This document shows positions 1-64,000 of a stretch of 64,000 bases of DNA, piece by piece. The notes below the pieces were generated by a model. That model was not told the DNA's origin and did no database searches. It saw only the letters and a program-made list of their open reading frames with translations. The position numbers were made by a program, and so were the translations under genes. The stretch spans positions 704,001 through 768,000 of the forward strand of contig CBDCWI010000001.1 of NCBI GenBank assembly GCA_965223325.1. Direction: 5' to 3'. This stretch comes from Candidatus Multivoradales bacterium. GTDB taxonomy: Bacteria > Acidobacteriota > Thermoanaerobaculia > Multivoradales > Multivoraceae. Each line of letters opens with the position of its first letter. Position 1 is the first letter of the stretch.

Positions 1-127
1 GGTTCTCCCCTTCGACCAGAAACCAGTCACCCACCCGGTGCGAGCACACCATCGGCCGTTCCCCTTCGACGACCTCGACGCGCAGGTCGTAGAGCGTGAA
101 GAGATCGCCAGGCTTCTCTGTGCTCAC
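1..127 (-). CDS. Small protein resembling the TIGR04076 family (3' end runs off the window)
   Basis: Not in the ORF track. GTG at 127 overlaps the upstream TGA (GTGA at 124-127). It reads MSTEKPGDLFTLYDLRVEVVEGERPMVCSHRVGDWFLVEGEN; family assigned from memory of the LYDLRVEV...C.H.VGD.F pattern. Confidence 0.65.
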   Translation of the reverse strand, partial: MSTEKPGDLFTLYDLRVEVVEGERPMVCSHRVGDWFLVEGEN

Positions 128-1332
128 GTCCGATCCCCGACAACGCCGCGGGCGCGCAGCGCGGCGATTTCGGTGCTCGAGAGCTCGAGCTCGGCCTCGA
201 GGACGGCATCGGTGTGCTCGCCGAGACGCGGCGCAGCCTCGATCTCCACCTGGCTCTCTGACATTCGAAACGGTGACCCGAGGAGTCGCAGGGTTCCGAG
301 CTCAGGATGTTCGAACGATGTGATGAAGCCGCGCTCCTCGAGATGGGGGTCGTTGAACAGATCGAGGCTGTCGAACACCGCACTCGCCGGTACACCTGCT
401 TCGGCGAGGATTCGCATCGCAGAGTGCTTGTCGTGTTGGGCGGCGAACTCCGTCAACGCGGCGCGTAGCGGCTCGGCGTTCTCGAGGCGTTTCCTCGCGG
501 TCTCGAAGCGCGGGTCATCTCTCCACTCGGGGTGGCCAATCGCAGCGCACAGATCCTGCCACATGCGTTCGGTCACCACCATGATGTAGACGTAGTCGTT
601 GGTGCCGAAAGGTCGAGTGGGATAGAGATCGATCAGCGGGCCATACCCGGTGCCCATGCGTCGCGCCGCCTGGGTGCCGAACCGGGACCCCATCGCGATG
701 GCGGTGCGCATGAAGTAGGTCATCGCCTCCTGCATCGAGATCTCGATGTGCTGTCCCTTCCCGGTGCGCAGCCGCTGCGCCCAGGCGGCGGTGATCGCGA
801 GCGCCATCTGGACTCCGGTTCCCGAATCGCCGGTCGTCGGTCCGGGTCGCATGGGTGGGCCGTCTTCGAGGCCGGTCACCGACAGCGCACCGGCGGCGGC
901 CTGAGCGACCGAGTCGAAGCACTTGTAGCGGGAGTAGGGTCCATCGGCGCCGAAACCGCGAATCGATGCGTAGATCACCTCGGGGTGGGCCCCGCGAACC
1001 TCTTCGTAGCCGAGGGCTAGTTTCTCGGTGACCCCCGGGCCGAAGTTCTCGACCAGAACGTCGAAGCGCGGCAGCATACGCAGCAAAAGGTCACGCCCTT
1101 CCGGTTGGTCGAGGGCGAGGGTGACGCTGCGCTTGTTGGCGTTCCAGTACAGAAAGTACTCCGAGTCCTCGAACTCGAAGTCTGCGGCGATGCTCCGTCC
1201 CGGGTCGCCTGTGCCCGGGCGCTCGATCTTCACCACGTCGGCGCCGAGCCAGGCGAGGGCCTGGGTGCAGGCTGTGCCTGATTCGTACTGCGTCAGATCG
1301 AGGATTCGGAGGCCATCCAGAGCGGCGGGCAT
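124..1332 (-). CDS. Class III CoA-transferase (CaiB/BaiF, formyl-CoA transferase-like)
   Basis: Motifs ALDGLRILDLT, LGADVVKIERPG.GD, NANKRSVTL, ENFGPG, the catalytic-Asp motif TGDSGTG and C-terminal APRLGEHT. Start re-called to ATG 1332 (MPAALDG). Confidence 0.9.
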   Translation of the reverse strand: MPAALDGLRILDLTQYESGTACTQALAWLGADVVKIERPGTGDPGRSIAADFEFEDSEYFLYWNANKRSVTLALDQPEGRDLLLRMLPRFDVLVENFGPGVTEKLALGYEEVRGAHPEVIYASIRGFGADGPYSRYKCFDSVAQAAAGALSVTGLEDGPPMRPGPTTGDSGTGVQMALAITAAWAQRLRTGKGQHIEISMQEAMTYFMRTAIAMGSRFGTQAARRMGTGYGPLIDLYPTRPFGTNDYVYIMVVTERMWQDLCAAIGHPEWRDDPRFETARKRLENAEPLRAALTEFAAQHDKHSAMRILAEAGVPASAVFDSLDLFNDPHLEERGFITSFEHPELGTLRLLGSPFRMSESQVEIEAAPRLGEHTDAVLEAELELSSTEIAALRARGVVGDRT

Positions 1333-1398
1333 GAGCGGCAGCGTACCGTAAACCATGCCGCGCGCCGGCTCGCTGCGCAGTGACATGATCACCTCCTC

Positions 1399-2775
1399 AT
1401 GCCCTCCCCGCACCTCAGGTTCTACGGTGGCGCCGCCGGCGCTCTCCTGCCGATCTTCGTTTTTCTGGCTGGCGTTGCCTGGCTGGCGCTCGGCGGAGCG
1501 CCCGATGAACGCGGCTTCTGGCCAGTGCTCGTCGCCGCGCTCGGCTGTGGCCTCATCCTGGCGCGCGACCGCGCCGCCTGGTGTGAGGTCGTGCTTGCCG
1601 GCATGAGCCAGAGGCTGGTCGCGCTGATGATTCTGGCGTGGCTCCTGGCGGGAATCCTGGCCGAGCTCCTGGCCGCCAGTGGGCTCGTCGACGCGCTGGT
1701 GGCGGTCGCCGACCGCGCCCATCTCGGAGGCGGAGGGTTCGTGCTCGCCGCGTTTCTGGCCAGTTCGGTGCTCTCTACCGCCATCGGCACGAGTCTCGGC
1801 ACCCTCATCCTGACCGTTCCGCTGCTCTACCCCGCCGGCACGGCGCTCGGCGGCGAGCCTGTGATGCTCGCGGGAGCCCTCCTGGCCGGTGCGACGTTCG
1901 GCGACAATATTTCGCCGGTCTCGGACACGACGATTGCCTCGGCGTCGACCCAGGGAGCCGAAATGGGACAGGTGGTACGCACCCGCCTGCGCTACGCGCT
2001 ACCCGCAGCCGCGATCGCCGCCCTGGTCTATGGCTTTGCCGGCGGCGCCGCGCAGAGTTCCTCGTTCTACGACGAAGCGCTCTTGCCCGCCCTCGAGCCG
2101 AGCGCACTTTTGATGCTGCTCGTCCCCGCCTTGATCGTCGGGCTCCTGTTGCTTGGTCGCCATCTCGTCGAAGGCCTCCTTCTCGGCACGCTCGCTGCTG
2201 CTCTCCTCGGAATCGCTCTCGGTCGTTTCGGCCGGACAGAACTCATCTTTCTCGACCGCGACAACTTCATTGCCCGCGGGCTCTTGTCTGCCGGTCTCGA
2301 ACGCGGCGTTGGCATTTCGATCTTCACCCTGCTTCTCATGGGACTGGTCGCCACGCTCACCGCAACGGACTTCGCGGACAAGCTTTTTGCCGCCACAGAG
2401 GAGCGGGCGAACAGCCCGCGCAGTGCGGAAGGCTGGATCGCCGTGGTGACCTCAATCGTCGTCCTCCTTACGACCCACGCCGCCGTCACCCTGTTGGCCG
2501 TCGGTCCCTTCGCGCGTCGGATCGGCGAAGCGCAGGCGGTGGTTGCCACCCGGCGAGCCAACCTGCTCGACCTGGTGGTTTCGATCTGGCCGTTCCTCCT
2601 GCCCTGGTTCATCCCCACCATCCTGGCGGCCGGATTGACGGCCGGAACGTCCGCTGCGCCGCGGCTCGGCGCGCTCGAGATCGGTCTCCACAACGTGCAC
2701 TCGTGGGCCCTCCTGGCCATTCTTCTAGTGGCGATCACGACCGGTTGGGGAAGAGGGGCTCGACAGACCGGCTGA
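1399..2775 (+). CDS. NhaC-family Na+/H+ antiporter or amino-acid transporter
   Basis: Many hydrophobic helices; GTSLGT and GATFGDNISPVSDTTI motifs typical of the NhaC family. Confidence 0.85.
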   Translation: MPSPHLRFYGGAAGALLPIFVFLAGVAWLALGGAPDERGFWPVLVAALGCGLILARDRAAWCEVVLAGMSQRLVALMILAWLLAGILAELLAASGLVDALVAVADRAHLGGGGFVLAAFLASSVLSTAIGTSLGTLILTVPLLYPAGTALGGEPVMLAGALLAGATFGDNISPVSDTTIASASTQGAEMGQVVRTRLRYALPAAAIAALVYGFAGGAAQSSSFYDEALLPALEPSALLMLLVPALIVGLLLLGRHLVEGLLLGTLAAALLGIALGRFGRTELIFLDRDNFIARGLLSAGLERGVGISIFTLLLMGLVATLTATDFADKLFAATEERANSPRSAEGWIAVVTSIVVLLTTHAAVTLLAVGPFARRIGEAQAVVATRRANLLDLVVSIWPFLLPWFIPTILAAGLTAGTSAAPRLGALEIGLHNVHSWALLAILLVAITTGWGRGARQTG

Positions 2776-2898
2776 GGGCGTGAAACAAGTGGGGACCTGG
2801 CCACCGTAGGCGACGATAGAATGGAGGGCGGACCTCAGAATCAGACCCCAGGTGAAGTGGACTGCGAAGTGAAACTACCTTCCGCCTGCTGATCGCTC

Positions 2899-3696
2899 AT
2901 GCACGAAGACCGGACATTTCCCGCCATCGACATCCCCAGGATCGAGATCCATCCCATCCAGGCGCTACGGGAGGCTGCCGCACTCCTGGGCAAGCAGTAC
3001 TGGCTCTTTGTGCTGATTTGCTTCCTGGGCATGCTGATCGGCGGCGTGGTCCCGTTCGGCATTCTCATGGGGCCCATGATGGCCGGCATCTTTTTGTGCT
3101 TCATCAGGCGCGAAGAAGGCGAGCCGGTCACGATCGACCTTCTCTTTCGCGGCTTCGACTTCTTCGTCGAGTCTCTGATCGCGACCCTCTTGACGATGGC
3201 GGCGACGCTGGTCGGAGCACTCCCTCTAATGATCGCGGGGATGGTCATGTTCGCCGGCATCGCAGCGACCTCGGTCGGCGCTGCCACCAGCGGTTCGGAT
3301 GCCGCGGCAGCGACGGTGGTCACCAGTGGGGTTGGTGCGACAACCGTTGCGGTTGCCTGCCTGATCGCCTTTTCGGTGCTGATCATGTTCGCCGTGGTTT
3401 GCCTTTTGACCTTCACCATCCCGCTTGTCGTCGACCAGCGCATGAAGGCCTTCGATGCGGTCTTGACCAGCTACGAAGCGGTGCGCATCAACTTCGGGGG
3501 CGTGTTCCTGCTGACGATCTTCCTCGGCGTCATCAATATCGTCGCGACTCTGTTCTGCTACGTCCCCTCGCTGCTGGTCATGCCGCTCAGCCTCGGGGCA
3601 ATCTTCGTTGTCTACCGACGGCTCTTCCCGGACAGCCAGTTGACATTCGACGATGAGGGCATGCCCGTTCGACCCGGGGTCGGCGTGCCGGCCTAG
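2899..3696 (+). CDS. Hypothetical integral membrane protein (about 5-6 TM, DUF975-like pattern)
   Basis: Hydrophobic segments; ILMGPMMAGIF...DLLFRGFDFF and PLVVDQRM.AFDA patterns; codon usage fits coding. Confidence 0.75.
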   Translation: MHEDRTFPAIDIPRIEIHPIQALREAAALLGKQYWLFVLICFLGMLIGGVVPFGILMGPMMAGIFLCFIRREEGEPVTIDLLFRGFDFFVESLIATLLTMAATLVGALPLMIAGMVMFAGIAATSVGAATSGSDAAAATVVTSGVGATTVAVACLIAFSVLIMFAVVCLLTFTIPLVVDQRMKAFDAVLTSYEAVRINFGGVFLLTIFLGVINIVATLFCYVPSLLVMPLSLGAIFVVYRRLFPDSQLTFDDEGMPVRPGVGVPA

Positions 3697-3712
3697 CGCT
3701 TCCGAGGTCGCC

Positions 3713-6283
3713 CTAGGGTGACTCCCAGACCCCGCAACTCTCGCCACTACCGATGGGCGAACCGTCGGGCGCTATGGGCGGCGGCGGTAGCTCGAATGCG
3801 AGCGGATCGTTAAAGAAGCGCTCGAGGGTCCAGGCTGCGGCCGATCGGTGCGCGCCCTCTTCGGCCGAGGGGCGCTCGCTCTTGAGCCGTTCGGCGAGTG
3901 CGGTCAATTCGTCGTAGGCGATGGCACGAGCCTCGGCCGAGGCACGGTCCGAAACCGCCAGGTTCATCAGATGACGCAGGGCCACCGCGTCGACCACCCG
4001 GCCAACGGCACCTTCGAGGCCGTCACCGTGATTGCCGTCCCAGGTTACCAGGAGCAACGCATCGATCACCTCGGTAAGGTCCGGCTGGTTCTCGTCGCGG
4101 GCGTTCTGGACCACCAGGCGAGAAGCCCTCTCGGGGTGGAGAAGCAACCCGACGGTCATCTCGGCCGCCACCTCGGCGGCGGCAAGAGGATCGAAGGTCA
4201 CCCCGGTTCTGGTAGGCAGGTGCTCGCGCCCCCGACCGAGACCCGCGGCCGGCGGCGGTATCGAGGCCAACACACTCTCGGGCAAAGCCAGCCTATCCGG
4301 AGCGATGGTCGCTAAGACAGAATCGAGGGCGCGCCGTTGCACCGCAGGCTCGAGAGCCGCCGTCGGAACCTGGCCGTCGCCGCGCACGGCGTAGGTGTAG
4401 TCGAGCCCGCCCACCATCTTGGTTGCCGCCTCAACCTGGTAACGGTGGAAAAGGTAGAGCGGAGTCAACACGGCGTCGAGGTTCGAGAGCGGAACACCGT
4501 TTCTGATGTTGCGCTCCCCAAACCGCGACAGCGCCAACTCGCGCACCGCCATCATGCGCTCGAGCTCTTCGGCCGCGTCGGTGCCGTTGTCCCACAGGTG
4601 GGCCCGCGGATGGGCGCCGCCCAGCGGGCGGGCATCCTGGTCGGAGAGAAACGACCAGCCGTTCTCGCGCGTTTCAGCGAGGAGCTGCTCGAGGGCGGCT
4701 TGCTCATCGGTTCCCGGCGGAAAGACTTCATAGCCGTAGCGAACCGCATAGGCGTCCCACTCGCCGATGCCGGTGTCGTAGGCGGCGGCGGCGGAGATCT
4801 CGCCGTTGTCGTCAATCTCGAACAAAGGGTGTGGATAGTCCATCACCGAGGCGCGCCCATCGACGCTCGAGGTGTAGTTGTGCACCAGGCCAATCGTGTG
4901 ACCGACCTCGTGCGCCGAGAGCTGGCGCAGTCTCGCGAGCGCCAGCTCCTCTATGGCGGACGGCACCGTCTCTCCGTCCTCGTAGGGAGCCAGAAGTGCC
5001 TCGGCAATCAGATAGTCCTGGCGCACCCGCAGCGATCCGAGAGTCACTTTGCCCTTTAGAATCTCGCCGGTGCGCGGGTCGACTACCGCGCCGCCGTAAG
5101 ACCACCCACGGGTCGAACGATGCACCCACTGGATGAGGTTGTACTGGAGATCGAGCGGGTTCGCGTCTTCGGGCAACATCTTGACGATGAACCCATTCTC
5201 GAAGCCGGCGGCTTCGAACGCCTGGTTCCACCACCGCGCTCCGTCAAGCAGCGCCGAACGAATCGGCTCTGGAGTTCCCGGATCGAGCCAGTACACGATC
5301 GGCTCGACCGGCTCGGAGACCGCGGCGCCCGGGTCCTTCTTCTCGAGACGATGGCGAATGACGTAGCGCTGCTCGATCGGCTGTGAGATCGGCGTCGCGT
5401 AGTCGAAGAACGACTGCGAGATGTAGCCGGAGCGCGGGTCCCACACCCGCGGCTGGTAGCCGTCGTCGGGCAGCTCGACGAACGAGTGGTGCTGACGCAC
5501 CGTGACACTGGTCGGGTCGGGAGCGACCGAGCGCAGCCAGCGGCCCTCTCCGCTACCGGTGAAGGTGAGCGTCGCTTCGAGCTCGGTGTTCTTCGCGAAA
5601 CTACCGGTGTACTCGAGGTAGGGCGCCGAGCGACTGGCGTCGAGGCTGTACTTACCCTCTCCGGTGGCATCGAGAGTGGCTGCTACGCCATGCGCGTCGC
5701 GCAGAAGAAACGGAGTGACATCGAAGAGCACTTTGCCGTCTTTCTCCCCGACGACTTCGAAGCCAAAGAGCACCGACTCAGCAAAGGCCTCGCGCACCGC
5801 CCGGCGCTCGGCGGCGCTGTCCGAGTTGGCGCGATAGCGCGTATTGCGCTCGACCAGCAGAACTCGATTGCCCACCCGTCGTAGATCGACCAACCGTGAT
5901 CCGCCGAGCTGGCCGCGGTCGAGGCCAATGTCGTTCGAGCCGACGCCGGCAGAGAGACCGCTGACGTAGAGGAACTCTTCGTCGAACAGGTCCGTGGCGA
6001 GAAGCACCTTGCCCTTTCGCTCGTCCCAGTAGAGATCGAAGAAGCCCGGCCAGTGCTCGCTGCCCTCGGTCGCTTCGGCGAAGGCTCGGCTGGCCTGACG
6101 GGAAGGCTCGCCTTCCGCCACACTGTCGGTAGCGAGAGCCTCAGTCGGAGGGCTTTCTTGGGTCGCACTGGTTGTGCCCAGCGAGGCGCAGCCCAGAGTT
6201 GCCAGGAGAAGAGTCGCCAGGAGGAGAAAGAGCAGGGAGACATCGAGCAGACGGGTGGCAGAATGGTTCAGAGCCATGACCAA
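3713..6283 (-). CDS. Secreted or lipoprotein zinc metalloprotease (DUF5117/DUF4953 metzincin-like)
   Basis: Signal peptide with lipobox-like LATLGC; HEVGHTIGLVH (HExxHxxGxxH); Met-turn SVMDY; VDPRTGEI motif. Confidence 0.88.
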   Translation of the reverse strand: MVMALNHSATRLLDVSLLFLLLATLLLATLGCASLGTTSATQESPPTEALATDSVAEGEPSRQASRAFAEATEGSEHWPGFFDLYWDERKGKVLLATDLFDEEFLYVSGLSAGVGSNDIGLDRGQLGGSRLVDLRRVGNRVLLVERNTRYRANSDSAAERRAVREAFAESVLFGFEVVGEKDGKVLFDVTPFLLRDAHGVAATLDATGEGKYSLDASRSAPYLEYTGSFAKNTELEATLTFTGSGEGRWLRSVAPDPTSVTVRQHHSFVELPDDGYQPRVWDPRSGYISQSFFDYATPISQPIEQRYVIRHRLEKKDPGAAVSEPVEPIVYWLDPGTPEPIRSALLDGARWWNQAFEAAGFENGFIVKMLPEDANPLDLQYNLIQWVHRSTRGWSYGGAVVDPRTGEILKGKVTLGSLRVRQDYLIAEALLAPYEDGETVPSAIEELALARLRQLSAHEVGHTIGLVHNYTSSVDGRASVMDYPHPLFEIDDNGEISAAAAYDTGIGEWDAYAVRYGYEVFPPGTDEQAALEQLLAETRENGWSFLSDQDARPLGGAHPRAHLWDNGTDAAEELERMMAVRELALSRFGERNIRNGVPLSNLDAVLTPLYLFHRYQVEAATKMVGGLDYTYAVRGDGQVPTAALEPAVQRRALDSVLATIAPDRLALPESVLASIPPPAAGLGRGREHLPTRTGVTFDPLAAAEVAAEMTVGLLLHPERASRLVVQNARDENQPDLTEVIDALLLVTWDGNHGDGLEGAVGRVVDAVALRHLMNLAVSDRASAEARAIAYDELTALAERLKSERPSAEEGAHRSAAAWTLERFFNDPLAFELPPPPIAPDGSPIGSGESCGVWESP

Positions 6284-6468
6284 AGACCTCGTTAGGGACC
6301 GGCGGGCCCCGCTGTTGAAGGCCGCGCCAGGCGGCGCGGCAATCGCGGCCGTTTAAAAGGACGCGAACCCCCATTCGGGGGCTCTTAGGAAAAGGACGTT
6401 CAAGTTCAGATTGCGGCCATCTTAGTCCGAGCCCTCGCGCACGCTCCAGCGTTCGACCGCTCCCCCGC

Positions 6469-9400
6469 TCAGGCTCCGCTGCTCGCGGCACCACCGTGGC
6501 GCGCAACGATTTCGAGCCACTCCCCGCCCCACCGGTCGGCTTTGGTCGGCCCAATGCCAGGAATGCGGAGGAGGGCGTCCGGGTGGCTGGGCTGAGCCGC
6601 CGCCAGCGCAACGAGGCTTTTGTCGTGCAGGATGGTAAAGGCCGGGACCTTGCGCCGGCGAGCCTCTGCCAACCGCCACTCGCGCAGGGCGTCGACCAGC
6701 GCCTCTGGTGCGTCTGCACCAACCAGAGCGAGCTTCTTGCCGGCACCTTTCGCCCGCGAGCGGCGCCTGCCTCCCGAGCGGCGGCTCTTCTTGGCGGTCT
6801 CATCGGGAAAGGCGTCCTCGGGAAGGCGAATGGCTGCCAGGACGGCATCGAGGCCGGCTGCGCCTGAGTCCGCCGCAAAGGCGTCGTTCCCCCCTCGCCG
6901 GCTGCTCCAGAGACGCTTGATCCGCGACCCGAGGCGGGCGCGCTTGTACTCGATCTTGCGCCCGTCTTTTTCGAACGAGTCGACATCGACCAGGACCAGA
7001 CCGGCGCGCGCGAGACCACCCAGGAGGTCCTCGAAGTCGCCGCGATCAGTCGTGGCGTGGATGCCGTGGACGTCTTTGAACAGACGCCCGGTGCCCTGAC
7101 CGCGGCGCGCCTTCTCGAGCTCCACAAGAATGGTCTTCATCACCTGGACCTCGTCACTGTGCGGAGCACGTGACCCCAGGGCCAGTGCCTCGTCTGGGGC
7201 ACAAACGTCACACTGCCCGCAGGCGCGACCGTCGTCTTCCTGGTCGCCAAAGTGACGCACCAGCGACAGCATTCTGCAGGCATGCCCCTGTGCGAAGCGA
7301 CACATGTCCTCGAGCTGAGCGGTGCGATGGTCGCGTTGCGCAACGTAGGGTTGCCACCAGTTCTGGTGGCCCTGGCGGAGGTTCTCCTCGGGATCGACCA
7401 GCGCGCCGCCGTGGATCCACAGCTTCTCGACCGACGGTCGCATGACCTCGTCGTCGAGGTCGAGCATCGCCCCTACTTCGTCGATCGTGCGCGGGTCTTT
7501 CCCGAGCGCACGCCAGATCTGAGCCAGCACTTTCGGGTGCGGGTAGTCGCGGCCGTGGAAGAACTCGTGCGTGCGGCGGTCGGCCCACGACCAGAGCAGG
7601 AAGGCGCGGGAGCTCCGACCGTCGCGCCCGGCCCTGCCGATCTCCTGGTAGTAGCCCTCGAGGGTGCCGGGCAGGGCGGTATGAACGACCGAGCGCACAT
7701 TGTGCTTGTCGATTCCCATGCCGAAGGCGATCGTGGCGACCACTACATCGACGTCTCCTTCGAGGAAGCGCTTCTGTACCTCGTCGCGACGCGCCGAGGG
7801 CAACCCCGCGTGGTAGGCCTCGGCACCGAACTCGCCCTCGAGAACCGACGCGATGTTCTCGGACTCCTTGCGGGTCGGAGCGTAGACAATCGCCGGCCGG
7901 CGTTCCGAGGCCGCCAAGAGGCGGGCGACCACTGCTGCCCGCGCCCCCGGACGGATTTCTGCCACCTCGATGGCAATGTTGTCGCGCCGGAAACCATGGA
8001 TGTGAAGGGCAGGCTTCAGGAGGCCCAGCTGCTCGGCAATGTCGCGCTGAACCCGCGGGGTCGCAGTCGCAGTAAGCGCGATCACTGGCGCCGGGCGAAG
8101 CGCCGGCAGCCGTTCTCCGAGCAGGCGATAGTCCGGCCGGAAGTCATGCCCCCACTGCGAGATGCAGTGCGCCTCGTCAATGGCGACGAGACCGGGCGGC
8201 TGAAGAGCCAGGAGCTCAGCGAAGCGTTCGATTCCCAGGCGCTCGGGTGCGACGTAGAGAAAGTCGAGCTCACCGTTCTGCCACGCGCGAGCCGCCGCCC
8301 TCGACTCCTCGAAGGGGCGTCCCGAGTGAATGCGCTCGGCGGAGAAACCGTCTTGCTGAAGCTTGATGACTTGATCTTCCATGAGCGCAATCAGCGGTGA
8401 AACCACCAGGGTCGAGCCGCCCCTGGCGATACCGGGCAGTTGGTAGCACAGTGACTTGCCGGCGCCGGTCGGCATCACCAGCAAAACATCGCGGCCAGCG
8501 ACCACCGCCTCGCAGACGCGTTCCTGGAAGGGCCGAAAGTCGTCGAAGCCAAAGCGCTCAGCGAGTACCAGCTTGATTTCGAGGGGTGCGCCGGCCCTGG
8601 CCCGGGTACGCGCCCGCTTGCGGGCCGGCGGTTTCGCCGGCGCCTCTTCGTCCGGCGACGCCTGCTGGAGAAAGGTCTCGCTTGGCGACGTTCGAGCTGG
8701 CGATGCGCCAGGGGCTGCCACTGGCGCGCGACTCGGGCCAGGTGACGATTCCGGTACCCCGCCCGGCGCAGGAGACGCCGCGGCCCAGTCTTCACCTTCG
8801 AAGAGATTGAGGGTGCCTGGTTCTTCTGGTGGCTGGTCTTCTGCAGCCGGCGCGGTCGCATTCCCCGCCGCTTCGCCGAAAGTTCTACCGACCGCCTCGC
8901 GCACGAAATCCTCGATGCCCTGCCAGAAGACGGATAGTTCACCTTCGCCGCGCTCGATCGCCTTGAGCTGCGCTTCCCACTCACCGGTCAGGGCAGGGCT
9001 CTTGACCATCGGGTGGACGCGCGCAATAAGGTCGATTCCTTTCTCGGTCGCAGCGAGTGCCTTCTTTAGTCGTTCGATATAGCCGCGGCGCAGCAAACCC
9101 TCGATGGTCTCGGCGCGAGTCGCCGGAGTCCCGAGACCACGATCCCGCATCGCCTCCTCTAGCTCCCGTTCGTCGAGGGTCTTGCCGGCAGTTTCCATTG
9201 CGGTCAAGAGGGTGGCCTCGGTGAACCTCCTGGGAGGTCGGGTCTCTTTCTTCTGACTCTCGAGGAGAGCGCAACGGCCCGGGAAGCCCTCTTTGAGCTC
9301 GGCAGGCAGCTGGCTCTCCTCCTTGGACGCTTTGGAGGACTTCTTCTTGCGGCCTCTGCCGCGCGGCAGCTCGAGGTCGAGCACCTTCCAACCTGGATCG

Positions 9401-10863
9401 AGGGTTTGCGTGCCGCGGCTCTGAAAACGATCTCCGGCCTCGGATTCGACCAGAGTGATGACGATCGTCGTGGCGGTTTTCCAGGGCACATGCCAGGCCA
9501 TCAAGAGACGGCGACAAACCAGATCGTAGAGCCTCGCCTCGTCTCCCGAGAGACTCTCCGGCGCCCGGTTCTCGGTCGGAAGAATGGCGTGGTGGTCGGT
9601 CACTTTGGACCCGTCGACGAACCGCTTCCCGAGCTTTTTCTGGCCAGTGCCGGCGGCCAGTTTGCCAGCGTAACGATGTTCGATCGCGGCGACGACCTGG
9701 GGCAGCTCGGCCTCGTTTTCCGGCGCGATGTGGCGACTGTCGGTTCGTGGATAGGTGATCAGCTTGCGCCCTTCGTAGAGACCCTGCGCAACCTGCAGGG
9801 TGCGCTTGGCACTCCAGCCCCACAGGCGGTTGGCGTGCCGTTGAAGCTCGGTCAGGTCATAAAACCGTGGCGCCGCCATCGAACGCTGGCGGGCATCGAG
9901 TGACTCGACGCGAGCCGGCGCGTTCAGACAGCGCTCGATGATGGCGGCGACCTGCTCTTCTGGGCCGGGCCCTTCGGCTGACTCCTTCTTCTCGCCGCCC
10001 GCTTTGGCTTCATCGGGCACGAAGAAACGAAAGGCCTTTTGGTCCTTGGGGTCGGCAAGGTAGCGGCCCTTCCAGACCACCGGCGAGCCCTCCTCTGAGG
10101 TGCCTTCAAAAGAGGCATCGGAGACAGGCCGCCCTTCGAACGTCGCCTCGACCTCGAAGTAGGTCTGCGGCACGAAGGCCCGTATCTCGAGTTCACGCTC
10201 GACGACCATCGCCAGGGTCGGCGTCTGCACACGGCCGACCGGCAGGGTTTCGTCAGCCGCGAGGCTGGTCGCCCGCGACAGGTTCATGCCCACCAACCAG
10301 TCGGCGCGGCTACGCCCGCGCGCCGCGTCGGCGAGACCGTCGAAGTCTTCCGCCGGCCGCAGGTTCAAGAAGCCCTGGCGAATCGCAGCCGTGGTCATGT
10401 TCGAGATCCACAACCGACGCACCGATTTCCTGGCTCCCGCTGCTTCGTAGAGGTACCGGAAGATCAACTCGCCCTCGCGACCGGCGTCGGTCGCCGACAC
10501 GACGCCAGTCACCGCCCGCGCCCGCAACAGGCGCTTTACGACAGCGAACTGCTCCCTGGTCTTCTCCTGGACCGCAAGGGGCCACTCCTCAGGCAGCATC
10601 GGGAGAGCGCTGCGACGCCAGCGCTTCCAGTCGGGGCGGATTTCGTGGGGCTCGGGAAGCCGCACCAAATGGCCGATCGCCCAGGTGACCAGCCAGTCGT
10701 CGCCTTCGAGGTAACCGTTGCGACGCTGGTTGGCCCCGAGGACCCGGGCCAGGTCTCGCGCCACGGAGGGCTTCTCGGCCACTACCAGGGTTTTCTTGCC
10801 GGTGGGGGCGGGTTCACGTGTGGCGTTCTTTTTGCGCCTCGATTTCTTCCTGGTTGGTGACAT
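6469..10863 (-). CDS. topB: DNA topoisomerase III - RecQ helicase - HRDC fusion protein
   Basis: One open frame contains TOPRIM (VAEKPSVA, ATDAGREGE), catalytic ITYPRTDS and GLGTPATRA, then a Pro/Ala linker. After it come RecQ motif 0 FGFDDFRPFQ, MPTGAGKSLCYQ, DEAHCISQWGHDFRPDY, YYQEIGRAGRDG, Zn motif CGQCDVC and HRDC LREWR...VPAFTIL. Start taken as ATG 10863. Confidence 0.93.
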   Translation of the reverse strand: MSPTRKKSRRKKNATREPAPTGKKTLVVAEKPSVARDLARVLGANQRRNGYLEGDDWLVTWAIGHLVRLPEPHEIRPDWKRWRRSALPMLPEEWPLAVQEKTREQFAVVKRLLRARAVTGVVSATDAGREGELIFRYLYEAAGARKSVRRLWISNMTTAAIRQGFLNLRPAEDFDGLADAARGRSRADWLVGMNLSRATSLAADETLPVGRVQTPTLAMVVERELEIRAFVPQTYFEVEATFEGRPVSDASFEGTSEEGSPVVWKGRYLADPKDQKAFRFFVPDEAKAGGEKKESAEGPGPEEQVAAIIERCLNAPARVESLDARQRSMAAPRFYDLTELQRHANRLWGWSAKRTLQVAQGLYEGRKLITYPRTDSRHIAPENEAELPQVVAAIEHRYAGKLAAGTGQKKLGKRFVDGSKVTDHHAILPTENRAPESLSGDEARLYDLVCRRLLMAWHVPWKTATTIVITLVESEAGDRFQSRGTQTLDPGWKVLDLELPRGRGRKKKSSKASKEESQLPAELKEGFPGRCALLESQKKETRPPRRFTEATLLTAMETAGKTLDERELEEAMRDRGLGTPATRAETIEGLLRRGYIERLKKALAATEKGIDLIARVHPMVKSPALTGEWEAQLKAIERGEGELSVFWQGIEDFVREAVGRTFGEAAGNATAPAAEDQPPEEPGTLNLFEGEDWAAASPAPGGVPESSPGPSRAPVAAPGASPARTSPSETFLQQASPDEEAPAKPPARKRARTRARAGAPLEIKLVLAERFGFDDFRPFQERVCEAVVAGRDVLLVMPTGAGKSLCYQLPGIARGGSTLVVSPLIALMEDQVIKLQQDGFSAERIHSGRPFEESRAAARAWQNGELDFLYVAPERLGIERFAELLALQPPGLVAIDEAHCISQWGHDFRPDYRLLGERLPALRPAPVIALTATATPRVQRDIAEQLGLLKPALHIHGFRRDNIAIEVAEIRPGARAAVVARLLAASERRPAIVYAPTRKESENIASVLEGEFGAEAYHAGLPSARRDEVQKRFLEGDVDVVVATIAFGMGIDKHNVRSVVHTALPGTLEGYYQEIGRAGRDGRSSRAFLLWSWADRRTHEFFHGRDYPHPKVLAQIWRALGKDPRTIDEVGAMLDLDDEVMRPSVEKLWIHGGALVDPEENLRQGHQNWWQPYVAQRDHRTAQLEDMCRFAQGHACRMLSLVRHFGDQEDDGRACGQCDVCAPDEALALGSRAPHSDEVQVMKTILVELEKARRGQGTGRLFKDVHGIHATTDRGDFEDLLGGLARAGLVLVDVDSFEKDGRKIEYKRARLGSRIKRLWSSRRGGNDAFAADSGAAGLDAVLAAIRLPEDAFPDETAKKSRRSGGRRRSRAKGAGKKLALVGADAPEALVDALREWRLAEARRRKVPAFTILHDKSLVALAAAQPSHPDALLRIPGIGPTKADRWGGEWLEIVARHGGAASSGA

Positions 10864-11075
10864 TGAACTGACTCTCTCAGGTTCTGACGGTTGTCGAAAG
10901 GGCTGTTCTGACGCGTCTTTCCAGACGGAGTGCCTGCCTGGGCTCTCAGTACCCTGAGACGCAAAATGGCGCCGAAACATGACGTGCTCTGTCCCATGCG
11001 ACTCGCGAGACCCAAGGGTCCAACACGGCTAGACTCGCCTCCATCCCGCTCCTCCCAAGAGAGGTCAGAACGCCC

Positions 11076-12761
11076 ATGCCTCGACCCCCAGCCTGCCGAC
11101 ATCACGAGCCGCAGCAGCCGCGGCGCCCGAGGGCCAACTCGCCAGGCGCCCTTCCAAGCATCGTCGTTTTCCTCCTCTCGGCGGCACTTCTCGTTGGCTG
11201 TCCTGAACCCGAGCCCTTTTCGTTGGTCATCTTGCACACCAACGACACGCACGCCCGTTTCCTGCCCACCAACCAGATCGGTTCCACCTGCCGCGACGAA
11301 GACCGCGCCGAGCGCTCTTGCCGCGGCGGCGTCGCGCGACGCGCCTCTCTAGTCGCCGACGTACGCAACCAACACCCCAACGTCCTTCTCCTCGACGCCG
11401 GCGATCAATTCCAGGGCACGCTTTTCTATTCGCGATTCAAGGGGCTCGTGGCGCAGCGCACCATGAACGCTCTGGGTTACGACGCGATGGTCCTCGGCAA
11501 CCACGAGTTCGACGACGGCCCGCCGGTGCTGGCCGAATTCGCCAAGGGCCTCGAGTTTCCCCTGCTCGGCGCCAACATCGATACGAGCGCCGAGCCTCTC
11601 CTGGCTGGCCTCATCGAGAGCAGCACCGTTGTCGAGCGCAGCGGCCGCCGTATCGGAATCGTCGGCTGGATCACTGAAGAGACCGCCCAGCTCTCGAGCC
11701 CCGGCCCAACCGTAGAGTTCGGGGCTATTCAGAGCGCCGTCGAACGTGAGGTCAAGAGTCTCACGGCCCAGAACATCGACGTCATCATCGGGCTCTCGCA
11801 CGCCGGACACCGCTCTGACCTCGAGATCGCCAGAACGGTCGCCGGTCTCGATGTGATCGTCGGCGGTCACACCAACACCCGGCTCTCCAACACCGACGAA
11901 GACGCCGAGGGGCCGTATCCCGAGGTCGTCACAGGGCCTGAAGGTGACCCCGTCCTGGTCGTGACCGACTTCGCCTGGGGCCACTATCTCGGTCAGGTGA
12001 CCGTCGAGTTCGACGCCAAGGGCAGAGCGTTGACCTGGGAGGGCGAGCCGCGACTTCTCGACAGCGACGTACCCGAGAACCCAGCGATGGCCGAGCTGCT
12101 CGCTCCGATGACGGCCGAGATCGCAACCTTCGCTGCCGGTGAGGCAGGCTCGAGTACCGTCGACCTGATCGGACGCGAAAGCATCTGTCGAGCGCGCGAA
12201 TGCAACCTCGGCAATTTGATTGCCGACGCTCTCCTCGACGCCCACCGCGAGGTCGGAATCGAGGTCGCCCTCCAGAACGGCGGCGGCATTCGGGCCAGCC
12301 TTCCCGCCGGCGCCATCAGTCGCGGCCAGGTGCTCGAAGTGCTTCCGTTCGGCAACACGGTCAGCACTTTTGGATTGCTCGGTCGCGATCTCGGAGCGGT
12401 ACTGGAACATGGCGTTTCGCAAGCACACGACCTCGACCTCGGCGGCACCGGACGGTTCCTTCAGGTGGCCGGTCTGCGCTACCGCTTCGACGTGCGAGAA
12501 CCGCCGGGCGAGCGCGTCCTCTCGGTCGAGGTGCAGGAGGCCGACGGCAGCTGGCAGCCGCTCGACCGAGAACGGACCTATCGCGTCGCCATGAACGCCT
12601 TCAACCGCAACGGTGGCGACGGCTACACCGTCCTCGCCGAGCGCGCCATCGACCCCTACGACCAGGGAGCCACCCTGGCAGAAGTGGTGACGGACTATCT
12701 GGTCGAGCATGCGCCGGTGGAGCCGACGATCGACGGCCGGATTGTTCGAATCGAGAACTGA
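11076..12761 (+). CDS. 5'-nucleotidase / UDP-sugar hydrolase (UshA-like) lipoprotein
   Basis: Lipobox-like LLVGC; metallophosphoesterase motifs HTNDTH, DAGD, GNHEFD and GGHT; C-terminal NGGGIR domain. Exact start uncertain. Confidence 0.9.
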   Translation: MPRPPACRHHEPQQPRRPRANSPGALPSIVVFLLSAALLVGCPEPEPFSLVILHTNDTHARFLPTNQIGSTCRDEDRAERSCRGGVARRASLVADVRNQHPNVLLLDAGDQFQGTLFYSRFKGLVAQRTMNALGYDAMVLGNHEFDDGPPVLAEFAKGLEFPLLGANIDTSAEPLLAGLIESSTVVERSGRRIGIVGWITEETAQLSSPGPTVEFGAIQSAVEREVKSLTAQNIDVIIGLSHAGHRSDLEIARTVAGLDVIVGGHTNTRLSNTDEDAEGPYPEVVTGPEGDPVLVVTDFAWGHYLGQVTVEFDAKGRALTWEGEPRLLDSDVPENPAMAELLAPMTAEIATFAAGEAGSSTVDLIGRESICRARECNLGNLIADALLDAHREVGIEVALQNGGGIRASLPAGAISRGQVLEVLPFGNTVSTFGLLGRDLGAVLEHGVSQAHDLDLGGTGRFLQVAGLRYRFDVREPPGERVLSVEVQEADGSWQPLDRERTYRVAMNAFNRNGGDGYTVLAERAIDPYDQGATLAEVVTDYLVEHAPVEPTIDGRIVRIEN

Positions 12762-12779
12762 TGGGCGGTTGAACCTGTG

Positions 12780-12905
12780 AGATTCTGAATCTGACAGCTC
12801 TCGATTTGTTTGAAACAAACAATATTTCGTTGAAAAGAAACACAAGACAGATTCAGGTGATAGTTTAGATTTCCTAGTTTCGCTGAATCAACTCCCTGAT
12901 TCGGC
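12780..12905. promoter_or_regulatory. AT-rich upstream region with inverted repeats; candidate operator or promoter of the GGDEF-EAL gene
   Basis: TTGTTTG-AAA-CAAACAA (12806-12822), AGATTC-T-GAATCT (12780-12792) and five GAWTC motifs; far more AT-rich than its surroundings. Confidence 0.45.
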
Positions 12906-12924
12906 AGTGCTCGCCAAAGGAAGC

Positions 12925-15900
12925 ATGAACTTCGCCAGCGCGCCCGGCCGGCGCCAGAGATCCACCCGACCTTCAGGCCATCGCGGCTGGAGCACCGCCC
13001 AACGTGCCTGGCTCGAACGCCGGCGGTTGGCTGGGCTTTTGACCAACCCACTCGGCCTGCATCTAGGGATCGCGACCGTAGCCATTGCGATCGGCTTCTG
13101 GGCTGCCCATCTCCACCCATGGATTCCCGCCTGGATCGCGGCCCTGGCACTTACTGCCAGCGCTCGCTGGCGATTGCTCTATTCGTGGCGTCGCAACCCC
13201 CGCCGACACACGGTGAGCGGTTGGCGCGGGCGCTACGGCTTGACGCTGCACACCGAGGGCTGGCTCTGGGCGATGCTCGCGGGACCCTTCTTTCCTGCCC
13301 CGACGAGTCATCCGGCGATCGCTGTCGGCCTTCTCCTCACCGCCCTGCCGGTCACCGGCCTTTTGTTGTACTCGTCCAGCCTGTGGATGTTCGCCGCTTT
13401 CTCGGCGCCGATTCTCGTCGCCGCGACTCTCCGATCGTTGGCCGTTGTCGAGATGGATTCGACCTGGATCTCACTCTTCTGGCCCGGCTTCTTCCTGCTG
13501 CTCTTTGGCATTGCCGCCCACTTGCGGCGGGGCACCCTCGACTCGCTCGAGCTCGAGTACGAGAACCGTCTTTTGCTCGACGAGTTCGAGCGCACGAATC
13601 GTGACCTGCTGGCACGCACCCGCTCGCAGGAAGCGGCGCGCCAAGAGCTCCTCCGCCGCGACGCCATTCTGCAGGCCGTGCGCTTCGCCGCCGAGCACCT
13701 GCTGGACAGCCGGACCTGGGAGGAAGACCCGGTCGAGATTCTCGAGCAGCTCGGCCTCGCCGACGGGGTACAAAGGGTGCAGCTCTTGCACTACCATCAA
13801 GCGAGCGGTGCCTTGAGGGTCGAGAACCGCTACGTCTGGACCACCGAAACCACCTCTACCCTCGACGCGCCGCTCGAACTGCCGGTACACGAGGCCGATC
13901 GAAGCGGCGTCGACCCGGTTCTGATCACCGCTTGGCGCTCGACTCTGGAGGCAGAGCAGCCGGTGTTCATCGGACGAAGTGGAACCGAGGGCTTGGCACT
14001 CCGGCTCCTCGAAGCGCACGGGACGAAGTCGCTGGCTGCCATCCCGGTCACGGTGCGCGGCGAGCTGTGGGGAACTCTGGTCTTCGAGGACCTGGCCGCA
14101 GAACGCACGTGGGTCGAAACGGAGCGCAGCGCCCTCCTGGCGGCTGCCAACATGCTCGGAGCCGCCGTCCAGGGCATGCGCACCGAAGAAGCCCTACGCC
14201 ACTCGGACGACCGCTACCGATTGCTGGCGGAGAACACCAGCGACCTCGTCGCGCTTCACAAACCCGACGCCAGCTATCTCTACGTCAGCCCCTCGAGCCA
14301 AACGCTCTTGGGGTTCGAGTCCTTCGAACTCATGCAGTTCGACCCGCTTGCGCTGGTGCTCGACGCAGAGCGCGAGGAAGTCAGACAGCGCCTCCTGACC
14401 GCCGCTAGAACCGACGACACCGACCCGTTGACCTATCGCATGCGGCACTCTGACGGGCGCCTGATCTGGGTCGAAACCAGAGTACGGGCGGTACGCGACG
14501 GCCTCGGCCAGATGACTCTTTTTGTAACCTCTTCGCGCGACGTGACCGAGCGGCGGCGCGCAGACGAACAGCTCTACCGCGAAAAGGAACTGGCCCAGGT
14601 CACCCTCTCTTCGATTGGCGATGGAGTCATCACCACAGATGGTCAAGGGGTCATCCAGTACATGAACCCCGCAGCCCGCCGCTTGACCGGTCGCCGGGGC
14701 CAGATCGACGGCCTGGAGGTTCGCCGCCTGTTCGGCGACAGAGGCGAGAGTGCGGCGTTTGCCCGCCTGGTCGACAGAGCTCTCGACTCACCCGAGATCG
14801 TGTCACCGGAGAACCCGCTGGTCCTCACTGCGCCCGACGACGCGGAGATCGCAATCAAGGTCACCGCGGCCCGCCTGCGCGATCGCCATCGGCAGACGAT
14901 CGGCACCGTCACCGTCCTACACGATGTCACCGACAACCGCCGACTCGCCGAGCAGCTGACCTACCACGCCACCCGCGACCCACTGACCGATCTCCTCAAC
15001 CGTCGAGAGTTCGAGAACCGCCTCCATCATTCCGTTCGCACCCGACTCGATGGTGAGGGTGACGCGCTGTGTTACCTCGATCTCGATCAGTTCAAAGTCG
15101 TCAACGACACCTGCGGCCACGCTGCCGGCGATGAGCTCCTCCGTCAGCTGGCGGGCATTCTCCGCACTCACGTCCGACAGACCGACGTCGTCGCACGCCT
15201 CGGCGGCGACGAGTTCGGACTGCTCCTGACCGAGTGTCCAGCGGAGCGCGCCGAAAGTGTTGCCCAGGGTATCTGCGAAGCGGTGCGAGCCTTTCGCTTC
15301 ACCTGGCAAGACAAAGCCTTTCGCCTCGGCGCCAGCATCGGCGTCGTACCGATCACCCAGGGCGTGTCGAGCGTGACGGAGCTTCTGAGTGCCGCCGACA
15401 CGGCCTGCTACGCGGCCAAGGATAGCGGCCGCAACCGGGTTCACATGTTTACCGCGGGCGATTCCGCGATTGCCAAACGCACCGGCGACATGGAGTGGGT
15501 CAGCCGCGTCCACGGCGCCCTCGAGAACGACCTTTTCGAACTCTGGTACCAGCCGATCTTCGACGCCCAACCGGCACCGCTGCAGAATCCCGAATCGTTC
15601 ACACTGCGTTTGCATGAAACGATCGCGCCGCGCGTCGAGATCCTGCTGCGTATGAAGGGCGAGGATGGCGAAACGATCTTGCCGGGTTCGTTCATACCAG
15701 CGGCCGAGCGCTACAACACCATGCCGGCAGTCGACCGCTGGGTGGTCGCAAGAACCCTCGGCGCCTTCGCCCCCAGGTGGCACGCTGGGTCCCGTGGGGC
15801 GCTCGACTGCTTCATCAACCTGTCGGGCCCGACCCTGACCGATCCCTCTTTCGGTGACTTCGTCAAAGAACAGATCGAACAACACCGAGTTCCCACTGGC

Positions 15901-16332
15901 CGTTTGTGCTTCGAGATCACCGAAACCGCGGCCATTACCAACCTCCGTGAAGCACGCAAGCTGATCAGGGAGCTCCAGGAGCTCGGCTGCCGCTTCGCGC
16001 TCGACGACTTCGGCAGTGGGCTGTCCTCCTTCGCCTACCTGCGTAGCCTGCCGGTTGATTTTCTGAAGATCGATGGTCTCTTCGTCAAAGACATCGACCG
16101 CGACGAAATCGACTATTCGATCGTCGAGTCGATCCATCGCGTGGGCCGCGGCCTCGGGTTGAAGACGATTGCCGAGTTCGTCGAGAGCGACGCCATCCGC
16201 GATCGCCTGATGGGGCTCGGCGTCGATTGCCTGCAAGGCTACGGGCTCGCCAAACCGCGACCGCTCGGCGACCTGTTCTCGCCGCCACCTGCCGATGACA
16301 TCCTGTACGGCCCGACGGCCGGTCAGGCTTAG
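12925..16332 (+). CDS. Membrane-anchored GAF-PAS-PAS-GGDEF-EAL diguanylate cyclase/phosphodiesterase
   Basis: N-terminal TM helices, GAF (IPVTVRGELWGTL), two PAS (RDVTERR, HDVT), RQTD I-site plus GGDEF, and EAL-domain motifs EILLRM, EITET, DDFGSG, KID, AEFVE, QGY. ATG 12925 follows AAAGGAAG. Confidence 0.93.
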   Translation: MNFASAPGRRQRSTRPSGHRGWSTAQRAWLERRRLAGLLTNPLGLHLGIATVAIAIGFWAAHLHPWIPAWIAALALTASARWRLLYSWRRNPRRHTVSGWRGRYGLTLHTEGWLWAMLAGPFFPAPTSHPAIAVGLLLTALPVTGLLLYSSSLWMFAAFSAPILVAATLRSLAVVEMDSTWISLFWPGFFLLLFGIAAHLRRGTLDSLELEYENRLLLDEFERTNRDLLARTRSQEAARQELLRRDAILQAVRFAAEHLLDSRTWEEDPVEILEQLGLADGVQRVQLLHYHQASGALRVENRYVWTTETTSTLDAPLELPVHEADRSGVDPVLITAWRSTLEAEQPVFIGRSGTEGLALRLLEAHGTKSLAAIPVTVRGELWGTLVFEDLAAERTWVETERSALLAAANMLGAAVQGMRTEEALRHSDDRYRLLAENTSDLVALHKPDASYLYVSPSSQTLLGFESFELMQFDPLALVLDAEREEVRQRLLTAARTDDTDPLTYRMRHSDGRLIWVETRVRAVRDGLGQMTLFVTSSRDVTERRRADEQLYREKELAQVTLSSIGDGVITTDGQGVIQYMNPAARRLTGRRGQIDGLEVRRLFGDRGESAAFARLVDRALDSPEIVSPENPLVLTAPDDAEIAIKVTAARLRDRHRQTIGTVTVLHDVTDNRRLAEQLTYHATRDPLTDLLNRREFENRLHHSVRTRLDGEGDALCYLDLDQFKVVNDTCGHAAGDELLRQLAGILRTHVRQTDVVARLGGDEFGLLLTECPAERAESVAQGICEAVRAFRFTWQDKAFRLGASIGVVPITQGVSSVTELLSAADTACYAAKDSGRNRVHMFTAGDSAIAKRTGDMEWVSRVHGALENDLFELWYQPIFDAQPAPLQNPESFTLRLHETIAPRVEILLRMKGEDGETILPGSFIPAAERYNTMPAVDRWVVARTLGAFAPRWHAGSRGALDCFINLSGPTLTDPSFGDFVKEQIEQHRVPTGRLCFEITETAAITNLREARKLIRELQELGCRFALDDFGSGLSSFAYLRSLPVDFLKIDGLFVKDIDRDEIDYSIVESIHRVGRGLGLKTIAEFVESDAIRDRLMGLGVDCLQGYGLAKPRPLGDLFSPPPADDILYGPTAGQA

Positions 16333-17108
16333 CCCAAGGCATCGAAGCGCCGTACCGCAAGTTCCCCACCTCGCCAACAGGCGGCAGCGGCAAACCCCGG
16401 GTAGGGCTCGAAATCGAGTACTGACCACTCCGCGACGTGGTCACCGGGCATCTGGGTGTGCCGCAAGAAGCGGCCAACCACCTGCTGGTCGGCCGCCTCG
16501 AGGTCTACCGAGGACACTTCGAAAAGGCGTGACGAAAAGGAGAGGCCGGTGCCCCAGGCTTTGAGGTAGGCCTCTTTCCGGCACCAGGTACGGTAGAACG
16601 AGTCGACTTTTCGATTCTCCGGCAGGGCCTGCCACTGCCGAGTCTCCGAGGCGGCGAAGAACCGTCGGGCAAGTCCAGCCAACCTGCGATCGGCACGACG
16701 CTCTTCGACGTCGACCCCGAGCCGTAGGCCTGAAGCGACTCCAACGATCGCCACGTCGGCCGAGTGGGAGAGGTTGAACACCAGGTCACCCGCGCCCCGA
16801 ACGCTCGGATGCCCGTGTTCGCCATAGGTGAACTCGATCGCCGCTGGATCGCGGTCGAGGTAGCGGGACAGAACGAGCCGCAGGGTCGTCCGTGCAGCGA
16901 AGCGCTCGATGCGCTTGCGCTCGATGATCAGGCGACCGAAGCGCTCCTTCTCATCAGGCGACAGGATGCTGTCGTCAGAGCCCTCGGGCGTCAGTCGGAA
17001 CCGCCAGAGATCGAGCTCCCTACCGGACGTACCCTTCTGCCAGGTCTCGCGCCCGGCCCACGCGGGCGAAAGAGCGCGAGGCGGTCGCTCGGCGGGCGCC
17101 TCACTCAC
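16329..17108 (-). CDS. Sfp/HetI-type 4'-phosphopantetheinyl transferase (PfaE-equivalent)
   Basis: FNLSHS, LGVDVE and WCRKEAYLKAWG motifs; GTG start overlaps the oleD-like stop (GTGA 17105-17108). Confidence 0.92.
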   Translation of the reverse strand: MSEAPAERPPRALSPAWAGRETWQKGTSGRELDLWRFRLTPEGSDDSILSPDEKERFGRLIIERKRIERFAARTTLRLVLSRYLDRDPAAIEFTYGEHGHPSVRGAGDLVFNLSHSADVAIVGVASGLRLGVDVEERRADRRLAGLARRFFAASETRQWQALPENRKVDSFYRTWCRKEAYLKAWGTGLSFSSRLFEVSSVDLEAADQQVVGRFLRHTQMPGDHVAEWSVLDFEPYPGFAAAACWRGGELAVRRFDALG

Positions 17109-18175
17109 CGAGCCGCTGCCTCGTTGTTGCCGGCCTGATCCCGGGCCAGCCGCGCGAGGCCCTCCTCAATCGAAACCTCGGGACGGTAGCCAAAGTCGCG
17201 CTCGGCCGCGCCGAGATCGAACCAGTGCGAGGTGGTGAGCTCGTCGACCACCCAACGTGTGAGGGGCGGTTCATCGCTTCTCCCGGTCGCCAACCACAAC
17301 AACTCGCAAGCGGCGGCGGCCGTGCGAGCCACAGGCTGTGGAACCGCCGGCTTGCTGGTCCCGGCGTTGGCGGCGCGCAGCATGCTGTCGACCATCTCGA
17401 AAGGAGCGATGCACTCGCCAGAAGTCACGAAGTAGGCCCTGCCACAGGGAGGCTGGTGATGGTCTGCGGCTGCCACCAGGGCCTCCGATGCCAGCACATG
17501 AGCCCGCGCCGCGTCGTCGATGAAGGTCGGCGCGATCTTCTTCTCGGGGCCGCCGATGCGACGCAAACGGCCCGCACGGGCGCGCTCGATCATGCGTGGC
17601 AGCAACTGCGTATCTCCCGGCCCCCAGATCAGGTGAGGCCTGAGAGCCACCGTCTGAAGGGTCGCACAGTTGGCCTCGAGAACCGCACGCTCTGCCACGG
17701 CTTTCGAGCGCGGATAGTGGGCCTCGTAGTGCCGCGGCAGCTCGAGCTCGTGCTCGGCTCTTCCCTCGATGTCGCGACCATCGAAGACGACACTGGGAGT
17801 CGAGGTGTGGATGAGCGCTGGCACGCCGGCCGCCAGGCAGGCATCGATCACATTGCGGGTCCCTTCGATGTTGGTGCGAAAGTAGCCCTCCCAGGGCCCC
17901 CAGGCACCGGCCTTCGCAGCGACATGAAAGACCCGCGAACAACCAGACACTGCCGCTGTCACCGCCTCGCGGTCGGCCAGATCGCCGACATGCTGCTCGA
18001 CACCCTGGCGCTCGAGATCCGGGTACTTTCTCCGCGAGAAGGAACGCACGTCGTGGCCGCGGGCGCGCAGCTCGCGCACCACCGCCCCACCGAGAAAGCC
18101 ACCGCCACCAGTGACCAGGCAGCGCTCCGGCTGCCCGGACGTGCGTGCGCCGATGGGGTCGAGTGGGGTCATCAT
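17105..18175 (-). CDS. oleD: 3-beta-HSD-family NAD(P)-dependent reductase, OleD-like (2-alkyl-3-oxoalkanoate reductase)
   Basis: VTGGGGFLG, FHVAAKAG.WG, TSTPSVVF, YPRSK (YxxxK) and LRPHLIWGPGD; oleABC and a PPTase nearby. Start re-called to ATG 18175 or 18172. Confidence 0.8.
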   Translation of the reverse strand: MMTPLDPIGARTSGQPERCLVTGGGGFLGGAVVRELRARGHDVRSFSRRKYPDLERQGVEQHVGDLADREAVTAAVSGCSRVFHVAAKAGAWGPWEGYFRTNIEGTRNVIDACLAAGVPALIHTSTPSVVFDGRDIEGRAEHELELPRHYEAHYPRSKAVAERAVLEANCATLQTVALRPHLIWGPGDTQLLPRMIERARAGRLRRIGGPEKKIAPTFIDDAARAHVLASEALVAAADHHQPPCGRAYFVTSGECIAPFEMVDSMLRAANAGTSKPAVPQPVARTAAAACELLWLATGRSDEPPLTRWVVDELTTSHWFDLGAAERDFGYRPEVSIEEGLARLARDQAGNNEAAAR

Positions 18176-18277
18176 CGGACCATTCTGCCTCAGCGCACCC
18201 CGTGCGCGGCAGAGCCGCGCTTGGCGGGGGGTACAGGCGCTAAGCTTGGCCAACCAAATCAAACTGGAGACTCGCCG

Positions 18278-18775
18278 ATGCCGCACCTTCTCCTTCGTCC
18301 GCTCAGTGCCACCGTTCTCGCCGCAGTCGTCGCAGCCACTGCTCTGCCAGCACCACTCGCAGCCGAAGAGGCGAACCGCGATGACGCGTTCGCCGCCCTC
18401 TTCGAAGGCAAGCGACTCGAGGGCAACTTCAACGTCGTCGGCGCCGATGGCCTGTCGGTGCCCTACGACGAGCTCTACATGGTCTCCGACCTCGAGCGAG
18501 GCGAGGGCGATACCTGGATCTTCACCGCCAGCATGAAGTACGGCGACAATGCCCCGGCCGCCGAGTTTCCGATTCCGGTGCAGGTCCTCTGGGCCGGCGA
18601 GACTCCGGTCATCACCATGACCGAACAGACTGTCGAAGGCCTCGGCACGTTCACGGTTCGCCTCCTGCTCCATGGGGACCGCTACGCCGGTACCTGGCAA
18701 CACGGCCAATTCGGCGGCCATATGTGGGGCATGTTGGTCGACGCGGCCGACGGCGGACAAGAAGGCAGCAACTAG
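18278..18775 (+). CDS. Secreted hypothetical protein (predicted beta-rich)
   Basis: GGAGA RBS before ATG 18278; signal peptide ending ALPAPLAA; WAGETPVITMT...YAGTWQHG...GGHMWG looks conserved. This is the 3' part of track ORF 17225-18775. Confidence 0.8.
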   Translation: MPHLLLRPLSATVLAAVVAATALPAPLAAEEANRDDAFAALFEGKRLEGNFNVVGADGLSVPYDELYMVSDLERGEGDTWIFTASMKYGDNAPAAEFPIPVQVLWAGETPVITMTEQTVEGLGTFTVRLLLHGDRYAGTWQHGQFGGHMWGMLVDAADGGQEGSN

Positions 18776-19049
18776 ACAGCAAGGGATACACGACGGCCGG
18801 GAACGAGAGGCGTCCTGGCGAGGTCCAGGCCCCCGGCATTCGCTCCGCCAGGGACTCTTGCTGTAGACTGTTTTCTCCGGAGTTTCAGGGATAACCTTGG
18901 GCTCCTTAGGCACTTGACTGCAGAGCCACCCCACCGAATTTTCCACGATTTCGAGAGCTGGCCTCTCCCTCCTGCCCGTTGAGTCACCCGACCCAACACC
19001 CGCCCTGCCCGGGCCCCTCCTTCCTCACTCGCCCTCGGAGTCTCCCAAC

Positions 19050-22000
19050 ATGCTGATTCAGACCGCGACCTCGCGCGTTGACTTCCTGCCGCGTCTTGCT
19101 GGCCCGATTGCTCTCTTCTCTCTCTTCGCACTCATCCTCGCGACTCCGGTCGTCGCCCAGTGCCCTCCCGGCACCGACGTCGGCGGCCAGCTGGTTCGAG
19201 AGTTCGAGCTCGACGGGTCCTTCGACAACAGCGCCGCCAACCACGATTTCTCAGGCAATCCGAGCCCAGTGCCCGGCGACTTCCCAGACCCACCACCCCA
19301 CGGACTCTGCACCGATGCCATGGGCAGCAATTCCATTTGTATCGAGGCGTTCACCGGTGGTAACTCCTACACCGACGTCGGGCGCGACACCATTCCCAAA
19401 CGATCTCCCGAGTGGGGACTCGGCGGGCACACGGTCGAGATCTTCGCTGCCGGAAACGTCAGCCTTGGTACCACGATGACGAATCCGGCCGACGGGACGT
19501 GGAGTTTCACCCACGCCGCCCTGTCGGCCGGCGACCCGGTGACCGTCGAGTACCTCGCCGGCCCAAGCTACTTTCATTCGGGCCCGTCGGGCTCTGACAA
19601 CCGCACGTCGGTGGTTCACACGACGGTTGGTGACTGCAGCGTCGACTTCACAGTCGCTAATCCCGCGGATCATTGCAGCGCCGATCCCGATCTCGGCCTG
19701 GCCTGCTTCGTGCGCTCGACCAGTACCGCGACCGACACCCTGATTCGCTTCGGTTGGAACGAGGGTTACCCCTTCGTCGTCGAACGCGAACGTCCCGCGA
19801 CGGCTGGTGGAGGGTCGATTCCCAATCCTGATCCCGGGGCCACTCCCAACTACGACTGGCTCGGTTTCGACGCCGACGAGGAGTACATGCCTCCGATCCC
19901 CGCTGCCACAGCAGTCGGAACGCGCGCCGAGATTGGCAACGTCTTCGGGGTCGCCTGGGACGCCAAGCGCGGAGTTTTCATGAGCTCGGCTTTCTTCAAG
20001 CTCGACGCTCCCCTGTTGACCGACGGCGCACGCACCCGTTTCGGCGCGATCTACCAGGGCAACAGTCTGTGGCTCGATCTCGGCGATCCCGCCGGCCTGG
20101 CGATGACCCTCGACCGAGGTGCCGTCTGCGACTTCGACAACAACGGCAGCGCAAACGAGTACTGCGTCAACGACATTGGTTTCAACGGGCTCGGTGATCT
20201 CGAAATCAGCGACGACTGGAACACACTGTTTTCAGTCAATCTGGCCACCCAGCAGATCGTCGCCATTCCGATTCTTCCGGACGGATCACCAGACGACGCC
20301 AACGTGCGCCTCTACCAGGCGCCCGAGCCTGCCAACTGCAGCGCCGACAACCCCGGCGGCTTCAGTCGCACCCGCGCCCCCTTTGCGCTCGGCTTTCACG
20401 AGGGTGAACTCTACGTTGGTGTCACCTGCACCCAGGGCATCGATGGCAACCCCGCTGGTGCCGACCAGCTCGGCGCTTCGCCCGGCCCGCATGGTTACGT
20501 GTTCCGGTTCGACCCCAGCAACCCGCCGGCGGCACCAGGGTACGTCCAGGTTGCAGCCGTCGACCTGACCTACGAGAAGACCTTCTACACCGAGGGCTAC
20601 ATCCTGCCGGCCACCTTCTTCGGCGACGATGGTTACGGCGGCTTCGCCAACTACAAGAACTGGGGCGACCAGGCTGACATCGTCGACTTCTTCACCAACG
20701 CCTCTGGTCTGACCGGCGCCGATGGCCAACACGATCAGTTCCCGCGCTGTGGAACCGGTAACGCCGAGAACTTCAACGGCTCCTTCAACCAGCCCTGGCT
20801 GGTCGATCTCGAGTTCGACGTCAAACCCGACGGCACCGACGACGTGATCCTCGGGGTGCGCAACCGCTTCCTCGATCAGTTCGAAGCCTCGGGCTGCGTC
20901 AACGGTGGCGGCGTCATCAGGCTTTGCGAATCAGCGGCCGGCTCGACGACCTGGGTTCAGGAGACTCCGGGAACCGGAGCCTGTGGCACGCTCGCCCCCG
21001 GTACCGGCCCCGGCGAAACCCGCGCCGATGCGCCCTTCAAGCCCAACGCTCCGCAGTTCTTCATGGATCAGGGCGCGGAGGGCCGCTTTACGAATGGCGC
21101 ACTGGCTGCCATTCCTGGTTTCCTCGAACTCGCCGTACCAGGCACCGACAACATCAGCAACCAGAACTCCTCTGGGCTCAGCTGGCTGAGCATGCTCGAC
21201 GGCGCCCACGAGCGCACCTCCTTGCTGCTCGGCGCGATGACCAGCGTCGACGCCGGTTACATCAAGTCGCCAACCTGGGGTGACATCGAAGCGGCCTGCC
21301 CAGCACCACCGCTCGAGATCGGCAACTATGTCTGGCTCGACACAGTGACCGCCAACGGCATTCAGGACGCCGACGAAGCAGCAGTGCCGGGCGTCACGGT
21401 CAATCTCTATCAGGACGCCAACGGCGACGGCCAACTGCAGGTGGCGGAGCGAATCCCGGGCAACCTGATTGCGACGACCACGACCAACGGCGACGGTCAG
21501 TACCTGTTCACCAATGCCGACGGCCTCGTATGGGATACCAACTACGTCGTCGACATCGCCCCCTCGAACTTCGATCCCGGCGGGCCCCTCGACGGCTACA
21601 CCGCCGCCATGTCCAACGTACCGGGAACCGAGACCCGTGATTCAGACGGCGTAGTGCAGCCGGCTGGCGTCTTCGGTGCCGCCGTCGCCACCGGCGCTCC
21701 CGGCCAGAACGATCACCGCTACGACTTCGGTTTCGTACTCCAGATCGTCGGCCCGCCACCGCCGCTTTCACTCGGCAACCGGGTCTGGTTCGACGAGGGT
21801 GCCGGCGGAGCAACCCGCAACGACGGCCTGCAAAGCGGCGCTGAACCAGGCGTCGCCGGCGTGCTCCTCGAACTGCTCGACGAAACCATGGCCCCGGTCG
21901 ACCTTGGCGCCGGGCCAGTCACCTCGGTTACCGATGGCTCAGGGCACTACTTGTTCGACAATCTCCCACCGGGTCGCTACATCGTGCGGGTCGCGCCGAT

Positions 22001-22370
22001 GAACTTCGACGCCGGTGGGCCTCTAGAGGACTACTCGAGCTCGACCCCGACCGAGACGTCACCCGACGACAACGCCGACACAGCCGACAACGGCCTGAAC
22101 GGCGGCAACCTGGCGACCGACGGGGTCAAGTCGGGAATCATCACGCTCACACCTGACCTCGAGCCAACCGGCGAAACCGACGTGGGCGCACAGGGATCGG
22201 GAGTTGCCGACGACGACGACTCGAACTTGACCGTCGACTTCGGCTTCATCCTCGGCCCGGCACCCCCGCCACCCGACGTGTACAGCGTGCCAAGCCTGGG
22301 CGGCATCGGCCTCCTGGTTCTGGTGCTCGTGCTGCTAGGCCTGGCCCTACCCCGCCTCCACGCCCGCTAG
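19050..22370 (+). CDS. Large surface protein with two SdrD B-like (Cna-B) domains and an IPTL-CTERM-like anchor
   Basis: Signal peptide; EIGNYVWLD...NGIQD...GQYLF...YDFGF and LSLGNRVWFD...DG.Q...GHYLF...VDFGF repeats; C-terminal VPSLGGIGLLVLVLVLLGLALPRLHAR. Confidence 0.85.
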   Translation: MLIQTATSRVDFLPRLAGPIALFSLFALILATPVVAQCPPGTDVGGQLVREFELDGSFDNSAANHDFSGNPSPVPGDFPDPPPHGLCTDAMGSNSICIEAFTGGNSYTDVGRDTIPKRSPEWGLGGHTVEIFAAGNVSLGTTMTNPADGTWSFTHAALSAGDPVTVEYLAGPSYFHSGPSGSDNRTSVVHTTVGDCSVDFTVANPADHCSADPDLGLACFVRSTSTATDTLIRFGWNEGYPFVVERERPATAGGGSIPNPDPGATPNYDWLGFDADEEYMPPIPAATAVGTRAEIGNVFGVAWDAKRGVFMSSAFFKLDAPLLTDGARTRFGAIYQGNSLWLDLGDPAGLAMTLDRGAVCDFDNNGSANEYCVNDIGFNGLGDLEISDDWNTLFSVNLATQQIVAIPILPDGSPDDANVRLYQAPEPANCSADNPGGFSRTRAPFALGFHEGELYVGVTCTQGIDGNPAGADQLGASPGPHGYVFRFDPSNPPAAPGYVQVAAVDLTYEKTFYTEGYILPATFFGDDGYGGFANYKNWGDQADIVDFFTNASGLTGADGQHDQFPRCGTGNAENFNGSFNQPWLVDLEFDVKPDGTDDVILGVRNRFLDQFEASGCVNGGGVIRLCESAAGSTTWVQETPGTGACGTLAPGTGPGETRADAPFKPNAPQFFMDQGAEGRFTNGALAAIPGFLELAVPGTDNISNQNSSGLSWLSMLDGAHERTSLLLGAMTSVDAGYIKSPTWGDIEAACPAPPLEIGNYVWLDTVTANGIQDADEAAVPGVTVNLYQDANGDGQLQVAERIPGNLIATTTTNGDGQYLFTNADGLVWDTNYVVDIAPSNFDPGGPLDGYTAAMSNVPGTETRDSDGVVQPAGVFGAAVATGAPGQNDHRYDFGFVLQIVGPPPPLSLGNRVWFDEGAGGATRNDGLQSGAEPGVAGVLLELLDETMAPVDLGAGPVTSVTDGSGHYLFDNLPPGRYIVRVAPMNFDAGGPLEDYSSSTPTETSPDDNADTADNGLNGGNLATDGVKSGIITLTPDLEPTGETDVGAQGSGVADDDDSNLTVDFGFILGPAPPPPDVYSVPSLGGIGLLVLVLVLLGLALPRLHAR

Positions 22371-22640
22371 GTCCACGGCTCGAGCTCCGTCTTCACCGCC
22401 TTCTTGGCGATCTGGAGGGCGGGGTCGCGGCCCCGGCTGCGGTTGAGGCTGCGGTTGGGGTTGGGAAACGGGCCGCGCCGGCGATCCTGGGCAGCGCGGC
22501 CCCTCTTCGGACTGCGGTGCGGAGCGCCGCCTGCCCGCGGGATCTCGACAGACGGGAACCGACCGCGACTGCACATTGAAACGTAGAGCCCTTGCTCTGC
22601 TATCTTCGGCCGCCGCCCCAACGACCCGTCCCCTCCAGAA

Positions 22641-24248
<1,608 letters not shown>

Positions 24249-24273
24249 GTCCCAACAACAGAATCCCTCCTCC

Positions 24274-25206
24274 ATGAGCTACGACCGCATTCTTTTCACC
24301 GACGGTGGCGCCAGCCCCAACCCCGGACCAGGCGGATGGGGCGTCGTGAGTATCGACCCCGCAAGCGGCGAAACCACCGACCTCTCAGGCGGCGAAAAGG
24401 AAAGCACCAACAACCGCATGGAGCTAACTGCCGCCATCAAGGCCCTCGAGTCCCTCGCCCTCGGCTCGCGCGTGCAGCTGGTCACCGACTCCAAGTACCT
24501 GCGCCAGGGCATGACGGAGTGGCTACCGCGCTGGATCGACAACGGCTGGAAGCGCAAGGTGGGAAAGAAGCTCGAGCCGGTCAAGAACGAAGACCTCTGG
24601 CGACGGCTGCACGAACTCGAGAAGCGCCATCAGGTCACCTGGAGCTGGATCAAGGGCCACGCCGGCCACGAGCACAACGAACGCGCCGACGAGCTAGCCA
24701 CGCGTGAGATCGAAAAGCGCACCGCCCTCGAGACGGCCAGTCAACCAACACGGGAACCCGCTGACTTCGAGGTCTTCCTCAAGATCACCTGCAACAAGAC
24801 CAAGGGCGCGTGGGCAGCGCAGGTTGACACCTCCAGTGGCAAACAAGAAGTTCTGACCGGGCGCCGCGACGGAGTCTCAGCCAATCAGCTCGACCTCGAA
24901 GCAGCAGCCGCCGTCCTCGAGCACCTCCCCCGCGGCACCGTCGCCTTCCACACTGGAAGCGACTACCTACGCCGCGGCGCCACCGAATGGGTAGCCAGCT
25001 GGAAGCGCTCCGGCTGGACCACCAAGGCAGGCACCCCCGTCCAGAACCGCGCCCTCTGGCAGAAGCTCGACGACATCCTGCGCACCAGACGCGCCGGTGG
25101 AAAGCCCGTGACCTGGCCGAAAGAGCCAGCGGCAAAAGAAACCCTCGAGGCGCTCTACCCGATCGCCAAAGAAGTGCAACAGGGAACCCGCGAACCAACC
25201 CACTGA
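24274..25206 (+). CDS. rnhA: Ribonuclease HI with a second, degenerate RNase H-like domain
   Basis: Domain 1: TDGG..PNPGPGGWG, TNNRMEL, TDSKY, WIKGHAG...NERADELA. Domain 2: SANQLDL, TGSDYLRRGATEWVASWKRSGW, VQNRALWQKL. Confidence 0.92.
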   Translation: MSYDRILFTDGGASPNPGPGGWGVVSIDPASGETTDLSGGEKESTNNRMELTAAIKALESLALGSRVQLVTDSKYLRQGMTEWLPRWIDNGWKRKVGKKLEPVKNEDLWRRLHELEKRHQVTWSWIKGHAGHEHNERADELATREIEKRTALETASQPTREPADFEVFLKITCNKTKGAWAAQVDTSSGKQEVLTGRRDGVSANQLDLEAAAAVLEHLPRGTVAFHTGSDYLRRGATEWVASWKRSGWTTKAGTPVQNRALWQKLDDILRTRRAGGKPVTWPKEPAAKETLEALYPIAKEVQQGTREPTH

Positions 25207-25213
25207 ACCGGCC

Positions 25214-25528
25214 AAGGCGCGCGCATGAAGGCGCGACCTGCGAAGCACGAGCATGCAGGACCAACCATTCCGGCTCCGAGACCAACCAATCCGCGCAAGC
25301 CGCCGAAGGCGCGCGCATGAAGGCGCGACGTGCGAAGCACGAGCATGCAGGACCAGCCATTCCGGCTCCGAGACCAACCAATCCGCGCAAGCCGCCGAAG
25401 GCGCGCGCATGAAGGCGCGATGTGCGAAGCACGAGCATGCAGGACCAGCCATTCCGGCTCCGAGACCAACCAATCCGCGCAAGCCGCCGAAGGCGCGCGC
25501 ATGAAGGCGCGATGTGCGAAGCACGAGC
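25214..25528. repeat. Tandem repeat, 92-bp unit x about 3.4, non-coding
   Basis: AAGGCGCGCGCATGAAGGCGCGA... starts at 25214, 25306, 25398 and 25490 (period 92). Copies differ at only a few positions and have no unique spacers. Confidence 0.95.
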
Positions 25529-25572
25529 GTACACCCCCCTCATCCCACTCGGGCATCGCGCCAACTCCGAGA

Positions 25573-25861
25573 GGGCGGAGAGTGGAGCTCGGGACTGCCC
25601 GCGGAGCAGTCAGACGGTAAAGGCGCAGGATCCAGCTTAGGGGTGCACGGCGTGCGGGGCGGATCAGGGTGGGTAAGTGTCTGAGCGGAGCACCCACCCA
25701 AGAACCAGGCCGCGATGGACCAAGAGAAACCAACGAAGACCGCCGCGCTACCGGCGAAGCGCAGCGAGTTTTGCCCACCCCCGCCCCGCGCCCCGGGCAC
25801 CCCTTAGCTGGATGCGCCGGCCGTCGCGGAGCGGGCAGTCCCGGAGCTCCACTCTCCGCCC
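25573..25861. repeat. Long imperfect inverted repeat (~290-bp palindromic element, REPIN/MITE-like)
   Basis: GGGCGGAGAGTGGAGCTC-GGGACTGCCCGC (25573-25602) matches the reverse complement of 25831-25861 with one indel. Inner arms ATCCAGCTTAGGGGTGC...GCGGGGCGG and CCGCCCCGC...GCACCCCTTAGCTGGAT also pair, as do GGGTGGGTAA and TTGCCCACCC. Confidence 0.88.
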
Positions 25862-25917
25862 GGCGACCTGGCACACCGTCACAATCCTGCACCCCCCACC
25901 CCCTGCACGCCACGACA

Positions 25918-25959
25918 CAATCCTGCCCCCAATCCTGCCCCCAGTCCTGCCCCCAATCC
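25918..25959. repeat. 12-bp tandem repeat (CAATCCTGCCCC) x3.5
   Basis: CAATCCTGCCCC CAATCCTGCCCC CAGTCCTGCCCC CAATCC, followed by ATCCC repeats. Confidence 0.9.
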
Positions 25960-25986
25960 AATCCCATCCCATCCCAAAAAGGCCGG

Positions 25987-27678
25987 TTAACCGCGTTCAG
26001 CAACCCAGCGCGCCAACGCCTCCCGATCGATCTTGGCGTTATGCCGAATGTCGACCGGAAACCCCGGATGAAACTCGATCCGCTCAATCTCACGACTCGC
26101 CGCATGCCGCCCACAAAGCTCAAACAGCTCTGCCCGCAACTCACCCTGGTCGCGCCCCCGAGACTCAACCTCGAGCTCAACACAAAGACCAGCAACAACC
26201 GACCCGTCATCAGCCAGAACCCCAACCAACGCCGACCGCCGAACGTCAGGATGCGTATTGATCGGACCTTCAGCGGCAATCGAATAAAGCGTGCTGAACG
26301 GCGTTTCGACCCGATGCGCCTTACGCCCACACATGAACAGCCGCCCCCGCCGATCGAAATACCCCACATCCCCGGTACGATGCCAGATCACCCCCCCGAC
26401 CAGGACCTTGTGGAAGGCGTCGGCAGTGGGGCTACCGACATAGCGCGGGCTCACGTTCGGGCCGGTGACCATGATCTCGCCGATCTCGCCAAGAGTCCGG
26501 GTCTTGATCTCGCTGATGTCGGAGCGGTCGTGCATCGGTTCGTCGGTGATCGGCACGATCTCGACCGAGACCTCCGGCAGCGGCCGGCCGACACAAACGC
26601 CGGCCCCTTTGCCTGTCTGCTCGCCGGCGCCCTCACGGATCTCAGATGATCCAATCGTCGCGATCGGAAGACACTCGGTCGCACCGTAGGGAGTGTGGAC
26701 CTCGACCTCGCTTCTGAGGCATGCCGCCAAGCGCTCGACAGACTCAGCGCGCGCCGGCGCACCGGCCGAGATCACCCGTTCGAGGCTCGGAAGTTGCCGG
26801 CGGTTGAGAGTGCAGTAGCGCCCGAGCTTCTCGACCAGCGCCGGGCTCATGAAGGCATTGGTGCACTCGTAGCGCTCGAGCGCCGCGAGGAGCTTCTCGG
26901 GATCGGCCGCGGCCGGCTGGCTGGCATCCATATCGGGGACCACCGCCGCCATGCCGAGAGCTGGCCCGAAGAGAGCGAACAAGGGAAAGGTCGCGAGATC
27001 GCGTTCGCCAGGCGTGATACCGAAACACTCGCGCAGCATGTCGACCTGCGCGGCGAACATGCCATGAGTGTAGAGCGCCCCCTTCGGAGGGCCGGTACTC
27101 CCGCTGGTAAACAGCACCGCCGCTTCGCTCGCCGCCCTCGATCGAGGCAACTCGAACTTCGCTTCTCCCAGGAGCTTTGCACCCCGGCGCTCGAGTTGCG
27201 CCTGGGTCATTCCCACGCCGGGTAAGAACCGAGGACCCACGGTGACCGCACGGCGCACCGTCGGGCGCCCCCAACCCAGCAACAGGCGAGCGATCTGGGC
27301 GCGGTGCACTCCCAGAAAAGCCACTGGGCCTACATCGGCGAGCGACCGCCGTACCCACTGTCGCGGAAGGCCGGGATCGATCAGAACGGGCACCGCCTCG
27401 ACTCGAAAGAGCGCGAAGACGAGGACAAAGAAGTCGAGGCCGGGCGGCACGAAGACAACACAACGATCACCGGCCGACCAACCGTCAGCCCGCAGACCGG
27501 CGGCCAGCGCGTCGACCCGGCGATCGAGGACTCCCGCCGACAGCTCGACAAACGATCCGTCGCGCTGGGCTACGGCAACGGCCAGACGCTCGGGATCCTC
27601 CTCGGCCAGAAAGCGTAGATGATTGCTGACGTTGACGGTGGCGGTCGGTTCCGCCGCTCGATTCTCTTGCGTCCTCAC
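25987..27678 (-). CDS. oleC: OleC-like AMP-dependent ligase (beta-lactone synthetase)
   Basis: LFTSGSTGPPKG, TPYGATE, WHRTGDVG, CGRKAHRV and the OleC-typical tail FPVDIRHNAKI. GTG 27678 overlaps the oleB stop (GTGA). Confidence 0.9.
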   Translation of the reverse strand: MRTQENRAAEPTATVNVSNHLRFLAEEDPERLAVAVAQRDGSFVELSAGVLDRRVDALAAGLRADGWSAGDRCVVFVPPGLDFFVLVFALFRVEAVPVLIDPGLPRQWVRRSLADVGPVAFLGVHRAQIARLLLGWGRPTVRRAVTVGPRFLPGVGMTQAQLERRGAKLLGEAKFELPRSRAASEAAVLFTSGSTGPPKGALYTHGMFAAQVDMLRECFGITPGERDLATFPLFALFGPALGMAAVVPDMDASQPAAADPEKLLAALERYECTNAFMSPALVEKLGRYCTLNRRQLPSLERVISAGAPARAESVERLAACLRSEVEVHTPYGATECLPIATIGSSEIREGAGEQTGKGAGVCVGRPLPEVSVEIVPITDEPMHDRSDISEIKTRTLGEIGEIMVTGPNVSPRYVGSPTADAFHKVLVGGVIWHRTGDVGYFDRRGRLFMCGRKAHRVETPFSTLYSIAAEGPINTHPDVRRSALVGVLADDGSVVAGLCVELEVESRGRDQGELRAELFELCGRHAASREIERIEFHPGFPVDIRHNAKIDREALARWVAERG

Positions 27679-28595
27679 TGACTGCCCGCCCCTAGAAAGC
27701 TCATGACCCTCTGCGTGACGGCAAGGCGCTCGTCCTCGAGCACGAAATGGCCGGCTTCGGGAAAGGCCTCGAACTCGGCCTCCGGGCAGCGGCGCTGCCA
27801 CTCGGCGTAGAAGTCCCGGTCGAAGATGAAGTCCTGAAGGCCGAAGAGGATGAGCTTGGGCACCTGGGTGAGCTTGCTCAAGCCAGCGGCCGTCGCATGA
27901 ACGTATTCCCAGGTGGGATGCGCCGGGCCAAGGGGAATGTCGGTGACAAAGCGGTGCACCGCGAGTCGATTCGCCCACGAGTCGTAAGGTGCTTTGTAAC
28001 CCGCGACTGCCTCGTCATCCAGGCCCCGGATCGCGCAGCGTTCGACGGTGCCGCGAACGAAGAGGTTGAGGCCCCGCACCAGCAATGCTCCCAGAAGTGG
28101 TGTTCGAGCGAGCCGCAGCTCAGGCATCACGGGCTTGCCTTCTGGCAGCGGAAACGCCGAGGTGTTGAGGAGAACCAAGCGCTCAACGCGCTCGCAATGG
28201 CGCGTCGCCCAGGACGACGCGATCATGCCACCCCAGTCGTGAGCGATGAAGGTCACGCGATCGAAGCCGAGGGCGTCGATCAAAGCGTCGAGCTCAGCCA
28301 CCCGGCGCTCGAGGGTGAAGCTCCAGTCAGCAGCTCTCGGCTTCTCCGACAGCCCGCACCCTATCCAGTCAGGCGCGATGACCCGCCGGCTCTGGCTGAC
28401 CGGCGGAATCAGGTGCCGCCAGTGGAAGCTCCACGTCGGGTTGCCGTGCAACATGAAGACCGGTGACCCCTCGGGAGCGCCCTCTCTCGAAGCTTCATCG
28501 AGGTAATGCAGACGAGCTTGTTGCCCTCCGATGTCGAGGTCCAGCCAAGCGGAGCGCAGGTCTCTGATTGCCGCACGGCAGGCGAATTCGTTCAC
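27675..28595 (-). CDS. oleB: OleB-like alpha/beta hydrolase (haloalkane-dehalogenase-like beta-lactone decarboxylase)
   Basis: LHGNPTWSF, APDWIGCGLSEKP, nucleophile HDWGG, FVTDIPL and AGHFVLED; located between oleA and oleC. Alternative start GTG 28697. Confidence 0.88.
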   Translation of the reverse strand: MNEFACRAAIRDLRSAWLDLDIGGQQARLHYLDEASREGAPEGSPVFMLHGNPTWSFHWRHLIPPVSQSRRVIAPDWIGCGLSEKPRAADWSFTLERRVAELDALIDALGFDRVTFIAHDWGGMIASSWATRHCERVERLVLLNTSAFPLPEGKPVMPELRLARTPLLGALLVRGLNLFVRGTVERCAIRGLDDEAVAGYKAPYDSWANRLAVHRFVTDIPLGPAHPTWEYVHATAAGLSKLTQVPKLILFGLQDFIFDRDFYAEWQRRCPEAEFEAFPEAGHFVLEDERLAVTQRVMSFLGAGSQ

Positions 28596-28690
28596 GAAGG
28601 AATTGCCGGTGGGAGGGAGGTCTCTACAAGAACAGCAGGAACAAGGGCAGCTGCAAGAGGAGCAGGAGGAGAAAAAAGCGGCTAAGGCGC

Positions 28691-29806
28691 CTACCACTCA
28701 ACTCCCAACATCAGGCAGTTGAGCCCGCTTCCAATGCCCAGAAGGCCGACCCGGTGGCCACTCTCGAGGAAACCACGCTCCTCCGCCAGGGCCAATGCCA
28801 CGGGCACCGCGGCGGTGCCGGTGTTGCCCAGGAAGGCATAGGCTGCGAAGTCACGATCTTCCGGCATGTCGAGAGCTTCGAGCACCGCCTGGCGATGGCG
28901 GGCGCCAACCTGGTGGCAGACGGTGCGGTCGATCGAGTCACCGCGCCACCCGATCTCGGGCAGGAAACGCTGCCAAGTTCGACGAGCGATCTCGAGCCCG
29001 TGTTCGAGCACCTTGGGCGCATCGGTCTCCATGATCTGACGGTACAGCGGAATTCGATCGAGCGCCGCGCTCATCGCACCACTAGCGGGCAGGGCTTCGC
29101 TTTCCCCCGGATAACGAGTTTCCTCGATGCCCCAGCGACACAGTTCGTGGTGCTGCGGCTCGCTCTCGGCGACGCCGCCCAACAGACGATGGGTCGAGGT
29201 CTCGAAGGAGCCATCGGTGACCAGCACCGCAGCAGCTGCGGAACCACCGGTCAAGGTGGCGATCGAGAGCCGAAAGTTGTCGGCGTCGCCTTCTCCCTTC
29301 AAACGCGCGACGGTGGTCTCGACGATGTCGCGCGCACTCTCGCAGGTAACCACCATGCCGGCCTTGATCTGGCCCAGCTCGACCCGGTTGGCCATATCGA
29401 CGACCGCCGAGAGAACCCCCAGGCAGGCATTGGAAATGTCGTAGATCATCGCCGCCGAGGGGAGGAGGTGGCCGAGCTTGTCGAGCTCAGCGGCCACACG
29501 ACAGGCGGTCGCCGGCTCATGCAGGTCGCGGCAAACCCCGGCATAGGCGAGGGCGCCCACCTCGCTCGCTTTGACCGCCGAGCGTTCGAGCGCCGATCGA
29601 GCGGCAAGAGCCGCCCCACGCGCCATCGAGAAGCCCGGCTCCCAGAAGCGGCGTTCCTCAATCCCAGTCAACGGCTCGAGCTGGCCAAGCGCCAGGCCGA
29701 GACGCCGATAGACCGACTCGAGGCGCGACTCGAGTTCGTCGGAGTCGACGACCTCAGCCGGCAGTTCGTAGCCGATCGCGTCGAGATGCGCTGATCGATA
29801 ACGCAA
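28691..29806 (-). CDS. oleA: OleA-like thiolase-fold (KAS III family) head-to-head condensing enzyme
   Basis: VCRDLHEPATA (OleA-type Glu motif), DISNACLG (Cys), CHQVG (His), LGNTG (Asn), GIGSGLN. TTG start follows GGAAGG. Confidence 0.9.
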   Translation of the reverse strand: MRYRSAHLDAIGYELPAEVVDSDELESRLESVYRRLGLALGQLEPLTGIEERRFWEPGFSMARGAALAARSALERSAVKASEVGALAYAGVCRDLHEPATACRVAAELDKLGHLLPSAAMIYDISNACLGVLSAVVDMANRVELGQIKAGMVVTCESARDIVETTVARLKGEGDADNFRLSIATLTGGSAAAAVLVTDGSFETSTHRLLGGVAESEPQHHELCRWGIEETRYPGESEALPASGAMSAALDRIPLYRQIMETDAPKVLEHGLEIARRTWQRFLPEIGWRGDSIDRTVCHQVGARHRQAVLEALDMPEDRDFAAYAFLGNTGTAAVPVALALAEERGFLESGHRVGLLGIGSGLNCLMLGVEW

Positions 29807-30002
29807 GATGCACAGGCCTTCCTGGAAGTCGTGGGGAGAGCCGCGCTCGCACAGAGGGCGCGGCGTTTGGGACGGCGGCCGCCGTCTCGAAGAGGCATCC
29901 TATCCGAAGTGCCGAGGAACACCAGAATTCGGCTCCCGCCCCCCGCCTGTCCCCGCCGATCGCCGGTCGACGGCCGTCCGTCACCCGCAAAAAGAGCTTC
30001 TC

Positions 30003-33000
30003 TCAGGAGGCCTGGATCGCAAAGTCCGTCATCTGGTAGATCACCCGGCCGTCGACCCGCAAGAAGGCATCGGCGCGGATGATCCGCGCCAAATCATCGA
30101 TCTCACGGATCGAGGCCTGGACCTCGACTCGGGAGTCGGACGGGATGACCTGGCCGCGGTAGCTCCAGGAATGCTCGTGACCCACTGGGAACGTCGCAAA
30201 CCGCATGCCGTCAGAGGTCTCGGCTCCCCAGCGATCGAAAGCGATGGCCTTGAGCAATTGCAGGGCCGCCTCGAGACCCAGCGAGCCTGGCCACACCGGG
30301 TCCTCGAAGAAGTGTGCCTCGAAGAACCAGAAGCTCGGGTCGACCCCGATCGAACCATCAATCAGGCCGCGGCCGTGCGCGCCACCGGTGGGATCCCAAC
30401 GATCGATGTCAGAAACCATGCGCATCTGCGCAGCCGGAAGCGGCGCCACATCAGGCAGCGGACCCATGGCCTGACCGCCGGGGTTCTCGATCCACGGCGC
30501 GTCGCGCATGCCGACCTGATTGGCGAGCGCCGCCTGTCCGAAGAACCCGAAGTAGGTCGTGCCGCGATAGCAGGGGCCGAATTCTCGACTCGTCACCTCG
30601 AGCGCGTAGTGCTGAATGATCATGTCGGCGCTCTTGCTGACCGAAGTGAGCTCGGCGCGCGTCGTCAGAACGTCGGGTACGCGAGAGAGGGGCGTGAGCA
30701 GCGTCGCCTCGCCACCGAGGTTGCGGAACTTGAGATCGGTTTCGCTCTCGAGCGCCGAACCGCAGTAGGCCGCCAACCACCCGCAGGGCTGCAAAGCTGC
30801 CTCGAGAAGTACCGCGAATGGCAGGGCGTCCTGGCGGTTGGCGCCATAGAACCACTGCTCCGGCTCGACATCCCACTGCGCCTCGCAGGAAGCCCCAGCC
30901 TTCATCTCGAAAGGCTGACCTGAAAGTGCAGTGATGCGATCGAGAAACTGGAAGGGCGGACGCGGCAGCCGGGCGATCTTGCGTTGCTCGTCGAACACCA
31001 GGTAGGGCGCACCGAAGGCCTCTGACGGCCGGCCGGTCGAGAACGCCAGAATGCGCTCCCGGTCGTAGATCGCCGGCAGAACGTCTGGGCCTCCAGTCGA
31101 TGCGCTCTCGCGGCCAGAGGCTGGCAAGCCCCAGAGGACCTCGAGCGCCTGGCGATCCGTACCGGTCAAGCGGAGCGACATGCCGTCCATCTCGACGATC
31201 GGTCGACCGTCGGCGAACATGAGAGCACGCACGATAGCGTAGGGCGCACCCTCGTCTCCCGGCGCCCCGCCGCCTTGAGGGTGAAAGCGCCGCGATGGGC
31301 GGCCATAGCCGACTTCCTGCACGTCGATCTCATAGGCCACTGTTTCGGTGCTCTCGAGCACTTGACCCCGGCAACGCAGGCGACCGGCAACGCCGGGCAC
31401 CGGCTGCCAGGCCGAATCGTCGCCGCCGAGCCAACCGAAACGCAGGAGCAAAACCCGGAGGGTGTGCAAGCAGCACTCGTACATCAGGGTTCCGGGCATC
31501 ACCCGGTCATCGACGAAGTGACAGGTCAAGAACCAGTCCTCGGGGTCGATATCCGCCTCTCCACGGACAAAACCGAGGCCGGCCGAGCCGCCGTTCGGTT
31601 CGAGGGCGGTGATCCGGTCGACGAGCTCGAGCATCCCACCCGGCAGGGTGTTGACCTCCCCGACGACGCGCTCGGGTTCTAGGAAGGCCGTGCCGAAAGC
31701 CTGGGCGAGCTTTCCGCTACGGAGGGCAAGGAGAGCAACGCGGTCATAGCTCTCGGTTTCCTCAGCTGCCATGGGTGCCAATTGCAGGTTGCCGGCGCCC
31801 CCGGTCGCGGGCACGGATTCCGCCGGCATGGGCGGGCGTTCGACGACACCTTTCCCCGCCGCCAGTTCGGCTTCGGTGAAAAAGCCCGCACATCCATCGC
31901 GCATCGTGAGGACCGGGTCGCCGGACGGTGTCACCGCGTCGTAGTGAAATCGAAACAGCCAGGTGTCACCCTGTTTGAAGAAGCGGTCGATCTCAATGTC
32001 GTAGCGAATCGTCTCACCAGCGGCCGGCAATTCACGGTGGAAGGTGACCGTTGCATCGAGCAGCCGATAGACGGCCTCGCCGCGCGTCTCGAGGTCGACT
32101 CCCAGAAAGCCCGCCAGGAAAAGGTCGGCCTGGCCGGCCTCAACCACGATCGCGGTTGGAATACGTCCGGCGTCGAGATACCAGCGGTCGGCAGTGACGT
32201 CATGTTCGGTGACCACGCGTCCATGATCCATGGCAAGGGGTTCTGCATCGATCTCGAGAATCCGGTCGACAAGCATCAAGGGCTCGTCGGGCAAGCGCAC
32301 GCGGGTGGGGAAGGTGTCGGCTTCTCTGTAGCGGGCACCAAGGACGGCACCAATGCGGCCACGGGCGAACTCCAGACAGGCCTCGCGGTCCAGACTGCGT
32401 GGCGGTTCAGCCGGCGGTGCCGCACCTGGTTCAGGCGGTTGCCCCTCCTCGTGCTGGACGCTGCTCTGCCCCATGCGTCGGGCCAGCGCCCGGGTGAGCT
32501 TCTGGTAGTCGGCATCGGCACCTTCGTCGATCGCACTGCGGGCCGCCTGGACGGTCAGGGGCACCGCCTCAGGTCGGGGCGGTCGAGGGCGGGGCTCCTC
32601 TCTTGGCTTGCTCCGAACGGAGGATCTCGCTCCTGGAGCCGGCGATCCCGGCGAAGCCACCTCGCCAACCCGCCCGCCAACCGGAAGCGGGCGCGACCTC
32701 TCAGGCTCTCGAGGCTTCTGAGTCCGGTCCGCGACCGGCAGACTGCCCGACTGCGGCGGCTGGCGGCGAGCGCGAACTTCCGCCGCCAGGTCAGAGAGAC
32801 CGGCGAAGTCCGCGCGGCCCACGGGCACCTCGAGTCTCCGTACAGAAGGCGTTGGCAGCTCCCGCGCCGAGCCGCCGAAAAGGGCGGCCAACGACAGCGG
32901 AACACGCTCGGTGGCCAGCATCGCGAGCACGCGCAGCAGCGAGCCCGGCGACGAGATCGACATCGGCCCCACCGCCATCGAACGTGCCCGATGCGGGCGA

Positions 33001-36000
33001 CCCTCGAGAACCCGCGAGACCATGCGCGAGCAACTGGCGCCCGGGCCGAGTTCGATGAACAGCCGCACACCGTCGTCATAGGCCGCTGCAACCGTGGCAC
33101 TGAAGTCGACCCGACCGGTGGCCTGGGCGGTGATCGACTGGGCGGGTGCACCGGGCACTCCGGGGTCGTAGGTTGCGGCAGCGGCACTGCTGTAGAAGCG
33201 CACCCCATCGACAGACTGGCTCGGGATGTCGTGCAGCGCACGGTACTTGGCTTCGACGACCCGCGCGATATCGCAGTGCACCGTCACGACGCCGTCGACG
33301 GTCTGACAGTTGGCACCCAGATGGGCGATCAGGCGATCGAGTGCACGACCCTGCCCACCCACCACACACTCGCCAGGTGCATTGATCACCAGCACAGAGG
33401 CACGAGCCAGCCCGAGTTCGGCAATCGCCTGGTCGACGCGCTCCGCATCTTCTTCGAAGGTGGCCACCGTCCACTCGACCTCTTCGTCTTCGGGAAGCTC
33501 CCACAGGCGGCGGGCCGCCAGGCAGGCGCCCGCCAGCCACTCGGTGAACAAGTCCGACTCGAGCACTCGTTCGAGCAGCTCGCCGGGCTCGCTGAACGCG
33601 CCGAGCGAAACCAGCGACGTCGTTTCCCCCAGCGAGTATCCGATGGCCGCCTGCGGGGCGACCTGGAAGCTCTTGATGAGATCGGTCGTCAGGGTGCCGA
33701 ACGCGACCTGCGCCATCAACAGGTCGCGCGGCTCCTCTGGCTCACCGGCGACGTGCCCATCCCAGATCGTCTCCGGGCGAATGGCAGGGCGCAAGCGACT
33801 CCAGCGGGCCTCGGCGGCTTCGAGAATCTCGGGAAAGAGCACGCCGAGCGCCCGGCCCATCTCGGGGTAGTGACTGCCGGACCCCGGATAGACGAAGGCG
33901 ACATCTCCTCGAGGGCCGAGCGGCTCGGGAGCGAAGAACACCCGCCCTGCCGAATCGCGCTCCAGCTCCCGTCGATCGACAGCGGTCACCACGCCGCCGC
34001 GCGCCCGCCCAACCAGCTCGAGCAGTTCAGGCACCGAGCGCACCACCAACGACACCGCCAACGCTGGCGCCGCATCGCCCTCCGGCCGGGAGAGACCCGA
34101 CGGGTGATCGAGCCACCAGCGCCTCGCCAGCGAGGCGAGCACGTCGGGGTCACCATTGGCGTGCGCCAGAGCACTGGCGACATCGCGCAGGCGGTCGAGC
34201 TCGCGCACCAGATCGTCTCTGGTTTCGCCTTCGACGACGAACAACGACTCCTCGAAGGGCCCGAGTGGGCTACGGAAGACCTGCGGTTCGGGAGCCCGGG
34301 GAGCCTCGGCGAGAACCGCATGCGCGGCATGGCCGAGTGTCGACATCGACGACACGCCGGCCAGACGAGGCATCGTGCCCTCGCGCAGCCAGAAGCGTGG
34401 GTCCGATAACGAGAGCGCTTCGCCAACTTCCGAACGCTTCGCTTGCCCCGGGGGCCCGGGAGGAAGCAACCGGTGCTCGAGCGCCCAGGTTGCGCGCGCT
34501 ACCGACGCGAGCCCACCCGCCGCGCCGGTATGGCCCACCGTCGCCGCCACCGACCCCAGACATGGCGGCAGACCCCCGCGATCGGTTCGGGCTCTGGCGA
34601 TCTCTCCGAGAACGCTGGCTTCGACCCGGTCCTCGGCCGGGTTCCCGCTGCCGTGAGTCTCCAGGAGGCGCAACGCCGAAGCCATCGTGTCGGCGTTCCG
34701 ATGGGCTCGATCGACGGCGGCGACGTAAGCCTCTGGTGACGGTGGAGCCGCGAGCATCGACAGGTCGATGGTCTCACTTTCTGGCTGCCAGTGACCGCTC
34801 GCCTGCCCTACTCCCAGCACGCGGGCGCGCGAGTTCTCGTGCAGTCCCGTACGCAACACCAGGGTGACGGCACCTTCGCCGGGGACGATCCCCGCGGCAT
34901 GGCGATCGAAGGGCCGGCTGACACCCGAGCGATCGACCAACCGGACGTTCTCGTACGGCAAGAGAGCGCGCGGATCTCCAGTCGTATCGACACCGCCGAC
35001 GACCGCGACCTCGAGATCTTCGCCCTCGAGGTAGCCGAGCGCCGTCTCGAGCGCTGTCAGGCCTCCGCTCTCACCGCTCCCGAGAACGAAACTCGGTCCC
35101 CCAATACCGAACTCGCGGGCGATGCGGCTGGCCACAATGCCGCCCAGTGCGCCGACGGTCCGGTTCGCGTCGAGCGCTGGATGCAAGGCGTCGAGAGCCC
35201 GCGAGAGCTCGTCTGCCGAGAGCTCGAGGCTGTGCAACCACTCGCGTGCCAAAGCCGCCCAGCGCAGGTGGAAGCCGGTGGTTTCGGGGTCGAGTGAAAT
35301 GGCGTAGAAGACACCGGTTGCGAGGCCGAGTGCCGGCGGCAGGCGACCATCGCTGGCAAGCAGTCCAGAATCGGCAAGCGCTTCCCGGGCGGTCATCAAG
35401 GCCAGCAGCTGCTGCGGCAGACTCTCGAGGAGCTCGCGCGGCGGAACCCGCAACTGGCCGAGTGGAATGTCGAGGTGGTCGAGAAAGTAACCGACAACAG
35501 TCGACGCCAGACCCTCGCAACCGACGCGGGGCTCTGGCGAAACGCTCCGACCTCCACCGAGGAGGCGACGGGACACCGCGCGACGATCACCCCAGGGCCC
35601 GAGGCGCGCACCCAGGCCGACAATCGAAACCGTCACCGGCGAGCGTTCCGGCAGCTCGAGCGCGCCCTGGCCGGGAACCCCGAGGGCTCGAGATTCGCGC
35701 CACTCTTCGAGCAGCACATGAGCGTTGGTACCGCCGAAGCCGAACCCAGACACCGCACAGCGGCGCGCGCGACCTTCGGGATCGGGCCACGGAATCGCCT
35801 GATCGAGAACCCGGAAAGGACCGTCGCCGAATGACGAGCCCTCGATGGCTTCGCGGTGGTTGGCAATCGGGGCCAGGGTCTCGTTTTCGAGCGCCAGGAG
35901 AGTCTTGAGCAGGCCGGCCGCGCCGGCGCCGGTCAGCAGATGGCCAACGTTCCCCTTGACCGCACCGAGAACGGTTCCACCCGGCCGCCAGTCACGATCT

Positions 36001-37091
36001 CGAAAGAGCTGCCGCAGACTGTCGAGCTCCGCGGCATCGCCGAGCCGAGTTCCCGTCGCGTGGCATTCGACATGATCGACGGTCTCCGGGCCCCACCCGG
36101 CGCGCGCATAGGCGGCACGCATGGCGCGCACCTGGCCCTCCTCGCTCGGTGCCAAGAGGCGCCCGTCGACGTCGTTGGAAAGACCGATGCCGCGGATGAC
36201 GGAGAGAATGCGGTCACCCTGGTCGAGTGCGTCGGCGAGTCGTTTGAGCACGAAGGCACCGCCGCCCTCACCGACCACCAGACCGTCGGCCGCACGATCA
36301 AAGGGGGAACAACGACCGCTCGGCGACAGTGCCTGGAGCTGGGCAAACCCCATCTGGGTGTACAGCGCGTCGGGCCGTGAGACCCCCCCGGCGAGCACTG
36401 CGTCGACGCGCCGCGCGAGCAGGTCGCGAACCGCGATGTCGAGCGCGAACAATGACGAGGCACAGGCGGCGTCGAGAACCCGATAGCCGCCTCCGAGACC
36501 GAGGACCCGTGCGAGAACGGCTGCCGGCGCGTCGAAGGCCCAGCGGTTGAGGTCGGCCGGCAGGCTCTCTCCAGACAGCGGCGGCCGCTCGCCCCCGAGA
36601 GCCTGACCCAACCGGTGCTCGAACTCGCGCCCCAAGAGTCGGTCGGAAAGGCGCGAGCCGCTCTCGGTCGGCAGCGCGATGTTGGCCAACACCACCGAGA
36701 TGCGGGTTGGGTCGACCTGTTCCATCGCAGCGCTCTTCCACGCTCGATAGCCCGCTGTGAGCGCCACCTGAATCGACGGGTCGAGGTGTGCCCAGGCGCC
36801 GCCCAGGGTGTCACGCAGCTCCGCAGGCGCCTCGAGCTCCGTCAGGAAACAGGCACGGCGAGAGTAGACCCGGTCAGCTGTTCCCTTCTCCGGGTCGTAG
36901 GCCCTACCCAGGTCGAGCGTGAAGCGACCGGCAGGTGGCTCGGACGCGGTGTCGTGACCGCTTTCGACGATCTTCCAGAAGGCCTCGAGATCGGGGGCGC
37001 CGGGCAGAACTCCACCCATCGCCACGATCGCAACCGCTTCCTGGTGGGCCGTCCGCCCCCCGTTGGGGCGCGGGAATCGCGCTCTAGACAT
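30003..37091 (-). CDS. pfaC: PUFA synthase PfaB/C-type fusion: KS - CLF - AT - four FabA-like DH/pseudo-DH domains
   Basis: KS motifs DAACASS, CHATGT, GHLLTGAG; second KS-like domain lacks the Cys (LGSGESGG); AT motifs YPGSGS, GYSLGE; FabA-like motifs WFLTCHFVDDRVMPG and WFFEAHFFEDPVWPG. Start ATG 37091 (track start 37136). Confidence 0.92.
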   Translation of the reverse strand: MSRARFPRPNGGRTAHQEAVAIVAMGGVLPGAPDLEAFWKIVESGHDTASEPPAGRFTLDLGRAYDPEKGTADRVYSRRACFLTELEAPAELRDTLGGAWAHLDPSIQVALTAGYRAWKSAAMEQVDPTRISVVLANIALPTESGSRLSDRLLGREFEHRLGQALGGERPPLSGESLPADLNRWAFDAPAAVLARVLGLGGGYRVLDAACASSLFALDIAVRDLLARRVDAVLAGGVSRPDALYTQMGFAQLQALSPSGRCSPFDRAADGLVVGEGGGAFVLKRLADALDQGDRILSVIRGIGLSNDVDGRLLAPSEEGQVRAMRAAYARAGWGPETVDHVECHATGTRLGDAAELDSLRQLFRDRDWRPGGTVLGAVKGNVGHLLTGAGAAGLLKTLLALENETLAPIANHREAIEGSSFGDGPFRVLDQAIPWPDPEGRARRCAVSGFGFGGTNAHVLLEEWRESRALGVPGQGALELPERSPVTVSIVGLGARLGPWGDRRAVSRRLLGGGRSVSPEPRVGCEGLASTVVGYFLDHLDIPLGQLRVPPRELLESLPQQLLALMTAREALADSGLLASDGRLPPALGLATGVFYAISLDPETTGFHLRWAALAREWLHSLELSADELSRALDALHPALDANRTVGALGGIVASRIAREFGIGGPSFVLGSGESGGLTALETALGYLEGEDLEVAVVGGVDTTGDPRALLPYENVRLVDRSGVSRPFDRHAAGIVPGEGAVTLVLRTGLHENSRARVLGVGQASGHWQPESETIDLSMLAAPPSPEAYVAAVDRAHRNADTMASALRLLETHGSGNPAEDRVEASVLGEIARARTDRGGLPPCLGSVAATVGHTGAAGGLASVARATWALEHRLLPPGPPGQAKRSEVGEALSLSDPRFWLREGTMPRLAGVSSMSTLGHAAHAVLAEAPRAPEPQVFRSPLGPFEESLFVVEGETRDDLVRELDRLRDVASALAHANGDPDVLASLARRWWLDHPSGLSRPEGDAAPALAVSLVVRSVPELLELVGRARGGVVTAVDRRELERDSAGRVFFAPEPLGPRGDVAFVYPGSGSHYPEMGRALGVLFPEILEAAEARWSRLRPAIRPETIWDGHVAGEPEEPRDLLMAQVAFGTLTTDLIKSFQVAPQAAIGYSLGETTSLVSLGAFSEPGELLERVLESDLFTEWLAGACLAARRLWELPEDEEVEWTVATFEEDAERVDQAIAELGLARASVLVINAPGECVVGGQGRALDRLIAHLGANCQTVDGVVTVHCDIARVVEAKYRALHDIPSQSVDGVRFYSSAAAATYDPGVPGAPAQSITAQATGRVDFSATVAAAYDDGVRLFIELGPGASCSRMVSRVLEGRPHRARSMAVGPMSISSPGSLLRVLAMLATERVPLSLAALFGGSARELPTPSVRRLEVPVGRADFAGLSDLAAEVRARRQPPQSGSLPVADRTQKPREPERSRPLPVGGRVGEVASPGSPAPGARSSVRSKPREEPRPRPPRPEAVPLTVQAARSAIDEGADADYQKLTRALARRMGQSSVQHEEGQPPEPGAAPPAEPPRSLDREACLEFARGRIGAVLGARYREADTFPTRVRLPDEPLMLVDRILEIDAEPLAMDHGRVVTEHDVTADRWYLDAGRIPTAIVVEAGQADLFLAGFLGVDLETRGEAVYRLLDATVTFHRELPAAGETIRYDIEIDRFFKQGDTWLFRFHYDAVTPSGDPVLTMRDGCAGFFTEAELAAGKGVVERPPMPAESVPATGGAGNLQLAPMAAEETESYDRVALLALRSGKLAQAFGTAFLEPERVVGEVNTLPGGMLELVDRITALEPNGGSAGLGFVRGEADIDPEDWFLTCHFVDDRVMPGTLMYECCLHTLRVLLLRFGWLGGDDSAWQPVPGVAGRLRCRGQVLESTETVAYEIDVQEVGYGRPSRRFHPQGGGAPGDEGAPYAIVRALMFADGRPIVEMDGMSLRLTGTDRQALEVLWGLPASGRESASTGGPDVLPAIYDRERILAFSTGRPSEAFGAPYLVFDEQRKIARLPRPPFQFLDRITALSGQPFEMKAGASCEAQWDVEPEQWFYGANRQDALPFAVLLEAALQPCGWLAAYCGSALESETDLKFRNLGGEATLLTPLSRVPDVLTTRAELTSVSKSADMIIQHYALEVTSREFGPCYRGTTYFGFFGQAALANQVGMRDAPWIENPGGQAMGPLPDVAPLPAAQMRMVSDIDRWDPTGGAHGRGLIDGSIGVDPSFWFFEAHFFEDPVWPGSLGLEAALQLLKAIAFDRWGAETSDGMRFATFPVGHEHSWSYRGQVIPSDSRVEVQASIREIDDLARIIRADAFLRVDGRVIYQMTDFAIQAS

Positions 37092-37170
37092 TGCGCTGGA
37101 CTCTCCGGAACTCAAAGGCAGAACTCGAGAACTCAAAGGATACGGGCTCAGAAAGGGTGAGGGTAGGGTG

Positions 37171-40100
37171 TCAACGAGTCGGCGACTCGCCCGGCCGTAT
37201 CGGGCGCCGGCGCGTCATCGGCAGGCTGTCGATTCGGTTGCGCGCGAAGGCGCCATTGAGAGCCGCATCGATCACGCACTCGTAGCCGTCTAGCCGCGCA
37301 ACCACCTGGCCGTCGCGCAGCCACTCGAGATCGGCGCGGGCGATGCGCTCTCCCGCTTCGCGCACCCGTGCGGTGACTTCGAGCTCACCGCCACGTAGGG
37401 AACGCACGTACTGGCGATAGCACGGCAGGCGTGCAGGCAGAGAACCGCGCTCCGAATGGTTGCGGCTCCACACGATCATCAACTGGAAGGCAACATCGAG
37501 CGCTAGCGGATCGGCGATCCACGAGGCACGAATCGGTGACTGCATCCACTGCGCCGGCGCCTCGGCCGTACGGGTGCGACCGACGATGCCCGCTCCCGAC
37601 CAGCCTTCGATCGAGGTCAGACCGTGCAGAGCGGGGCCGTGGAAGAGCAGCTCGTCGTAGATCTGGTCGAGCGAACGGTCGATCGGCTCTCCCGACTCCG
37701 GGCGAGGCCCGGCCGCCGGCGCTTTCGGCAGCCGCTCGGTGAGGACAATATCGGCACCGCAGTGCAGTACCGCCTCGCCGTTCGAGCCATCCGAGATCAT
37801 GCGCACCGGCACCAGGAGGGTCGCCGTGTCGCCCTCGCGCTCCCATCGCGACGAGCCCGCCTCGATTCGTACGGTGATCTCCTCATGGGCGACCCGAACA
37901 CCCTTCCAGACCCGCAGGTCGTCGACACCGAAGAAGCGCAGGCCCGGCTGGCCATGGAGTGCGCCGTGCGCCAGCCACTCGACCATCATCGCCGCCGGGA
38001 GAACGGCACGACCGTTCATGACGTGCGAAGCGAGAAAGGGATGGCTCTCGAGTGACACCAGGCGACCGAACGCCGTCTGCCAACGTTGTTCGGCGGCTTC
38101 GCTACCCGTCGACGCGAGACGCATCGTTTGTTCGGAGATGGTGATCTCCGACCCGGCAGGAGGCGTCGCCACGCGGCTGGCCACTGCTCTTGTGCCTGTG
38201 GTCGCCGGTTCTTCCGGCGGCTCATCGACGAGACCTTCGAGGTTGGAGCCCGCTCCGAGAATGACCACCAGGGTCTGGTCTCGAGGCGCCTCGAGCAACT
38301 CTCTCACCAGCTGACGGCCTCCCTCTGCGAGCGGCACCACTTCGACCCCTTCGGCGCGGAAGAGATTCTTGAGACTGGCGTCAACCATGCCGCCATCCCA
38401 TGGTCCCCAGCCGACTGAGACGGCACGCGCCTCTGGATGCCGCTGTGCGAACGCCAACGCGTGGCTATCGAGGGCCGCGTTGGCCACTGCGTAGTCGACC
38501 TGACCGCGCCGCCCGAAACGACCGGTTGACGAGGAGAAGAGCGCCAGCCATGAGAGCTCGCGGTGGGCCAGCGATGCGAGCAGATTCTCGAGACCTCTGA
38601 CTTTGGTGTCGTAGACCGTGCGCCAGTCGGCCTCGGTCTTCTCTTCAATTGCGGCATCACGCAGCACACCGGCGCCGTGAACGAGGCCAGTGACCGCACC
38701 GTGTTCGGTCTCGAGCGCCAGAATCACTCCGGCTGTGGCCTGGGCGTCGCGAACATCGACCGAGAGGTACGAAGCTTCGGCGCCAGCGGCGCGAACCCGC
38801 GAGAGCGTGGTTTCGATTTCGCGCCGTGCGCGAACCTTCTGGCAACGCAGGGTGAGTTCGCGCGGTTTGAGCTTCTCCCCCGCTGCCAGGGCTGCATCAA
38901 GAACAGCGCGTTCGAGGTCGCTGTCGGCGACACCCGAAAACGCATCGTCAGAGGCCGGCAGCGGGCTGCGACCGAGCAGTGCCAGGCGCCCGACGCCTGC
39001 GGCCGCCAGCGCAACCGCACATTCGGCGGTGACCCCGCGGGCCCCGCCACTGATGACCAGGAAGTCCTCCGCCGTGAAGGAACGTGCGTGCCCGTTGAGA
39101 AGCGCCGCACTCGGCAAGGGTGTCGGCCGGACCCCCAGCCGCAGCGTGCGCTCTCTTTGCAGGCCGATCTCGGGCGGTCCGATTTGCACCAGCGCTCTTG
39201 CCAGACGGGCGACGCCGTTCTCGAGTTCAGCGGCTTCGACATCGACCACCCGCGTGGTGACCTCGGGCCACTCGCGCGCAACGGTGCGAATGAGCCCCGC
39301 GATCGCCGAGGAGACGATGCCGCCTTCAGCCGGTGCCTCGAACCCGAAAGCACCGCCCTGCCGGGTGACCGCTGCGATGAGCGGTCGCTCGCTGCCATCT
39401 GCCTGACGACGGAAAGCAGAAGCTGCGTGCTGCACCGTGCTGAACGCTTCCCACAACCAATCGTGCGCCGCCTCGCTCCGATCGGGTGCCAGGAGCAACA
39501 GGCCGTCGAGAATCGCCGGCGGCGAGGGCAACGCGCGCGGATCCACCACTTCGGCGTGAAAGCCGAGCGCCTCGAGTTCGCTCGCCAGAGCCTGCGCCAC
39601 CCCGTCGCCGGCTTCGGTCACCCAGACAAGGGCTCCGGGAGGCAACAAAGGGGGCGAATCGCCTGCTGCCGGGACACCTTCGTCAACGAACGAGACGAAA
39701 CGAGGCAGAGCTTCCCCGGTGGCGACTGTTCGGGAGGCGACTGCTACCGGCTCCGGAGCGACCGCAGGGGCCGGCACGCCCGCGTTGGCGAGAGGGCCGG
39801 CCTGAACTGGCGGGGCAGGCTCTGGTCCGAGGTTCGGCTCGCGTGAGCCTGCAGGAGAAGCCTCGGCCGCGGGCTGAGTGATCGCCTCGGCGACGTCGGC
39901 CAGGGTGCGGAGCCGTCCGAGGTCGTCGGCATCCAGGCGTGGCAGCGCCGGAAAGCGCTCTTCGAGCGCCGCGAGAATCTCGACCCGCTTGATCGAGTCG
40001 ATTCCCAGGTCAGCATCGAGACCCATCTGCGGTTCGAGCATCTCGATCGGGTAACCAGTCTTCTGAGCCACCGCCTCGTAGAGGGCCCGTTCGATGGCTT

Positions 40101-43100
40101 CGCTGTCGGCGGCCGCCAGGCCTTCCTGGGCGGCTGGCGGGCCTGAGGCGTCAGGCGCAGCGGCGACGTCGGCCGCGGCCAGACCGGTGGCCAGAGCAGC
40201 GAGCACCTCCTCAACCGAGCGCAGCGCACCGAGCTGCTCTGCCTCGAGTCGCGGCAGCTCGGGGAACTTCTCTTCGAGCGCCGCCAGGATCTCGACCCGT
40301 TTGATCGAGTCGATTCCCAGGTCAGCATCGAGGCCCATCTGAGGCTCGAGCATGTCGGCCGGGTAGCCGGTCTTCTCTGCGATCGCGTCAAAGAGCGCCT
40401 GCGAGAGCGTCTCCAAGGAGGTCGCCGCTCTTGCCGACGCAATCACTCGCGCTGGTTCCTCGACGGCAAGGGGCACCGCGGGGGCACCGTTCTCCGCAGG
40501 GGCACTGTTCTCCGCGGCCACACTGGGCATCGCCGCGCTGACCGCCCCGGTCCCACCGCCGAGGACACCGACGACATCGGCCAGGGTCCGTAGTTCGCCG
40601 AGGCGCTCGGCCTCGAGGCGCGGCAGACCCGGGAAGCGTTCTTCGAGCGCGGCGAGGATTTCGACCCGTTTGATCGAGTCGATCCCGAGGTCGGCATCGA
40701 GTTCCATTGCCGGTTCCAACATCGCCACCGGGTAGCCGGTCTTCTCTGACACGGCCTCGAAGAGCGCCGCCCGAAGATCGTCTGACACCGCGGCGGCCGC
40801 GGAACTCAATACAGCTGGCGAATGCGCTGGCTGTTCGAGAGCGGCGAGCTGTGGCGCTCCCTCCTCGAGTGTCGCCACCACTTCGGCGAGCGTTCTGAGG
40901 CCCCCAAGACGCTCGGCTTCGAGTCGTGGCAGCTCTGGGAAGCGCTCTTCGAGCGCAGCCAGGATCTCGACCCGCTTGATCGAGTCGATCCCGAGATCGG
41001 CATCGAGTTCCATCGCCGGTTCGAGCATCTCGACCGGGTAGCCGGTCTTCTCTGAGACCGCTTCGAACAAGGCCTGGACGAGCGGACCGGGAACGGCAGG
41101 CACCGGCGTCTGAGAAGGCGTCGCAACCGGAGCAGGCGCAGGCGACACCACAGGCCCAGGCCGAGCGTCTCGAGATGGCTCGCTAGAAGCCGCGACCCGC
41201 GGTGCGACCGCAGTGGGCGGTGCAACCGCGGTGGACGATGCATCCGCTGCCTGTTCGAGGACCCGCTCGATCTGGCGACTGATGCTCTCCTGCCCGTCGA
41301 GGAACCGCCGGTGAATCTCGGCATTGGTCTCCTGCAACCGGAGCAGCGAACGGAGGACTTCGTGCATGGGATCTCCTTCGGCGAGACCTGAAAGAGCTGG
41401 TTCGTCGGGCGGACTGATGAAGGACGACAAAGCACCGGCAGGATGAGAAACGGGCGCCGCTAGGGCAGGCAATGGGGTTGGGGACTCGGGGGTTGGGAAC
41501 TCGGGAGCTGGCGCCGGGCGCGGCGGTCGTGGCGGAACCGGTTCGCGATGGTTCGCCCCGCTGAGAGCGACGGTGAACGGGCGACGCTTCGAAGGCGAGA
41601 TCGAAACTGGATCCGGCAGCGGGTCCCAGAGCGCCAGGTCGATCTCGACCCCGCGCGCCGCGAGACCCGCCACGGCCCGCGCCAGACCGGCTACCGCACC
41701 GTCACCCGCTGGATCGATCGCCAGCGCGACCACCGCTTCGCCGAGTGTGTCGTCGACGAGACCCGAGAGGCGCCGGCCAGGCCCAACTTCGACGAAGGTG
41801 TCGATCCCGCTTTCGGCCATCGCCTCGAGGACACCCTGCCAGGCGACCGGTCGGGCCAGCTGCGCGCCGAGGAGCTCGCGGGCTGCTTCAGGGTCATCTG
41901 GGTAGACGTTGGCAGTGGCGTTGGCGAATACCAAGCCGCCCGTTCCAGTGCCCTGGTCGCCAATCCCCAGGCTCACCGCGGCGAGCGCTGCAGTGAACGG
42001 TGCGGCGGCGGCCTCGACCAACGAGCTGTGGAAGGCCGCAGCAACCGCGAGCTGCTTACCGGCAAGACCCTCGCTCGCCAGGAGGCTGGCGGCACGCTCG
42101 ATCTCGCTCGTTGCGCCCGACAAGACATGCTGGCGCGGCGAGTTCCGATTGGCGATTACCAGGTCGAGTTGATGGCGCCCTAGAAAGCCTTCGACTTCCG
42201 GCGCTTCCGCAAGAACCGCCAGCATCGAGCCCGGGTCACGCCCGACGTCGCCGCCAACGCTCGCCATGAGCTGACCGCGCAGGTAGGAGAGCCGGTGCAG
42301 CTCGGAGCTTTCCAGCCGCCCAGCGGCGGCCAACGCAACGAGTTCACCGTAGCTGTGACCGGCAAAGGCAGCGGCCTCGAACCCCAACGAGCGCAGCACC
42401 AGAAAGGCACCGTACTCGACCGCGCCGAGCGCTGGCTGCGCCCGGTCGGTGGCTTGGAGCGCCGCGCGTTGTGCGGCGAGCGTCTCGCCGTCGAAGGCCG
42501 GATGCGGGTAGATCAGATCGGACAGTCGTTCGGCACCGCCGGCCCTCATGCTTTCGAAGTCGGCTTCAGCCAGCGCGTCTTGCATGACCGGGAAGCGGCA
42601 GGCCAGGTCACGCAACATGCCGGGCGCCTGAGCACCCTGGCCGGGAAAGACTGCCGCCGCACGCCCTCTTCTGCCGGTAGCCCACACCGTGCCACCGAGC
42701 AGGGACAGGAAAGAGCGCTCACCCAGGTCATCGCCGGCAGCGATGGCGCGCTCGAACGCTTCTCCAGCATCGTCGGCGCTCGCCGCGACAACAACCAGAC
42801 GCACCGGCTGGCTGGCGTCGTAGGAACGGCGGGTTCTGGCCGCGAAGCGCCGCATCTCGTCGGCACTGCCCGTGACCTCCGCGAGCTCGTTGGCGAGAAG
42901 CTGCGCCTTTCCCCTGGTGTCTTCGACGGATTGACCGCAGAAGGCGAAAAGGAGCGGCGCCCCACCCCAGTCGGCTGCGGCGTGATGCGCCTCCTCGACG
43001 ACGCAGTGGAAGTTCGTGCCTCCGAAGCCAAACGCACTGACTCCCGCGCGCCGTGGGTACAGAACTTCGAGGCCGCCCGTCTCCGCGTCCGTCAAGCGCG

Positions 43101-44448
43101 GGATCCAGGGGCGCCTTACGGTGTTGAGATAGAACGGCGTGCTGCCAGGCGCAACCGCATCGTTCGGCGTATCGACTTTGATCGTCGGCGGCAGCACCCG
43201 ATGCCACAGCGCCAGGACCGCCTTGATCAGGCCGGCAGCCCCGGCGGCGGCTTTGGTATGGCCGATTTGGGACTTCGCCGAACCGAGGGCCACCCAGGTA
43301 CCTTCGGGGGAGGCCTTGCGGAAGACCCGGTCGAGGGCGCGCGCTTCAACTGCGTCGCCGACCCGAGTCCCGGTCCCGTGAGCCTCCACCAACTCGATGG
43401 TCGCGGGACTGACACCCGCATCTCGGTAGGCAGCTTCGAGGCAGCGGGCCTGACCGGCATCGCTCGGCGCATAAACCGCCATCCCCGCACCATCACTCGA
43501 GGAACCGATGCCACGGATGACGGCGTAGATGCGATCGCCGTCGCGCTCGGCATCGGCGAGGCGCTTTAGAACCAGAACTCCCAGGCCCTCGCCGAGGGTC
43601 GTGCCGTCACCCTCGGCTTCGAAGGGGCGTGCATTGCCGCTCGGCGAGAGCGCCGGCGTCTTGCTAAAGCACATGTACATGAAGATGTCGTTGAAGGTGT
43701 CGACACCACCGGCCAGGGCAACATCGGCCCGACCACTTTCGAGCTCGAGCGCCGCCATGTAGAGCGCCGACATCGAAGACGCGCAAGCCGCGTCGACGAC
43801 GCAGTTGGTGCCGAGCAGGTTCAGGCGGTTGGCGATGCGACCCGCTGCCACGTTGCCGAGCAGGCCGGGAAACGAGCTCTCGCGCCAAGGCGGGTACTGG
43901 TCACGAATGCGCTCGACGACATCGGCGGCAACCTCGGGGGAGACCCCCGCGTCAGCCAGGGCGCGCTTCCAGATCGGATGTCCCAGACGTGCCCCCAATG
44001 GCACGACCAACTCGAGGGCGCCGGTGACGCCGAGAATCACCGAGGTCTTCTCGCGCGGCAGTTCGCGCGGTCCACCCTCGCCGTACCCCGCATCGTCGAG
44101 CGCTGCCTTGGCAACCGCCAGGCTGAGCAACTGACTGGTGTCGGTCGCGTCGAGATCGCGCGGCGAGATACCGAACTCCATCGGGTCGAAGTCGACCGGA
44201 TCGATGAAGCCACCACGGCGGCCGTAGGTCTGATCGGTCGCCTGCCGGTCCTCGTTCCAGTAGTCGTCGGGTGACCAATGGGTCTCCGGCACCTCTCGAA
44301 TGGCATCGATGCCATCGCGCAGCAGATCCCAGTACCCCGCGAGGTCACGGGCTCCGGGAAACATGCACGACAGGCCAACGATGGCGAGTGGATTGCGTGG
44401 TGCGTTTTGCGCCAACGCTCGAGAGGAGTTCTTCGGGCTGGGGGTCAT
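37171..44448 (-). CDS. pfaA: PUFA synthase PfaA-type: KS - AT - 4xACP - KR - PKS-type DH
   Basis: KS DAACASS, EAHGTGT, GHTKAAAG; AT FPGQGAQ, GHSYG, AAFHS; four DLGIDSIKRVEIL ACPs; KR SGGARGV, HGAGVLRD, YAVAN; DH HVMNGRAVLP and DVAFQ. Confidence 0.95.
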   Translation of the reverse strand: MTPSPKNSSRALAQNAPRNPLAIVGLSCMFPGARDLAGYWDLLRDGIDAIREVPETHWSPDDYWNEDRQATDQTYGRRGGFIDPVDFDPMEFGISPRDLDATDTSQLLSLAVAKAALDDAGYGEGGPRELPREKTSVILGVTGALELVVPLGARLGHPIWKRALADAGVSPEVAADVVERIRDQYPPWRESSFPGLLGNVAAGRIANRLNLLGTNCVVDAACASSMSALYMAALELESGRADVALAGGVDTFNDIFMYMCFSKTPALSPSGNARPFEAEGDGTTLGEGLGVLVLKRLADAERDGDRIYAVIRGIGSSSDGAGMAVYAPSDAGQARCLEAAYRDAGVSPATIELVEAHGTGTRVGDAVEARALDRVFRKASPEGTWVALGSAKSQIGHTKAAAGAAGLIKAVLALWHRVLPPTIKVDTPNDAVAPGSTPFYLNTVRRPWIPRLTDAETGGLEVLYPRRAGVSAFGFGGTNFHCVVEEAHHAAADWGGAPLLFAFCGQSVEDTRGKAQLLANELAEVTGSADEMRRFAARTRRSYDASQPVRLVVVAASADDAGEAFERAIAAGDDLGERSFLSLLGGTVWATGRRGRAAAVFPGQGAQAPGMLRDLACRFPVMQDALAEADFESMRAGGAERLSDLIYPHPAFDGETLAAQRAALQATDRAQPALGAVEYGAFLVLRSLGFEAAAFAGHSYGELVALAAAGRLESSELHRLSYLRGQLMASVGGDVGRDPGSMLAVLAEAPEVEGFLGRHQLDLVIANRNSPRQHVLSGATSEIERAASLLASEGLAGKQLAVAAAFHSSLVEAAAAPFTAALAAVSLGIGDQGTGTGGLVFANATANVYPDDPEAARELLGAQLARPVAWQGVLEAMAESGIDTFVEVGPGRRLSGLVDDTLGEAVVALAIDPAGDGAVAGLARAVAGLAARGVEIDLALWDPLPDPVSISPSKRRPFTVALSGANHREPVPPRPPRPAPAPEFPTPESPTPLPALAAPVSHPAGALSSFISPPDEPALSGLAEGDPMHEVLRSLLRLQETNAEIHRRFLDGQESISRQIERVLEQAADASSTAVAPPTAVAPRVAASSEPSRDARPGPVVSPAPAPVATPSQTPVPAVPGPLVQALFEAVSEKTGYPVEMLEPAMELDADLGIDSIKRVEILAALEERFPELPRLEAERLGGLRTLAEVVATLEEGAPQLAALEQPAHSPAVLSSAAAAVSDDLRAALFEAVSEKTGYPVAMLEPAMELDADLGIDSIKRVEILAALEERFPGLPRLEAERLGELRTLADVVGVLGGGTGAVSAAMPSVAAENSAPAENGAPAVPLAVEEPARVIASARAATSLETLSQALFDAIAEKTGYPADMLEPQMGLDADLGIDSIKRVEILAALEEKFPELPRLEAEQLGALRSVEEVLAALATGLAAADVAAAPDASGPPAAQEGLAAADSEAIERALYEAVAQKTGYPIEMLEPQMGLDADLGIDSIKRVEILAALEERFPALPRLDADDLGRLRTLADVAEAITQPAAEASPAGSREPNLGPEPAPPVQAGPLANAGVPAPAVAPEPVAVASRTVATGEALPRFVSFVDEGVPAAGDSPPLLPPGALVWVTEAGDGVAQALASELEALGFHAEVVDPRALPSPPAILDGLLLLAPDRSEAAHDWLWEAFSTVQHAASAFRRQADGSERPLIAAVTRQGGAFGFEAPAEGGIVSSAIAGLIRTVAREWPEVTTRVVDVEAAELENGVARLARALVQIGPPEIGLQRERTLRLGVRPTPLPSAALLNGHARSFTAEDFLVISGGARGVTAECAVALAAAGVGRLALLGRSPLPASDDAFSGVADSDLERAVLDAALAAGEKLKPRELTLRCQKVRARREIETTLSRVRAAGAEASYLSVDVRDAQATAGVILALETEHGAVTGLVHGAGVLRDAAIEEKTEADWRTVYDTKVRGLENLLASLAHRELSWLALFSSSTGRFGRRGQVDYAVANAALDSHALAFAQRHPEARAVSVGWGPWDGGMVDASLKNLFRAEGVEVVPLAEGGRQLVRELLEAPRDQTLVVILGAGSNLEGLVDEPPEEPATTGTRAVASRVATPPAGSEITISEQTMRLASTGSEAAEQRWQTAFGRLVSLESHPFLASHVMNGRAVLPAAMMVEWLAHGALHGQPGLRFFGVDDLRVWKGVRVAHEEITVRIEAGSSRWEREGDTATLLVPVRMISDGSNGEAVLHCGADIVLTERLPKAPAAGPRPESGEPIDRSLDQIYDELLFHGPALHGLTSIEGWSGAGIVGRTRTAEAPAQWMQSPIRASWIADPLALDVAFQLMIVWSRNHSERGSLPARLPCYRQYVRSLRGGELEVTARVREAGERIARADLEWLRDGQVVARLDGYECVIDAALNGAFARNRIDSLPMTRRRPIRPGESPTR
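39880..41075 (-). repeat. Four tandem ACP-encoding repeats inside pfaA (approximate bounds)
   Basis: Near-identical TCGACCCG(C/T)TTGATCGAGTCGAT(T/C)CC segments near 39980, 40290, 40660 and 40965, separated by Ala/Pro linkers. Confidence 0.9.
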
Positions 44449-44475
44449 GGGTTGCTTCTCGCTCTGGAAGAGGAA

Positions 44476-46206
44476 TCAGCCATTCTCGAGAGCTTCGAGC
44501 TCAGCCGGGGGCCGCGGACGTAGATCGATCTCGGGTAGCGCGGCGCCGCAGAGAGCGAGCGTGTTGTAGCGCGCCAGAACGGCCGCCGAGTGAAGCACCG
44601 CCAGCGCAACCTGAGGGGCTCGGCGTGCTTGCCAGTCTTCGAGCCAGGTGCCACGCACCCACTCGTTGAAGGCACCCATCGCTGGCCCGCACCACACCTG
44701 GTAGTCGGCCTCGCGTCCCGCTGCACCGGTGTTCGCCCAACGGGACGACTGGCCGAGATACCAGCGAAAGACGAGGGCCATCCTGTGCCGAGAATCGCGC
44801 GCCGCGCGCTCGAGTTGGCGCGGGTCGCGCTCACGCCAGAAGCTCTCGGTCTCGGCCCAGACCTCGTCGATCGACATGCGGAAGATCTGGCGCTCGAGAC
44901 GTTGGCGCTCGTCGTGAGGAATCGCTTCGAGCGCCTCGTGGCTCTCGTAGAGCTCGCGCAGCCGGCGGGCGCGCATCGCGAACATGGTTCCGCGCTTGAG
45001 AACCTGCAGGTCGACTCCCATTTCGAACATGTCAGCGGCAGGTGCCATCGCCACGTCGGCCTGTTCAGCCTCCGCCAACATCTGGCGAACGACGTCGGAG
45101 GTGCCGGCTTCGCGGCAGGCCTGATGGACGGTCCCTACCAGGACGTAGGCGGCGCCCATCGAGAAGGCGGCTTGCGCTGACCACGGGGTCGAGATTCCCC
45201 CACCGAGCCCCACTCGCGGCACACGCCGGTAGCCGCGCTCGGAGGCAATGCGGTCGCGCAGCGCAATCATCACCGGCAGAAGCGCGATCGCCGGCCGGTT
45301 GTCGGTATGGCCACCGGAGTCAGCCTCGACGGACAATTCGTCGGCCATCGGCAAGCTGCTGGCGAGCTGGGCTCGCTCCTCGTCGATCTCGCCGCGCGCG
45401 ATGAGTTCGCGCAACATGTCCTCCGGTGGCGGCTCGAGGAACTGGCGCGCTACCTCGTGCCGTGAGACCTTGCCGAAGATCCGGTGGCGGGCGACTGGTA
45501 AGCCCTCCTCGTCGCGGGCGATGCCAAGCACTCGGTAGCGCACCAGCGGCAACGTCAGGCGAAGGTAGGCCGACGCCGAAACCAAGCGCACTCCGCGGCG
45601 CAGGTAGAGGTCGACGATCTCGCGCTCGAGTTCCGCTTCGTACGGACTATGAATCAGGTTCGATCCCCAGGCGCGCTCCCCGAGGCGAGTGTCGAGGCGG
45701 TGAATGGCGTCTTCGACGACCGCCGGGCCAAGGCCGGCGGCGCCGAAGAAACCCAGCATGCCGGCACGCGCCATCGCTTCTGTGAGCTCGACCGAAGCGA
45801 TGCCGTTGGCCATCGCGCCGGCGACCCAGGCATAGCGCAGGCCGTGGTCACGGCGAAAGGACGGATCGCCCAGATCTTGTGGACCGAGCGGAGCGGACCA
45901 GGCAAGCGCCGGCCGCGGATGGACTCCGTGCTCGCCAGACTTCGGCGGAGCGCCGAGAACCGTCTCACCGTTCACTCCGAGGGCGAGGCCCTCTCCAGGC
46001 TTGCTCGGCCCGAGAAGCGTCACCGACTGGCGCACGTGCGCCAGGGCATCAGCCAGCACGTCGCCACCGTCGCCGGCCGAAAGACTGCGTACACCGTCGC
46101 CGCGGTAGAAACCGAGCGAACGAGCGCCGTTCGCCTGGTCAAGCCCGGCGGCGCTCTCCTGGGAAACAGAACCTACCCGAGGTGGCGAGGTGGACGCCCC
46201 TTGCAC
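44476..46206 (-). CDS. pfaD: PfaD-family enoyl reductase (FabK-like, FMN)
   Basis: AGAMANGIAS, NLIHSP, VEADSGGHTDNRP, APAADMFEMGV.LQVLKRGT and YQVWCGPAMGAFN; ends 27 bp before pfaA. Start uncertain. Confidence 0.94.
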   Translation of the reverse strand: MQGASTSPPRVGSVSQESAAGLDQANGARSLGFYRGDGVRSLSAGDGGDVLADALAHVRQSVTLLGPSKPGEGLALGVNGETVLGAPPKSGEHGVHPRPALAWSAPLGPQDLGDPSFRRDHGLRYAWVAGAMANGIASVELTEAMARAGMLGFFGAAGLGPAVVEDAIHRLDTRLGERAWGSNLIHSPYEAELEREIVDLYLRRGVRLVSASAYLRLTLPLVRYRVLGIARDEEGLPVARHRIFGKVSRHEVARQFLEPPPEDMLRELIARGEIDEERAQLASSLPMADELSVEADSGGHTDNRPAIALLPVMIALRDRIASERGYRRVPRVGLGGGISTPWSAQAAFSMGAAYVLVGTVHQACREAGTSDVVRQMLAEAEQADVAMAPAADMFEMGVDLQVLKRGTMFAMRARRLRELYESHEALEAIPHDERQRLERQIFRMSIDEVWAETESFWRERDPRQLERAARDSRHRMALVFRWYLGQSSRWANTGAAGREADYQVWCGPAMGAFNEWVRGTWLEDWQARRAPQVALAVLHSAAVLARYNTLALCGAALPEIDLRPRPPAELEALENG

Positions 46207-46395
46207 GTGATCTCCGTAGCGAACTTAAGAGGGGAATCCCGGGAACGAGGTTTCCCGGGGGAGCGAGACTGCCCGCGATGAGAGGTGCCGCTCGTGGAGT
46301 GCAGGGCACAGAAGGCAGTCCCGCCAGCATACACCAGCAAAACCGGGCGTTTGACCAGGCTTCCGCAAGCTGCGGAGCGGGGCGCGTCGTTGGAT

Positions 46396-47322
46396 CTACA
46401 GGTCGAGGGCGGCTTCGAACTGCAGGGCCTTGCGCTTGAGCGCATCGAGGTGCGCGGGGCCCAGGCGCAGGAGCTGCTTCTGGGCGTCCGAGAGACTCTC
46501 GAGGCGCGGATCGACAAACTCCCAGCTGATGACCTTGCGGCGCACGGCGAGCTCCCCGCCGGGTGTGGGAACACTTTGTACCTTGTCGATCGCCCGCTTC
46601 AATGCTTCCCGGAAGGTTCCGGGATACCCGAGCTCCTGCCACTGCTCGTCGACCAGCGGTTCGAGATAGCGAAACGCCTCGACGGTACCCGCCACGTCGA
46701 GTGAGGTGAAGACAGCCACCGCTCGGTCAAATCGTGCGTAGCTGGTCGGGTCGATGGTGGCCGAGTCGTCGGTGCCAACGACCGCGAACGGCCGATCGGG
46801 ACGAAAGGCCGCGAGGTGAACGGAAGGGTCTTCGTCAAAGGCGATGTTTCCCACCACGGCGGTCAGGCGGCGCAGCACATCGTCGCTCGCCAGCCAGCGC
46901 ATCAAGCGCGGGTGCTCCGATACCTCGGCGGCGAGTTGGCGCACCAGCTCGTCGCTCGCCGAGAGCTCCGGCAGCGGCCCCAGATCGGGGCGGGCGGTGG
47001 CCTCCTGGCGCTCGGCCGGCGGGGTGACCGCCGGCGTCTCAGCAGCCGGAGACGATTCTGGGGCCGGCGGCTCCACCGGCCCATCGTCGCGCGGCCAGAA
47101 CCACCAGGTCAACAGGCCCAGCAACAAGGCCACCGCAACGAGTGCCCAGGGCACCCACGAGGAGCCAGTGCGCTCGTCCGGCTGCCATGCTTCGCCGGCC
47201 AGGACCGGCTCGTCGTCGTCGCTCGGTCGCAGGTCGAGGTCGAGCGGCTGATCGGCGGCGAGCGGTGAGGGCTCGTCGGTGAGTGGGTCGAAGCGCGGTT
47301 CGCCCGGTTCTTCAGCGGTCAT
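46396..47322 (-). CDS. DUF3014-like membrane-anchored protein
   Basis: One TM segment, a Pro-rich stalk, then LPELSASD, YARFD, ELGYP, FVDPRLESLSDAQKQLLRLGP. Start re-called to ATG 47322. Confidence 0.8.
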   Translation of the reverse strand: MTAEEPGEPRFDPLTDEPSPLAADQPLDLDLRPSDDDEPVLAGEAWQPDERTGSSWVPWALVAVALLLGLLTWWFWPRDDGPVEPPAPESSPAAETPAVTPPAERQEATARPDLGPLPELSASDELVRQLAAEVSEHPRLMRWLASDDVLRRLTAVVGNIAFDEDPSVHLAAFRPDRPFAVVGTDDSATIDPTSYARFDRAVAVFTSLDVAGTVEAFRYLEPLVDEQWQELGYPGTFREALKRAIDKVQSVPTPGGELAVRRKVISWEFVDPRLESLSDAQKQLLRLGPAHLDALKRKALQFEAALDL

Positions 47323-47420
47323 CTCGCCCACGAGGTTATACGAGCGTGAGAGACCATGGTGTGACGGAATCGCGGCAGAGTGAGGGAATCGAGGCGATCT
47401 GGAGTCAGCGGCGGGTCTCC

Positions 47421-48614
47421 TCAGGCGGCAAGCAAGGCCCGGTTGGGACGAATCCCGCGCAGGACGTCGGTTGCCTCGGTCAGCCCGTCGAGCGTCAACT
47501 CGTACATCGGGAAAACCTGCCTGATGATGTGAATCGTCGGCGCGTTCCAGATTCTCCTGGGCTCGGGGTTCAACCAGACCGAGTTCGGGCAACGCTCGCG
47601 GAAACGGCGCAACCAACTAAGACCGGTGTCCTGGTTGTCATGGTAATAGTCGATCGCACCCCCCGAGTGGGTGAGCTCGTAGGGGCTCATCCAGGCGTCG
47701 CCGACCAGCACCACGGACCACGTGTGGTCGAGGTTCTTGAGCACGTCACTGGTGGGCTCACCCTTCCAACGCGCGATGTCGGTGTAGAGCTTCTCGTAGA
47801 TGCAGTTGTGAAAGAAGCGCGACTCGAACTTCTTGAAGTGGTTGGCAGCGTGCGCTGCCGAGAACAGGCGCTCGCACAGGAGGGTGTGCGGGTCCATCGA
47901 GCCGCCGACGTCGACCAGCAGCAACAGTTTGATGCGGTTACGCCGCGGCGGGCCGAAGACCAGGTCGATCTCGCCGCCGTTGCGCGCACTCTGGTCGATC
48001 GTCAAGTCGAGATCGAGCTCCTCGGGCCCATCGTCCTTGTCGAGGCGGCGCAAGCGCCGCAGCGCCATGCCGATCTGTCGAGTGTCGAGGATCCTGTCTG
48101 AGCGCAGGTTGCGAAACTGACGCGAGCCGGCCACCTGGACCGCCGAGCGGCCACCGCCTGCTCCACCGACGCGCACGCCGGTTTCGTGCTCGCCGCCATG
48201 GCCGAACGGCGACGTACCGCCGGTACCAATCCAGCGATTCCCACCATCGTGACGTTCCTTCTGCTCGGCGAGGCGCTCCTCGAACGCCTCGCGCAGTTCG
48301 TCGAGATCGAGCGCCTCGATCTTGGCGCGCTGCTCATCGGTGATCTCGGGCAGCTTGGGGTTCGACAGCCATTCCATCAACTCGTCGTCGACGTCGAAGT
48401 GGTCATCCAGCCCATGGAAGAACGACGCGAACGCGCGGTCGTAGATGTCGAAGTCCGTCTCTCGCTTGACCAAGAGAGCACGGGCGAGGTGGTAGAACGA
48501 CGTGAGGTCGGCGCGACTGTGCCCCATCGCCATGGCCCTCATCAGGGTCAGCCATTCGGTGATGGTGACTTTGTGGCCGTAGGCCCGCAGGTGGTAGAAG
48601 AAATCGACAAACAT
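47421..48614 (-). CDS. VWA-domain protein (CoxE-like), MoxR partner
   Basis: HDGGNRWIGTGGTSPFG, MIDAS-like DVGGSM, FFHNCIY, VGDAWMSPYE, WLNP. Confidence 0.88.
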   Translation of the reverse strand: MFVDFFYHLRAYGHKVTITEWLTLMRAMAMGHSRADLTSFYHLARALLVKRETDFDIYDRAFASFFHGLDDHFDVDDELMEWLSNPKLPEITDEQRAKIEALDLDELREAFEERLAEQKERHDGGNRWIGTGGTSPFGHGGEHETGVRVGGAGGGRSAVQVAGSRQFRNLRSDRILDTRQIGMALRRLRRLDKDDGPEELDLDLTIDQSARNGGEIDLVFGPPRRNRIKLLLLVDVGGSMDPHTLLCERLFSAAHAANHFKKFESRFFHNCIYEKLYTDIARWKGEPTSDVLKNLDHTWSVVLVGDAWMSPYELTHSGGAIDYYHDNQDTGLSWLRRFRERCPNSVWLNPEPRRIWNAPTIHIIRQVFPMYELTLDGLTEATDVLRGIRPNRALLAA

Positions 48615-48697
48615 TCTCTGGTGTTCCAGCTCGGTCCCGGTTGGTTTCCGTGTTCGGCCGCTCCCGCTTTGATTCTAGCGCGCCCCGGCTCCTCTCC

Positions 48698-49528
48698 TCA
48701 GTTGACGCCCCGACGACGGTGCGCTGCGAGCGCCGCTTCGAGGTCGTTCTCGCGCTTGAGCAAGACGCCCAGGAAAGGCAGCTCGGTCTCGATGGTCTCG
48801 GTGTCGACACCGCCGCGTCTGAGGGCAGCGATCCAGTCGACGAGCTCACTGGTCGAAGGACGTTTGCGAAGTTCGGGGAGATCCCGAAGCCAGTAGAAGC
48901 GCAACAGCACCTGCTGCAGGAGCTGTTCTTCGACATCAGGATGGTGGATCTTGACGATCTCAGCCATCTGTTCTTTGTCGGGGAAGGTGATGTAGTGGAA
49001 GACGCAACGCCTCAAGAAGGCGTCGGGCAGTTCCTTCTCGTTGTTCGAGGTGATGATCACGATCGGGCGCTCTTTTGCCTCCTGGCGCTCGTCAGTTTCG
49101 TTGACGTAGAACGACATGCGGTCGAGCTCGTGCAAGAGGTCGTTGGGGAACTCCATGTCCGCCTTGTCGATCTCGTCAATCAAGAGGACGACGCGCTGGT
49201 CGGCGCGAAATGACTGCCCAAGCGGGCCGTACTTGATGTACTGGCGCACATCGGAGATGTCGCGATCGTTGAAGCGAGCGTCGTTCAGGCGCGCCACCGT
49301 GTCGTAGACGTAGAGACCGTCCTGGGCCTTGGTCGTCGACTTGATGTTCCAGGTCAGCAACTCCATCACCAGGTTCTCGGCAACGGCCTCGGCCAGGACA
49401 GTCTTGCCAGTGCCTGGCTCGCCGCGAATCAGAATGGGCTTCTCGAGCGCAATGGCAACGTTGACCGTGTCGCGCAGGTCCTGCGACGCAAGGTAGCCCT
49501 CGGTCCCTTCAAAACGATGGAAGCTCAT
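48698..49528 (-). CDS. MoxR-family AAA+ ATPase (CoxD-like)
   Basis: Walker A GEPGTGKT, Walker B LLIDEIDKA, TSNNEKELPDAFLRRC. ATG 49528 follows AAGGAG. Confidence 0.92.
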   Translation of the reverse strand: MSFHRFEGTEGYLASQDLRDTVNVAIALEKPILIRGEPGTGKTVLAEAVAENLVMELLTWNIKSTTKAQDGLYVYDTVARLNDARFNDRDISDVRQYIKYGPLGQSFRADQRVVLLIDEIDKADMEFPNDLLHELDRMSFYVNETDERQEAKERPIVIITSNNEKELPDAFLRRCVFHYITFPDKEQMAEIVKIHHPDVEEQLLQQVLLRFYWLRDLPELRKRPSTSELVDWIAALRRGGVDTETIETELPFLGVLLKRENDLEAALAAHRRRGVN

Positions 49529-49738
49529 GACAATCGGCTCCTTAGACCCGTTGGGAGCAGCCCGGCCTCCGTGGACGTAGCTGCGGGTTTCGCTCGACGG
49601 CGCGTGCACGGGAGGCCGGCGGTCTTTGAGCGATAGTTGTCGTTGGAGCCGACAGTCTACACGACCGACTGACCGTCCGGTAGGTAGTCCGAGCCACCAT
49701 CGAGGACCACGCGCGCTCGGCGGTCTACACTGCAGCCC

Positions 49739-50512
49739 GTGAGTTACCCAGATGAGAACCAGACCGCCCGCGCTCGCCTTCGCGAGCTCGTCCACGCCTC
49801 CCGGAAGATCGTCGCCTTCACCGGCGCCGGGATCTCTACCGAATCCGGTATCCCCGACTTTCGAAGTCCCGGAGGCATCTGGTCGAGAATGAAACCAATC
49901 GAGTTCAGCGACTTCATCTCCTCGGCCGCGGCGCGTCGTGAATCGTGGCGTCGCAAGCTCGAAGGCACTGGCTTTCGCGGCGCTGTTCCCAATGCTGGCC
50001 ATGACGCTCTTCACGTTCTCTGGGAGCGCGGACAGCTCAAGGCCGTCATCACCCAGAACGTCGACGGCCTCCATCAGGACTCCGGGATCCCGCCCGATCA
50101 GGTCATCGAGTTGCACGGCAACACGACCTACGCGCGCTGCTTGTCATGTGCCAAGCGCTACGAGATCGAGGACATGCTCGAGGTCTTCAGGCGCACCGAA
50201 AACGGGCCGATCTGCGACGACTGCGGCGGCTACATCAAGACCGCAACCATCTCCTTCGGCCAGTCGATGCCAGAGGAAGAAATGATCCGGGCCGAGATCG
50301 TTGCCAGTGACTGTGATCTCTTCCTGGTGCTGGGGACCTCACTGGCGGTCTATCCGGCAGCCGCGTTTCCGATGATGGCGCGCGCAGCGGGAGCGAAGCT
50401 GGTGATCCTCAATCGCGAAGCGACGGATCAAGATGGGCTCGCCGACCTGGTCGTGCACGACGAACTCGGCGACACCTTGACCTATGCGGTCGGTCAGAAG
50501 CCCACGGCGTAG
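49739..50512 (+). CDS. cobB: Sir2-family NAD-dependent protein deacylase (CobB-like)
   Basis: GAGISTESGIPDFR, TQNVDGLH, ELHG, two CxxC motifs, GTSL.VYPAA. Confidence 0.9.
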   Translation: MSYPDENQTARARLRELVHASRKIVAFTGAGISTESGIPDFRSPGGIWSRMKPIEFSDFISSAAARRESWRRKLEGTGFRGAVPNAGHDALHVLWERGQLKAVITQNVDGLHQDSGIPPDQVIELHGNTTYARCLSCAKRYEIEDMLEVFRRTENGPICDDCGGYIKTATISFGQSMPEEEMIRAEIVASDCDLFLVLGTSLAVYPAAAFPMMARAAGAKLVILNREATDQDGLADLVVHDELGDTLTYAVGQKPTA

Positions 50513-50520
50513 GCGGGGCC

Positions 50521-51465
50521 TCAAGAAGACCGTACGAAGCGCCCCTCGTCGGTTTCGCGGGCCTGGCCCCGAGCGATCAAGCGTTCGAGGTGCATCCCCA
50601 TCATCTTGTGCTCGATCTGTTCAATGCCGGGGATCTCGTCCTGTGGGCGATAGACGAAACGATGGCGTGCGACGTCACCCATCGTGCGCGGTTCAGCGAG
50701 GTACAGGAGTAAGCGCTCGTCGCGCTCCTTGAAACGACCGGCGTAGCGTTCCAGGCGCTGGGCGAAGACGTTGGGATCTTCGATCAACCCAATGTGGTGA
50801 CCCGAGAGCCAGGCGTGGCAGTCAATTTCAGCGACGCGTTGGACAGACTTTTCGAAGGCTTCGAGAGACGACGCGCGATCTCCGTAGTAAGGACCGAAAC
50901 TCGACAGGTCGATGTCGGCGAGGAACAAGAGCCCGGCAGGTTCGATGAGAAAACAAGAGTGCCCCGGCGTATGGCCGGGAGTGAGGATGACTTCGACCGT
51001 CACTCCGCCTCCGAGGTCGAAGCGCTCGCCATCGCGAAACGTCAAAGCGTCGGGGCGTGGCATGAAGTGAAACTCGCGTTCGACCCGGGCGCGAAACGCG
51101 TCGCGGCGCTCCCCCGCCATGCCGAAGATGTCGATGAAGGTATCGATATCGTCGAGGAACCCACGTTCAAACTCGTGCAGCGCGATCGGTAGATCAGACA
51201 AGAGGTCGAGCGCTGCCGCGTGGTCTTCGTGAGCGTGGGTGAGCAGAATCCGGTCAAGGCCGGTCACCGGAGCGCGCACCGAAGGATCCTGGCTGAGGAG
51301 ACGCCGGCGGACGCCGAGCGGCACATCGAGCAGCATGGTTTCTTCAGCACCCCGGACCACGGCCGCGTTGGCATCGGGGTACTTGCCGGAACCAGCGCCG
51401 AGGAGCACGGTCGCGGCACCGAGTGCACGATCTTCGAGAGGCTCTCTCCGTGAATCAGGAAGCAT
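50521..51465 (-). CDS. MBL-fold metallo-hydrolase
   Basis: THAHEDH (HxHxDH), TPGHTPGH, AD, SGH motifs. Confidence 0.85.
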   Translation of the reverse strand: MLPDSRREPLEDRALGAATVLLGAGSGKYPDANAAVVRGAEETMLLDVPLGVRRRLLSQDPSVRAPVTGLDRILLTHAHEDHAAALDLLSDLPIALHEFERGFLDDIDTFIDIFGMAGERRDAFRARVEREFHFMPRPDALTFRDGERFDLGGGVTVEVILTPGHTPGHSCFLIEPAGLLFLADIDLSSFGPYYGDRASSLEAFEKSVQRVAEIDCHAWLSGHHIGLIEDPNVFAQRLERYAGRFKERDERLLLYLAEPRTMGDVARHRFVYRPQDEIPGIEQIEHKMMGMHLERLIARGQARETDEGRFVRSS

Positions 51466-51580
51466 GGGCCGCGCATCCTACTCCGTCATGCCAGAGCCGT
51501 CGTGCCAGATCCGTCATGAAAGAATGGTCGCAACCGCACTCACCGACGCTCTGGCCCAGCCAGGGCGAAGAGGGCCTCTC

Positions 51581-52057
51581 GTGAACACCGACCAGACCGC
51601 ACGCACCGTCCCGTATACGTCGATTGCGATCCTCCTCGCAACCGCCCTCACCTTCTCGGTCACTCCGGGAACGGCCCACGCCTCCGACCCCACATCGGCT
51701 GCGACCGAGGAGGACGCCGTCCGCGATCTCGAAGGAACCTGGCGCGTCCAAAGCGGCGCATCGTCGGACTACGTGCGCTTTGGCGCCAACCACGTGCTCA
51801 CCTGGTACGCCTACGAAAAAGACGAGTGCGTGAGTTCGCGCCACACCTATCGCCTGCAGGGCGACCGGTTCCTCGCTACGCCGGCGCTTCCCGACGGGCG
51901 CAGCTGGTGGCAAATGAAGCAGGAAACCAACAGCCGCATTCGCTTTCTCGAACGTCGCGTCGGCGACAACGGGGAGCAGCTATCGAAGCGCCTGTTCCTG
52001 ATGCGTGCCGCGCTGCCCCAGCGCGACGAGCCGTGCGCGCCTCGCGAACGAAACTAG
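51581..52057 (+). CDS. Secreted hypothetical protein (LEGTW, lipocalin-like start)
   Basis: GTG 51581; signal peptide ending TAHA; 3' part of track ORF 51239-52057. Confidence 0.65.
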   Translation: MNTDQTARTVPYTSIAILLATALTFSVTPGTAHASDPTSAATEEDAVRDLEGTWRVQSGASSDYVRFGANHVLTWYAYEKDECVSSRHTYRLQGDRFLATPALPDGRSWWQMKQETNSRIRFLERRVGDNGEQLSKRLFLMRAALPQRDEPCAPRERN

Positions 52058-52072
52058 TACCAACGCGAGACG

Positions 52073-52102
52073 AAAAAGGGAGGCAGCCGAAGTTGCCTCC
52101 CT
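52073..52102 (-). terminator. Rho-independent terminator downstream of the peptidase gene
   Basis: Minus strand reads AGGGAGGCAAC-TTCG-GCTGCCTCCCT-TTTT: an 11-bp stem, a cUUCGg loop and a U-tract. Confidence 0.85.
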
Positions 52103-52157
52103 CATGCATCCACTGGGGCCTTCATCCGAAGAGAAGGTAACCCAGCCGTCGAGCGAC

Positions 52158-54122
52158 CTACTTGATGGCGGACCAGCCGTCGGTGCCGGACTCGAAGCTG
52201 TCACGCATGATCAGCGACCCAGGCGGCAGCGTCTTGACCTTCTCGGCGAGCTCGACGAAGCGCACCGGATCGACCAGACCGCGGCCCGAGCCGATGTCGG
52301 CGCCCGGCGGCGACACGTCTTTGGCCGAAAGGTCGAGCAGGGCCTTGAGGTCGGTGTTGGTGAGGCCGGCGTTCTGTCCGAGACCCAGGGCCGCAATCGC
52401 GGCAACGTGAGGCGCAGAGGCCGAGGTGCCGAAGAACGTCGTCGGGAAACCGCCGTTACCGGTCACCGAAACACCATCGACACCGGTCACGTCAGGCTTG
52501 CCGCGCTCCATCGGCATCGGTGTACCGTCCTTCGTGAACCAGATGTGTCCCGGGCCCATCGAGCTGAAAGGCTCGAGGATGTCGAGATCCGGGTTCGGGG
52601 TCCCGTCAATGTTGGCAACCGCACCCATCGCCGCGACCGTCACTGCGCCTTTGGCTTCGGGATGGCCGAACATCGAGTTCCTCGGCACGTTGAAGGTCGG
52701 GGTCATGGCGAAGAAGCCGTTGAAGAAGAGCTCGAACTGCTTGATCCCGGCCGCCGCGTAGCGATCGACACCGACAAAGAAGGAAAGGATGTTGTCGAAG
52801 GGACCCGGCGCCGAGTCGTTGACGACGAAGGCCACTTCGAACGGGTCCTCGGACCCGGCCTGGATCGCGCCACCGATGGCACCGATCGGGAAGAGCCCAG
52901 CCGGATCGCCGGCGAGGAAGCCGAACTCGTCGAACATGTAGAGGTCGAAGTCGACCGCTGCCTGACCCATCGGCTCATTCCAGTACATGAAGGTGGCCGC
53001 GAAGTTGCCGCCGCTGGCCACGACACCACGCCAGAGTGGGTCCGGTGCCCCGCCCAGGGATGCTGCAAAGTCATGCAGGTCGACGAGCGGGAACTCGAGA
53101 TCGGTGCCGGGAGTGATGTCGACGAACTCACCGAGGTAGTGGTCCTGGCGCTGGTTGCCTGCCGAGGTCAGGTAGAGCGTGCCGTTGGCATCTACTGCAT
53201 CGACGGCCTGCGAGATGACGCCATCCTGGAAGTAAGGCTCGGTGAGGTAGCCGACGTCATCGACGACGATGTCGCAACCCTCGCCACCGAAGGCGTCTTC
53301 GGAGAGCCAGGTGACGGCATTGGCAAGACCAACCTGACCAGCGTCACTGAAGGCCGGGCAGAAGCCAAGCTTGGCGTCAGGAGCGACGTCATGGATGATC
53401 TCGAGCATCGCCGTTCCCTCGGCGCCCTGGTCGTCATTCAGCGGGCAGATCTCGAGATCCGGCGGTAGGTCACCGCTCGCCCGCGAGTCGTCGATCCCGC
53501 CGATACCGTTCGAGATCACACACACCGAGGTGCCCGCGCCTTTGATACCCCGAGCGTGCAGGGTGTCGATCATCTGCACCGGAACGCCCTCGCTCTCGAC
53601 CGACCCGACATGCACCTTTTCGCCGATGACCGGCAAGATACTGCGCACCCATTCGTGGCTACCGGCACGGCGCAACACGCCACCGAGGTTGGCCAACGGA
53701 GCCCGCGCGGCGACCCGCACGCTGCCGTCGACGAGCGTGCGGTGGCTGAGAACCTCCAGACCTGCTGCGGCCAGAGTGTCCATCGCATCGGCACCAGCCT
53801 TCGACAACGCGATCTCGACCGCGATCCGGCCGTCGGTGACGCGGAAGAGTGAAGCACTGCGAAGAGCAGCGTTTTCTTCGAGCGCCCAGAGCAGGTTGCT
53901 GGCCTTGTTCTCAGCTGCGGAGCGATTGGCGCGACGCGCGCGCATGCGCTCGGCGCTGGCCTTGGCGTTGGCGAGAAACTCAGGCGTTGCATGGGTCGTT
54001 GCCGACTGCTCAGGCACCGGTAGACGATTGACCTGCGCCGTTGCCGCGGTGGAGGTGAGCGCCGCCAGCAGCAGCACGGCGAGTAGGAGAGTCAGGGTTT
54101 TCTGTGCCGAGGTTCGATTCAA
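52158..54122 (-). CDS. Secreted subtilase (S8/S53-like) serine peptidase
   Basis: Signal peptide and pro-region; VCVISNG, EGTAMLEIIHD, TSAGN, KPDVTGVDGV, FFGTSASAPH; C-terminal IMRDSFESG tail. TTG 54122 follows GGAGG. Confidence 0.85.
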   Translation of the reverse strand: MNRTSAQKTLTLLLAVLLLAALTSTAATAQVNRLPVPEQSATTHATPEFLANAKASAERMRARRANRSAAENKASNLLWALEENAALRSASLFRVTDGRIAVEIALSKAGADAMDTLAAAGLEVLSHRTLVDGSVRVAARAPLANLGGVLRRAGSHEWVRSILPVIGEKVHVGSVESEGVPVQMIDTLHARGIKGAGTSVCVISNGIGGIDDSRASGDLPPDLEICPLNDDQGAEGTAMLEIIHDVAPDAKLGFCPAFSDAGQVGLANAVTWLSEDAFGGEGCDIVVDDVGYLTEPYFQDGVISQAVDAVDANGTLYLTSAGNQRQDHYLGEFVDITPGTDLEFPLVDLHDFAASLGGAPDPLWRGVVASGGNFAATFMYWNEPMGQAAVDFDLYMFDEFGFLAGDPAGLFPIGAIGGAIQAGSEDPFEVAFVVNDSAPGPFDNILSFFVGVDRYAAAGIKQFELFFNGFFAMTPTFNVPRNSMFGHPEAKGAVTVAAMGAVANIDGTPNPDLDILEPFSSMGPGHIWFTKDGTPMPMERGKPDVTGVDGVSVTGNGGFPTTFFGTSASAPHVAAIAALGLGQNAGLTNTDLKALLDLSAKDVSPPGADIGSGRGLVDPVRFVELAEKVKTLPPGSLIMRDSFESGTDGWSAIK

Positions 54123-54446
54123 AGCATCCTCCCGAGTGGATTTGTCGATGGGGTGTTTCGGCGTCTTCTGCACGAGCACCCACGCACGACCATCTTCTAG
54201 TGATGGTGCGAGGGCGCGGGAAGACGGCGCCTACGCCGGGCTCAAGGAAACGATTGTCGCCTGCTGCCAGCCACAAGCAGGTAAGGCGACGATCACAGAA
54301 CAACCCGGCAGCAAAAGTCCGGAATTTTCTACATTATGCGCCGATTCCGACCTCCGGTCAAAGCTTTTCAAGAACGACTAGTTTCAAAACCCCGCGACCC
54401 TCGGATTCGACGAATCCGTCGAACTCCCCTTTGGTACCCTTCTCCG

Positions 54447-55190
54447 GTGACCCTCGAAGCCCATCCAGTCCCCGATTCCGACATTGCACCCTCGAGCTGG
54501 ACGGCCGAGATCGGACTCGTGGCGGTGGGAGGCGAGCTCACCCCCCAGCGTGTTCTGGCCGCCTACTCGCGCGGAATCTTCCCGTGGCCGCTGCTCGGCG
54601 AGGGCGAACCGGTTCTCTGGTGCAGCCCCGATCCACGTTTCGTGCTCTTTCCAGAGAACCTCCACATCCCGCGCAGCCTGGCGCGAGACATCCGCCGCCG
54701 CCCGGTGGAGATCCGCTTCGATACCGCCTTCGAAGAAGTCATGCGGCAGTGTGCACGTGCAGAAAGACCTGGGCAGTCGGGGACCTGGATCACCGAACCG
54801 ATGGTGCACGTCTACACCGTTCTCCATCGCCAGGGCTTTGCACACTCGGTTGAAGCCTGGAATGGGGATCGGCTGGTGGGCGGTCTGTACGGGATTGCCC
54901 TCGGCCGTGCCTTCTTCGGCGAGTCGATGTTCACGCTCGAGCCCAACGCCTCGAAGATCGCCTTCGTGCGGCTCGTCGAACACCTGGGCGTCAATGGCTA
55001 CATGATCGTCGATTGCCAGCAGCGCACCGATCATCTCGAGCGCTTCGGCGCCGACGACATCCCGCGCGAGCGTTTCGTCGACTACCTCGAGGTGGCGCTG
55101 ACAGCACCCGCGACCTCCACCGCGGCATGGCCCACGGGTCCCGTCTCAGAGGGGCCCGGAGAGGCCGCGCTACCGGTCGAGAGCGGGTAG
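54447..55190 (+). CDS. aat: Leucyl/phenylalanyl-tRNA-protein transferase
   Basis: GLVAVGG.L, AYSRGIFPW, WCSPDPR, TWIT, AHSVEAW, GGLYG, FFGESMF, NASK, DCQ. Start uncertain. Confidence 0.93.
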   Translation: MTLEAHPVPDSDIAPSSWTAEIGLVAVGGELTPQRVLAAYSRGIFPWPLLGEGEPVLWCSPDPRFVLFPENLHIPRSLARDIRRRPVEIRFDTAFEEVMRQCARAERPGQSGTWITEPMVHVYTVLHRQGFAHSVEAWNGDRLVGGLYGIALGRAFFGESMFTLEPNASKIAFVRLVEHLGVNGYMIVDCQQRTDHLERFGADDIPRERFVDYLEVALTAPATSTAAWPTGPVSEGPGEAALPVESG

Positions 55191-56192
55191 GACCTCGTTA
55201 CCCAGCAATTTGACGGCCGCTACCGGATCGGGGCCGAGGGGCGGACCGAAGGAAAGATGCCGCACACCTGCTTCGACGAGCGGTCGTAGACGATCGACAA
55301 TGTCGCGAGGCGTCCCAACGACTCCGATGCGCAGCATGTCGTCGGTCACCAGCGAGCGCGCCAGAACCGGATCACGGTCGATCGCGAGGGCGCGGCGTAC
55401 GGGCGCGAAGTCGATTCGTTCGAGCTCGAGCCGGTCGAGCAAGAGGTCACTGAGCGAGGCGCCGTAGTAGGCCACCTTGTCAGCGAGCACGGCGCGGGCC
55501 TGTGCGCGATCAGGAGCGACCGACACCCACACACAGGCGGCCGCGTCGAGCTCTCCGAGCTCAGGTGAACGGCGAGAAACCCCGCGCTCCAAGAGCGGCT
55601 CGACCGTCGACCAATGTTCGGGAGGAAAGAGAAGCGGTAGGGCGCCGTCGGCGAGCTCACCGCAAAGCTCGAGCATGCGGGGGCCCATGGCGCCGACGTA
55701 GATGGGAATCGGGCGACGACTACCCCCCTTCTCGAAGCGGGCGCCGAAGCGCAGGTAGGCCTCCTCGCGCAAGGTGACGAACGCATTGCTGGTCTCTGGT
55801 TCATAGGAACTGCCTGCCAGAAGGGCGCGCAGCGCCCGAACGGTCGAGCGCATGTCGGCCAGCGGCGTCTTGCGCTCGATTCCGATCCAGCTGAGAAAGT
55901 CGGTCGCGCCAGAACCGACCCCGAGTACGAAGCGACCGCCGCTCGCCTCGTCGAGGGTTGCCGCAACCATCGCGATCTCGGCAACGTGCATCGAATACGG
56001 GTTCATCAAGCCAATGCCGAGTTCGATGCGTTCGGTGCGGAGGGCGGCGGTTGCCTGCAACACTGGCGCGCTGCGCAGGAAGAGATCATTGCTGACCCAT
56101 AGCTGATCGAAGCCGCACTCTTCGGCGGCGACCGCCAGGTCACCGAACTGGCGAACCGACAGGTCGTTGTTGAGGCGCAATGAAAATCGCAT
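55170..56192 (-). CDS. LLM-class (luciferase-like) flavin/F420-dependent oxidoreductase, Mer-like
   Basis: AEECGFDQLW, ATLDEASGGRFVLGVGSG, PIYVGAMGPRML...ADG, SFGPPLGPD. Confidence 0.88.
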   Translation of the reverse strand: MRFSLRLNNDLSVRQFGDLAVAAEECGFDQLWVSNDLFLRSAPVLQATAALRTERIELGIGLMNPYSMHVAEIAMVAATLDEASGGRFVLGVGSGATDFLSWIGIERKTPLADMRSTVRALRALLAGSSYEPETSNAFVTLREEAYLRFGARFEKGGSRRPIPIYVGAMGPRMLELCGELADGALPLLFPPEHWSTVEPLLERGVSRRSPELGELDAAACVWVSVAPDRAQARAVLADKVAYYGASLSDLLLDRLELERIDFAPVRRALAIDRDPVLARSLVTDDMLRIGVVGTPRDIVDRLRPLVEAGVRHLSFGPPLGPDPVAAVKLLGNEVLPALDR

Positions 56193-56275
56193 GTTTCAGA
56201 TCGCTCAGATCGGTGTCATCGGCGACTGCCAGGACCGGGGCGCGAACGAGCCCGGCGGGCGCGCTCGGTTCGCGG

Positions 56276-56665
56276 TCAGTCGTCGACAACCGCCTCGGCT
56301 TCGATCTCGACTGAATACTCGGGCCCAACCAGCGACGCCTGAACCAGCGTGTTCGCCGGCCGGATCGAATGAAAGTACTCACCGTGGACCGTCGCGACCT
56401 CTTCCCAGTCTGAGGTATCGGCGACGAAAACACGCGTGCGCACTACATCTTCGAGACGACCGCCGAGCTGCTCGATGGCAGCGCGAATCTTCTCGAGCAC
56501 GAAACGTGTCTGGTCGGCGGCGCTGCCACCGACCGCGCCATCCGGACCGGTGGCCGTTGTTCCGGCAACCAGAATGCGGTCGCCGACGCGCAGTGCGCGC
56601 GAGTAGCCGAAGCGCTCCTCCCATTCGACCCCACTGCCAACCCGTTGCCGCTTTTTCTCACTCAC
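56276..56665 (-). CDS. RidA/YjgF-family protein
   Basis: WEERFGYSRA.RVG, VAGTT, DVVRTR, HGE.F..IRPA, VEIEAEA. Confidence 0.9.
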   Translation of the reverse strand: MSEKKRQRVGSGVEWEERFGYSRALRVGDRILVAGTTATGPDGAVGGSAADQTRFVLEKIRAAIEQLGGRLEDVVRTRVFVADTSDWEEVATVHGEYFHSIRPANTLVQASLVGPEYSVEIEAEAVVDD

Positions 56666-57998
56666 GAACGATGTCCTCGTTCTCGAGCATCTCCTCGAGA
56701 AGAATGTCGGCGTAACTGGTGATCCAGCTCTCGACCCCAGCGACGCCGACGGTGATGATGACTCGCGAACCGTCTCGCTCGACGGTCGCCGAATCGAGCT
56801 CGACGCTCTCGGTCGAGGCGCGAGAGTCGGCGATCCGTTCGTCGAGCCAGACGCGCAACAGAGCGGCAGCAGACTCGGCCAGGTCGACCCCGGGCAAGCG
56901 CGCCGTGACGACGAACTCGGTCTCGTCCGAGGAAACGACGTCGGCGTCGAGCGTCAACCCCTCGAGCTGGTCGACCAGCTCGAGAACCAGGCCGGCGGTG
57001 CCCTCGTCGTCGGGAACAACCGGTTCGGAATGTTCGACCTCCAGTGTCGAAGCCTCGGCAACTTCCGGCGCCGGCCCACCGAAGGTCCGCTCGATCAGCT
57101 CGACGATCTTACGACCAGAGAACTGCGCGAGCTCGGCTTCGTGGGTCGCCAGCACCATGTCTGCCGAGGCGGTGGCCGCACTCGGAGGACCCGGTAAGTG
57201 ATAGCCGTGTTCGAGGTCACCGTTGGCCTCGAGCATGCGTGCGTCGACCCGGTCCAGGGAATCCTCGAGGAGCGAGGTCGAACTCGAAATCAAAAGGGTG
57301 TTGTTCCACCACGCCACCGCGAAGTCCGCTCCTCCGTTAGCACCCTCGAGCACCAGGATCTCGTGCCCATCGTGGAGGTAGCGATTGTCCTCGGTCTGAC
57401 GCCGGGTCAACCGGAAGATCAGCTTGATGAGTCGCGGGTACTTGGGAAGATTGACGGCGGTCGCGAAGTGCAGCCCGGGAGCGTCGGCCAGGCTGCCATC
57501 ACCAGCCTCGGTTTCTTCGCCAGCTCCTTCCAGGGCATGAGCCTCGTCATCCCGGTCCTGACTGACTTCCAGCACTACCGCCAGACCCTCGACCAGGGCG
57601 CCTCGAATCGAGTCGGCGTCGACCTCCTGGGCATTGAGGGATGTCATCACCGAGGCGAAACCTGGATGGATCTCCGCCATCTGCTCGCGCTGCATCTCTC
57701 GGGTGACCCGCAGGTACTCGGTCATCGCGTACACCACCAGATCGACGGCTCCGTCGTCGTCCGCCAACGGTGCAATGATCGCGGCGCCGGCGACGTCGGG
57801 CGCTACGATGGTCTGCGGCGGCACCTGCGATCCCCGCCCGACGGCCCAGATTCCCCCGAAGATCGACACCAGAATGAAGCCAACGAGCACAATGCCGGCA
57901 ACCAGCGCGCAGCCGTAGAGCACGCGCCGACCGCGCCGGCGACGCTCTTCGTTCGGCGAGGCCGCGGGGGCCGCAGCGTAGGGATTGGGGTCGGTCAC
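56658..57998 (-). CDS. Hypothetical single-pass membrane protein with an acidic extracytoplasmic domain
   Basis: GTG 57998 (MTDPNPYAA), RRRRGRR then one TM helix; overlaps the ridA-like start. Confidence 0.7.
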   Translation of the reverse strand: MTDPNPYAAAPAASPNEERRRRGRRVLYGCALVAGIVLVGFILVSIFGGIWAVGRGSQVPPQTIVAPDVAGAAIIAPLADDDGAVDLVVYAMTEYLRVTREMQREQMAEIHPGFASVMTSLNAQEVDADSIRGALVEGLAVVLEVSQDRDDEAHALEGAGEETEAGDGSLADAPGLHFATAVNLPKYPRLIKLIFRLTRRQTEDNRYLHDGHEILVLEGANGGADFAVAWWNNTLLISSSTSLLEDSLDRVDARMLEANGDLEHGYHLPGPPSAATASADMVLATHEAELAQFSGRKIVELIERTFGGPAPEVAEASTLEVEHSEPVVPDDEGTAGLVLELVDQLEGLTLDADVVSSDETEFVVTARLPGVDLAESAAALLRVWLDERIADSRASTESVELDSATVERDGSRVIITVGVAGVESWITSYADILLEEMLENEDIVRE

Positions 57999-58131
57999 GC
58001 GGTCATTGTACGCCTGAAGGAAATTCCGAGGAATGAGCGTTTCTGGGGCTAGATCCAGGCGCCCGTTCCTGGCTTGGAGAGAAGACGTCGAATACAATGT
58101 ATTTATTCATATTTGTCCGTGAGGATCCCTT

Positions 58132-60774
58132 TTGCAAACTGGTCACGCCGGCGACGCGCAGCAGGCACTACGCGAGTACCTGAACGACGAAACCGCAGCC
58201 CTCTTCGTCGCCGAGCCGATCGGCGAAGCGCTGCTCGCCCAACCCGAGCAGGTCAGCCGCAGCGTGCTCTCCTGGGTGGACTCGCAGGTCCAGGTCGGGC
58301 GCCACACGGTGCCGGTGCCGGACCTTCTCTTTCACGCCCTGCACAAGATCGAGCTGCTGTCGGAAACCGGCCTCGTCGAACCGGCAAGCCATCGACGCGC
58401 GGTGGGAAGACTCTCCAACACCGTCGCCACACTCCTACCGTCCGCCGAGGCTGATCGGCTGCGTAGTCGCCTCACTCGTCACAAAGAGGCCGAGGCCCGC
58501 CCGGTTCAGCTCCTGCACCAGGATGAAGAGTCGGCGCCGCGCGAACGAAACATTGGAACCGAAACCGGCACCAGAGGCGGGTCGGCCGGCGGCGGCTCGG
58601 GGAAACGAGCGCCGCTCGTGGCGGGGAACCCCGCCAGGTCCAGTGGCCTTGAGCGTGACCAGCAAGCTCCGCCTGCCGCCAGCCCGCGCGGTAAAAGGCT
58701 CGGCGAGCCGCTCGACATCGAAACCGACTTCAACCGAAAGCGTTGGCTCGAGCGCCGCAGGCGCGAACACCAACGTCGAGAACGCCTGCGCCGCGAGCAG
58801 GCGTCACTGGGACTCGACCGCTTCGAGGAGTTGAACCGGCGCCTCCAGATGATCACCAACTCTTCTCCAGCGGAGCAGCAGAAGCTACTCATCGCGGCGG
58901 CCGCCACCGCTGCAGATACCTCCCAGAACGAGGCAACCCTGGCAGCCCAGCTCGATCGCCTGCAGTCGGAGGGTCTCTTCAATCTACGCACCGATCTTCT
59001 CTTTACCCACTTGACTGCCCGTCTGCCCGACTGGGATGTCGAGTGGACGACTCCGCCGCGCGCCCTGCAATCCGTCGCTCGGGTCGTCCGGGCTGCCGGC
59101 TCTCCCGAAGAAGAACTCGACCGTCTTCGAGAGGTGTACCGCACCGCCGCTCGCTGGGTATCCCAGGGCGCGCTACGCCGCGCTCAGGGGGTGCTAGAAC
59201 TCGGAGAGTCGCTCCTACGCTCGAGCAACCTGAGCGAGCAAGAGCAGGACGAAGTACGAGCGGAGGTCGAGCGCATCGTCGACCGAGATCAGCTGCTCGA
59301 ACTCGCTGCAGAAGAAACTCGGCACGAGGCACTGCGGAACGTCTTGCGCTGGCTGCCGACCTACTCGGTGTGGCCCCTCCTCCGACAACTCACGGAAGAA
59401 CGCGAACGCGAAGTTCGTCTGGCGCTCTTGCGTCTTCTCCGCGCATGGGGCTCGGATGCACGTGAAGCCGCACTTTCACTGCTCCGCATCTCCGCCGCCC
59501 GGTCAGACGAAGAGTGCCCGTGGACGGTCACCCGCAACCTGCTCCATCTGCTGCGACGCATTCCGCTCGTCAGCGAGGGCAGGCGGGCACGGGAGCTCCA
59601 CGACGTGCGCCCTATCCTGGACCGCCCAATGCCACCGGCACTGGTGCGCGAAGCCGCCGCCTACCTCGCAACCCTCGAGCTACCGGCTGCCAGCGAACTG
59701 CTGCTCGATCTACACCAACGGGTCGAGAAAGAACAGGCCGATCCGAGCATCGGTCGCCGCCGCCGCCGCGAGCTCGCCAGAACCCGCACTCTGATTCTCG
59801 GGCAGGCTCTAAAGCACCCGACATCGACGTCGCGACGGGCGGTTCTCGACGTTCTACTGGCGTCGGGCGGCGTCGGCCCTGCGGCACGGGCACTGTTCGA
59901 GCGTATTGGCACCGTGTCTCTGGCCGGAGATCTCGAGAGTCTGTCGCGTCTGGTCGAGGTTGGGCACCGCTTGATCGATGCCAATCCGAAAACCGACGAG
60001 CCGCGCCTCGCCCGCACCCGAGGGGCAGTTCGCATCGACGCTCTAGCGAGCGTTCTCCGCGCCCTGGCGTCGACGCTTGACCCTGACGTCGACAGGCTGC
60101 TCGAAAAGGCGGCCTCGCTGGCCGACCGCGAGCTCCAGTCCACGATTCTCGAAATTCGCAGCGAGCGCGGCAAGAACGCCGCGCAGGCCGGCGACGCAGA
60201 AGACTTCGAGGGCTCGATCGAGCTTTTCGGACTGCCCGGTCTCCTCCTCAGCCTGGAGCAGAACGAGGCCACCGGCACGCTCGAACTCACCGACGAATCT
60301 GGCGAGACCCAGGCGCTCCTGCAACTCGAACGCGGTGCGCTTCGGCGCGCCAGCGTCGGAGAGCTCGAGAACGAGACGGCTGTCTACGCCCTCATGCAAC
60401 GGCCTTTGGCAACCAGGTTCCAGTTCATCTCGAGCGCCCCGCGCGCTCAACCAACGGGCACGAGCAGGTCGCTAGCGAGCGACGGACTCCACCTCGGAGC
60501 GCTCCTGCTCGAAGCGTCGCGACGCTACGACGAGTTCCAGAGCCTCCGCGCCCTGGTTGGTGACCGTTCTCCCATCCGTCGCCTCGAAACCACTGAACCA
60601 GGAGCCCACAACGATCGCGAACGAGTCCTCGCTAGAGAACTGTGGCAGGCCCTGGGCACTCAGCCGACGCCTGCCGAATGCGAAGAGATGCTCGCCCACG
60701 AGCCCTTTCGCATCCGCCGCTTGCTGGCGAGCTGGCTCGAGCAGGGAGCGGTGGCGATCGACGCACGTTTGTAG
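58132..60774 (+). CDS. Large alpha-helical (HEAT-like) protein with a C-terminal DUF4388-like domain
   Basis: Leu/Ala/Arg-rich helical repeats (WTVTRNLLHLLRRI); FEGSIELFGLPGLLLSL...TGTLEL...LLLEASRRYDE matches the DUF4388 pattern. Confidence 0.75.
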   Translation: MQTGHAGDAQQALREYLNDETAALFVAEPIGEALLAQPEQVSRSVLSWVDSQVQVGRHTVPVPDLLFHALHKIELLSETGLVEPASHRRAVGRLSNTVATLLPSAEADRLRSRLTRHKEAEARPVQLLHQDEESAPRERNIGTETGTRGGSAGGGSGKRAPLVAGNPARSSGLERDQQAPPAASPRGKRLGEPLDIETDFNRKRWLERRRREHQRRERLRREQASLGLDRFEELNRRLQMITNSSPAEQQKLLIAAAATAADTSQNEATLAAQLDRLQSEGLFNLRTDLLFTHLTARLPDWDVEWTTPPRALQSVARVVRAAGSPEEELDRLREVYRTAARWVSQGALRRAQGVLELGESLLRSSNLSEQEQDEVRAEVERIVDRDQLLELAAEETRHEALRNVLRWLPTYSVWPLLRQLTEEREREVRLALLRLLRAWGSDAREAALSLLRISAARSDEECPWTVTRNLLHLLRRIPLVSEGRRARELHDVRPILDRPMPPALVREAAAYLATLELPAASELLLDLHQRVEKEQADPSIGRRRRRELARTRTLILGQALKHPTSTSRRAVLDVLLASGGVGPAARALFERIGTVSLAGDLESLSRLVEVGHRLIDANPKTDEPRLARTRGAVRIDALASVLRALASTLDPDVDRLLEKAASLADRELQSTILEIRSERGKNAAQAGDAEDFEGSIELFGLPGLLLSLEQNEATGTLELTDESGETQALLQLERGALRRASVGELENETAVYALMQRPLATRFQFISSAPRAQPTGTSRSLASDGLHLGALLLEASRRYDEFQSLRALVGDRSPIRRLETTEPGAHNDRERVLARELWQALGTQPTPAECEEMLAHEPFRIRRLLASWLEQGAVAIDARL

Positions 60775-60925
60775 CGCACTCTTCGCCCCAGAAGACTTGC
60801 AGGAAAGCGCTTCTTCCTGTCAGTGTCGGCCGCTCCCGCGCGACCCTTCGCACTCGTGGGCCTTTCTTGCCTTCTGTGTCGGTCGTTCTATGTCGGTCTT
60901 TCCATCCAATGAAGAACCTTCAGCC

Positions 60926-61369
60926 ATGAGACAACCAGTGCGCCCCCATCGGGCAACGTCGATTCCGCGCCGCCAGTTGCCCCACTGGCTGCTGTTGGCG
61001 GCTCTAACTGGCGCGCTGACGGTTGCCGGATGTGAACCGCGGACCTACGTTCCCGACGAGGTCGTACGGGCCCACCGCGCCGACTATCCGCTGGGACAAT
61101 TCGCACCCGGCTATGTGCGGCGTTCCGTCAGTCGCGGGCTCGAACGGGCCACCCGCATCGTGCACAAGGTCGAGGTGCGTCCCGAGGTCGCCGGCGAACT
61201 GCTGATCAAGCCGGCGGGCGAGCGTAGCCGGTTGATCGCCGCCGTTGCCTGCCCACCCGGTTCAGACCCGGTGTGGGGAAAACTGACCAGTCGCCAGGAC
61301 GTCGAGATCGAAATCTCGGCCGGCAAGGGGCCGATCGCCAACGTCGACTGTCGCTCCGAAGTCCGCTAG
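60926..61369 (+). CDS. Hypothetical lipoprotein
   Basis: ATG 60926; hydrophobic stretch ending in lipobox-like VAGC. Confidence 0.65.
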   Translation: MRQPVRPHRATSIPRRQLPHWLLLAALTGALTVAGCEPRTYVPDEVVRAHRADYPLGQFAPGYVRRSVSRGLERATRIVHKVEVRPEVAGELLIKPAGERSRLIAAVACPPGSDPVWGKLTSRQDVEIEISAGKGPIANVDCRSEVR

Positions 61370-61396
61370 CGCCAGCCCGAACGGACGTTGCAGGAC

Positions 61397-64000
61397 TCAC
61401 GGTCCTGGCGGTGTCGGCCGGGCTCCCAGGTCATCGAGTGCCTGCGCGACGCGCTCGACTTCCGCGACGATTCTCTCGTAGGTCGCTTCGACTTCCGAGA
61501 GTTGGCGTAGGGCCTCCGCCTGTAGCTCGCGGTGGGTGTTTGTCGGACCGCCGGTCGTTCCCCAAACGCCCTCGGTGATCGTGTATACGGCACCCTGAAT
61601 CGACAACCGGGTGGGCTCTAAGAGGCGCGCGCGCGGCCCGCCGCCGTAGAGCACTTCGTCGGCCGCCAGGCGTTCACGCTCTCGTCGAAGCAGCGAAGCC
61701 AACAGGTTGTCGGGAGCGCCGGGTGTGCCGAGAAACGCCGCCTTCAAATGAGCGATCCGATCACCCAGGGCTTCGGTTCGAAGAGCCGCAGCGTTGGCGC
61801 GCCGCGTGAGCGCCAGGGTCTCGAGATGAAAACCCTCACTGGCGGCATACGCTTGACCTCTCTCGGCCGCTCTCCCCGGCGGAGCGACGACCTCGAAGCT
61901 CTGCGACTCACCGACGGTTTCGAGGGTTCCGTTGTCGGCGACTCGCGTCAGGCGTACCGAGTACGTTCCCGGAACCACCAGCGGGCCGCGCGGCGGCGTG
62001 ACCCAGGGTGGCAGATCGCCGGCCTCTTCGATCGACAGCGCCTCACCTGGGGATCGACGCAGGTCCCAGGTCACCGTGTGCAGGCCAGCCTCAGCTGGCC
62101 CGCTCAGCCGCCGCACGGGCTTCCCGTCTGCCGAAGAGATCTCGAGCACCGTCTTGGCCAACCTGGTCGACTCGTCCAGATCTTCGGCGGCCAGGACTTC
62201 CCAGCCCGGGAAGGGAACGTCGGCGCCCTCTTCGGCAAGCGCCTTCTCTCCTTTGCGCCGAGCCTTCTTTCCGGTGGGTTCGGCCTCGGGCAGCCAGTAG
62301 CGAACGGTGGCGCCGTGGGGAGGATTTGGGGCGGTGAACAGGTTGCTCCCCAGCATGCCGCGCCCCGCCACGCCGAGACGCAGAGCCGGGTTGTACCACC
62401 AGGCATCGCGCACCGGCAGGACGCCTGCCTCCTCGCTCGGAGACGCAATCTCGAGCACGCGCAAGGGTGAGTAGTCGTCGAGGATGAAAACACCGCGACC
62501 GAACGACCCCGCCACGAGGTCGCTTTCGCGACGCTGGATCTCGAGATCACGAATGGCGATTGTCGGGATGCCCCGATCCAGGAGGTGCCAGGCGTCGCCG
62601 CCGTCCTGCGTCACGTAGACACCGAACTCAGTGCCCAGGAAGAGGAGCAGCGGATCGACATGGTCTTCGACCAGCGACCACACCAGGTGACGGTTGGGGA
62701 GGTCACCCCGGATCGAAGTCCAGGTCTGACCGCCGTCGCGGGTCTCGAAGAGATAGGGCGCGAAGTCACCATGCTTGTGATCGTCGAGCAGCACTCGCGC
62801 GACCTTTGCATCGTGGAGCGAGGCCTTGACCTCGTTGACGAAGGCCCGTTCGGGCACCCCCGGCAACTCGACTGCGCGCCAGGTCTCACCCGAGTCTTCG
62901 GTCACATGCACGCGGCCGTCGTCTGTGCCGGCCCAGACGACACCCGCGGTGACCGGCGACTCCGACAGAGAGGTCAGGTTCCCGTACCAGGACATCGCGC
63001 CGTTGTCGTAGAGCGCGTCGACGCTACGCACTCGTTCGCCCATCGGCATTTCGTAGCGCTCGGTGCCGTGTGACAGGTCGCCGGATACCGCGGTCCAGGA
63101 GTTGCCGCGGTCGGTACTCCGCCATACGCGCTGAGAGCCAAACCACAAGACGTCCGGATCGTGCGGGCTGATCTCGATCGGCGCATCCCAGTTCCAACGC
63201 TCGGGATCCTCGCCGGGTGCTGCCTGCGGCCGAATGTCGAGGGCCTCAGCGGTGTCGCGGTCGTAGCGCAGCAGGTGACCGTTCTGCCAGGTCACGTATA
63301 GAACCGTCGGGTCGCGCGGATCGACCGCGCAGTCGTAGCCATCGGCACCGTAGGGTACATACCAGTTGCGGTTCCTGATGCCGTGCAGGTTGTCGGTTCT
63401 CGACGGTCCGGCCTGGGTCCCGTTGTCCTGGGTTCCGATGACGACGTTGTAGAACGGCGTCTCTTCATCGACGGCCAGCTTGTAGATCTGGGTGACCGGC
63501 AGGTTGTGAACATAGCGCCAAGTGCCGCCGCTGTCATAGCTCTCATAGATGCCGCCGTCGTTGCCAGACAACAGGAACTCGGGGTCGTTGGGGTCGAAGG
63601 CGAGGGCGTGGTTGTCGCTGTGCTTGTCGGGCTCACCCACGGGAACAAAGGTCGCACCGCCGTCACGGGTCAGGCGCATGAAGACGTCCATCTGGTAGAC
63701 CGTGTCGCGATCGTGCGGCGACGCTTCAATTTCCTGGTAGTAGTGCGGCCCGGTGCCGTTCGAAAGGTAACCGTTCCTGAACTCCCAGCTCTCGCCGCGA
63801 TCGAGCGAACGATAGAAGCCACGCTCCTCCTCGCGGGCTTCGATAGTGGCGTAGACGACATCGGGATCGACCGGCGAGATCGCGAGGCCGATCTTGCCTA
63901 CTGCGTCCCCTTGCGGCAGGCCGTTGTCGAGCTCGCGCCAGGTCTCGCCACCGTCGGTCGACTTGTAGATGCCGGAGCCGGGACCGCCGGCGAGATAGGA
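61397..64000 (-). CDS. VPS10/sortilin-like BNR (Asp-box) repeat glycosyl hydrolase-like protein, 5' end outside the window
   Basis: The frame stays open to the window edge (SYLAGGPGSGIYKSTDGGETW...). Repeated S/T.D.G..W Asp-boxes, GTQDNG, RWNWDAP, GSFGRG and APNPP motifs. Confidence 0.9.
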   Translation of the reverse strand, partial: SYLAGGPGSGIYKSTDGGETWRELDNGLPQGDAVGKIGLAISPVDPDVVYATIEAREEERGFYRSLDRGESWEFRNGYLSNGTGPHYYQEIEASPHDRDTVYQMDVFMRLTRDGGATFVPVGEPDKHSDNHALAFDPNDPEFLLSGNDGGIYESYDSGGTWRYVHNLPVTQIYKLAVDEETPFYNVVIGTQDNGTQAGPSRTDNLHGIRNRNWYVPYGADGYDCAVDPRDPTVLYVTWQNGHLLRYDRDTAEALDIRPQAAPGEDPERWNWDAPIEISPHDPDVLWFGSQRVWRSTDRGNSWTAVSGDLSHGTERYEMPMGERVRSVDALYDNGAMSWYGNLTSLSESPVTAGVVWAGTDDGRVHVTEDSGETWRAVELPGVPERAFVNEVKASLHDAKVARVLLDDHKHGDFAPYLFETRDGGQTWTSIRGDLPNRHLVWSLVEDHVDPLLLFLGTEFGVYVTQDGGDAWHLLDRGIPTIAIRDLEIQRRESDLVAGSFGRGVFILDDYSPLRVLEIASPSEEAGVLPVRDAWWYNPALRLGVAGRGMLGSNLFTAPNPPHGATVRYWLPEAEPTGKKARRKGEKALAEEGADVPFPGWEVLAAEDLDESTRLAKTVLEISSADGKPVRRLSGPAEAGLHTVTWDLRRSPGEALSIEEAGDLPPWVTPPRGPLVVPGTYSVRLTRVADNGTLETVGESQSFEVVAPPGRAAERGQAYAASEGFHLETLALTRRANAAALRTEALGDRIAHLKAAFLGTPGAPDNLLASLLRRERERLAADEVLYGGGPRARLLEPTRLSIQGAVYTITEGVWGTTGGPTNTHRELQAEALRQLSEVEATYERIVAEVERVAQALDDLGARPTPPGP

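Follow-up and report, generated by a model that had tools for sequence, protein, structure and literature searches.

A single gene in the window, which is the whole 64,000-nucleotide stretch of DNA analysed here, encodes a complete type IA topoisomerase III, a linker and a complete RecQ helicase in one frame. The product is probably a strand-passage machine in which RecQ and Topo III are covalently tethered, composed of a Bacillus-type topoisomerase III, a flexible disordered linker and a full RecQ. The fusion unites in one chain two enzymes that are normally separate partners, and it is conserved in three bacterial phyla. In the full-text literature searched, no description or biochemical study of a topoisomerase III-RecQ fusion was found, in line with the preliminary description of this DNA, whose author knew of none.

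The minus-strand interval 6469-10980 is a single open frame with zero internal stops in the ORF listing and translation, 1503 aa long from its first ATG (P0001). The likely start is at 10863 (Met40 of P0001), which equals the public gene call P0002 of 1464 aa. This start is favoured because the consensus of homologues begins just before the AEKPS motif. Another in-frame ATG, at 10980 and 39 codons upstream, is a possible start with no counterpart in homologues. The extent and start given in the preliminary description (6469-10863) agree with P0002, and the strand is corrected to minus. The junction, expected at ~8560-8880, corresponds to the linker (Table 1). Logan contigs of three public runs cover the linker and agree with the window, with 0 other letters and 0 gaps; the assembly may itself derive from the samples of these runs. 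None of the public runs listed was an RNA run. A single Logan contig spans 6300-11100, including the entire gene, with no difference from the window. The gene is flanked by genes for a met-zincin and a 5'-nucleotidase, neither of them related to it, and the GC content across the locus is flat (0.64-0.67). Terminator-like consensus sites were found 9 times in the region, compared with 4.2 expected. At the sequence level, the fusion is confirmed as a real, intact bacterial gene and not an artefact.

Table 1. Features of the topoisomerase III-RecQ fusion gene, in window coordinates.
Feature	Position	Strand	Basis or remark
Whole topo III-RecQ fusion gene	6469..10863	-	1464 codons + stop at 6469-6471
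Toprim domain	10399..10791	-	Pfam
Toprim catalytic Glu	10774-10776	-	residue mapping
Toprim DxD motif reading D-A-G	Asp 10486-10488, Gly 10480-10482, then Glu 10474-10476	-	residue mapping
Type IA topoisomerase core (Topoisom_bac)	8938..10341	-	Pfam, E 6.6e-103
Active-site Tyr in ITYPRTDS	9751-9753	-	aligned to E. coli topo III KLITYPRSD; invariant in fusions
Low-complexity linker, 104 aa	8578..8889	-	A 23, P 18, E 11, G 10, R 8, S 8, K 2
RecQ lobe 1 (DEAD)	8047..8535	-	Walker A Lys 8455-8457; DEAH 8167-8178, then aromatic-rich loop
RecQ lobe 2 (Helicase_C)	7618..7932	-	Pfam; alignment to E. coli RecQ core
Clade-specific insert, ~55 aa, at lobe 2/zinc domain boundary	7372..7536	-	gap in phmmer alignment to 1oyw
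RecQ zinc-binding domain	7201..7341	-	Pfam; aligned to E. coli Cys motif
Four zinc Cys	7276-7278, 7219-7221, 7210-7212, 7201-7203	-	invariant in fusions
Winged-helix (RQC-like) domain	6895..7158	-	AlphaFold2, three helices + beta-hairpin; Foldseek, 1oyw and BLM 4cgz
HRDC domain	6505..6705	-	Pfam, E 5e-19; helical bundle in model, pLDDT 85-96
Terminator-like GC-rich hairpin with T-run	6365..6384	-	~85 nt past fusion stop codon; consensus match only

The topoisomerase half is a complete topoisomerase III by the NCBIfam model PRK07726 (629.5 bits, cut-off 597), and it aligns to the solved E. coli topoisomerase III with an E value of 8e-79. Toprim and Topoisom_bac cover residues 64-194 and 214-681 of P0001. 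All 50 aligned fusions have the TDAGREGE sequence of Toprim unchanged, and the second Asp of the DxD motif is Gly in all fusions. The same position is occupied by a residue other than Asp in 15 of 15 fetched stand-alone topoisomerase III sequences from Bacillota (Gly in 14, Ala in 1). The DxG of the fusions is therefore read, from sequence comparison, as a subfamily trait.

The RecQ half contains the helicase core, the four-Cys zinc site, the winged helix and HRDC; DEAD, Helicase_C, RecQ_Zn_bind and HRDC were assigned by Pfam to residues 816-978, 1017-1121, 1214-1260 and 1426-1492 of P0001. It exceeds the cut-off of the NCBIfam family model recQ_fam TIGR00614 (383.1 bits vs 219.8) and misses that of the strict RecQ equivalog TIGR01389 (477.9 bits vs 640.2). 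The phmmer alignment to the solved E. coli RecQ core (1oyw) has an E value of 4.8e-92. The AlphaFold2 model of this half shows the full RecQ fold (pLDDT 91.0, pTM 0.87). Its best Foldseek match is BLM (4cgz_A; E 2e-34, 727 aligned columns including HRDC), and the E. coli RecQ core is also matched (E 3.5e-33, TMt 0.72). No Pfam model matched the winged helix; the model and its Foldseek matches bear out the winged-helix-like region noticed earlier. The clade-specific insert is modelled as three helices and two strands (RecQ-half residues 356-410), with a column identity of 0.64. Because of this insert and the missed equivalog cut-off, the properties of E. coli RecQ may not transfer to this half.

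The linker had been described as ~100 aa of Pro, Ala and Lys. Its length holds, but it is not Lys-rich, containing only 2 Lys; Ala, Pro, Glu, Gly, Arg and Ser predominate. In the single-chain model, both modules are confident and the linker is predicted to be disordered (pLDDT 29-41). The pTM of 0.59 gives no confident mutual placement of the two modules, and there is no indication of a defined interface between them in this model. Column identity across 50 fusions is 0.16 in the linker, 0.72 in the topoisomerase and 0.83 in the helicase. The linker length varies from 41 to 233 aa in the 50 aligned fusions and from 36 to 277 aa in Myxococcota fusions.

All 50 aligned fusions, at 53-58% identity, retain the Toprim Glu, the catalytic Tyr, Walker A, DEAH and the four zinc Cys without exception, and the same catalytic and zinc motifs are kept in 12 Myxococcota fusions. 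The supposition that similar fusions already exist in databases was correct. The best 120 of thousands of matching proteins all have the same architecture with all six Pfam domains. In public records, fused genes are named only "DNA topoisomerase 3" or "RecQ". The taxonomic spread, which had been proposed for examination, covers Acidobacteriota, Myxococcota and Bdellovibrionota. Finished genomes of cultured Corallococcus strains, including Corallococcus coralloides DSM 2259, carry the fusion under these names. It is encoded in one frame in 31 of the best 80 loci from species-representative genomes, and the single-frame architecture was seen in 45 loci overall. Two of the 80 related loci, both from MAGs (L034 and L047), have the halves in different frames, indicating that in some assemblies the locus contains errors or has become a pseudogene. 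The fusion is present in 8 of 401 sampled genomes of the window's phylum. A frame of fused size is present in 23 of 151 sampled genomes of the phylum of a Myxococcota MAG, and all eight of those fetched are fused. In its own genome (98.2% complete), there are two type IA genes, the fusion and TopA (799.9 bits, cut-off 456.4), and the only RecQ-family match over the cut-off is the fusion. As judged by these models, the fusion is the sole topoisomerase III and the sole RecQ-family gene of its genome.

In the topoisomerase tree, 43 of 43 fused halves are on one side of a branch with 99% SH-aLRT support, separated from 28 stand-alone topoisomerase III sequences, none of which falls among the fused halves. 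Judging from this tree, the topoisomerase lineage is, within the sample, retained only while fused. In the RecQ tree, fused RecQ halves and RecQ-only genes form one 100% clade. A single clade of RecQ-only genes is rejected by the AU test (p 4.9e-64), indicating that the state changed several times between fused and unfused. The trees are compatible with a single fusion event, after which the topoisomerase half was lost repeatedly. Topoisomerase III was absent from all four RecQ-only genomes tested. Since RecQ-only forms arose repeatedly, the RecQ half is evidently able to work alone, and its coupling with topoisomerase III is evidently dispensable in some lineages. The trees largely cluster the sequences by taxon. 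One fused gene from a Solirubrobacteraceae-labelled MAG nests inside a Bryobacterales clade, which hints at some horizontal transfer or mis-binning.

We infer every enzymatic activity of the fusion, and the coupling of its halves, from sequence and predicted structure. In one polypeptide, the RecQ half would open duplexes, driven by ATP, at forks, D-loops, Holliday junctions or late replication intermediates. The tether would keep the topoisomerase at a very high local concentration beside the single strands exposed by RecQ. The topoisomerase half would then cut one strand, pass another and reseal, leading to unlinking, catenation or decatenation, or crossover-free dissolution of a joint molecule. 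This would be the same reaction as that of the separate E. coli RecQ, Topo III and SSB and of BLM/Sgs1-Top3-Rmi1. Where a type IA topoisomerase would have its variable DNA-binding tail at the C-terminus, this protein in effect has a whole RecQ, and the fusion is likely to be the housekeeping RecQ/Topo III of its hosts rather than a mobile or defence gene.

It is conceivable, although unlikely, that the fusion is a co-expression device, in which each enzyme works on its own or the two are separated in vivo by cleavage of the linker, giving stoichiometry without mechanistic coupling. The long, disordered linker of very variable length, the unplaced modules and the persistence of RecQ-only forms in genomes with no topoisomerase III would fit such a device. 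The exclusive grouping of the fused topoisomerase halves and the retention of the fusion in three phyla, with no change in either active site, argue against it. So does the RecQ-Topo III partnership, established in E. coli and eukaryotes according to excerpts of PMC2647321 and PMC7614492. Somewhat less probable still is a mesophilic enzyme like reverse gyrase, in which docked modules carry out ATP-driven positive supercoiling or another linking-number change and not the processing of joint molecules. Like reverse gyrase, the fusion carries an SF2 helicase together with a type IA topoisomerase on one chain, and in the ESM Atlas the family set that comes directly behind the fusion clusters is reverse gyrase (score 0.86, to be taken as a lead only). 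However, the domains stand in the opposite order, the helicase has all the parts of a RecQ, including zinc, winged-helix and HRDC domains, the reverse gyrase model falls far below its cut-off, and the modules are connected by a disordered linker of 36-277 aa and not packed together, with a pTM of 0.59.

Judged by gene content, neighbours, GC content and trees, it is very improbable that the gene serves a mobile element or a defence system as an accessory and is not a housekeeping repair enzyme. The patchy distribution in the three phyla and the Solirubrobacteraceae-labelled case are compatible with it, but the gene is the only one of both families in its genome, it lies between a met-zincin and a 5'-nucleotidase in DNA of flat GC content, and the trees largely follow taxon. 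The reading with hardly any probability is an assembly or sequencing artefact, in which a frameshift error or a chimeric contig would have fused two neighbouring genes. The two MAG loci with halves in different frames would allow it. As far as sequence data go, it was rejected on the basis of the run contigs, possibly from the source samples, at the junction and over the whole gene, and of the single-frame architecture in the 120 best database proteins, the 45 loci and the cultured Corallococcus genomes. The tethered RecQ-Topo III reading, already proposed in the preliminary description, is supported by the invariant catalytic sets, the variable linker predicted to be disordered, and the sole occurrence of both families in the fusion.

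RecQ-only orthologues from Acidobacteriaceae, 'Candidatus Multivorans', Polyangium and Nannocystis show 43-59% identity to the RecQ half. They are full-length, with the insert, zinc site, winged helix and HRDC all present, and no topoisomerase was found within 3 kb of them. Among stand-alone proteins, the topoisomerase half is most closely related to topoisomerase III proteins of the Bacillota type (PRK07726; 39-45% identity). These have the same Toprim motif, in which Gly or Ala replaces the second acidic residue, but beyond the core they carry a short tail (open frames of 623-792 aa) and no linker or RecQ.

To our knowledge, no natural protein other than reverse gyrase has been described in which an SF2 helicase-like module is fused to a type IA topoisomerase. 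Reverse gyrase carries its helicase at the N-terminus, and this helicase is not of the RecQ family with zinc, winged-helix and HRDC domains, whereas in the present fusion a RecQ is C-terminal and a long disordered linker connects the modules. The model TIGR01054 scores 94.5 bits (cut-off 471.7), with the match confined to the topoisomerase part. The abstract of PMC7245102 calls the helicase-topoisomerase fusion of reverse gyrase unique to hyperthermophiles.

BLM-TOP3A-RMI1/2 and Sgs1-Top3-Rmi1 likewise combine a RecQ-family helicase (zinc, winged helix, HRDC) with an enzyme of the topoisomerase III type. The contact in the eukaryotic dissolvasome is non-covalent, via the helicase N-terminal region and the RMI1 OB-fold, whereas here a covalent linker joins the C-terminus of the topoisomerase to the N-terminus of the helicase. 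A search for an RMI1-like gene gave no match here, nor in any control genome. E. coli RecQ and topoisomerase III (TopB) with SSB represent the same two enzyme families as the fusion halves, and excerpts of PMC2647321 and PMC7614492 assign them joint roles in resolving converging forks and recombination intermediates. The topoisomerase of the fusion belongs to the Bacillus-type subfamily with DxG, in contrast to the DxD of E. coli topoisomerase III, and the RecQ half has the insert where E. coli RecQ has ~17 residues. The two enzymes are encoded by separate genes in E. coli and constitute a single polypeptide here.

The topoisomerase III (topo III) and RecQ parts are encoded in one minus-strand open reading frame, which has 1503 codons from the first ATG and no internal stop upon translation. 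Residues outside the models are numbered in this frame. The start at Met40, proposed in the preliminary description, is also the start of the public gene call (P0002) and agrees with the N-termini of the homologues. In the alignment consensus, the fusion homologues start a few residues ahead of the AEKPS motif. A further in-frame ATG is located 39 codons 5' of Met40. With Met40 as the preferred start, the 1464-aa protein has a basic N-terminal tail of ~24 aa (MSPTRKKSRRKK...), which is absent from the consensus of the homologues.

Features of the fusion gene and its neighbors in the window
Feature	Window position (nt)	Strand	Residues	Remark
Frame from first ATG	6469-10980	-		1503 codons
Fusion gene (P0002)	6469-10863	-		1464 aa
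5' extension of the frame	10864-10980	-		
Toprim		-	64-194	Pfam
TDAGREGE, second Asp of DxD replaced	10474-10488	-		
Topoisom_bac		-	214-681	Pfam, E 6.6e-103
Active-site Tyr	9751-9753			ITYPRTDS
Linker	8578-8889	-	698-801	A 23, P 18, E 11, G 10, R 8, S 8, K 2
DEAD		-	816-978	Pfam
Helicase_C		-	1017-1121	Pfam
Insert between lobe 2 and zinc domain	7372-7536	-		~55 aa; ~65 aa extra in the alignment with E. coli RecQ
RecQ_Zn_bind (PF16124)		-	1214-1260	Pfam, E 5.8e-8
Winged-helix region			1262-1425	
HRDC (PF00570)		-	1426-1492	Pfam, E 5e-19
Met-zincin, DUF5117 + DUF4953	3713-6283	-		856 aa; downstream
Metallophosphatase/5'-nucleotidase	11076-12761	+		561 aa; upstream, divergent

The topoisomerase half exceeds the NCBIfam cut-offs for the topo III subfamily (PRK07726, 629.5 bits vs 597; TIGR01056, 543.8 vs 515.75). 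It is aligned with E. coli topo III (E 8e-79), including the Toprim Glu and the Tyr motif. The active-site Tyr (Tyr410) lies in a motif aligned with KLITYPRSD of E. coli and is invariant in 50/50 fusions. Its absence from Corallococcus-type fusions was considered and rejected, as the motif there is SYPRTASRH. Of the Toprim acidic residues, the Glu of AEKPS, the first Asp of the cluster and the Glu after it occur here and do not vary among the aligned fusions. The second Asp of DxD is replaced by Gly in 50/50 fusions. This second acidic position is also non-Asp in 15/15 stand-alone topo IIIs from Bacillota (loci L071-L086; 14 Gly and 1 Ala), whose Toprim motif reads D-S-G, D-A-G or D-S-A. Since DxG is common to these stand-alone enzymes, it is, judging from the sequences compared, a trait of the PRK07726 subfamily and not of the fusion. 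For the same reason, DxG was rejected as a sign of a dead topoisomerase. We know of no discussion of a subfamily-wide loss of the second Toprim acidic residue. The segment of E. coli topo III which we take to be the decatenation loop (residues 502-519), GIARFVQDKDLKKILRAT, aligns with GKTLDERELEEAMRDR of the fusion with a gap of one residue, and the consensus of this segment is strongly conserved among fusions.

The RecQ half scores above the cut-off of the RecQ family model (recQ_fam TIGR00614, 383.1 bits vs 219.8), and below that of the RecQ equivalog TIGR01389 (477.9 bits vs 640.2, with the match in three stretches). By these models it is a member of the RecQ family, not filed as an equivalog of E. 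coli RecQ. The E. coli RecQ core is aligned to it with E 4.8e-92. FRPFQ (motif 0), PTGAGKS (Walker A, with Lys842) and DEAHCISQWGHDFRP (DEAH/aromatic-rich loop) align with E. coli RecQ and are invariant in fusions, as are the four Cys of the zinc site. The Toprim Glu, Tyr, PTGAGKS, DEAHC and four Cys are all invariant in the alignment of 50 fusions (53-58% identity).

The 710 aa of the RecQ half were modeled with AlphaFold2 from an alignment of 76 rows (pLDDT 91.0, pTM 0.87). The model contains, in order, two RecA lobes, the insert, the zinc helices, a winged helix, two short disordered stretches and the HRDC bundle. The insert, where E. coli RecQ has ~17 residues, is modeled as three helices and two strands. 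Its column identity is 0.64, and it is present in both fused and RecQ-only genes. The winged-helix region showed no Pfam match at E <= 0.01. In the model, it is composed of three helices and a beta-hairpin. The best Foldseek matches of the RecQ half are BLM (4cgz_A, E 2e-34, 727 columns), RecQ of C. sakazakii (4tmu_A) and RecQ of E. coli (1oyw, E 3.5e-33, TMt 0.72). The winged-helix-like region of the preliminary description is therefore confirmed by fold, and not by a sequence model.

In the protein collection, 6579 of 8000 candidates were found at E <= 0.001, and all six domains are present in each of the 120 relatives listed as best matches (1332-1570 aa). Those of the 120 that carry a name are called "DNA topoisomerase 3/III" and come from MAGs of Thermoanaerobaculia or Acidobacteriota. 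Six ESM Atlas clusters have the same set of families; three of them hold 96, 70 and 322 members. Among species-representative genomes, 590 stretches encode a relative, and the best 80 of them comprise 31 one-frame fusions, 2 split frames, 32 with the RecQ half only and 15 with topo III only. By record titles, the fused loci belong to Acidobacteriota (Terriglobia, Bryobacterales, Solibacteraceae and Thermoanaerobaculia), Myxococcota (L016, L018, L021, L031 and L042), Bdellovibrionota (L019 from Oligoflexus, and L022), and single MAGs titled Proteobacteria (L014) and Solirubrobacteraceae (L041). In two MAG loci, L034 and L047, the halves are in different frames, with four frame changes in L047. 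These breaks are either sequencing errors in the assemblies or signs of decaying genes.

Of 401 genomes sampled from Acidobacteriota, 33 encode topo III above the cut-off, in seven of them in frames of 1348-1519 aa. These seven include the genome of the window; the other six and one more genome (G301) were retrieved and were fused in 7/7 cases, which gives fusions in 8/401 genomes. Two stand-alone topo IIIs of this phylum, L104 (G107:C48) and L105 (G209:C1), have unusually long frames (1063 aa for L104; 1057 or 862 aa in two analyses for L105) without a RecQ half, and may have other C-terminal extensions. Of 151 genomes sampled from the phylum of a Myxococcota MAG, 34 exceed the topo III cut-off, and frames of 1216-1815 aa occur in 23. 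All eight retrieved (8/8) are fused and keep every motif. By exact look-up, five of them are proteins of Corallococcus coralloides, C. macrosporus, C. soli and unclassified Corallococcus. Their clusters also contain records for the strains C. coralloides DSM 2259 and C. macrosporus DSM 14697, and the annotation is either "DNA topoisomerase 3/III" or "ATP-dependent DNA helicase RecQ". Public names that mention only "DNA topoisomerase 3" or only "RecQ" conceal the fusion architecture. In many genomes of the Myxococcota sample, another type IA gene (e.g., G426:C1:1346205-1348232) occupies a frame of ~940-1100 aa. Its match to the topo 3 model covers model positions 1-650 with 560-617 bits, close to the cut-off of 597, and it may be TopA or a topo III-like paralogue.

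In the topoisomerase tree (71 rows, quick IQ-TREE, LG+G4), a branch with 99% SH-aLRT support separates 43/43 fused halves from 28 stand-alone topo IIIs of Bacillota and Acidobacteriota. A single origin of the fusion would suffice to explain this tree. In the RecQ tree (85 rows, rooted with 8 paralogues), fused genes and their RecQ-only orthologues form a clade with 100% support, whose earliest branches are fused genes from Bdellovibrionota and Myxococcota. Fused and RecQ-only states are interleaved within the clade, so that 14 changes are needed, and the starred branches alone force at least 5-7. Constraining the 36 RecQ-only rows to a single group lowers the log-likelihood by 318.8 units (AU p 4.9e-64). 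The fused gene L041, from the MAG titled Solirubrobacteraceae (Actinomycetota), is placed inside the Bryobacterales clade in both trees, and a RecQ-only gene titled "candidate division WWE3" is placed among Myxococcota. The odd placements in the L041/L029/L014 set are either mis-binned contigs or horizontal transfers.

The 41 relatives of the window's genome include 7 with one-frame fusions, 1 with a broken gene (G040) and 13 with the RecQ orthologue only. G040 was rejected as a natural split. Its topoisomerase half stops at a contig end and its RecQ half begins at base 4 of another contig, indicating an assembly break inside the linker. In 4/4 genomes tested among the RecQ-only relatives (G011, G016, G027 and G034; loci L107-L113), TopA is the sole type IA gene; these lineages would have lost topo III entirely when the fused module went. 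Five genomes with stand-alone topo III were tested. Four have only a shorter RecQ matching the helicase core alone, and the fifth, G233, combines the RecQ-only orthologue with a topo III from a different lineage. A single fusion, then mostly vertical descent with some exchange between phyla and repeated losses of the topoisomerase module, would be the simplest history. We infer the direction of change, as it depends on the paralogue root and quick trees.

In the host genome (6.69 Mb in 2 contigs; completeness 98.2%), the type IA topoisomerases are encoded by two genes, the fusion and TopA (TIGR01051, 799.9 bits vs 456.4). Among its eight RecQ-family matches, the only one above the cut-off is the fusion. 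PF08585 (RMI1) showed no match in the host genome, and this search is uninformative because 14 control genomes were equally silent.

Every enzymatic role of the fusion is presumed from the families of its domains. The RecQ half would open duplex DNA at joint molecules, and the tethered topoisomerase, at high local concentration, would pass strands to unlink them. This coupled unlinking is proposed on the grounds of the constrained active sites, the flexible tether and the status of the fusion as the sole RecQ and topo III of its host. The alternatives are that the fusion is a sequence artefact, that it has an accessory or defence role, that its two halves act independently, or that it is a docked machine resembling reverse gyrase. 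Logan contigs from four public runs (two samples of one study, possibly the source of the assembly) were compared over 6300-11100. One contig of 17,815 nt spans the whole interval with 0 other letters and 0 gaps, and two others, covering 6300-10041 and 8149-9719, show no difference. Because these contigs match without differences or gaps, the junction contains neither a frameshift nor a stop, as the preliminary description had read it. For an accessory or defence role, the surroundings are relevant. The downstream and upstream neighbors are not related to DNA repair, and GC content is flat over the locus. A terminator-like hairpin follows the stop codon, and no sigma-70-like promoter was found upstream of the gene. 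The flanking genes and the GC content give no sign of an operon, mobile element or defence island.

The linker is rich in Ala and Pro, as the preliminary description stated, but not in Lys, which was also claimed. Its length ranges from 41 to 233 aa (median 111) in the 50 fusions, where it is rich in Pro, Ala, Gly and Ser, and from 36 to 277 aa in 12 Myxococcota fusions. Column identity over the 50 fusions is 0.16 in the linker, 0.72 in the topoisomerase and 0.83 in the helicase core. A 1200-residue model of the topoisomerase, linker, helicase and zinc domain was built from an alignment of whole fusions with 58 rows and reached pLDDT 85.5 and pTM 0.59. Both modules are confident, their relative placement is not, and the linker has pLDDT 29-41. 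The complex prediction between topoisomerase residues 24-660 and RecQ residues 1105-1464 gave a score of 0.00, which is uninformative on docking either way. We read the modeled protein as beads on a string, and a transient or DNA-dependent interface may form between the beads.

RecQ helicases and topo III act jointly from bacteria to humans, in whom Bloom syndrome results from defects in this pair. The physical coupling of the two activities is still debated, above all in bacteria. The fusion sequences themselves have long been public with automatic annotation. In the open full-text literature searched, a natural fusion of topo III and RecQ is not described. The fusion thus represents a known partnership in covalent form without an earlier description found, and its proposed function is plausible. 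A fusion with both active sites kept in three phyla provides independent evolutionary evidence for the partnership as the unit under selection. As a single protein, it is suited to biochemistry, single-molecule experiments and cryo-EM, with built-in controls in the split halves and the natural linkers of 36-277 aa. Cultured hosts, among them C. macrosporus DSM 14697 and C. coralloides DSM 2259 (orthologue UniProt H8N181), make genetics feasible.

Among known systems, E. coli RecQ and topo III, with SSB, resolve converging forks and recombination intermediates, and double Holliday junctions are dissolved by BLM or Sgs1 together with Top3 and RMI1 (PMC2647321 and PMC7614492). Unlike the fusion, E. 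coli RecQ lacks the extra stretch, ~65 residues in the alignment, between lobe 2 and the zinc domain. In PMC12288472, RecQ of M. xanthus is given simply as a helicase. In the abstract of PMC7245102, the helicase-topoisomerase fusion, as reverse gyrase, is stated to be unique to hyperthermophiles; the view of reverse gyrase as the sole natural fusion of a helicase and a type IA topoisomerase is qualified by the present protein. The fusion is not a member of the reverse gyrase family: its domain order is topoisomerase then helicase, and TIGR01054 shows 94.5 bits vs 471.7 here, with the topoisomerase part only. It is conceivable, though rather doubtful, that the tether creates a self-sufficient ATP-driven strand-passage machine with properties beyond those of the separate E. 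coli or eukaryotic partners. Such a machine, of single origin and kept as the sole RecQ/topo III in many Acidobacteriota, Myxococcota and Bdellovibrionota, would need neither SSB nor an RMI1-like adaptor when dissolving double Holliday junctions or unlinking converging forks, and its reach would be tuned by linker length. In that case, the fusion would represent the first single-chain dissolvasome from nature and could serve as a minimal model of BLM-TOP3A-RMI.

What the first reader, a model, noticed from the sequence alone, without database searches (positions are those of the whole stretch)
24700..26400. Local strand-specific codon skew on both sides of the repeat/palindrome element
Seen by eye: the last ~138 oleC codons (25987-26400) switch to G/T endings. 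All 15 Gly codons I read there are GGG or GGT, His is CAT and many Val are GTT, whereas upstream oleC uses GGC, GTC and CAC. The 3' half of rnhA, on the other strand, favours C/A endings (GCA, AAA, CAA, GAA, CCC). Both amount to G loss on the top strand (C loss on the bottom strand) on either side of the element, while protein motifs are conserved. Inference: a local mutational footprint of repeated ssDNA exposure or processing (C->T and C->G on one strand), possibly an undescribed activity of the element.
Basis: partly seen in the sequence, partly recalled or inferred. Interest (0 to 1): 0.7.

Follow-up and report, generated by a model that had tools for sequence, protein, structure and literature searches.

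The report
Strand-skewed codons beside hairpin repeats
The ends of two facing genes have had their silent codon positions rewritten so that one DNA strand is poor in G and T, and the same thing happens beside many copies of a hairpin repeat in this genome, which points to an undescribed strand-specific process tied to the repeat.

Summary
The last 138 oleC-like codons (25987-26397) have G/T at 80% of third positions against 51% upstream. This is the most extreme of 20,768 windows in the genome. The rnhA tail is skewed the complementary way (20th lowest).

None of 7 oleC and 9 rnhA orthologues shares the skew. That includes a same-genus genome with the same gene order but no element.

The skew recurs. 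Coding flanks of intergenic regions with multi-copy repeats reach |z|>=4 in 43 of 556 cases, against 15 of 2762 without repeats. Both flanks skew on the same strand. Polarity follows the orientation of a mini-hairpin repeat in 18 of 20 flanks, not the replication arm.

It is not an assembly chimera, a foreign patch or replication skew.

Mutation and selection could not be separated, because no close relative exists to polarise changes. Two weak tests showed no mutational asymmetry.

Best reading (0.45): recurrent nicking or gapping of the hairpin strand exposes the other strand. Main rival (0.25): selection for an A/C-rich, unstructured transcript.

The parts
24274..25206 (+). rnhA, a 310-aa protein with two RNase H stretches. 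Third positions are enriched in A/C, most strongly from about 24700 to the stop.
   Evidence: NF001236 RNase HI scores 249 bits against a cut-off of 160, and PF00075 matches in 2 stretches. AC3 is .66 in the first half and .73 in the second. z = -5.86 for the last 138 codons.
25214..25528 (+). Tandem array of a 92-nt unit, 3.4 copies. Each copy carries the mini-hairpin GTGCGAAGCAC.
   Evidence: Tandem Repeats Finder gives period 92, 98% matches. The 11-mer occurs 37 times in the genome, 33 of them intergenic, and 33 of 37 lie on the C-rich strand.
25573..25861 (+). Long imperfect palindrome (about 290 nt hairpin). It is shared with at least 8 other loci of this genome.
   Evidence: Inverted repeats I1 and I2. 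BLAST finds other copies. Pairing is kept among 5 copies, with 8-9 compensatory pairs.
25862..25986 (+). C-rich, G-poor spacer with 12-nt repeats (CAATCCTGCCCC x3.5). It is G-rich on the bottom strand. Homology with other copies ends near 25897.
   Evidence: The first 100 nt after the palindrome have A+C .61-.82 in 9 of 9 copies.
25987..26397 (-). oleC-like tail, the last 136-138 codons (the C-terminal subdomain). It has been recoded to G/T-ending codons, so the top strand is A+C .65.
   Evidence: The sequence is homologous to orthologues right up to the stop.
26398..27678 (-). Rest of the oleC-like gene, with ordinary codon usage (GT3 .51).
   Evidence: NF006754 scores 618 bits against a cut-off of 478. 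The OleC models score 559 and 544 bits, below their cut-offs of 850 and 900. PF00501 covers residues 26-413.

Best explanation
The hairpin-repeat element imposes a strand-specific change on about 0.4-1 kb of DNA on both of its sides, in place. The strand complementary to the hairpin strand loses C (and A), so the hairpin strand becomes A+C-rich. Purifying selection keeps the proteins, so the change shows up mainly at silent codon positions: G/T endings in oleC, which is read from the other strand, and A/C endings in rnhA.

The most likely cause is inferred, not shown. The hairpin strand is nicked repeatedly, and each nick is widened into a gap. The many RAYT-like HUH nucleases of this genome may do the nicking. 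The complementary strand is then single-stranded, or becomes the sole template for repair, in both directions from the nick. Its deaminated or damaged bases become fixed.

A nick widened into a gap exposes the same strand on both sides, as observed. Resection of a double-strand break would expose opposite strands on the two sides.
For: (1) The effect is extreme and local: z = 9.5, rank 1 of 20,768.

(2) It is missing from 7 of 7 oleC and 9 of 9 rnhA orthologues. A same-genus genome keeps prfC-rnhA-oleC convergent but has no element and ordinary composition.

(3) It is linked to repeats. Flanks reach |z|>=4 in 43 of 556 cases beside intergenic regions with >=4 repeat partners, against 15 of 2762 with none. 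This holds in every class of intergenic length. It also holds in well-supported genes only: 26 of 255 against 8 of 1535.

(4) Left and right flanks skew on the same strand: r = .32 over 278 repeat-bearing regions.

(5) The sign follows hairpin orientation in 18 of 20 flanks with |z|>=2.5, against 14 of 20 for the replication arm. It follows the hairpin in the 4 flanks where the two predictors disagree. Pooled over 23 oriented regions, z is 6.4, 5.7, 5.6, 6.4, 4.7, 3.1 and then about 1 on the 5' side, and 5.2, 2.9 and then about 0 on the 3' side. 574 control regions give about 0.

(6) The DNA just after the palindrome is A+C-rich in 9 of 9 copies, although it is not homologous between copies beyond about 35 nt. 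It was therefore converted in place, not carried by the element.

(7) In 800-kb samples, the repeat-poor congener has 1 island at |z|>=5 and 8 repeat-bearing intergenic regions. This genome has 4-7 islands and 22-41 such regions.

(8) The oleC tail protein is accelerated: terminal branch 1.07 against 0.22 for the congener. The N-terminal part gives 0.82 against 0.47.

(9) Joint loss of C and A from one strand is the textbook signature of single-strand deamination (my own knowledge, as in vertebrate mitochondrial DNA).

(10) The genome has 28 Y1_Tnp matches. E. coli TnpA_REP cuts single-stranded DNA on either side of its hairpin, at a distance (passages of PMC3479197).
Against: - No polarised evidence of a mutational bias exists.
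- G000-specific amino-acid replacements in the tail run AC>GT 12 against GT>AC 8. This is the same ratio as the unskewed part of the gene, 27 against 19.
- Private substitutions among 8 repeat units run GT>AC 8 against AC>GT 11. The test is underpowered.
- At fourfold sites G rises as much as T. GGG (11) beats GGT (4) and CGG (12) beats CGT (3), which plain C>T does not predict. It needs an added pull towards G/C endings.
- The boundary in oleC is a step within about 60 nt, not a decay.
- Some copies have unskewed coding flanks: C1 56.5 kb, C1 1218 kb, C2 2336 kb.
- One homogeneous repeat family of 41 regions has none.
- No link between the RAYT-like genes and this hairpin was shown. The two genes examined score below the curated RAYT cut-off: 66.8 and 36.7, against 80.
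Confidence: 0.45

Rival explanations
1. Selection on RNA. Transcripts that read through the element in the hairpin-strand sense (rnhA direction) must be poor in G and U, and therefore unstructured, around the hairpins. Possible reasons are loading of termination factor Rho, termination before antisense transcription of oleC goes far, or correct folding of the hairpins. Silent sites of both genes were recoded to serve this.
For: - Polarity follows hairpin orientation.
- The long hairpin has more G-U cells on the plus strand (about 15) than on the minus strand (about 4). This hints that the plus strand is the folded one.
- Islands sit mostly at gene 3' ends: 20 of 34 in well-supported genes. Repeat-bearing regions are often convergent: 94 of 278, against 98 of 1381.
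- The spacer and tail as top-sense RNA fold at -122.6 kcal/mol, against -248.9 for the next 539 nt.
- rho is present.
- The step-like boundary suits a functional unit.
- G and T are both raised at fourfold sites, as expected if any keto base will do.
- Neither polarised test shows a mutational asymmetry.
Against: - There is no general sense-oriented C>G rise after stop codons in this genome.
- U is depleted too, which Rho binding does not require (my own knowledge).
- The rnhA part of the tract is translated, so Rho could not load there.
- More than 130 silent sites over 400 nt would each need to be seen by selection.
- Some islands span divergent promoters, e.g. C1 1548.5 kb.
Confidence: 0.25
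2. Insertion preference. A/C-rich, unstructured tracts existed first. A single-strand transposase drops the hairpin repeats into them in a fixed orientation.
For: - It would explain the association and polarity without any effect of the element on its flanks.
- There is no relation between copy divergence and skew.
- There is no asymmetry inside the units.
- Y1 transposases need single-stranded DNA (abstract and passages of PMC6006769).
Against: - The congener has about the same number of islands as the repeat-free part of this genome, so the excess here travels with the repeats.
- The orthologous rnhA-oleC locus of the congener has ordinary composition.
- The A+C-rich stretch always begins right after the palindrome.
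- The origin of the tracts would still be unexplained.
Confidence: 0.1
3. Replication-associated skew, locally exaggerated. An example would be long single-strandedness of the lagging-strand template at a hairpin block.
For: - At first pass, 40 of 48 islands agreed with the replication arm.
- The mini-hairpin lies on the C-rich strand in 33 of 37 copies.
Against: - The 40 of 48 is largely a baseline effect. With strand-specific codon baselines the four classes are balanced: 11, 10, 16 and 9 at |z|>=5. Raw windows give only 1.4-1.8 to 1.
- Where hairpin orientation and replication arm disagree, 4 of 4 flanks follow the hairpin.
Confidence: 0.07
4. A recombined patch from a donor with different codon usage. 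The change point lies near the hinge between the two domains of the enzyme.
For: - The boundary is sharp, at codon 427.
- This is just after the end of the PF00501 match, at residue 413.
Against: - The tail still groups with its own relatives and is closest to the congener.53 identity, the same as the N-terminal part.
- G/T-ending usage is not the codon usage of any plausible high-GC donor (my own knowledge).
- The same skew occurs in many unrelated gene ends and in rnhA on the other strand.
- No second copy of the tail exists in the genome.
Confidence: 0.03

Closest known systems
REP / BIME / REPIN repeats with their RAYT (TnpA_REP) HUH nucleases
   Same: - Short G+C-rich hairpins in many intergenic copies, often clustered and downstream of genes.
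- The genome encodes Y1 HUH transposase homologues whose best curated match is the RAYT model.
- E. coli TnpA_REP cuts single-stranded DNA on either side of the hairpin (passages of PMC3479197).
   Different: - Only about 24 regions carry this hairpin core.
- It sits in 92-nt tandem units next to a 290-nt palindrome.
- There are 28 Y1 paralogues rather than one. The scores are below the RAYT cut-off.
- No adjacency of nuclease genes and hairpins was shown.
- My searches found no report of a compositional footprint on flanking genes.
Strand asymmetry from single-strand deamination (replication skew; vertebrate mitochondrial heavy/light strands)
   Same: One strand is enriched in G+T and its complement in A+C. 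The effect is strongest at silent sites and independent of gene orientation. The comparison itself is from my own knowledge.
   Different: - The scale is a kilobase, centred on a repeat.
- Polarity is set by the repeat rather than by the replication fork.
- One edge is step-like.
Rho-dependent terminators and transcription attenuation at BIMEs (recalled, not read here)
   Same: A C-rich, G-poor, weakly folding stretch downstream of a gene and of hairpins. rho is present.
   Different: - The tract is 0.5-2 kb long and reaches into two coding regions.
- U is also depleted.
- There is no genome-wide terminator-like C>G signal.
Strand-coordinated mutation clusters (kataegis; AID action at R-loop-prone switch regions; recalled)
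   Same: C>T together with C>G on one strand, bounded tracts, and G-rich runs on the affected strand (sequence).
   Different: - Here the proteins are conserved, so the change must have built up site by site under purifying selection, not in one event.
- No deaminase is implicated.

Membership tests
REP/BIME-RAYT system | Short imperfect palindromes repeated in many intergenic regions | tested here: met
   The core GCGAAGCAC occurs in 24 intergenic regions. The 11-mer occurs 37 times, 33 of them intergenic. This copy number is low for a REP family.
REP/BIME-RAYT system | Conserved GTAG or CGTC tag at the foot of the hairpin | not tested
   Seen only by eye. GACG precedes the stem in some units and GATG in others. 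No systematic count was made.
REP/BIME-RAYT system | A RAYT gene passing the curated model and flanked by its REPs | tested here: inconclusive
   There are 28 PF01797 matches, 26 of them over the Pfam cut-off. For 2 of the 28 examined, NF047646 is the best hit but scores below its cut-off: 66.8 and 36.7, against 80. Flanking hairpins were not examined.
REP/BIME-RAYT system | Nuclease cuts the hairpin strand | not testable with these tools
   This needs biochemistry.
Replication-associated strand skew | Polarity set by the replication arm | tested here: not met
   Counts are balanced after a strand-specific baseline. 4 of 4 discordant flanks follow the hairpin.
Rho-dependent terminator | C-rich, G-poor, weakly structured RNA downstream of the stop codon | tested here: met
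   Region 25987-26400 has C 165 and G 86. The fold is -122.6 kcal/mol, against -248.9 for the neighbouring stretch.
Rho-dependent terminator | Termination depends on Rho | not testable with these tools
   rho is present at 704.7 bits against a cut-off of 509. No RNA run is listed.
Horizontally acquired or recombined patch | The patch has a different phylogenetic affinity from the rest of the gene | tested here: not met
   Identity to the congener is .53 in both parts. The tail tree places it with its own relatives, with weak support.

The most novel reading that the evidence does not exclude
REP-like hairpin repeats, probably through strand-specific nicking by RAYT-type HUH nucleases, create a kilobase-wide, strand-coordinated mutational field. 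This field rewrites the silent sites, and speeds up the protein evolution, of whatever genes lie next to them. It would be a bacterial counterpart of mitochondrial-type or kataegis-type single-strand damage, and an unrecognised cost and evolutionary force of such repeats.
Probability: 0.4. Interest if true: 0.8.

Novelty: new variant of a known kind. Interest (0 to 1): 0.66.

Why it matters
Local mutation-rate and mutation-spectrum differences in bacteria are usually put down to replication or transcription. Here a repeat family sets the strand polarity of a very strong compositional shift in neighbouring genes.

If the cause is mutational, intergenic hairpin repeats are local mutators, and their past activity can be read from the codon usage of flanking genes.

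If the cause is selective, silent sites of two genes have been recoded over hundreds of bases for a transcript-level function of the repeat. That would be an unusually strong case of selection on synonymous sites.

Either way it warns against reading odd codon usage at gene ends as horizontal transfer. It also shows that ORF-based gene callers can lose such genes: my first pass missed oleC.

Tried and rejected
**Searches that found nothing**
- Rfam over 23500-28500 at E<=1: no match.
- Sigma-70 promoter scan over 24000-27000: 0 sites. Terminator-like sites: 5, against 3.8 expected.
- Metagenome scan for close oleC relatives: 237 pattern matches, none confirmed.
- Element searched in 25 relatives: one 41-nt match at E 1.7e-4, otherwise none.
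- Earlier findings of this scan: nothing near this place or on this theme.
- Literature searches for flank skew at REPs: none found.

**Sequencing runs**
- No RNA holder was listed.
- The contigs laid carry no polymorphism in the island, so no SNP polarisation was possible.

**Sequence-level ideas that failed**
- KOPS/Chi-like reading of the G-rich 12-mer: GGGCAGGA occurs 234 against 164, which is not strongly polar. The best polar 8-mers (TGGGGGAG, 144 against 34) are unrelated.
- Shared motif in 170 A+C-rich tracts: only composition and repeat-derived words.
- Overlapping gene on the A+C-rich strand: ORFs 25669-26649, 25677-26261 and 25155-26369 have no Pfam hit. Long ORFs are expected where T is scarce.
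- General 3'-end effect on codon usage: the meta-profile is flat.
- General C>G rise after stops: absent.

**Analyses that were muddled or corrected**
- Orientation analysis over all repeat families. The large component (125 regions) is composite: 21 of 29 follow the element and 10 of 29 the replication arm. A second family gives 9 of 15, and a third has no skew. The pairwise version may be inflated by similarity between A+C-rich tracts.
- My identity figure for the C1/C2 duplicate (.576) is a mis-registered comparison and should be ignored.
Full report
**Setting.** The window is G000:C1:704001-768000 of a 6.69-Mb, 64% G+C genome in two contigs. Three genes matter here.
- rnhA (24274-25206, plus strand) follows prfC. 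It encodes a 310-aa protein with two RNase H stretches.
- It faces an oleC-like adenylating enzyme (25987-27678, minus strand).
- That gene in turn follows an alpha/beta-hydrolase gene.

The OleC models score 559 and 544 bits, below their cut-offs of 850 and 900. The name oleC is therefore a likeness, not a curated call.

Between the two genes lies a 780-nt element:
- 3.4 copies of a 92-nt unit, each with the mini-hairpin GTGCGAAGCAC
- a palindrome of about 290 nt
- a C-rich spacer with 12-nt repeats

- Third positions of the last 138 oleC codons are A .04, C .17, G .46, T .34. The genome values are .09.46.33.13.
- A likelihood change point lies at 26397 (support 26355-26412), with GT3 .51 before and .80 after.
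- All 15 Gly codons are GGG (11) or GGT (4). His is CAT 6 of 6. Val is GTT 8 of 12.
- Given the amino-acid sequence, the tail has z = 9.48, the top of 20,768 windows. The rnhA tail has z = -5.86, the 20th lowest.
- My first ORF caller failed to call oleC. I added the gene by hand, and a second caller found it.
- Contigs of three runs bridge the switch with 0-1 differences. These runs may be the source samples.

**It is not a property of the genes.**
- Seven oleC orthologues (39-53% identity) have GT3 .41-.56 in the same 138 codons.
- At aligned identical residues the orthologues use C .52, G .33, T .09. This genome uses C .16, G .46, T .35.
- Nine rnhA orthologues have AC3 .31-.63 in the second half, against .73 here.
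- The same-genus genome G001 keeps prfC-rnhA and a convergent oleC. It has a gap of about 1.5 kb, no element and ordinary composition throughout.

**It is not a foreign patch.**
- Protein identity to the congener is .53 in both the tail and the N-terminal part. The tail still falls with its own relatives, although with weak support.
- Its terminal branch is long: 1.07 against 0.22 for the congener. The N-terminal part gives 0.82 against 0.47.
- The change point lies just past the end of the PF00501 match, at residue 413. I take this as coincidence, because many unrelated genes show the same thing.

**It recurs.**
- A third-position scan found 48 islands.
- In a per-gene scan, 46 windows reach |z|>=5. 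Of these, 34 lie in well-supported genes, and 20 of those 34 are within 30 codons of the stop.
- Coding flanks of intergenic regions that share repeats with >=4 other regions reach |z|>=4 in 43 of 556 cases, against 15 of 2762 for regions without partners. This holds in each of four length classes.
- In well-supported genes only, the figures are 26 of 255 against 8 of 1535.
- The two flanks of a repeat-bearing region correlate in sign (r = .32) and follow the region's own A+C content (r about .37).
- The first 100 nt after the palindrome have A+C .61-.82 in 9 of 9 copies. Homology between copies ends about 35 nt past the palindrome.
- An 800-kb sample of the congener has 1 island at |z|>=5 among 544 genes, and 8 regions with a repeat partner. 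Five samples of this genome have 4-7 islands and 22-41 such regions.

**What sets the polarity.**
- At first, 40 of 48 islands seemed to follow the replication arm. That was mostly a baseline effect. Lagging- and leading-strand genes differ by 7 points in GT3. With separate baselines the four classes are balanced: 11, 10, 16 and 9 at |z|>=5. Raw windows give 1.4-1.8 to 1.
- For the 24 regions with the mini-hairpin core, the sign of 18 of 20 flanks with |z|>=2.5 equals the hairpin's orientation. For the replication arm the figure is 14 of 20. The 4 flanks where the two predictors disagree all follow the hairpin. One region (C2 1345 kb) contradicts both. The two flanks of one region are not independent.
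- Pooled over 23 oriented regions, the skew forms a plateau of about 0.10 per site for 400-500 nt on the 5' side and about 200 nt on the 3' side beyond the intergenic region. 574 control regions give about 0.
- Broader family-level orientation tests were muddled by composite regions.
- One homogeneous family of 41 regions shows no skew at all.

**Mechanism.**
- Same-strand skew on both sides rules out resection of a double-strand break, which would expose opposite strands (inference).
- Polarity tied to the hairpin, non-homologous flanks converted in place, and an excess of islands that travels with the repeats all favour a process that starts from the element.
- I favour recurrent nicking and gapping of the hairpin strand. 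This leaves the complementary strand single-stranded, or as the only repair template, on both sides. That strand then loses C and A.
- The genome has 28 Y1 HUH homologues. The best curated match of the two I examined is the RAYT model, below its cut-off. E. coli TnpA_REP cuts single-stranded DNA on either side of its hairpin, at a distance (passages of PMC3479197). This link is inference only.

**Evidence against a purely mutational reading.**
- G rises as much as T at fourfold sites, and GGG and CGG are preferred.
- The edge in oleC is a step.
- Polarised amino-acid replacements show no extra bias: 12 against 8 in the tail, 27 against 19 in the rest.
- Private substitutions in 8 repeat units show none: 8 against 11.

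**The main rival is selection for an A/C-rich, weakly folding transcript.**
- In favour: the fold is -122.6 against -248.9 kcal/mol for the neighbouring stretch. rho is present. More G-U cells lie on the plus strand of the hairpin.
- Against: there is no genome-wide C>G rise after stop codons. U is depleted as well. Part of the tract is translated.

**Known or new.** My searches found no paper that describes a compositional footprint on genes flanking REP-like repeats. I saw listings only, and passages for PMC3479197 and PMC6006769. Strand asymmetry from single-strandedness is a known kind of effect. A kilobase-scale version centred on, and oriented by, a repeat would be a new variant.

Noticed in passing
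G000 C1:55-58 kb and C2:2-5 kb: The two loci give mirror-image flank statistics, and a 60-nt probe from C1 is found in the reverse complement of C2. This is a duplicated or twice-assembled segment near a contig end. My identity figure for it was mis-registered.
   Followed up: partly
whole genome (e.g. L085, L087): There are 28 matches to the IS200-like Y1 transposase family, in ORFs of about 270-410 aa. For the two examined, the best curated match is the REP-associated tyrosine transposase model, below its cut-off. Several lie in or beside skew islands, e.g. C1 1306 kb, 1727 kb and 1917 kb.
   Followed up: partly
L040 (G005:C52, rnhA): The second half of the rnhA orthologue in another genus has third positions G .61, C .22 (AC3 .31). 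This may be an island of the opposite sign in a different genome.
   Followed up: no
window 25862-25986 and 26340-26397, bottom strand: There are dense G runs: TGGGGGCAGGAT x3.5, and GGGGGGG..GGGG..GGGG..GGGGG right at the change point. These could form G-quadruplexes or favour R-loops. Seen by eye, not scored.
   Followed up: no
window 26397 / oleC codon 427: The switch in codon usage falls just after the end of the AMP-binding N-domain match (residues 26-413). The recoded part is therefore essentially the C-terminal subdomain.
   Followed up: partly
G000 C2:4491652-4496883: A gene of 1742 codons has alternating windows of strong G/T and A/C third-position skew (z +8.2 and about -6.4). It probably has internal repeats.
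   Followed up: no
whole genome: GC skew shows C1 entirely C-rich on the top strand, with switches in C2 near 0.36 and 3.51 Mb. The arms balance only if C1 is inverted relative to C2.
   Followed up: no
window 24274-25206 and relatives: rnhA encodes a tandem double RNase H protein of about 300 aa. This form is conserved in most relatives searched, with matches reaching query residues 265-303 in 9 loci.
   Followed up: no
41 intergenic regions genome-wide (component 2): This is a very homogeneous repeat family: 810 of 810 edges are orientation-consistent. It has no flank skew (2 of 41 with |S|>=2.5). It is a useful internal control, showing that repeats as such do not cause the skew.
   Followed up: no

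Follow-up and report, generated by a model that had tools for sequence, protein, structure and literature searches.

The window analysed here, a stretch of 64,000 nucleotides from Candidatus Multivoradales bacterium, carries eight pfa and ole genes in two minus-strand units (Table 1). The first, pfaD-pfaA-pfaBC-oleA-oleB-oleC (25987-46206), is accompanied 7.8 kb downstream of oleC by the second, oleD-pfaE (16329-18175). An earlier note on this DNA had placed the cluster at 25987-46206, bounds that omit oleD and the phosphopantetheinyl transferase (PPTase) gene. Its claim of six co-oriented, intact genes holds: the frames from pfaD to oleC are all open on the minus strand within those bounds, family scores are high and the checked motifs are complete, an observation far beyond chance. 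With start codons picked by eye, the intergenic gaps from pfaD to oleC are, in order, 27, 79, 196, 95 and -4 bp, the oleB stop and oleC start overlapping as GTGA, and oleD and pfaE overlap by 4 bp. A GGAGA ribosome site precedes the GTG start of pfaD, and oleB probably starts at the GTG at 28595; the open frames of pfaBC, oleB and oleC reach further 5' than the chosen starts (to 37136, 28697 and 27978, respectively). A 613-aa ORF would give OleD a long N-terminal extension, but this reading is over-called: it runs over the small plus-strand gene at 18278-18775, and the true start is 18175.

Table 1. Genes of the two pathway units and their neighbours in the window.
Feature	Coordinates	Strand	Description	Basis or position
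pfaE	16329..17108	-	Sfp-type phosphopantetheinyl transferase (PPTase)	PF01648
oleD	17105..18175	-	2-alkyl-3-ketoacid reductase, 356 aa	NF042422/NF042423 best NCBIfam matches
small exported protein	18278-18775	+		between oleD and oleC
SdrD-B surface protein	19050-22370	+		between oleD and oleC
RF3	22641-24248	+		between oleD and oleC
RNase HI	24274-25206	+		between oleD and oleC
oleC	25987..27678	-	AMP-dependent beta-lactone synthetase, 563 aa	PRK09274, motifs
oleB	27675..28595	-	haloalkane-dehalogenase-like beta-lactone decarboxylase	aligned with linked homologues
oleA	28691..29806	-	head-to-head Claisen condensing thiolase, 371 aa, TTG start	NF006720, PDB alignment, trees
pfaBC fusion	30003..37091	-	KS-CLF-AT-(pseudoDH-DH)x2, 2362 aa from ATG	Pfam, motifs
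pfaA	37171..44448	-	KS-MAT-ACP4-KR-DH(PS type), 2425 aa	Pfam domains, TIGR02813, motifs, KS trees
pfaD	44476..46206	-	enoyl reductase, 576 aa, GTG start	TIGR02814
DUF3014 gene	46396..47322	-	no pathway role shown	upstream of pfaD

Four of the proteins pass curated family cut-offs: PfaD scores 607 bits against TIGR02814 (cut-off 449), PfaA 1497 against TIGR02813 (1010), OleA 436 against NF006720 (285) and OleC 618 against PRK09274 (478). OleC and OleD find the OleC and OleD models as their best matches and are 39-62% identical to their homologues in linked clusters (45-62% for OleD). Both fall below the cut-offs of the NCBIfam Shewanella/Xanthomonas equivalogs (OleC 558 and 543 bits against 850 and 900 for NF045785 and NF045786; OleD 389 and 338 bits against 580 for NF042422 and NF042423), which are narrow models, NF045785 being passed by none of the 401 genomes in the class of G589. 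That class is rich in OleC (295 of the 401 genomes), and we infer it to be planctomycete from the grouping of its OleA with Gemmatales-named proteins at low support.

A motif pattern search locates in PfaA the KS residues C222/H357/H397, MAT S699/H807, KR Y1986, DH H2142/D2318 and four ACPs, each with DSIKRVE, and in PfaBC KS C210/H344/H384 and AT S1153/H1272. The CLF of PfaBC, read by eye, has no Cys. Two FabA-type DH domains of PfaBC carry the His (H1858, H2260) and two pseudo-DH domains are without it, a domain set identical to that of the Desulfuromonadia protein in L154; a Pfam scan of PfaBC in the window found neither an AGPAT nor a thioesterase domain. OleA residues E97-P98, C128, H298 and N328 are, by alignment with PDB chains, the equivalents of Glu117-Pro and Cys/His/Asn of Xanthomonas-type OleA, and the four catalytic residues (E97, C128, H298, N328) are invariant in 48 of 48 aligned OleA sequences; the top-matching chains we take to be Xanthomonas OleA. 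OleB shows HGNPTW, HDWG, D254 and H282, and OleC shows FTSGSTGPPK, YGATE, TGD and NAKI. The PPTase gene pfaE is the sole PF01648 match found in the genome.

Measured against homologue sets drawn mostly from distant lineages, the Pfa and Ole proteins of the window lie at the divergent end. Departures at near-invariant columns number 28 of 413 in PfaA (homologues 1-28), 35 of 487 in PfaBC (2-68), 11 of 155 in PfaD (0-13) and 9 of 53 in OleB (0-34); OleC departs at 10 of 128, above all 23 homologues (1-8), and OleD at just 1 of 49. None of these columns is a checked catalytic residue. Divergent sequences speak for a cluster that is silent or decaying, as does its patchy occurrence, the linked cluster being carried by 4 of the 61 genomes searched (G000 included). 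Silence or decay is nevertheless very unlikely, given eight genes over 22 kb without stops or frameshifts, the intactness of every checked motif and a GC3 of 0.73-0.78, like that of the flanking genes.

The gene layout is not new, and the system is already known. Geobacter bemidjiensis carries pfaD-A-B-C-oleA-B-C-D-pfaE in tandem and makes hentriacontanonaene, C31:9 (Yoshida et al., 2016, PMC4882568), in the layout designated Type I (Shulse and Allen, 2011, PMC3098273). The doubt voiced earlier about the novelty of the layout was therefore right, the exact order having been published for this species with measured C31:9. The G. bemidjiensis Bem cluster resembles that of the window in gene order, OleA clade and the domain order ER / KS-MAT-ACPn-KR / KS-CLF-AT-DH2 (in full, ER / KS-MAT-ACP5-KR / KS-CLF-AT-DH2 / PPTase; PMC3098273 supplement), but it has five ACPs against four and keeps oleD-pfaE in tandem with the cluster, whereas in the window this unit is displaced. 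Geobacter is moreover an anaerobic metal reducer, while the acidobacterial host has a heme-copper oxidase motif and a second Pfa synthase in its genome; the product is measured for Geobacter and predicted for the window. The window proteins are 42-56% identical over best segments to the Desulfuromonadia copies, with a KS clade common to both. Membership of Type I is indicated by the three-gene domain order, a KS grouping with Desulfuromonadia-type sequences, and multiple ACPs (four) with an Sfp-type PPTase, and that of OleABCD by the thiolase residues of OleA, the presence of oleB and the OleC and OleD homologues.

Phylogenies of KS and OleA, which the earlier note had proposed as a check, bear out its reading of a dedicated polyunsaturated hydrocarbon pathway. 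The PfaA KS falls within a clade of ole-linked synthases that includes Desulfuromonadia-type sequences (UFBoot 99), the Type I references being genomes of the Desulfuromonadia class reached through L008 and Types I, J and K not being separated; it lies apart from the Nostoc, type A-like, D-like, P and myxobacterial-type sequences in the tree. OleA belongs, with Desulfuromonadia, Gemmatales-named and Shewanella-type OleA, to a Pfa-associated clade that is split from the Xanthomonas-type in an unrooted tree (UFBoot 100, branch 1.1). That OleA is not ordinary FabH is shown, outside this tree, by its 78 bits against the FabH model (cut-off 292) and by the PDB alignment. The Xanthomonas-type OleABCD, fed by FAS II, shares the OleA catalytic residues, the E117-P equivalent among them, but its OleA is just 31-33% identical to that of the window and sits in the opposite clade; no Pfa synthase was found in three Xanthomonas-type ole genomes tested. 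At E 1e-80 a PfaA KS match is present in both Shewanella-type genomes tested and in none of eight genomes with a stand-alone or Xanthomonas-type ole cluster.

The Shewanella Pfa (Type A) and OleABCD system is alike in enzyme set, proposed chemistry and large OleA clade (Allemann, Shulse and Allen, 2019, PMC6463001), but pfa is not linked to ole in either of the Shewanella-type genomes, and Type A, which makes EPA, has separate pfaB and pfaC. The fused pfaBC and the separate grouping of the Shewanella-type KS rule out a Type A/B EPA/DHA synthase. Myxobacterial Pfa1-2-3 with AGPAT (Aetherobacter, Minicystis; PMC6731297, PMC4882568) shares the pfaD-first order; the window cluster is not of this kind, as its PfaBC is without a C-terminal AGPAT and its KS is in a separate clade. 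Hgl synthases (Type F), whose HglC is KS-CLF-AT without DH domains, are ruled out by the FabA-type DH in PfaBC and by a Nostoc plasmid KS that groups apart. Zeamine and fabclavine synthases have NRPS, aminotransferase and reductase partners, and enediyne synthases are single-ACP PksE proteins with a thioesterase. No such partners occur among the 39 window ORFs scanned, and PfaA has four ACPs. Thus, of the groupings named in the earlier note as possible refutations, the tree excludes Hgl, and zeamine and enediyne synthases are set apart by architecture only, with no named member in the tree and no identifiable named zeamine or enediyne KS in plasmid searches. Plasmids likewise gave no OleA match at E 1e-20.

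The family relatives G563 and G572 likewise have RF3 and RNase H in the interval from oleC to oleD and the DUF3014 gene upstream of pfaD, and in both oleD stays with pfaE. Because of this flanking synteny, inheritance is favoured; recent horizontal transfer is rejected on the same synteny and on the matching GC3. Among named sequences, those closest to the neighbouring RF3 come from Thermoanaerobaculia (72-75%), which agrees with the acidobacterial host thought probable before and suggests that the host probably belongs to that class. Between 15000 and 31000 no sigma-70-like promoter was found and terminator-like sites are without excess (12 against 12.6 expected); the window holds no Rfam family. 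No PfaT-type thioesterase was identified, none of the five 4HBT matches being near the cluster. The pfa-ole order seen here recurs in all 14 of the Desulfuromonadia genomes picked and in seven other Acidobacteriota genomes, with a patchy distribution among relatives. A single-protein OleA search of the host's class (2 of 201 genomes) missed a distant OleA clade, which a profile recovered. Ole genes have already been reported from Acidobacteriota MAGs (PMC13170169); a literature search turned up no linked pfa-ole cluster in Acidobacteriota.

By analogy with relatives, the genes and domains observed here, with their catalytic residues, clade membership and synteny, favour a secondary lipid synthase of Type I (the Geobacter/Gemmata type) that probably works with OleABCD to yield a long polyunsaturated olefin, for which all-cis C31:9 is the likeliest candidate. 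In this scheme, the chemistry and product of which are taken from the literature on relatives, PfaE would place phosphopantetheine on the four PfaA ACPs, and PfaA, PfaBC and PfaD would iteratively make a polyunsaturated acyl chain, with 16:4 n-3 as the predicted form. OleA would then take ACP-bound chains and condense two of them to a beta-keto acid, which OleD would reduce; OleC, with ATP, would form the beta-lactone that OleB would decarboxylate to the olefin. Shewanella OleA works on Pfa-bound chains (PMC6463001), although in Geobacter itself the link from Pfa to C31:9 has been termed speculative in a review (PMC4882568). Points against the scheme are the divergent proteins, the separate oleD-pfaE unit and the OleC and OleD scores below the narrow equivalog cut-offs. 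The pathway might instead end in a ketone or beta-lactone, as the earlier note allowed, if the detachment of oleD in its own unit or the OleB departures meant loss of function, and OleA alone gives a C31:8 ketone (PMC6463001). Such an end product is very unlikely, since OleD is nearly free of departures and kept with pfaE in both family relatives, the nucleophile, acid and His motifs of OleB are intact, and beta-lactone producers in the literature are without oleB; with oleB and oleD both present and apparently intact, that alternative is weak.

What is new here is a second, AGPAT-fused Pfa synthase of myxobacterial type in the same genome (C1:552600-569934), with the domains ER / KS-AT-ACP3-KR-DH / KS-CLF-AT-DH-DH-DH4-like-AGPAT; the label comes from this architecture, the tree being without a named myxobacterial sequence. 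The KS sequences of the two synthases fall in separate clades (UFBoot 99 and 100). Both types occur in just 1 of 61 relatives searched. The pairing is not unique, G637, of another class, having an ole-linked and a second-clade synthase, the latter with no AGPAT in the stretch examined. Because the second synthase is fused to AGPAT and a single PPTase was found, a division of labour is suggested, with the window synthase supplying hydrocarbon and the AGPAT-fused one phospholipid PUFA; in its strict form this falls a little short of an even prospect. It is nonetheless likelier, if less surprising, than a genome in which both megasynthases depend on one PPTase and OleA docks on both, making polyenes longer than or other than C31:9 beside PUFA phospholipids. 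This we regard as decidedly unlikely; if true, it would establish a novel class of olefin product and lend itself naturally to testing how OleA chooses its synthase.

A product other than C31:9 could arise more generally if divergent KS, CLF, DH or OleA gave a polyene olefin that differs in length or degree of unsaturation, or if OleA were also fed by the second synthase or FAS II, giving mixed olefins. The divergence of the window proteins, the completeness of the second synthase, whose ACPs share GIDSIKRVE, and literature in which domain swaps alter the PUFA products of myxobacterial synthases all leave room for this. It is unlikely all the same, as the Pfa-associated products in the literature consulted are all C31:9 or the corresponding C31:8 ketone, a given OleA is reportedly confined to FAS II chains or to Pfa chains (PMC6463001), and the relatives with the myxobacterial-type synthase alone (G020, G571, G575) carry the other OleA clade. 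A dual-purpose synthase as in Shewanella, making mainly membrane PUFA with olefin as a side branch, has a precedent in that Shewanella Pfa gives C31:9 as well as EPA although no AGPAT is fused to it (PMC6463001), but it is highly unlikely here: the Shewanella-type KS lies apart from the window's clade, the host has another, AGPAT-fused synthase, and in the Type I carrier Gemmata obscuriglobus n-C31:9 makes up 6%, with no PUFA listed among the fatty acids that reach 0.5%.

For the olefin pathway favoured here, we infer expression, the chain length and the allotment of the window synthase to the olefin route and of the AGPAT-fused one to phospholipids. A C31:9-type pathway in Thermoanaerobaculia, and in a few acidobacterial lineages besides, would add possible environmental sources of this lipid, and a genome with both synthases would make it possible to test cleanly whether Type I is dedicated to hydrocarbon and what sets OleA's choice of ACP.

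The six genes that the earlier note described as a co-oriented, closely spaced run (pfaD-pfaA-pfaBC-oleA-oleB-oleC) are all present on the minus strand, with open frames and short gaps. Pfam and NCBIfam name their products PfaD, PfaA (KS-MAT-ACP4-KR-DH), a PfaBC fusion (KS-CLF-AT-DH), OleA, an HLD-like OleB and OleC, and, in agreement with that note, every catalytic motif sought by pattern was found undamaged. The cluster is real, intact and correctly read, and the pathway is completed beyond the bounds drawn in that note by oleD and an Sfp-type PPTase gene (pfaE), located 7.8 kb downstream of the six-gene run and beyond four opposite-strand genes. The intergenic repeat that follows oleC (~690 bp) is composed of a tandem array of a 92-bp unit (3.4 copies) and a core holding an internal inverted repeat. 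About 300 bp or more of this core is matched at eight other genome sites (70-88% identity), and shorter stretches are matched at further places; the repeat, which has no counterpart in Rfam, is possibly a MITE- or REP-like element.

Features of the window and of the same contig (C1 of the host genome, G000; bare coordinates are window positions)
Feature	Position	Strand	Remark
pfaD-pfaA-pfaBC-oleA-oleB-oleC	46206 to 25987	-	
oleD	17105-18175		completes pathway
Sfp-type PPTase (pfaE)	16329-17108		completes pathway
Type IA topoisomerase, RecQ helicase and HRDC domain fusion	6469-10980	-	1503 aa
Small exported protein	18278-18775	+	no Pfam match
SdrD-B surface protein	19050-22370	+	1106 aa; C-terminal hydrophobic tail
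RNase HI	24274-25206	+	310 aa; second, degenerate RNase H-like domain (two matched stretches)
Intergenic repeat	25214-25900		after oleC
pfa1-pfa2-pfa3	G000:C1:552600-569934 (L022, L023)		complete second Pfa synthase
GNAT gene and AMP-ligase-ACP didomain gene (fatty acyl-AMP ligase-like)	G000:C1:569945-573548 (L023, L024)		convergent with second synthase

The system itself is known, and it is the host class that is new. Type I secondary lipid synthases have been defined by their pfaBC fusion in Deltaproteobacteria and Gemmata and proposed to supply olefin precursors, with ole genes often linked (Shulse and Allen, 2011; PMC3098273). The doubt of the earlier note about the novelty of the layout was justified, as Yoshida et al. 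describe a tandem pfaD, A, B, C, oleA, B, C, D, pfaE in G. bemidjiensis Bem, the same gene order as in the window with its oleD-pfaE, and report that this strain produces hentriacontanonaene (C31:9), the role of Pfa there being putative (Yoshida et al., 2016; PMC4882568). Co-expression of OleA and Pfa has been reported to yield a C31:8 ketone without acyl-CoA synthetase, in a model where the ACPs of PfaA hand 16:4 to OleA (Allemann et al., 2019; PMC6463001), and the roles of OleB and of Glu117 are taken from PMC7064751. In G. obscuriglobus, n-C31:9 is listed at 6.0%, with PUFA absent from that table (PMC7534041). Although oleBC or oleC has been noted in Acidobacteriota MAGs (PMC13170169), no description of a pfa-ole cluster or of C31:9 in Acidobacteria was found in the literature lying outside subscription journals and most supplements.

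The KS and OleA phylogenies that the earlier note had proposed as a check agree with its reading, their references being identified through the titles of their records or through model cut-offs, with no named characterised enzyme among them. The PfaA KS tree (IQ-TREE, with FastTree versions also made) holds 44 of 61 sequences, 14 rows from densely sampled ole-associated lineages, two PfaBC-type outgroups and one second Streptomyces KS having been set aside. The window KS is sister (99) to that of G563, a genome of the same genus, within an acidobacterial subclade (100) of the ole-associated clade (99); the KS of Nostoc, Persicobacter, Beijerinckia and the Shewanella type fall outside, and the second-type synthases form a clade of their own (100). 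The OleA tree (48 sequences) is split at 100 into two clades, the window grouping with Desulfuromonadia, with proteins named Gemmatales and with two genomes in which OleC scores above the Shewanella model cut-off, opposite genomes with an OleC passing or nearing the Xanthomonas model and stand-alone acidobacterial OleA. Counted against the pathway reading are the window proteins, which rank among the most divergent of their homologue sets, the OleC and OleD scores, which lie under the narrow NCBIfam equivalog cut-offs, and the still putative link from Pfa to C31:9 in Geobacter. On balance, this is a Type I pfa-ole cluster, and we consider C31:9 its most likely and a fairly probable product.

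The arrangement occurs widely. In 6 of 13 titled OleA loci, pfaBC lies immediately upstream of oleA. The class reached via L008, taken as Desulfuromonadia because that locus is titled Trichloromonas, has OleA in 73 of 121 genomes, and the order pfaD-pfaA-pfaBC-oleA was found in all 14 fetched from these 73, selected for long contigs. In the class of G589, an OleC-like gene occurs in 295 of 401 genomes and pfaA-pfaBC-oleABCD in 13 of 16 picked (13 high-scoring, 3 lower-scoring); the remaining three have no PfaA KS match genome-wide. G589 (L004) is titled Alcaligenaceae, yet in the OleA tree it falls, at low support, beside proteins named Gemmatales; this grouping and the OleC-rich class suggest that the title may be wrong. 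Four Pseudomonadota loci (L199-L202; G1166, G1242, G1434, G1387) carry oleC-oleD or oleB-oleC-oleD, with no OleA match in the stretch fetched.

The probable acidobacterial host named earlier is supported by two proteins rather than a genome tree: the closest named matches to RF3, encoded next to the cluster, carry the label Thermoanaerobaculia (75, 73 and 72% identity) or Acidobacteriota, and a protein labelled Acidobacteriota is placed in the tree as identical to the OleA of a genome in the same family. The cluster is rare in this phylum and the window is not its sole case, OleA being found, with the host counted, in 8 of 401 Acidobacteriota genomes and 7 of 61 relatives searched. Among 12 distinct other Acidobacteriota genomes with OleA, oleA is pfa-linked in seven: all eight genes are contiguous in G568, the run from pfaD to oleD is contiguous in G519, G277 and G252, oleD-pfaE is displaced by 10-11 kb in G563 and the same-family G572, and G221 has a 4-kb gap following pfaA, with oleC not seen in the 13 kb fetched. 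The other five (G544, G011, G020, G571, G575) have a distant OleA (32-36% identity), and the sequence fetched ahead of it holds no pfa genes. The host, G563 and G572 all have DUF3014 on the upstream side and RNase H with RF3 on the downstream side, and the GC3 of the cluster is in line with that of neighbouring genes, consistent with part of the family having inherited the cluster at a single location in the chromosome. The small exported protein and SdrD-B genes are inserted between oleD and RF3. A search of the genome, which is 98% complete, gave no PF01648 match besides this PPTase and no AcpS match; the PPTase would need to serve FAS II and both Pfa synthases, which may be why oleD-pfaE forms a separate unit.

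The second synthase (51% identity to the window in PfaD, 42% in the best segment of PfaA) is, as judged from its domains, of the myxobacterial architecture with a fused acyltransferase (AGPAT), the C-terminal PF01553 match (E 6e-5) being barely above cut-off and carrying an NHQxxxE motif. Its clade also includes G020, G177, G569, G571 and G575; among those fetched far enough, only G571 has the fused AGPAT-like part. A pfa1-pfa2-pfa3 set with an AGPAT domain is also present in an alphaproteobacterium, on plasmid AZO_p1 of Azospirillum lipoferum 4B (L085). A PfaD-type gene occurs in 10 of 61 relatives searched, with one of each type in the host only, and just one such gene was found in each of four further genomes of the phylum with the pfa-linked form; since G637, from another class, has two Pfa types as well, the two-synthase state is uncommon, not unique. 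The existence of the second synthase favours reading the window cluster as putatively dedicated to hydrocarbon. The AGPAT of myxobacterial synthases is thought to transfer the chain to lysophosphatidic acid (PMC4882568, PMC6731297), and the second synthase predicts PUFA phospholipids in an acidobacterium; its pairing with the window cluster is the sole aspect meriting experiment.
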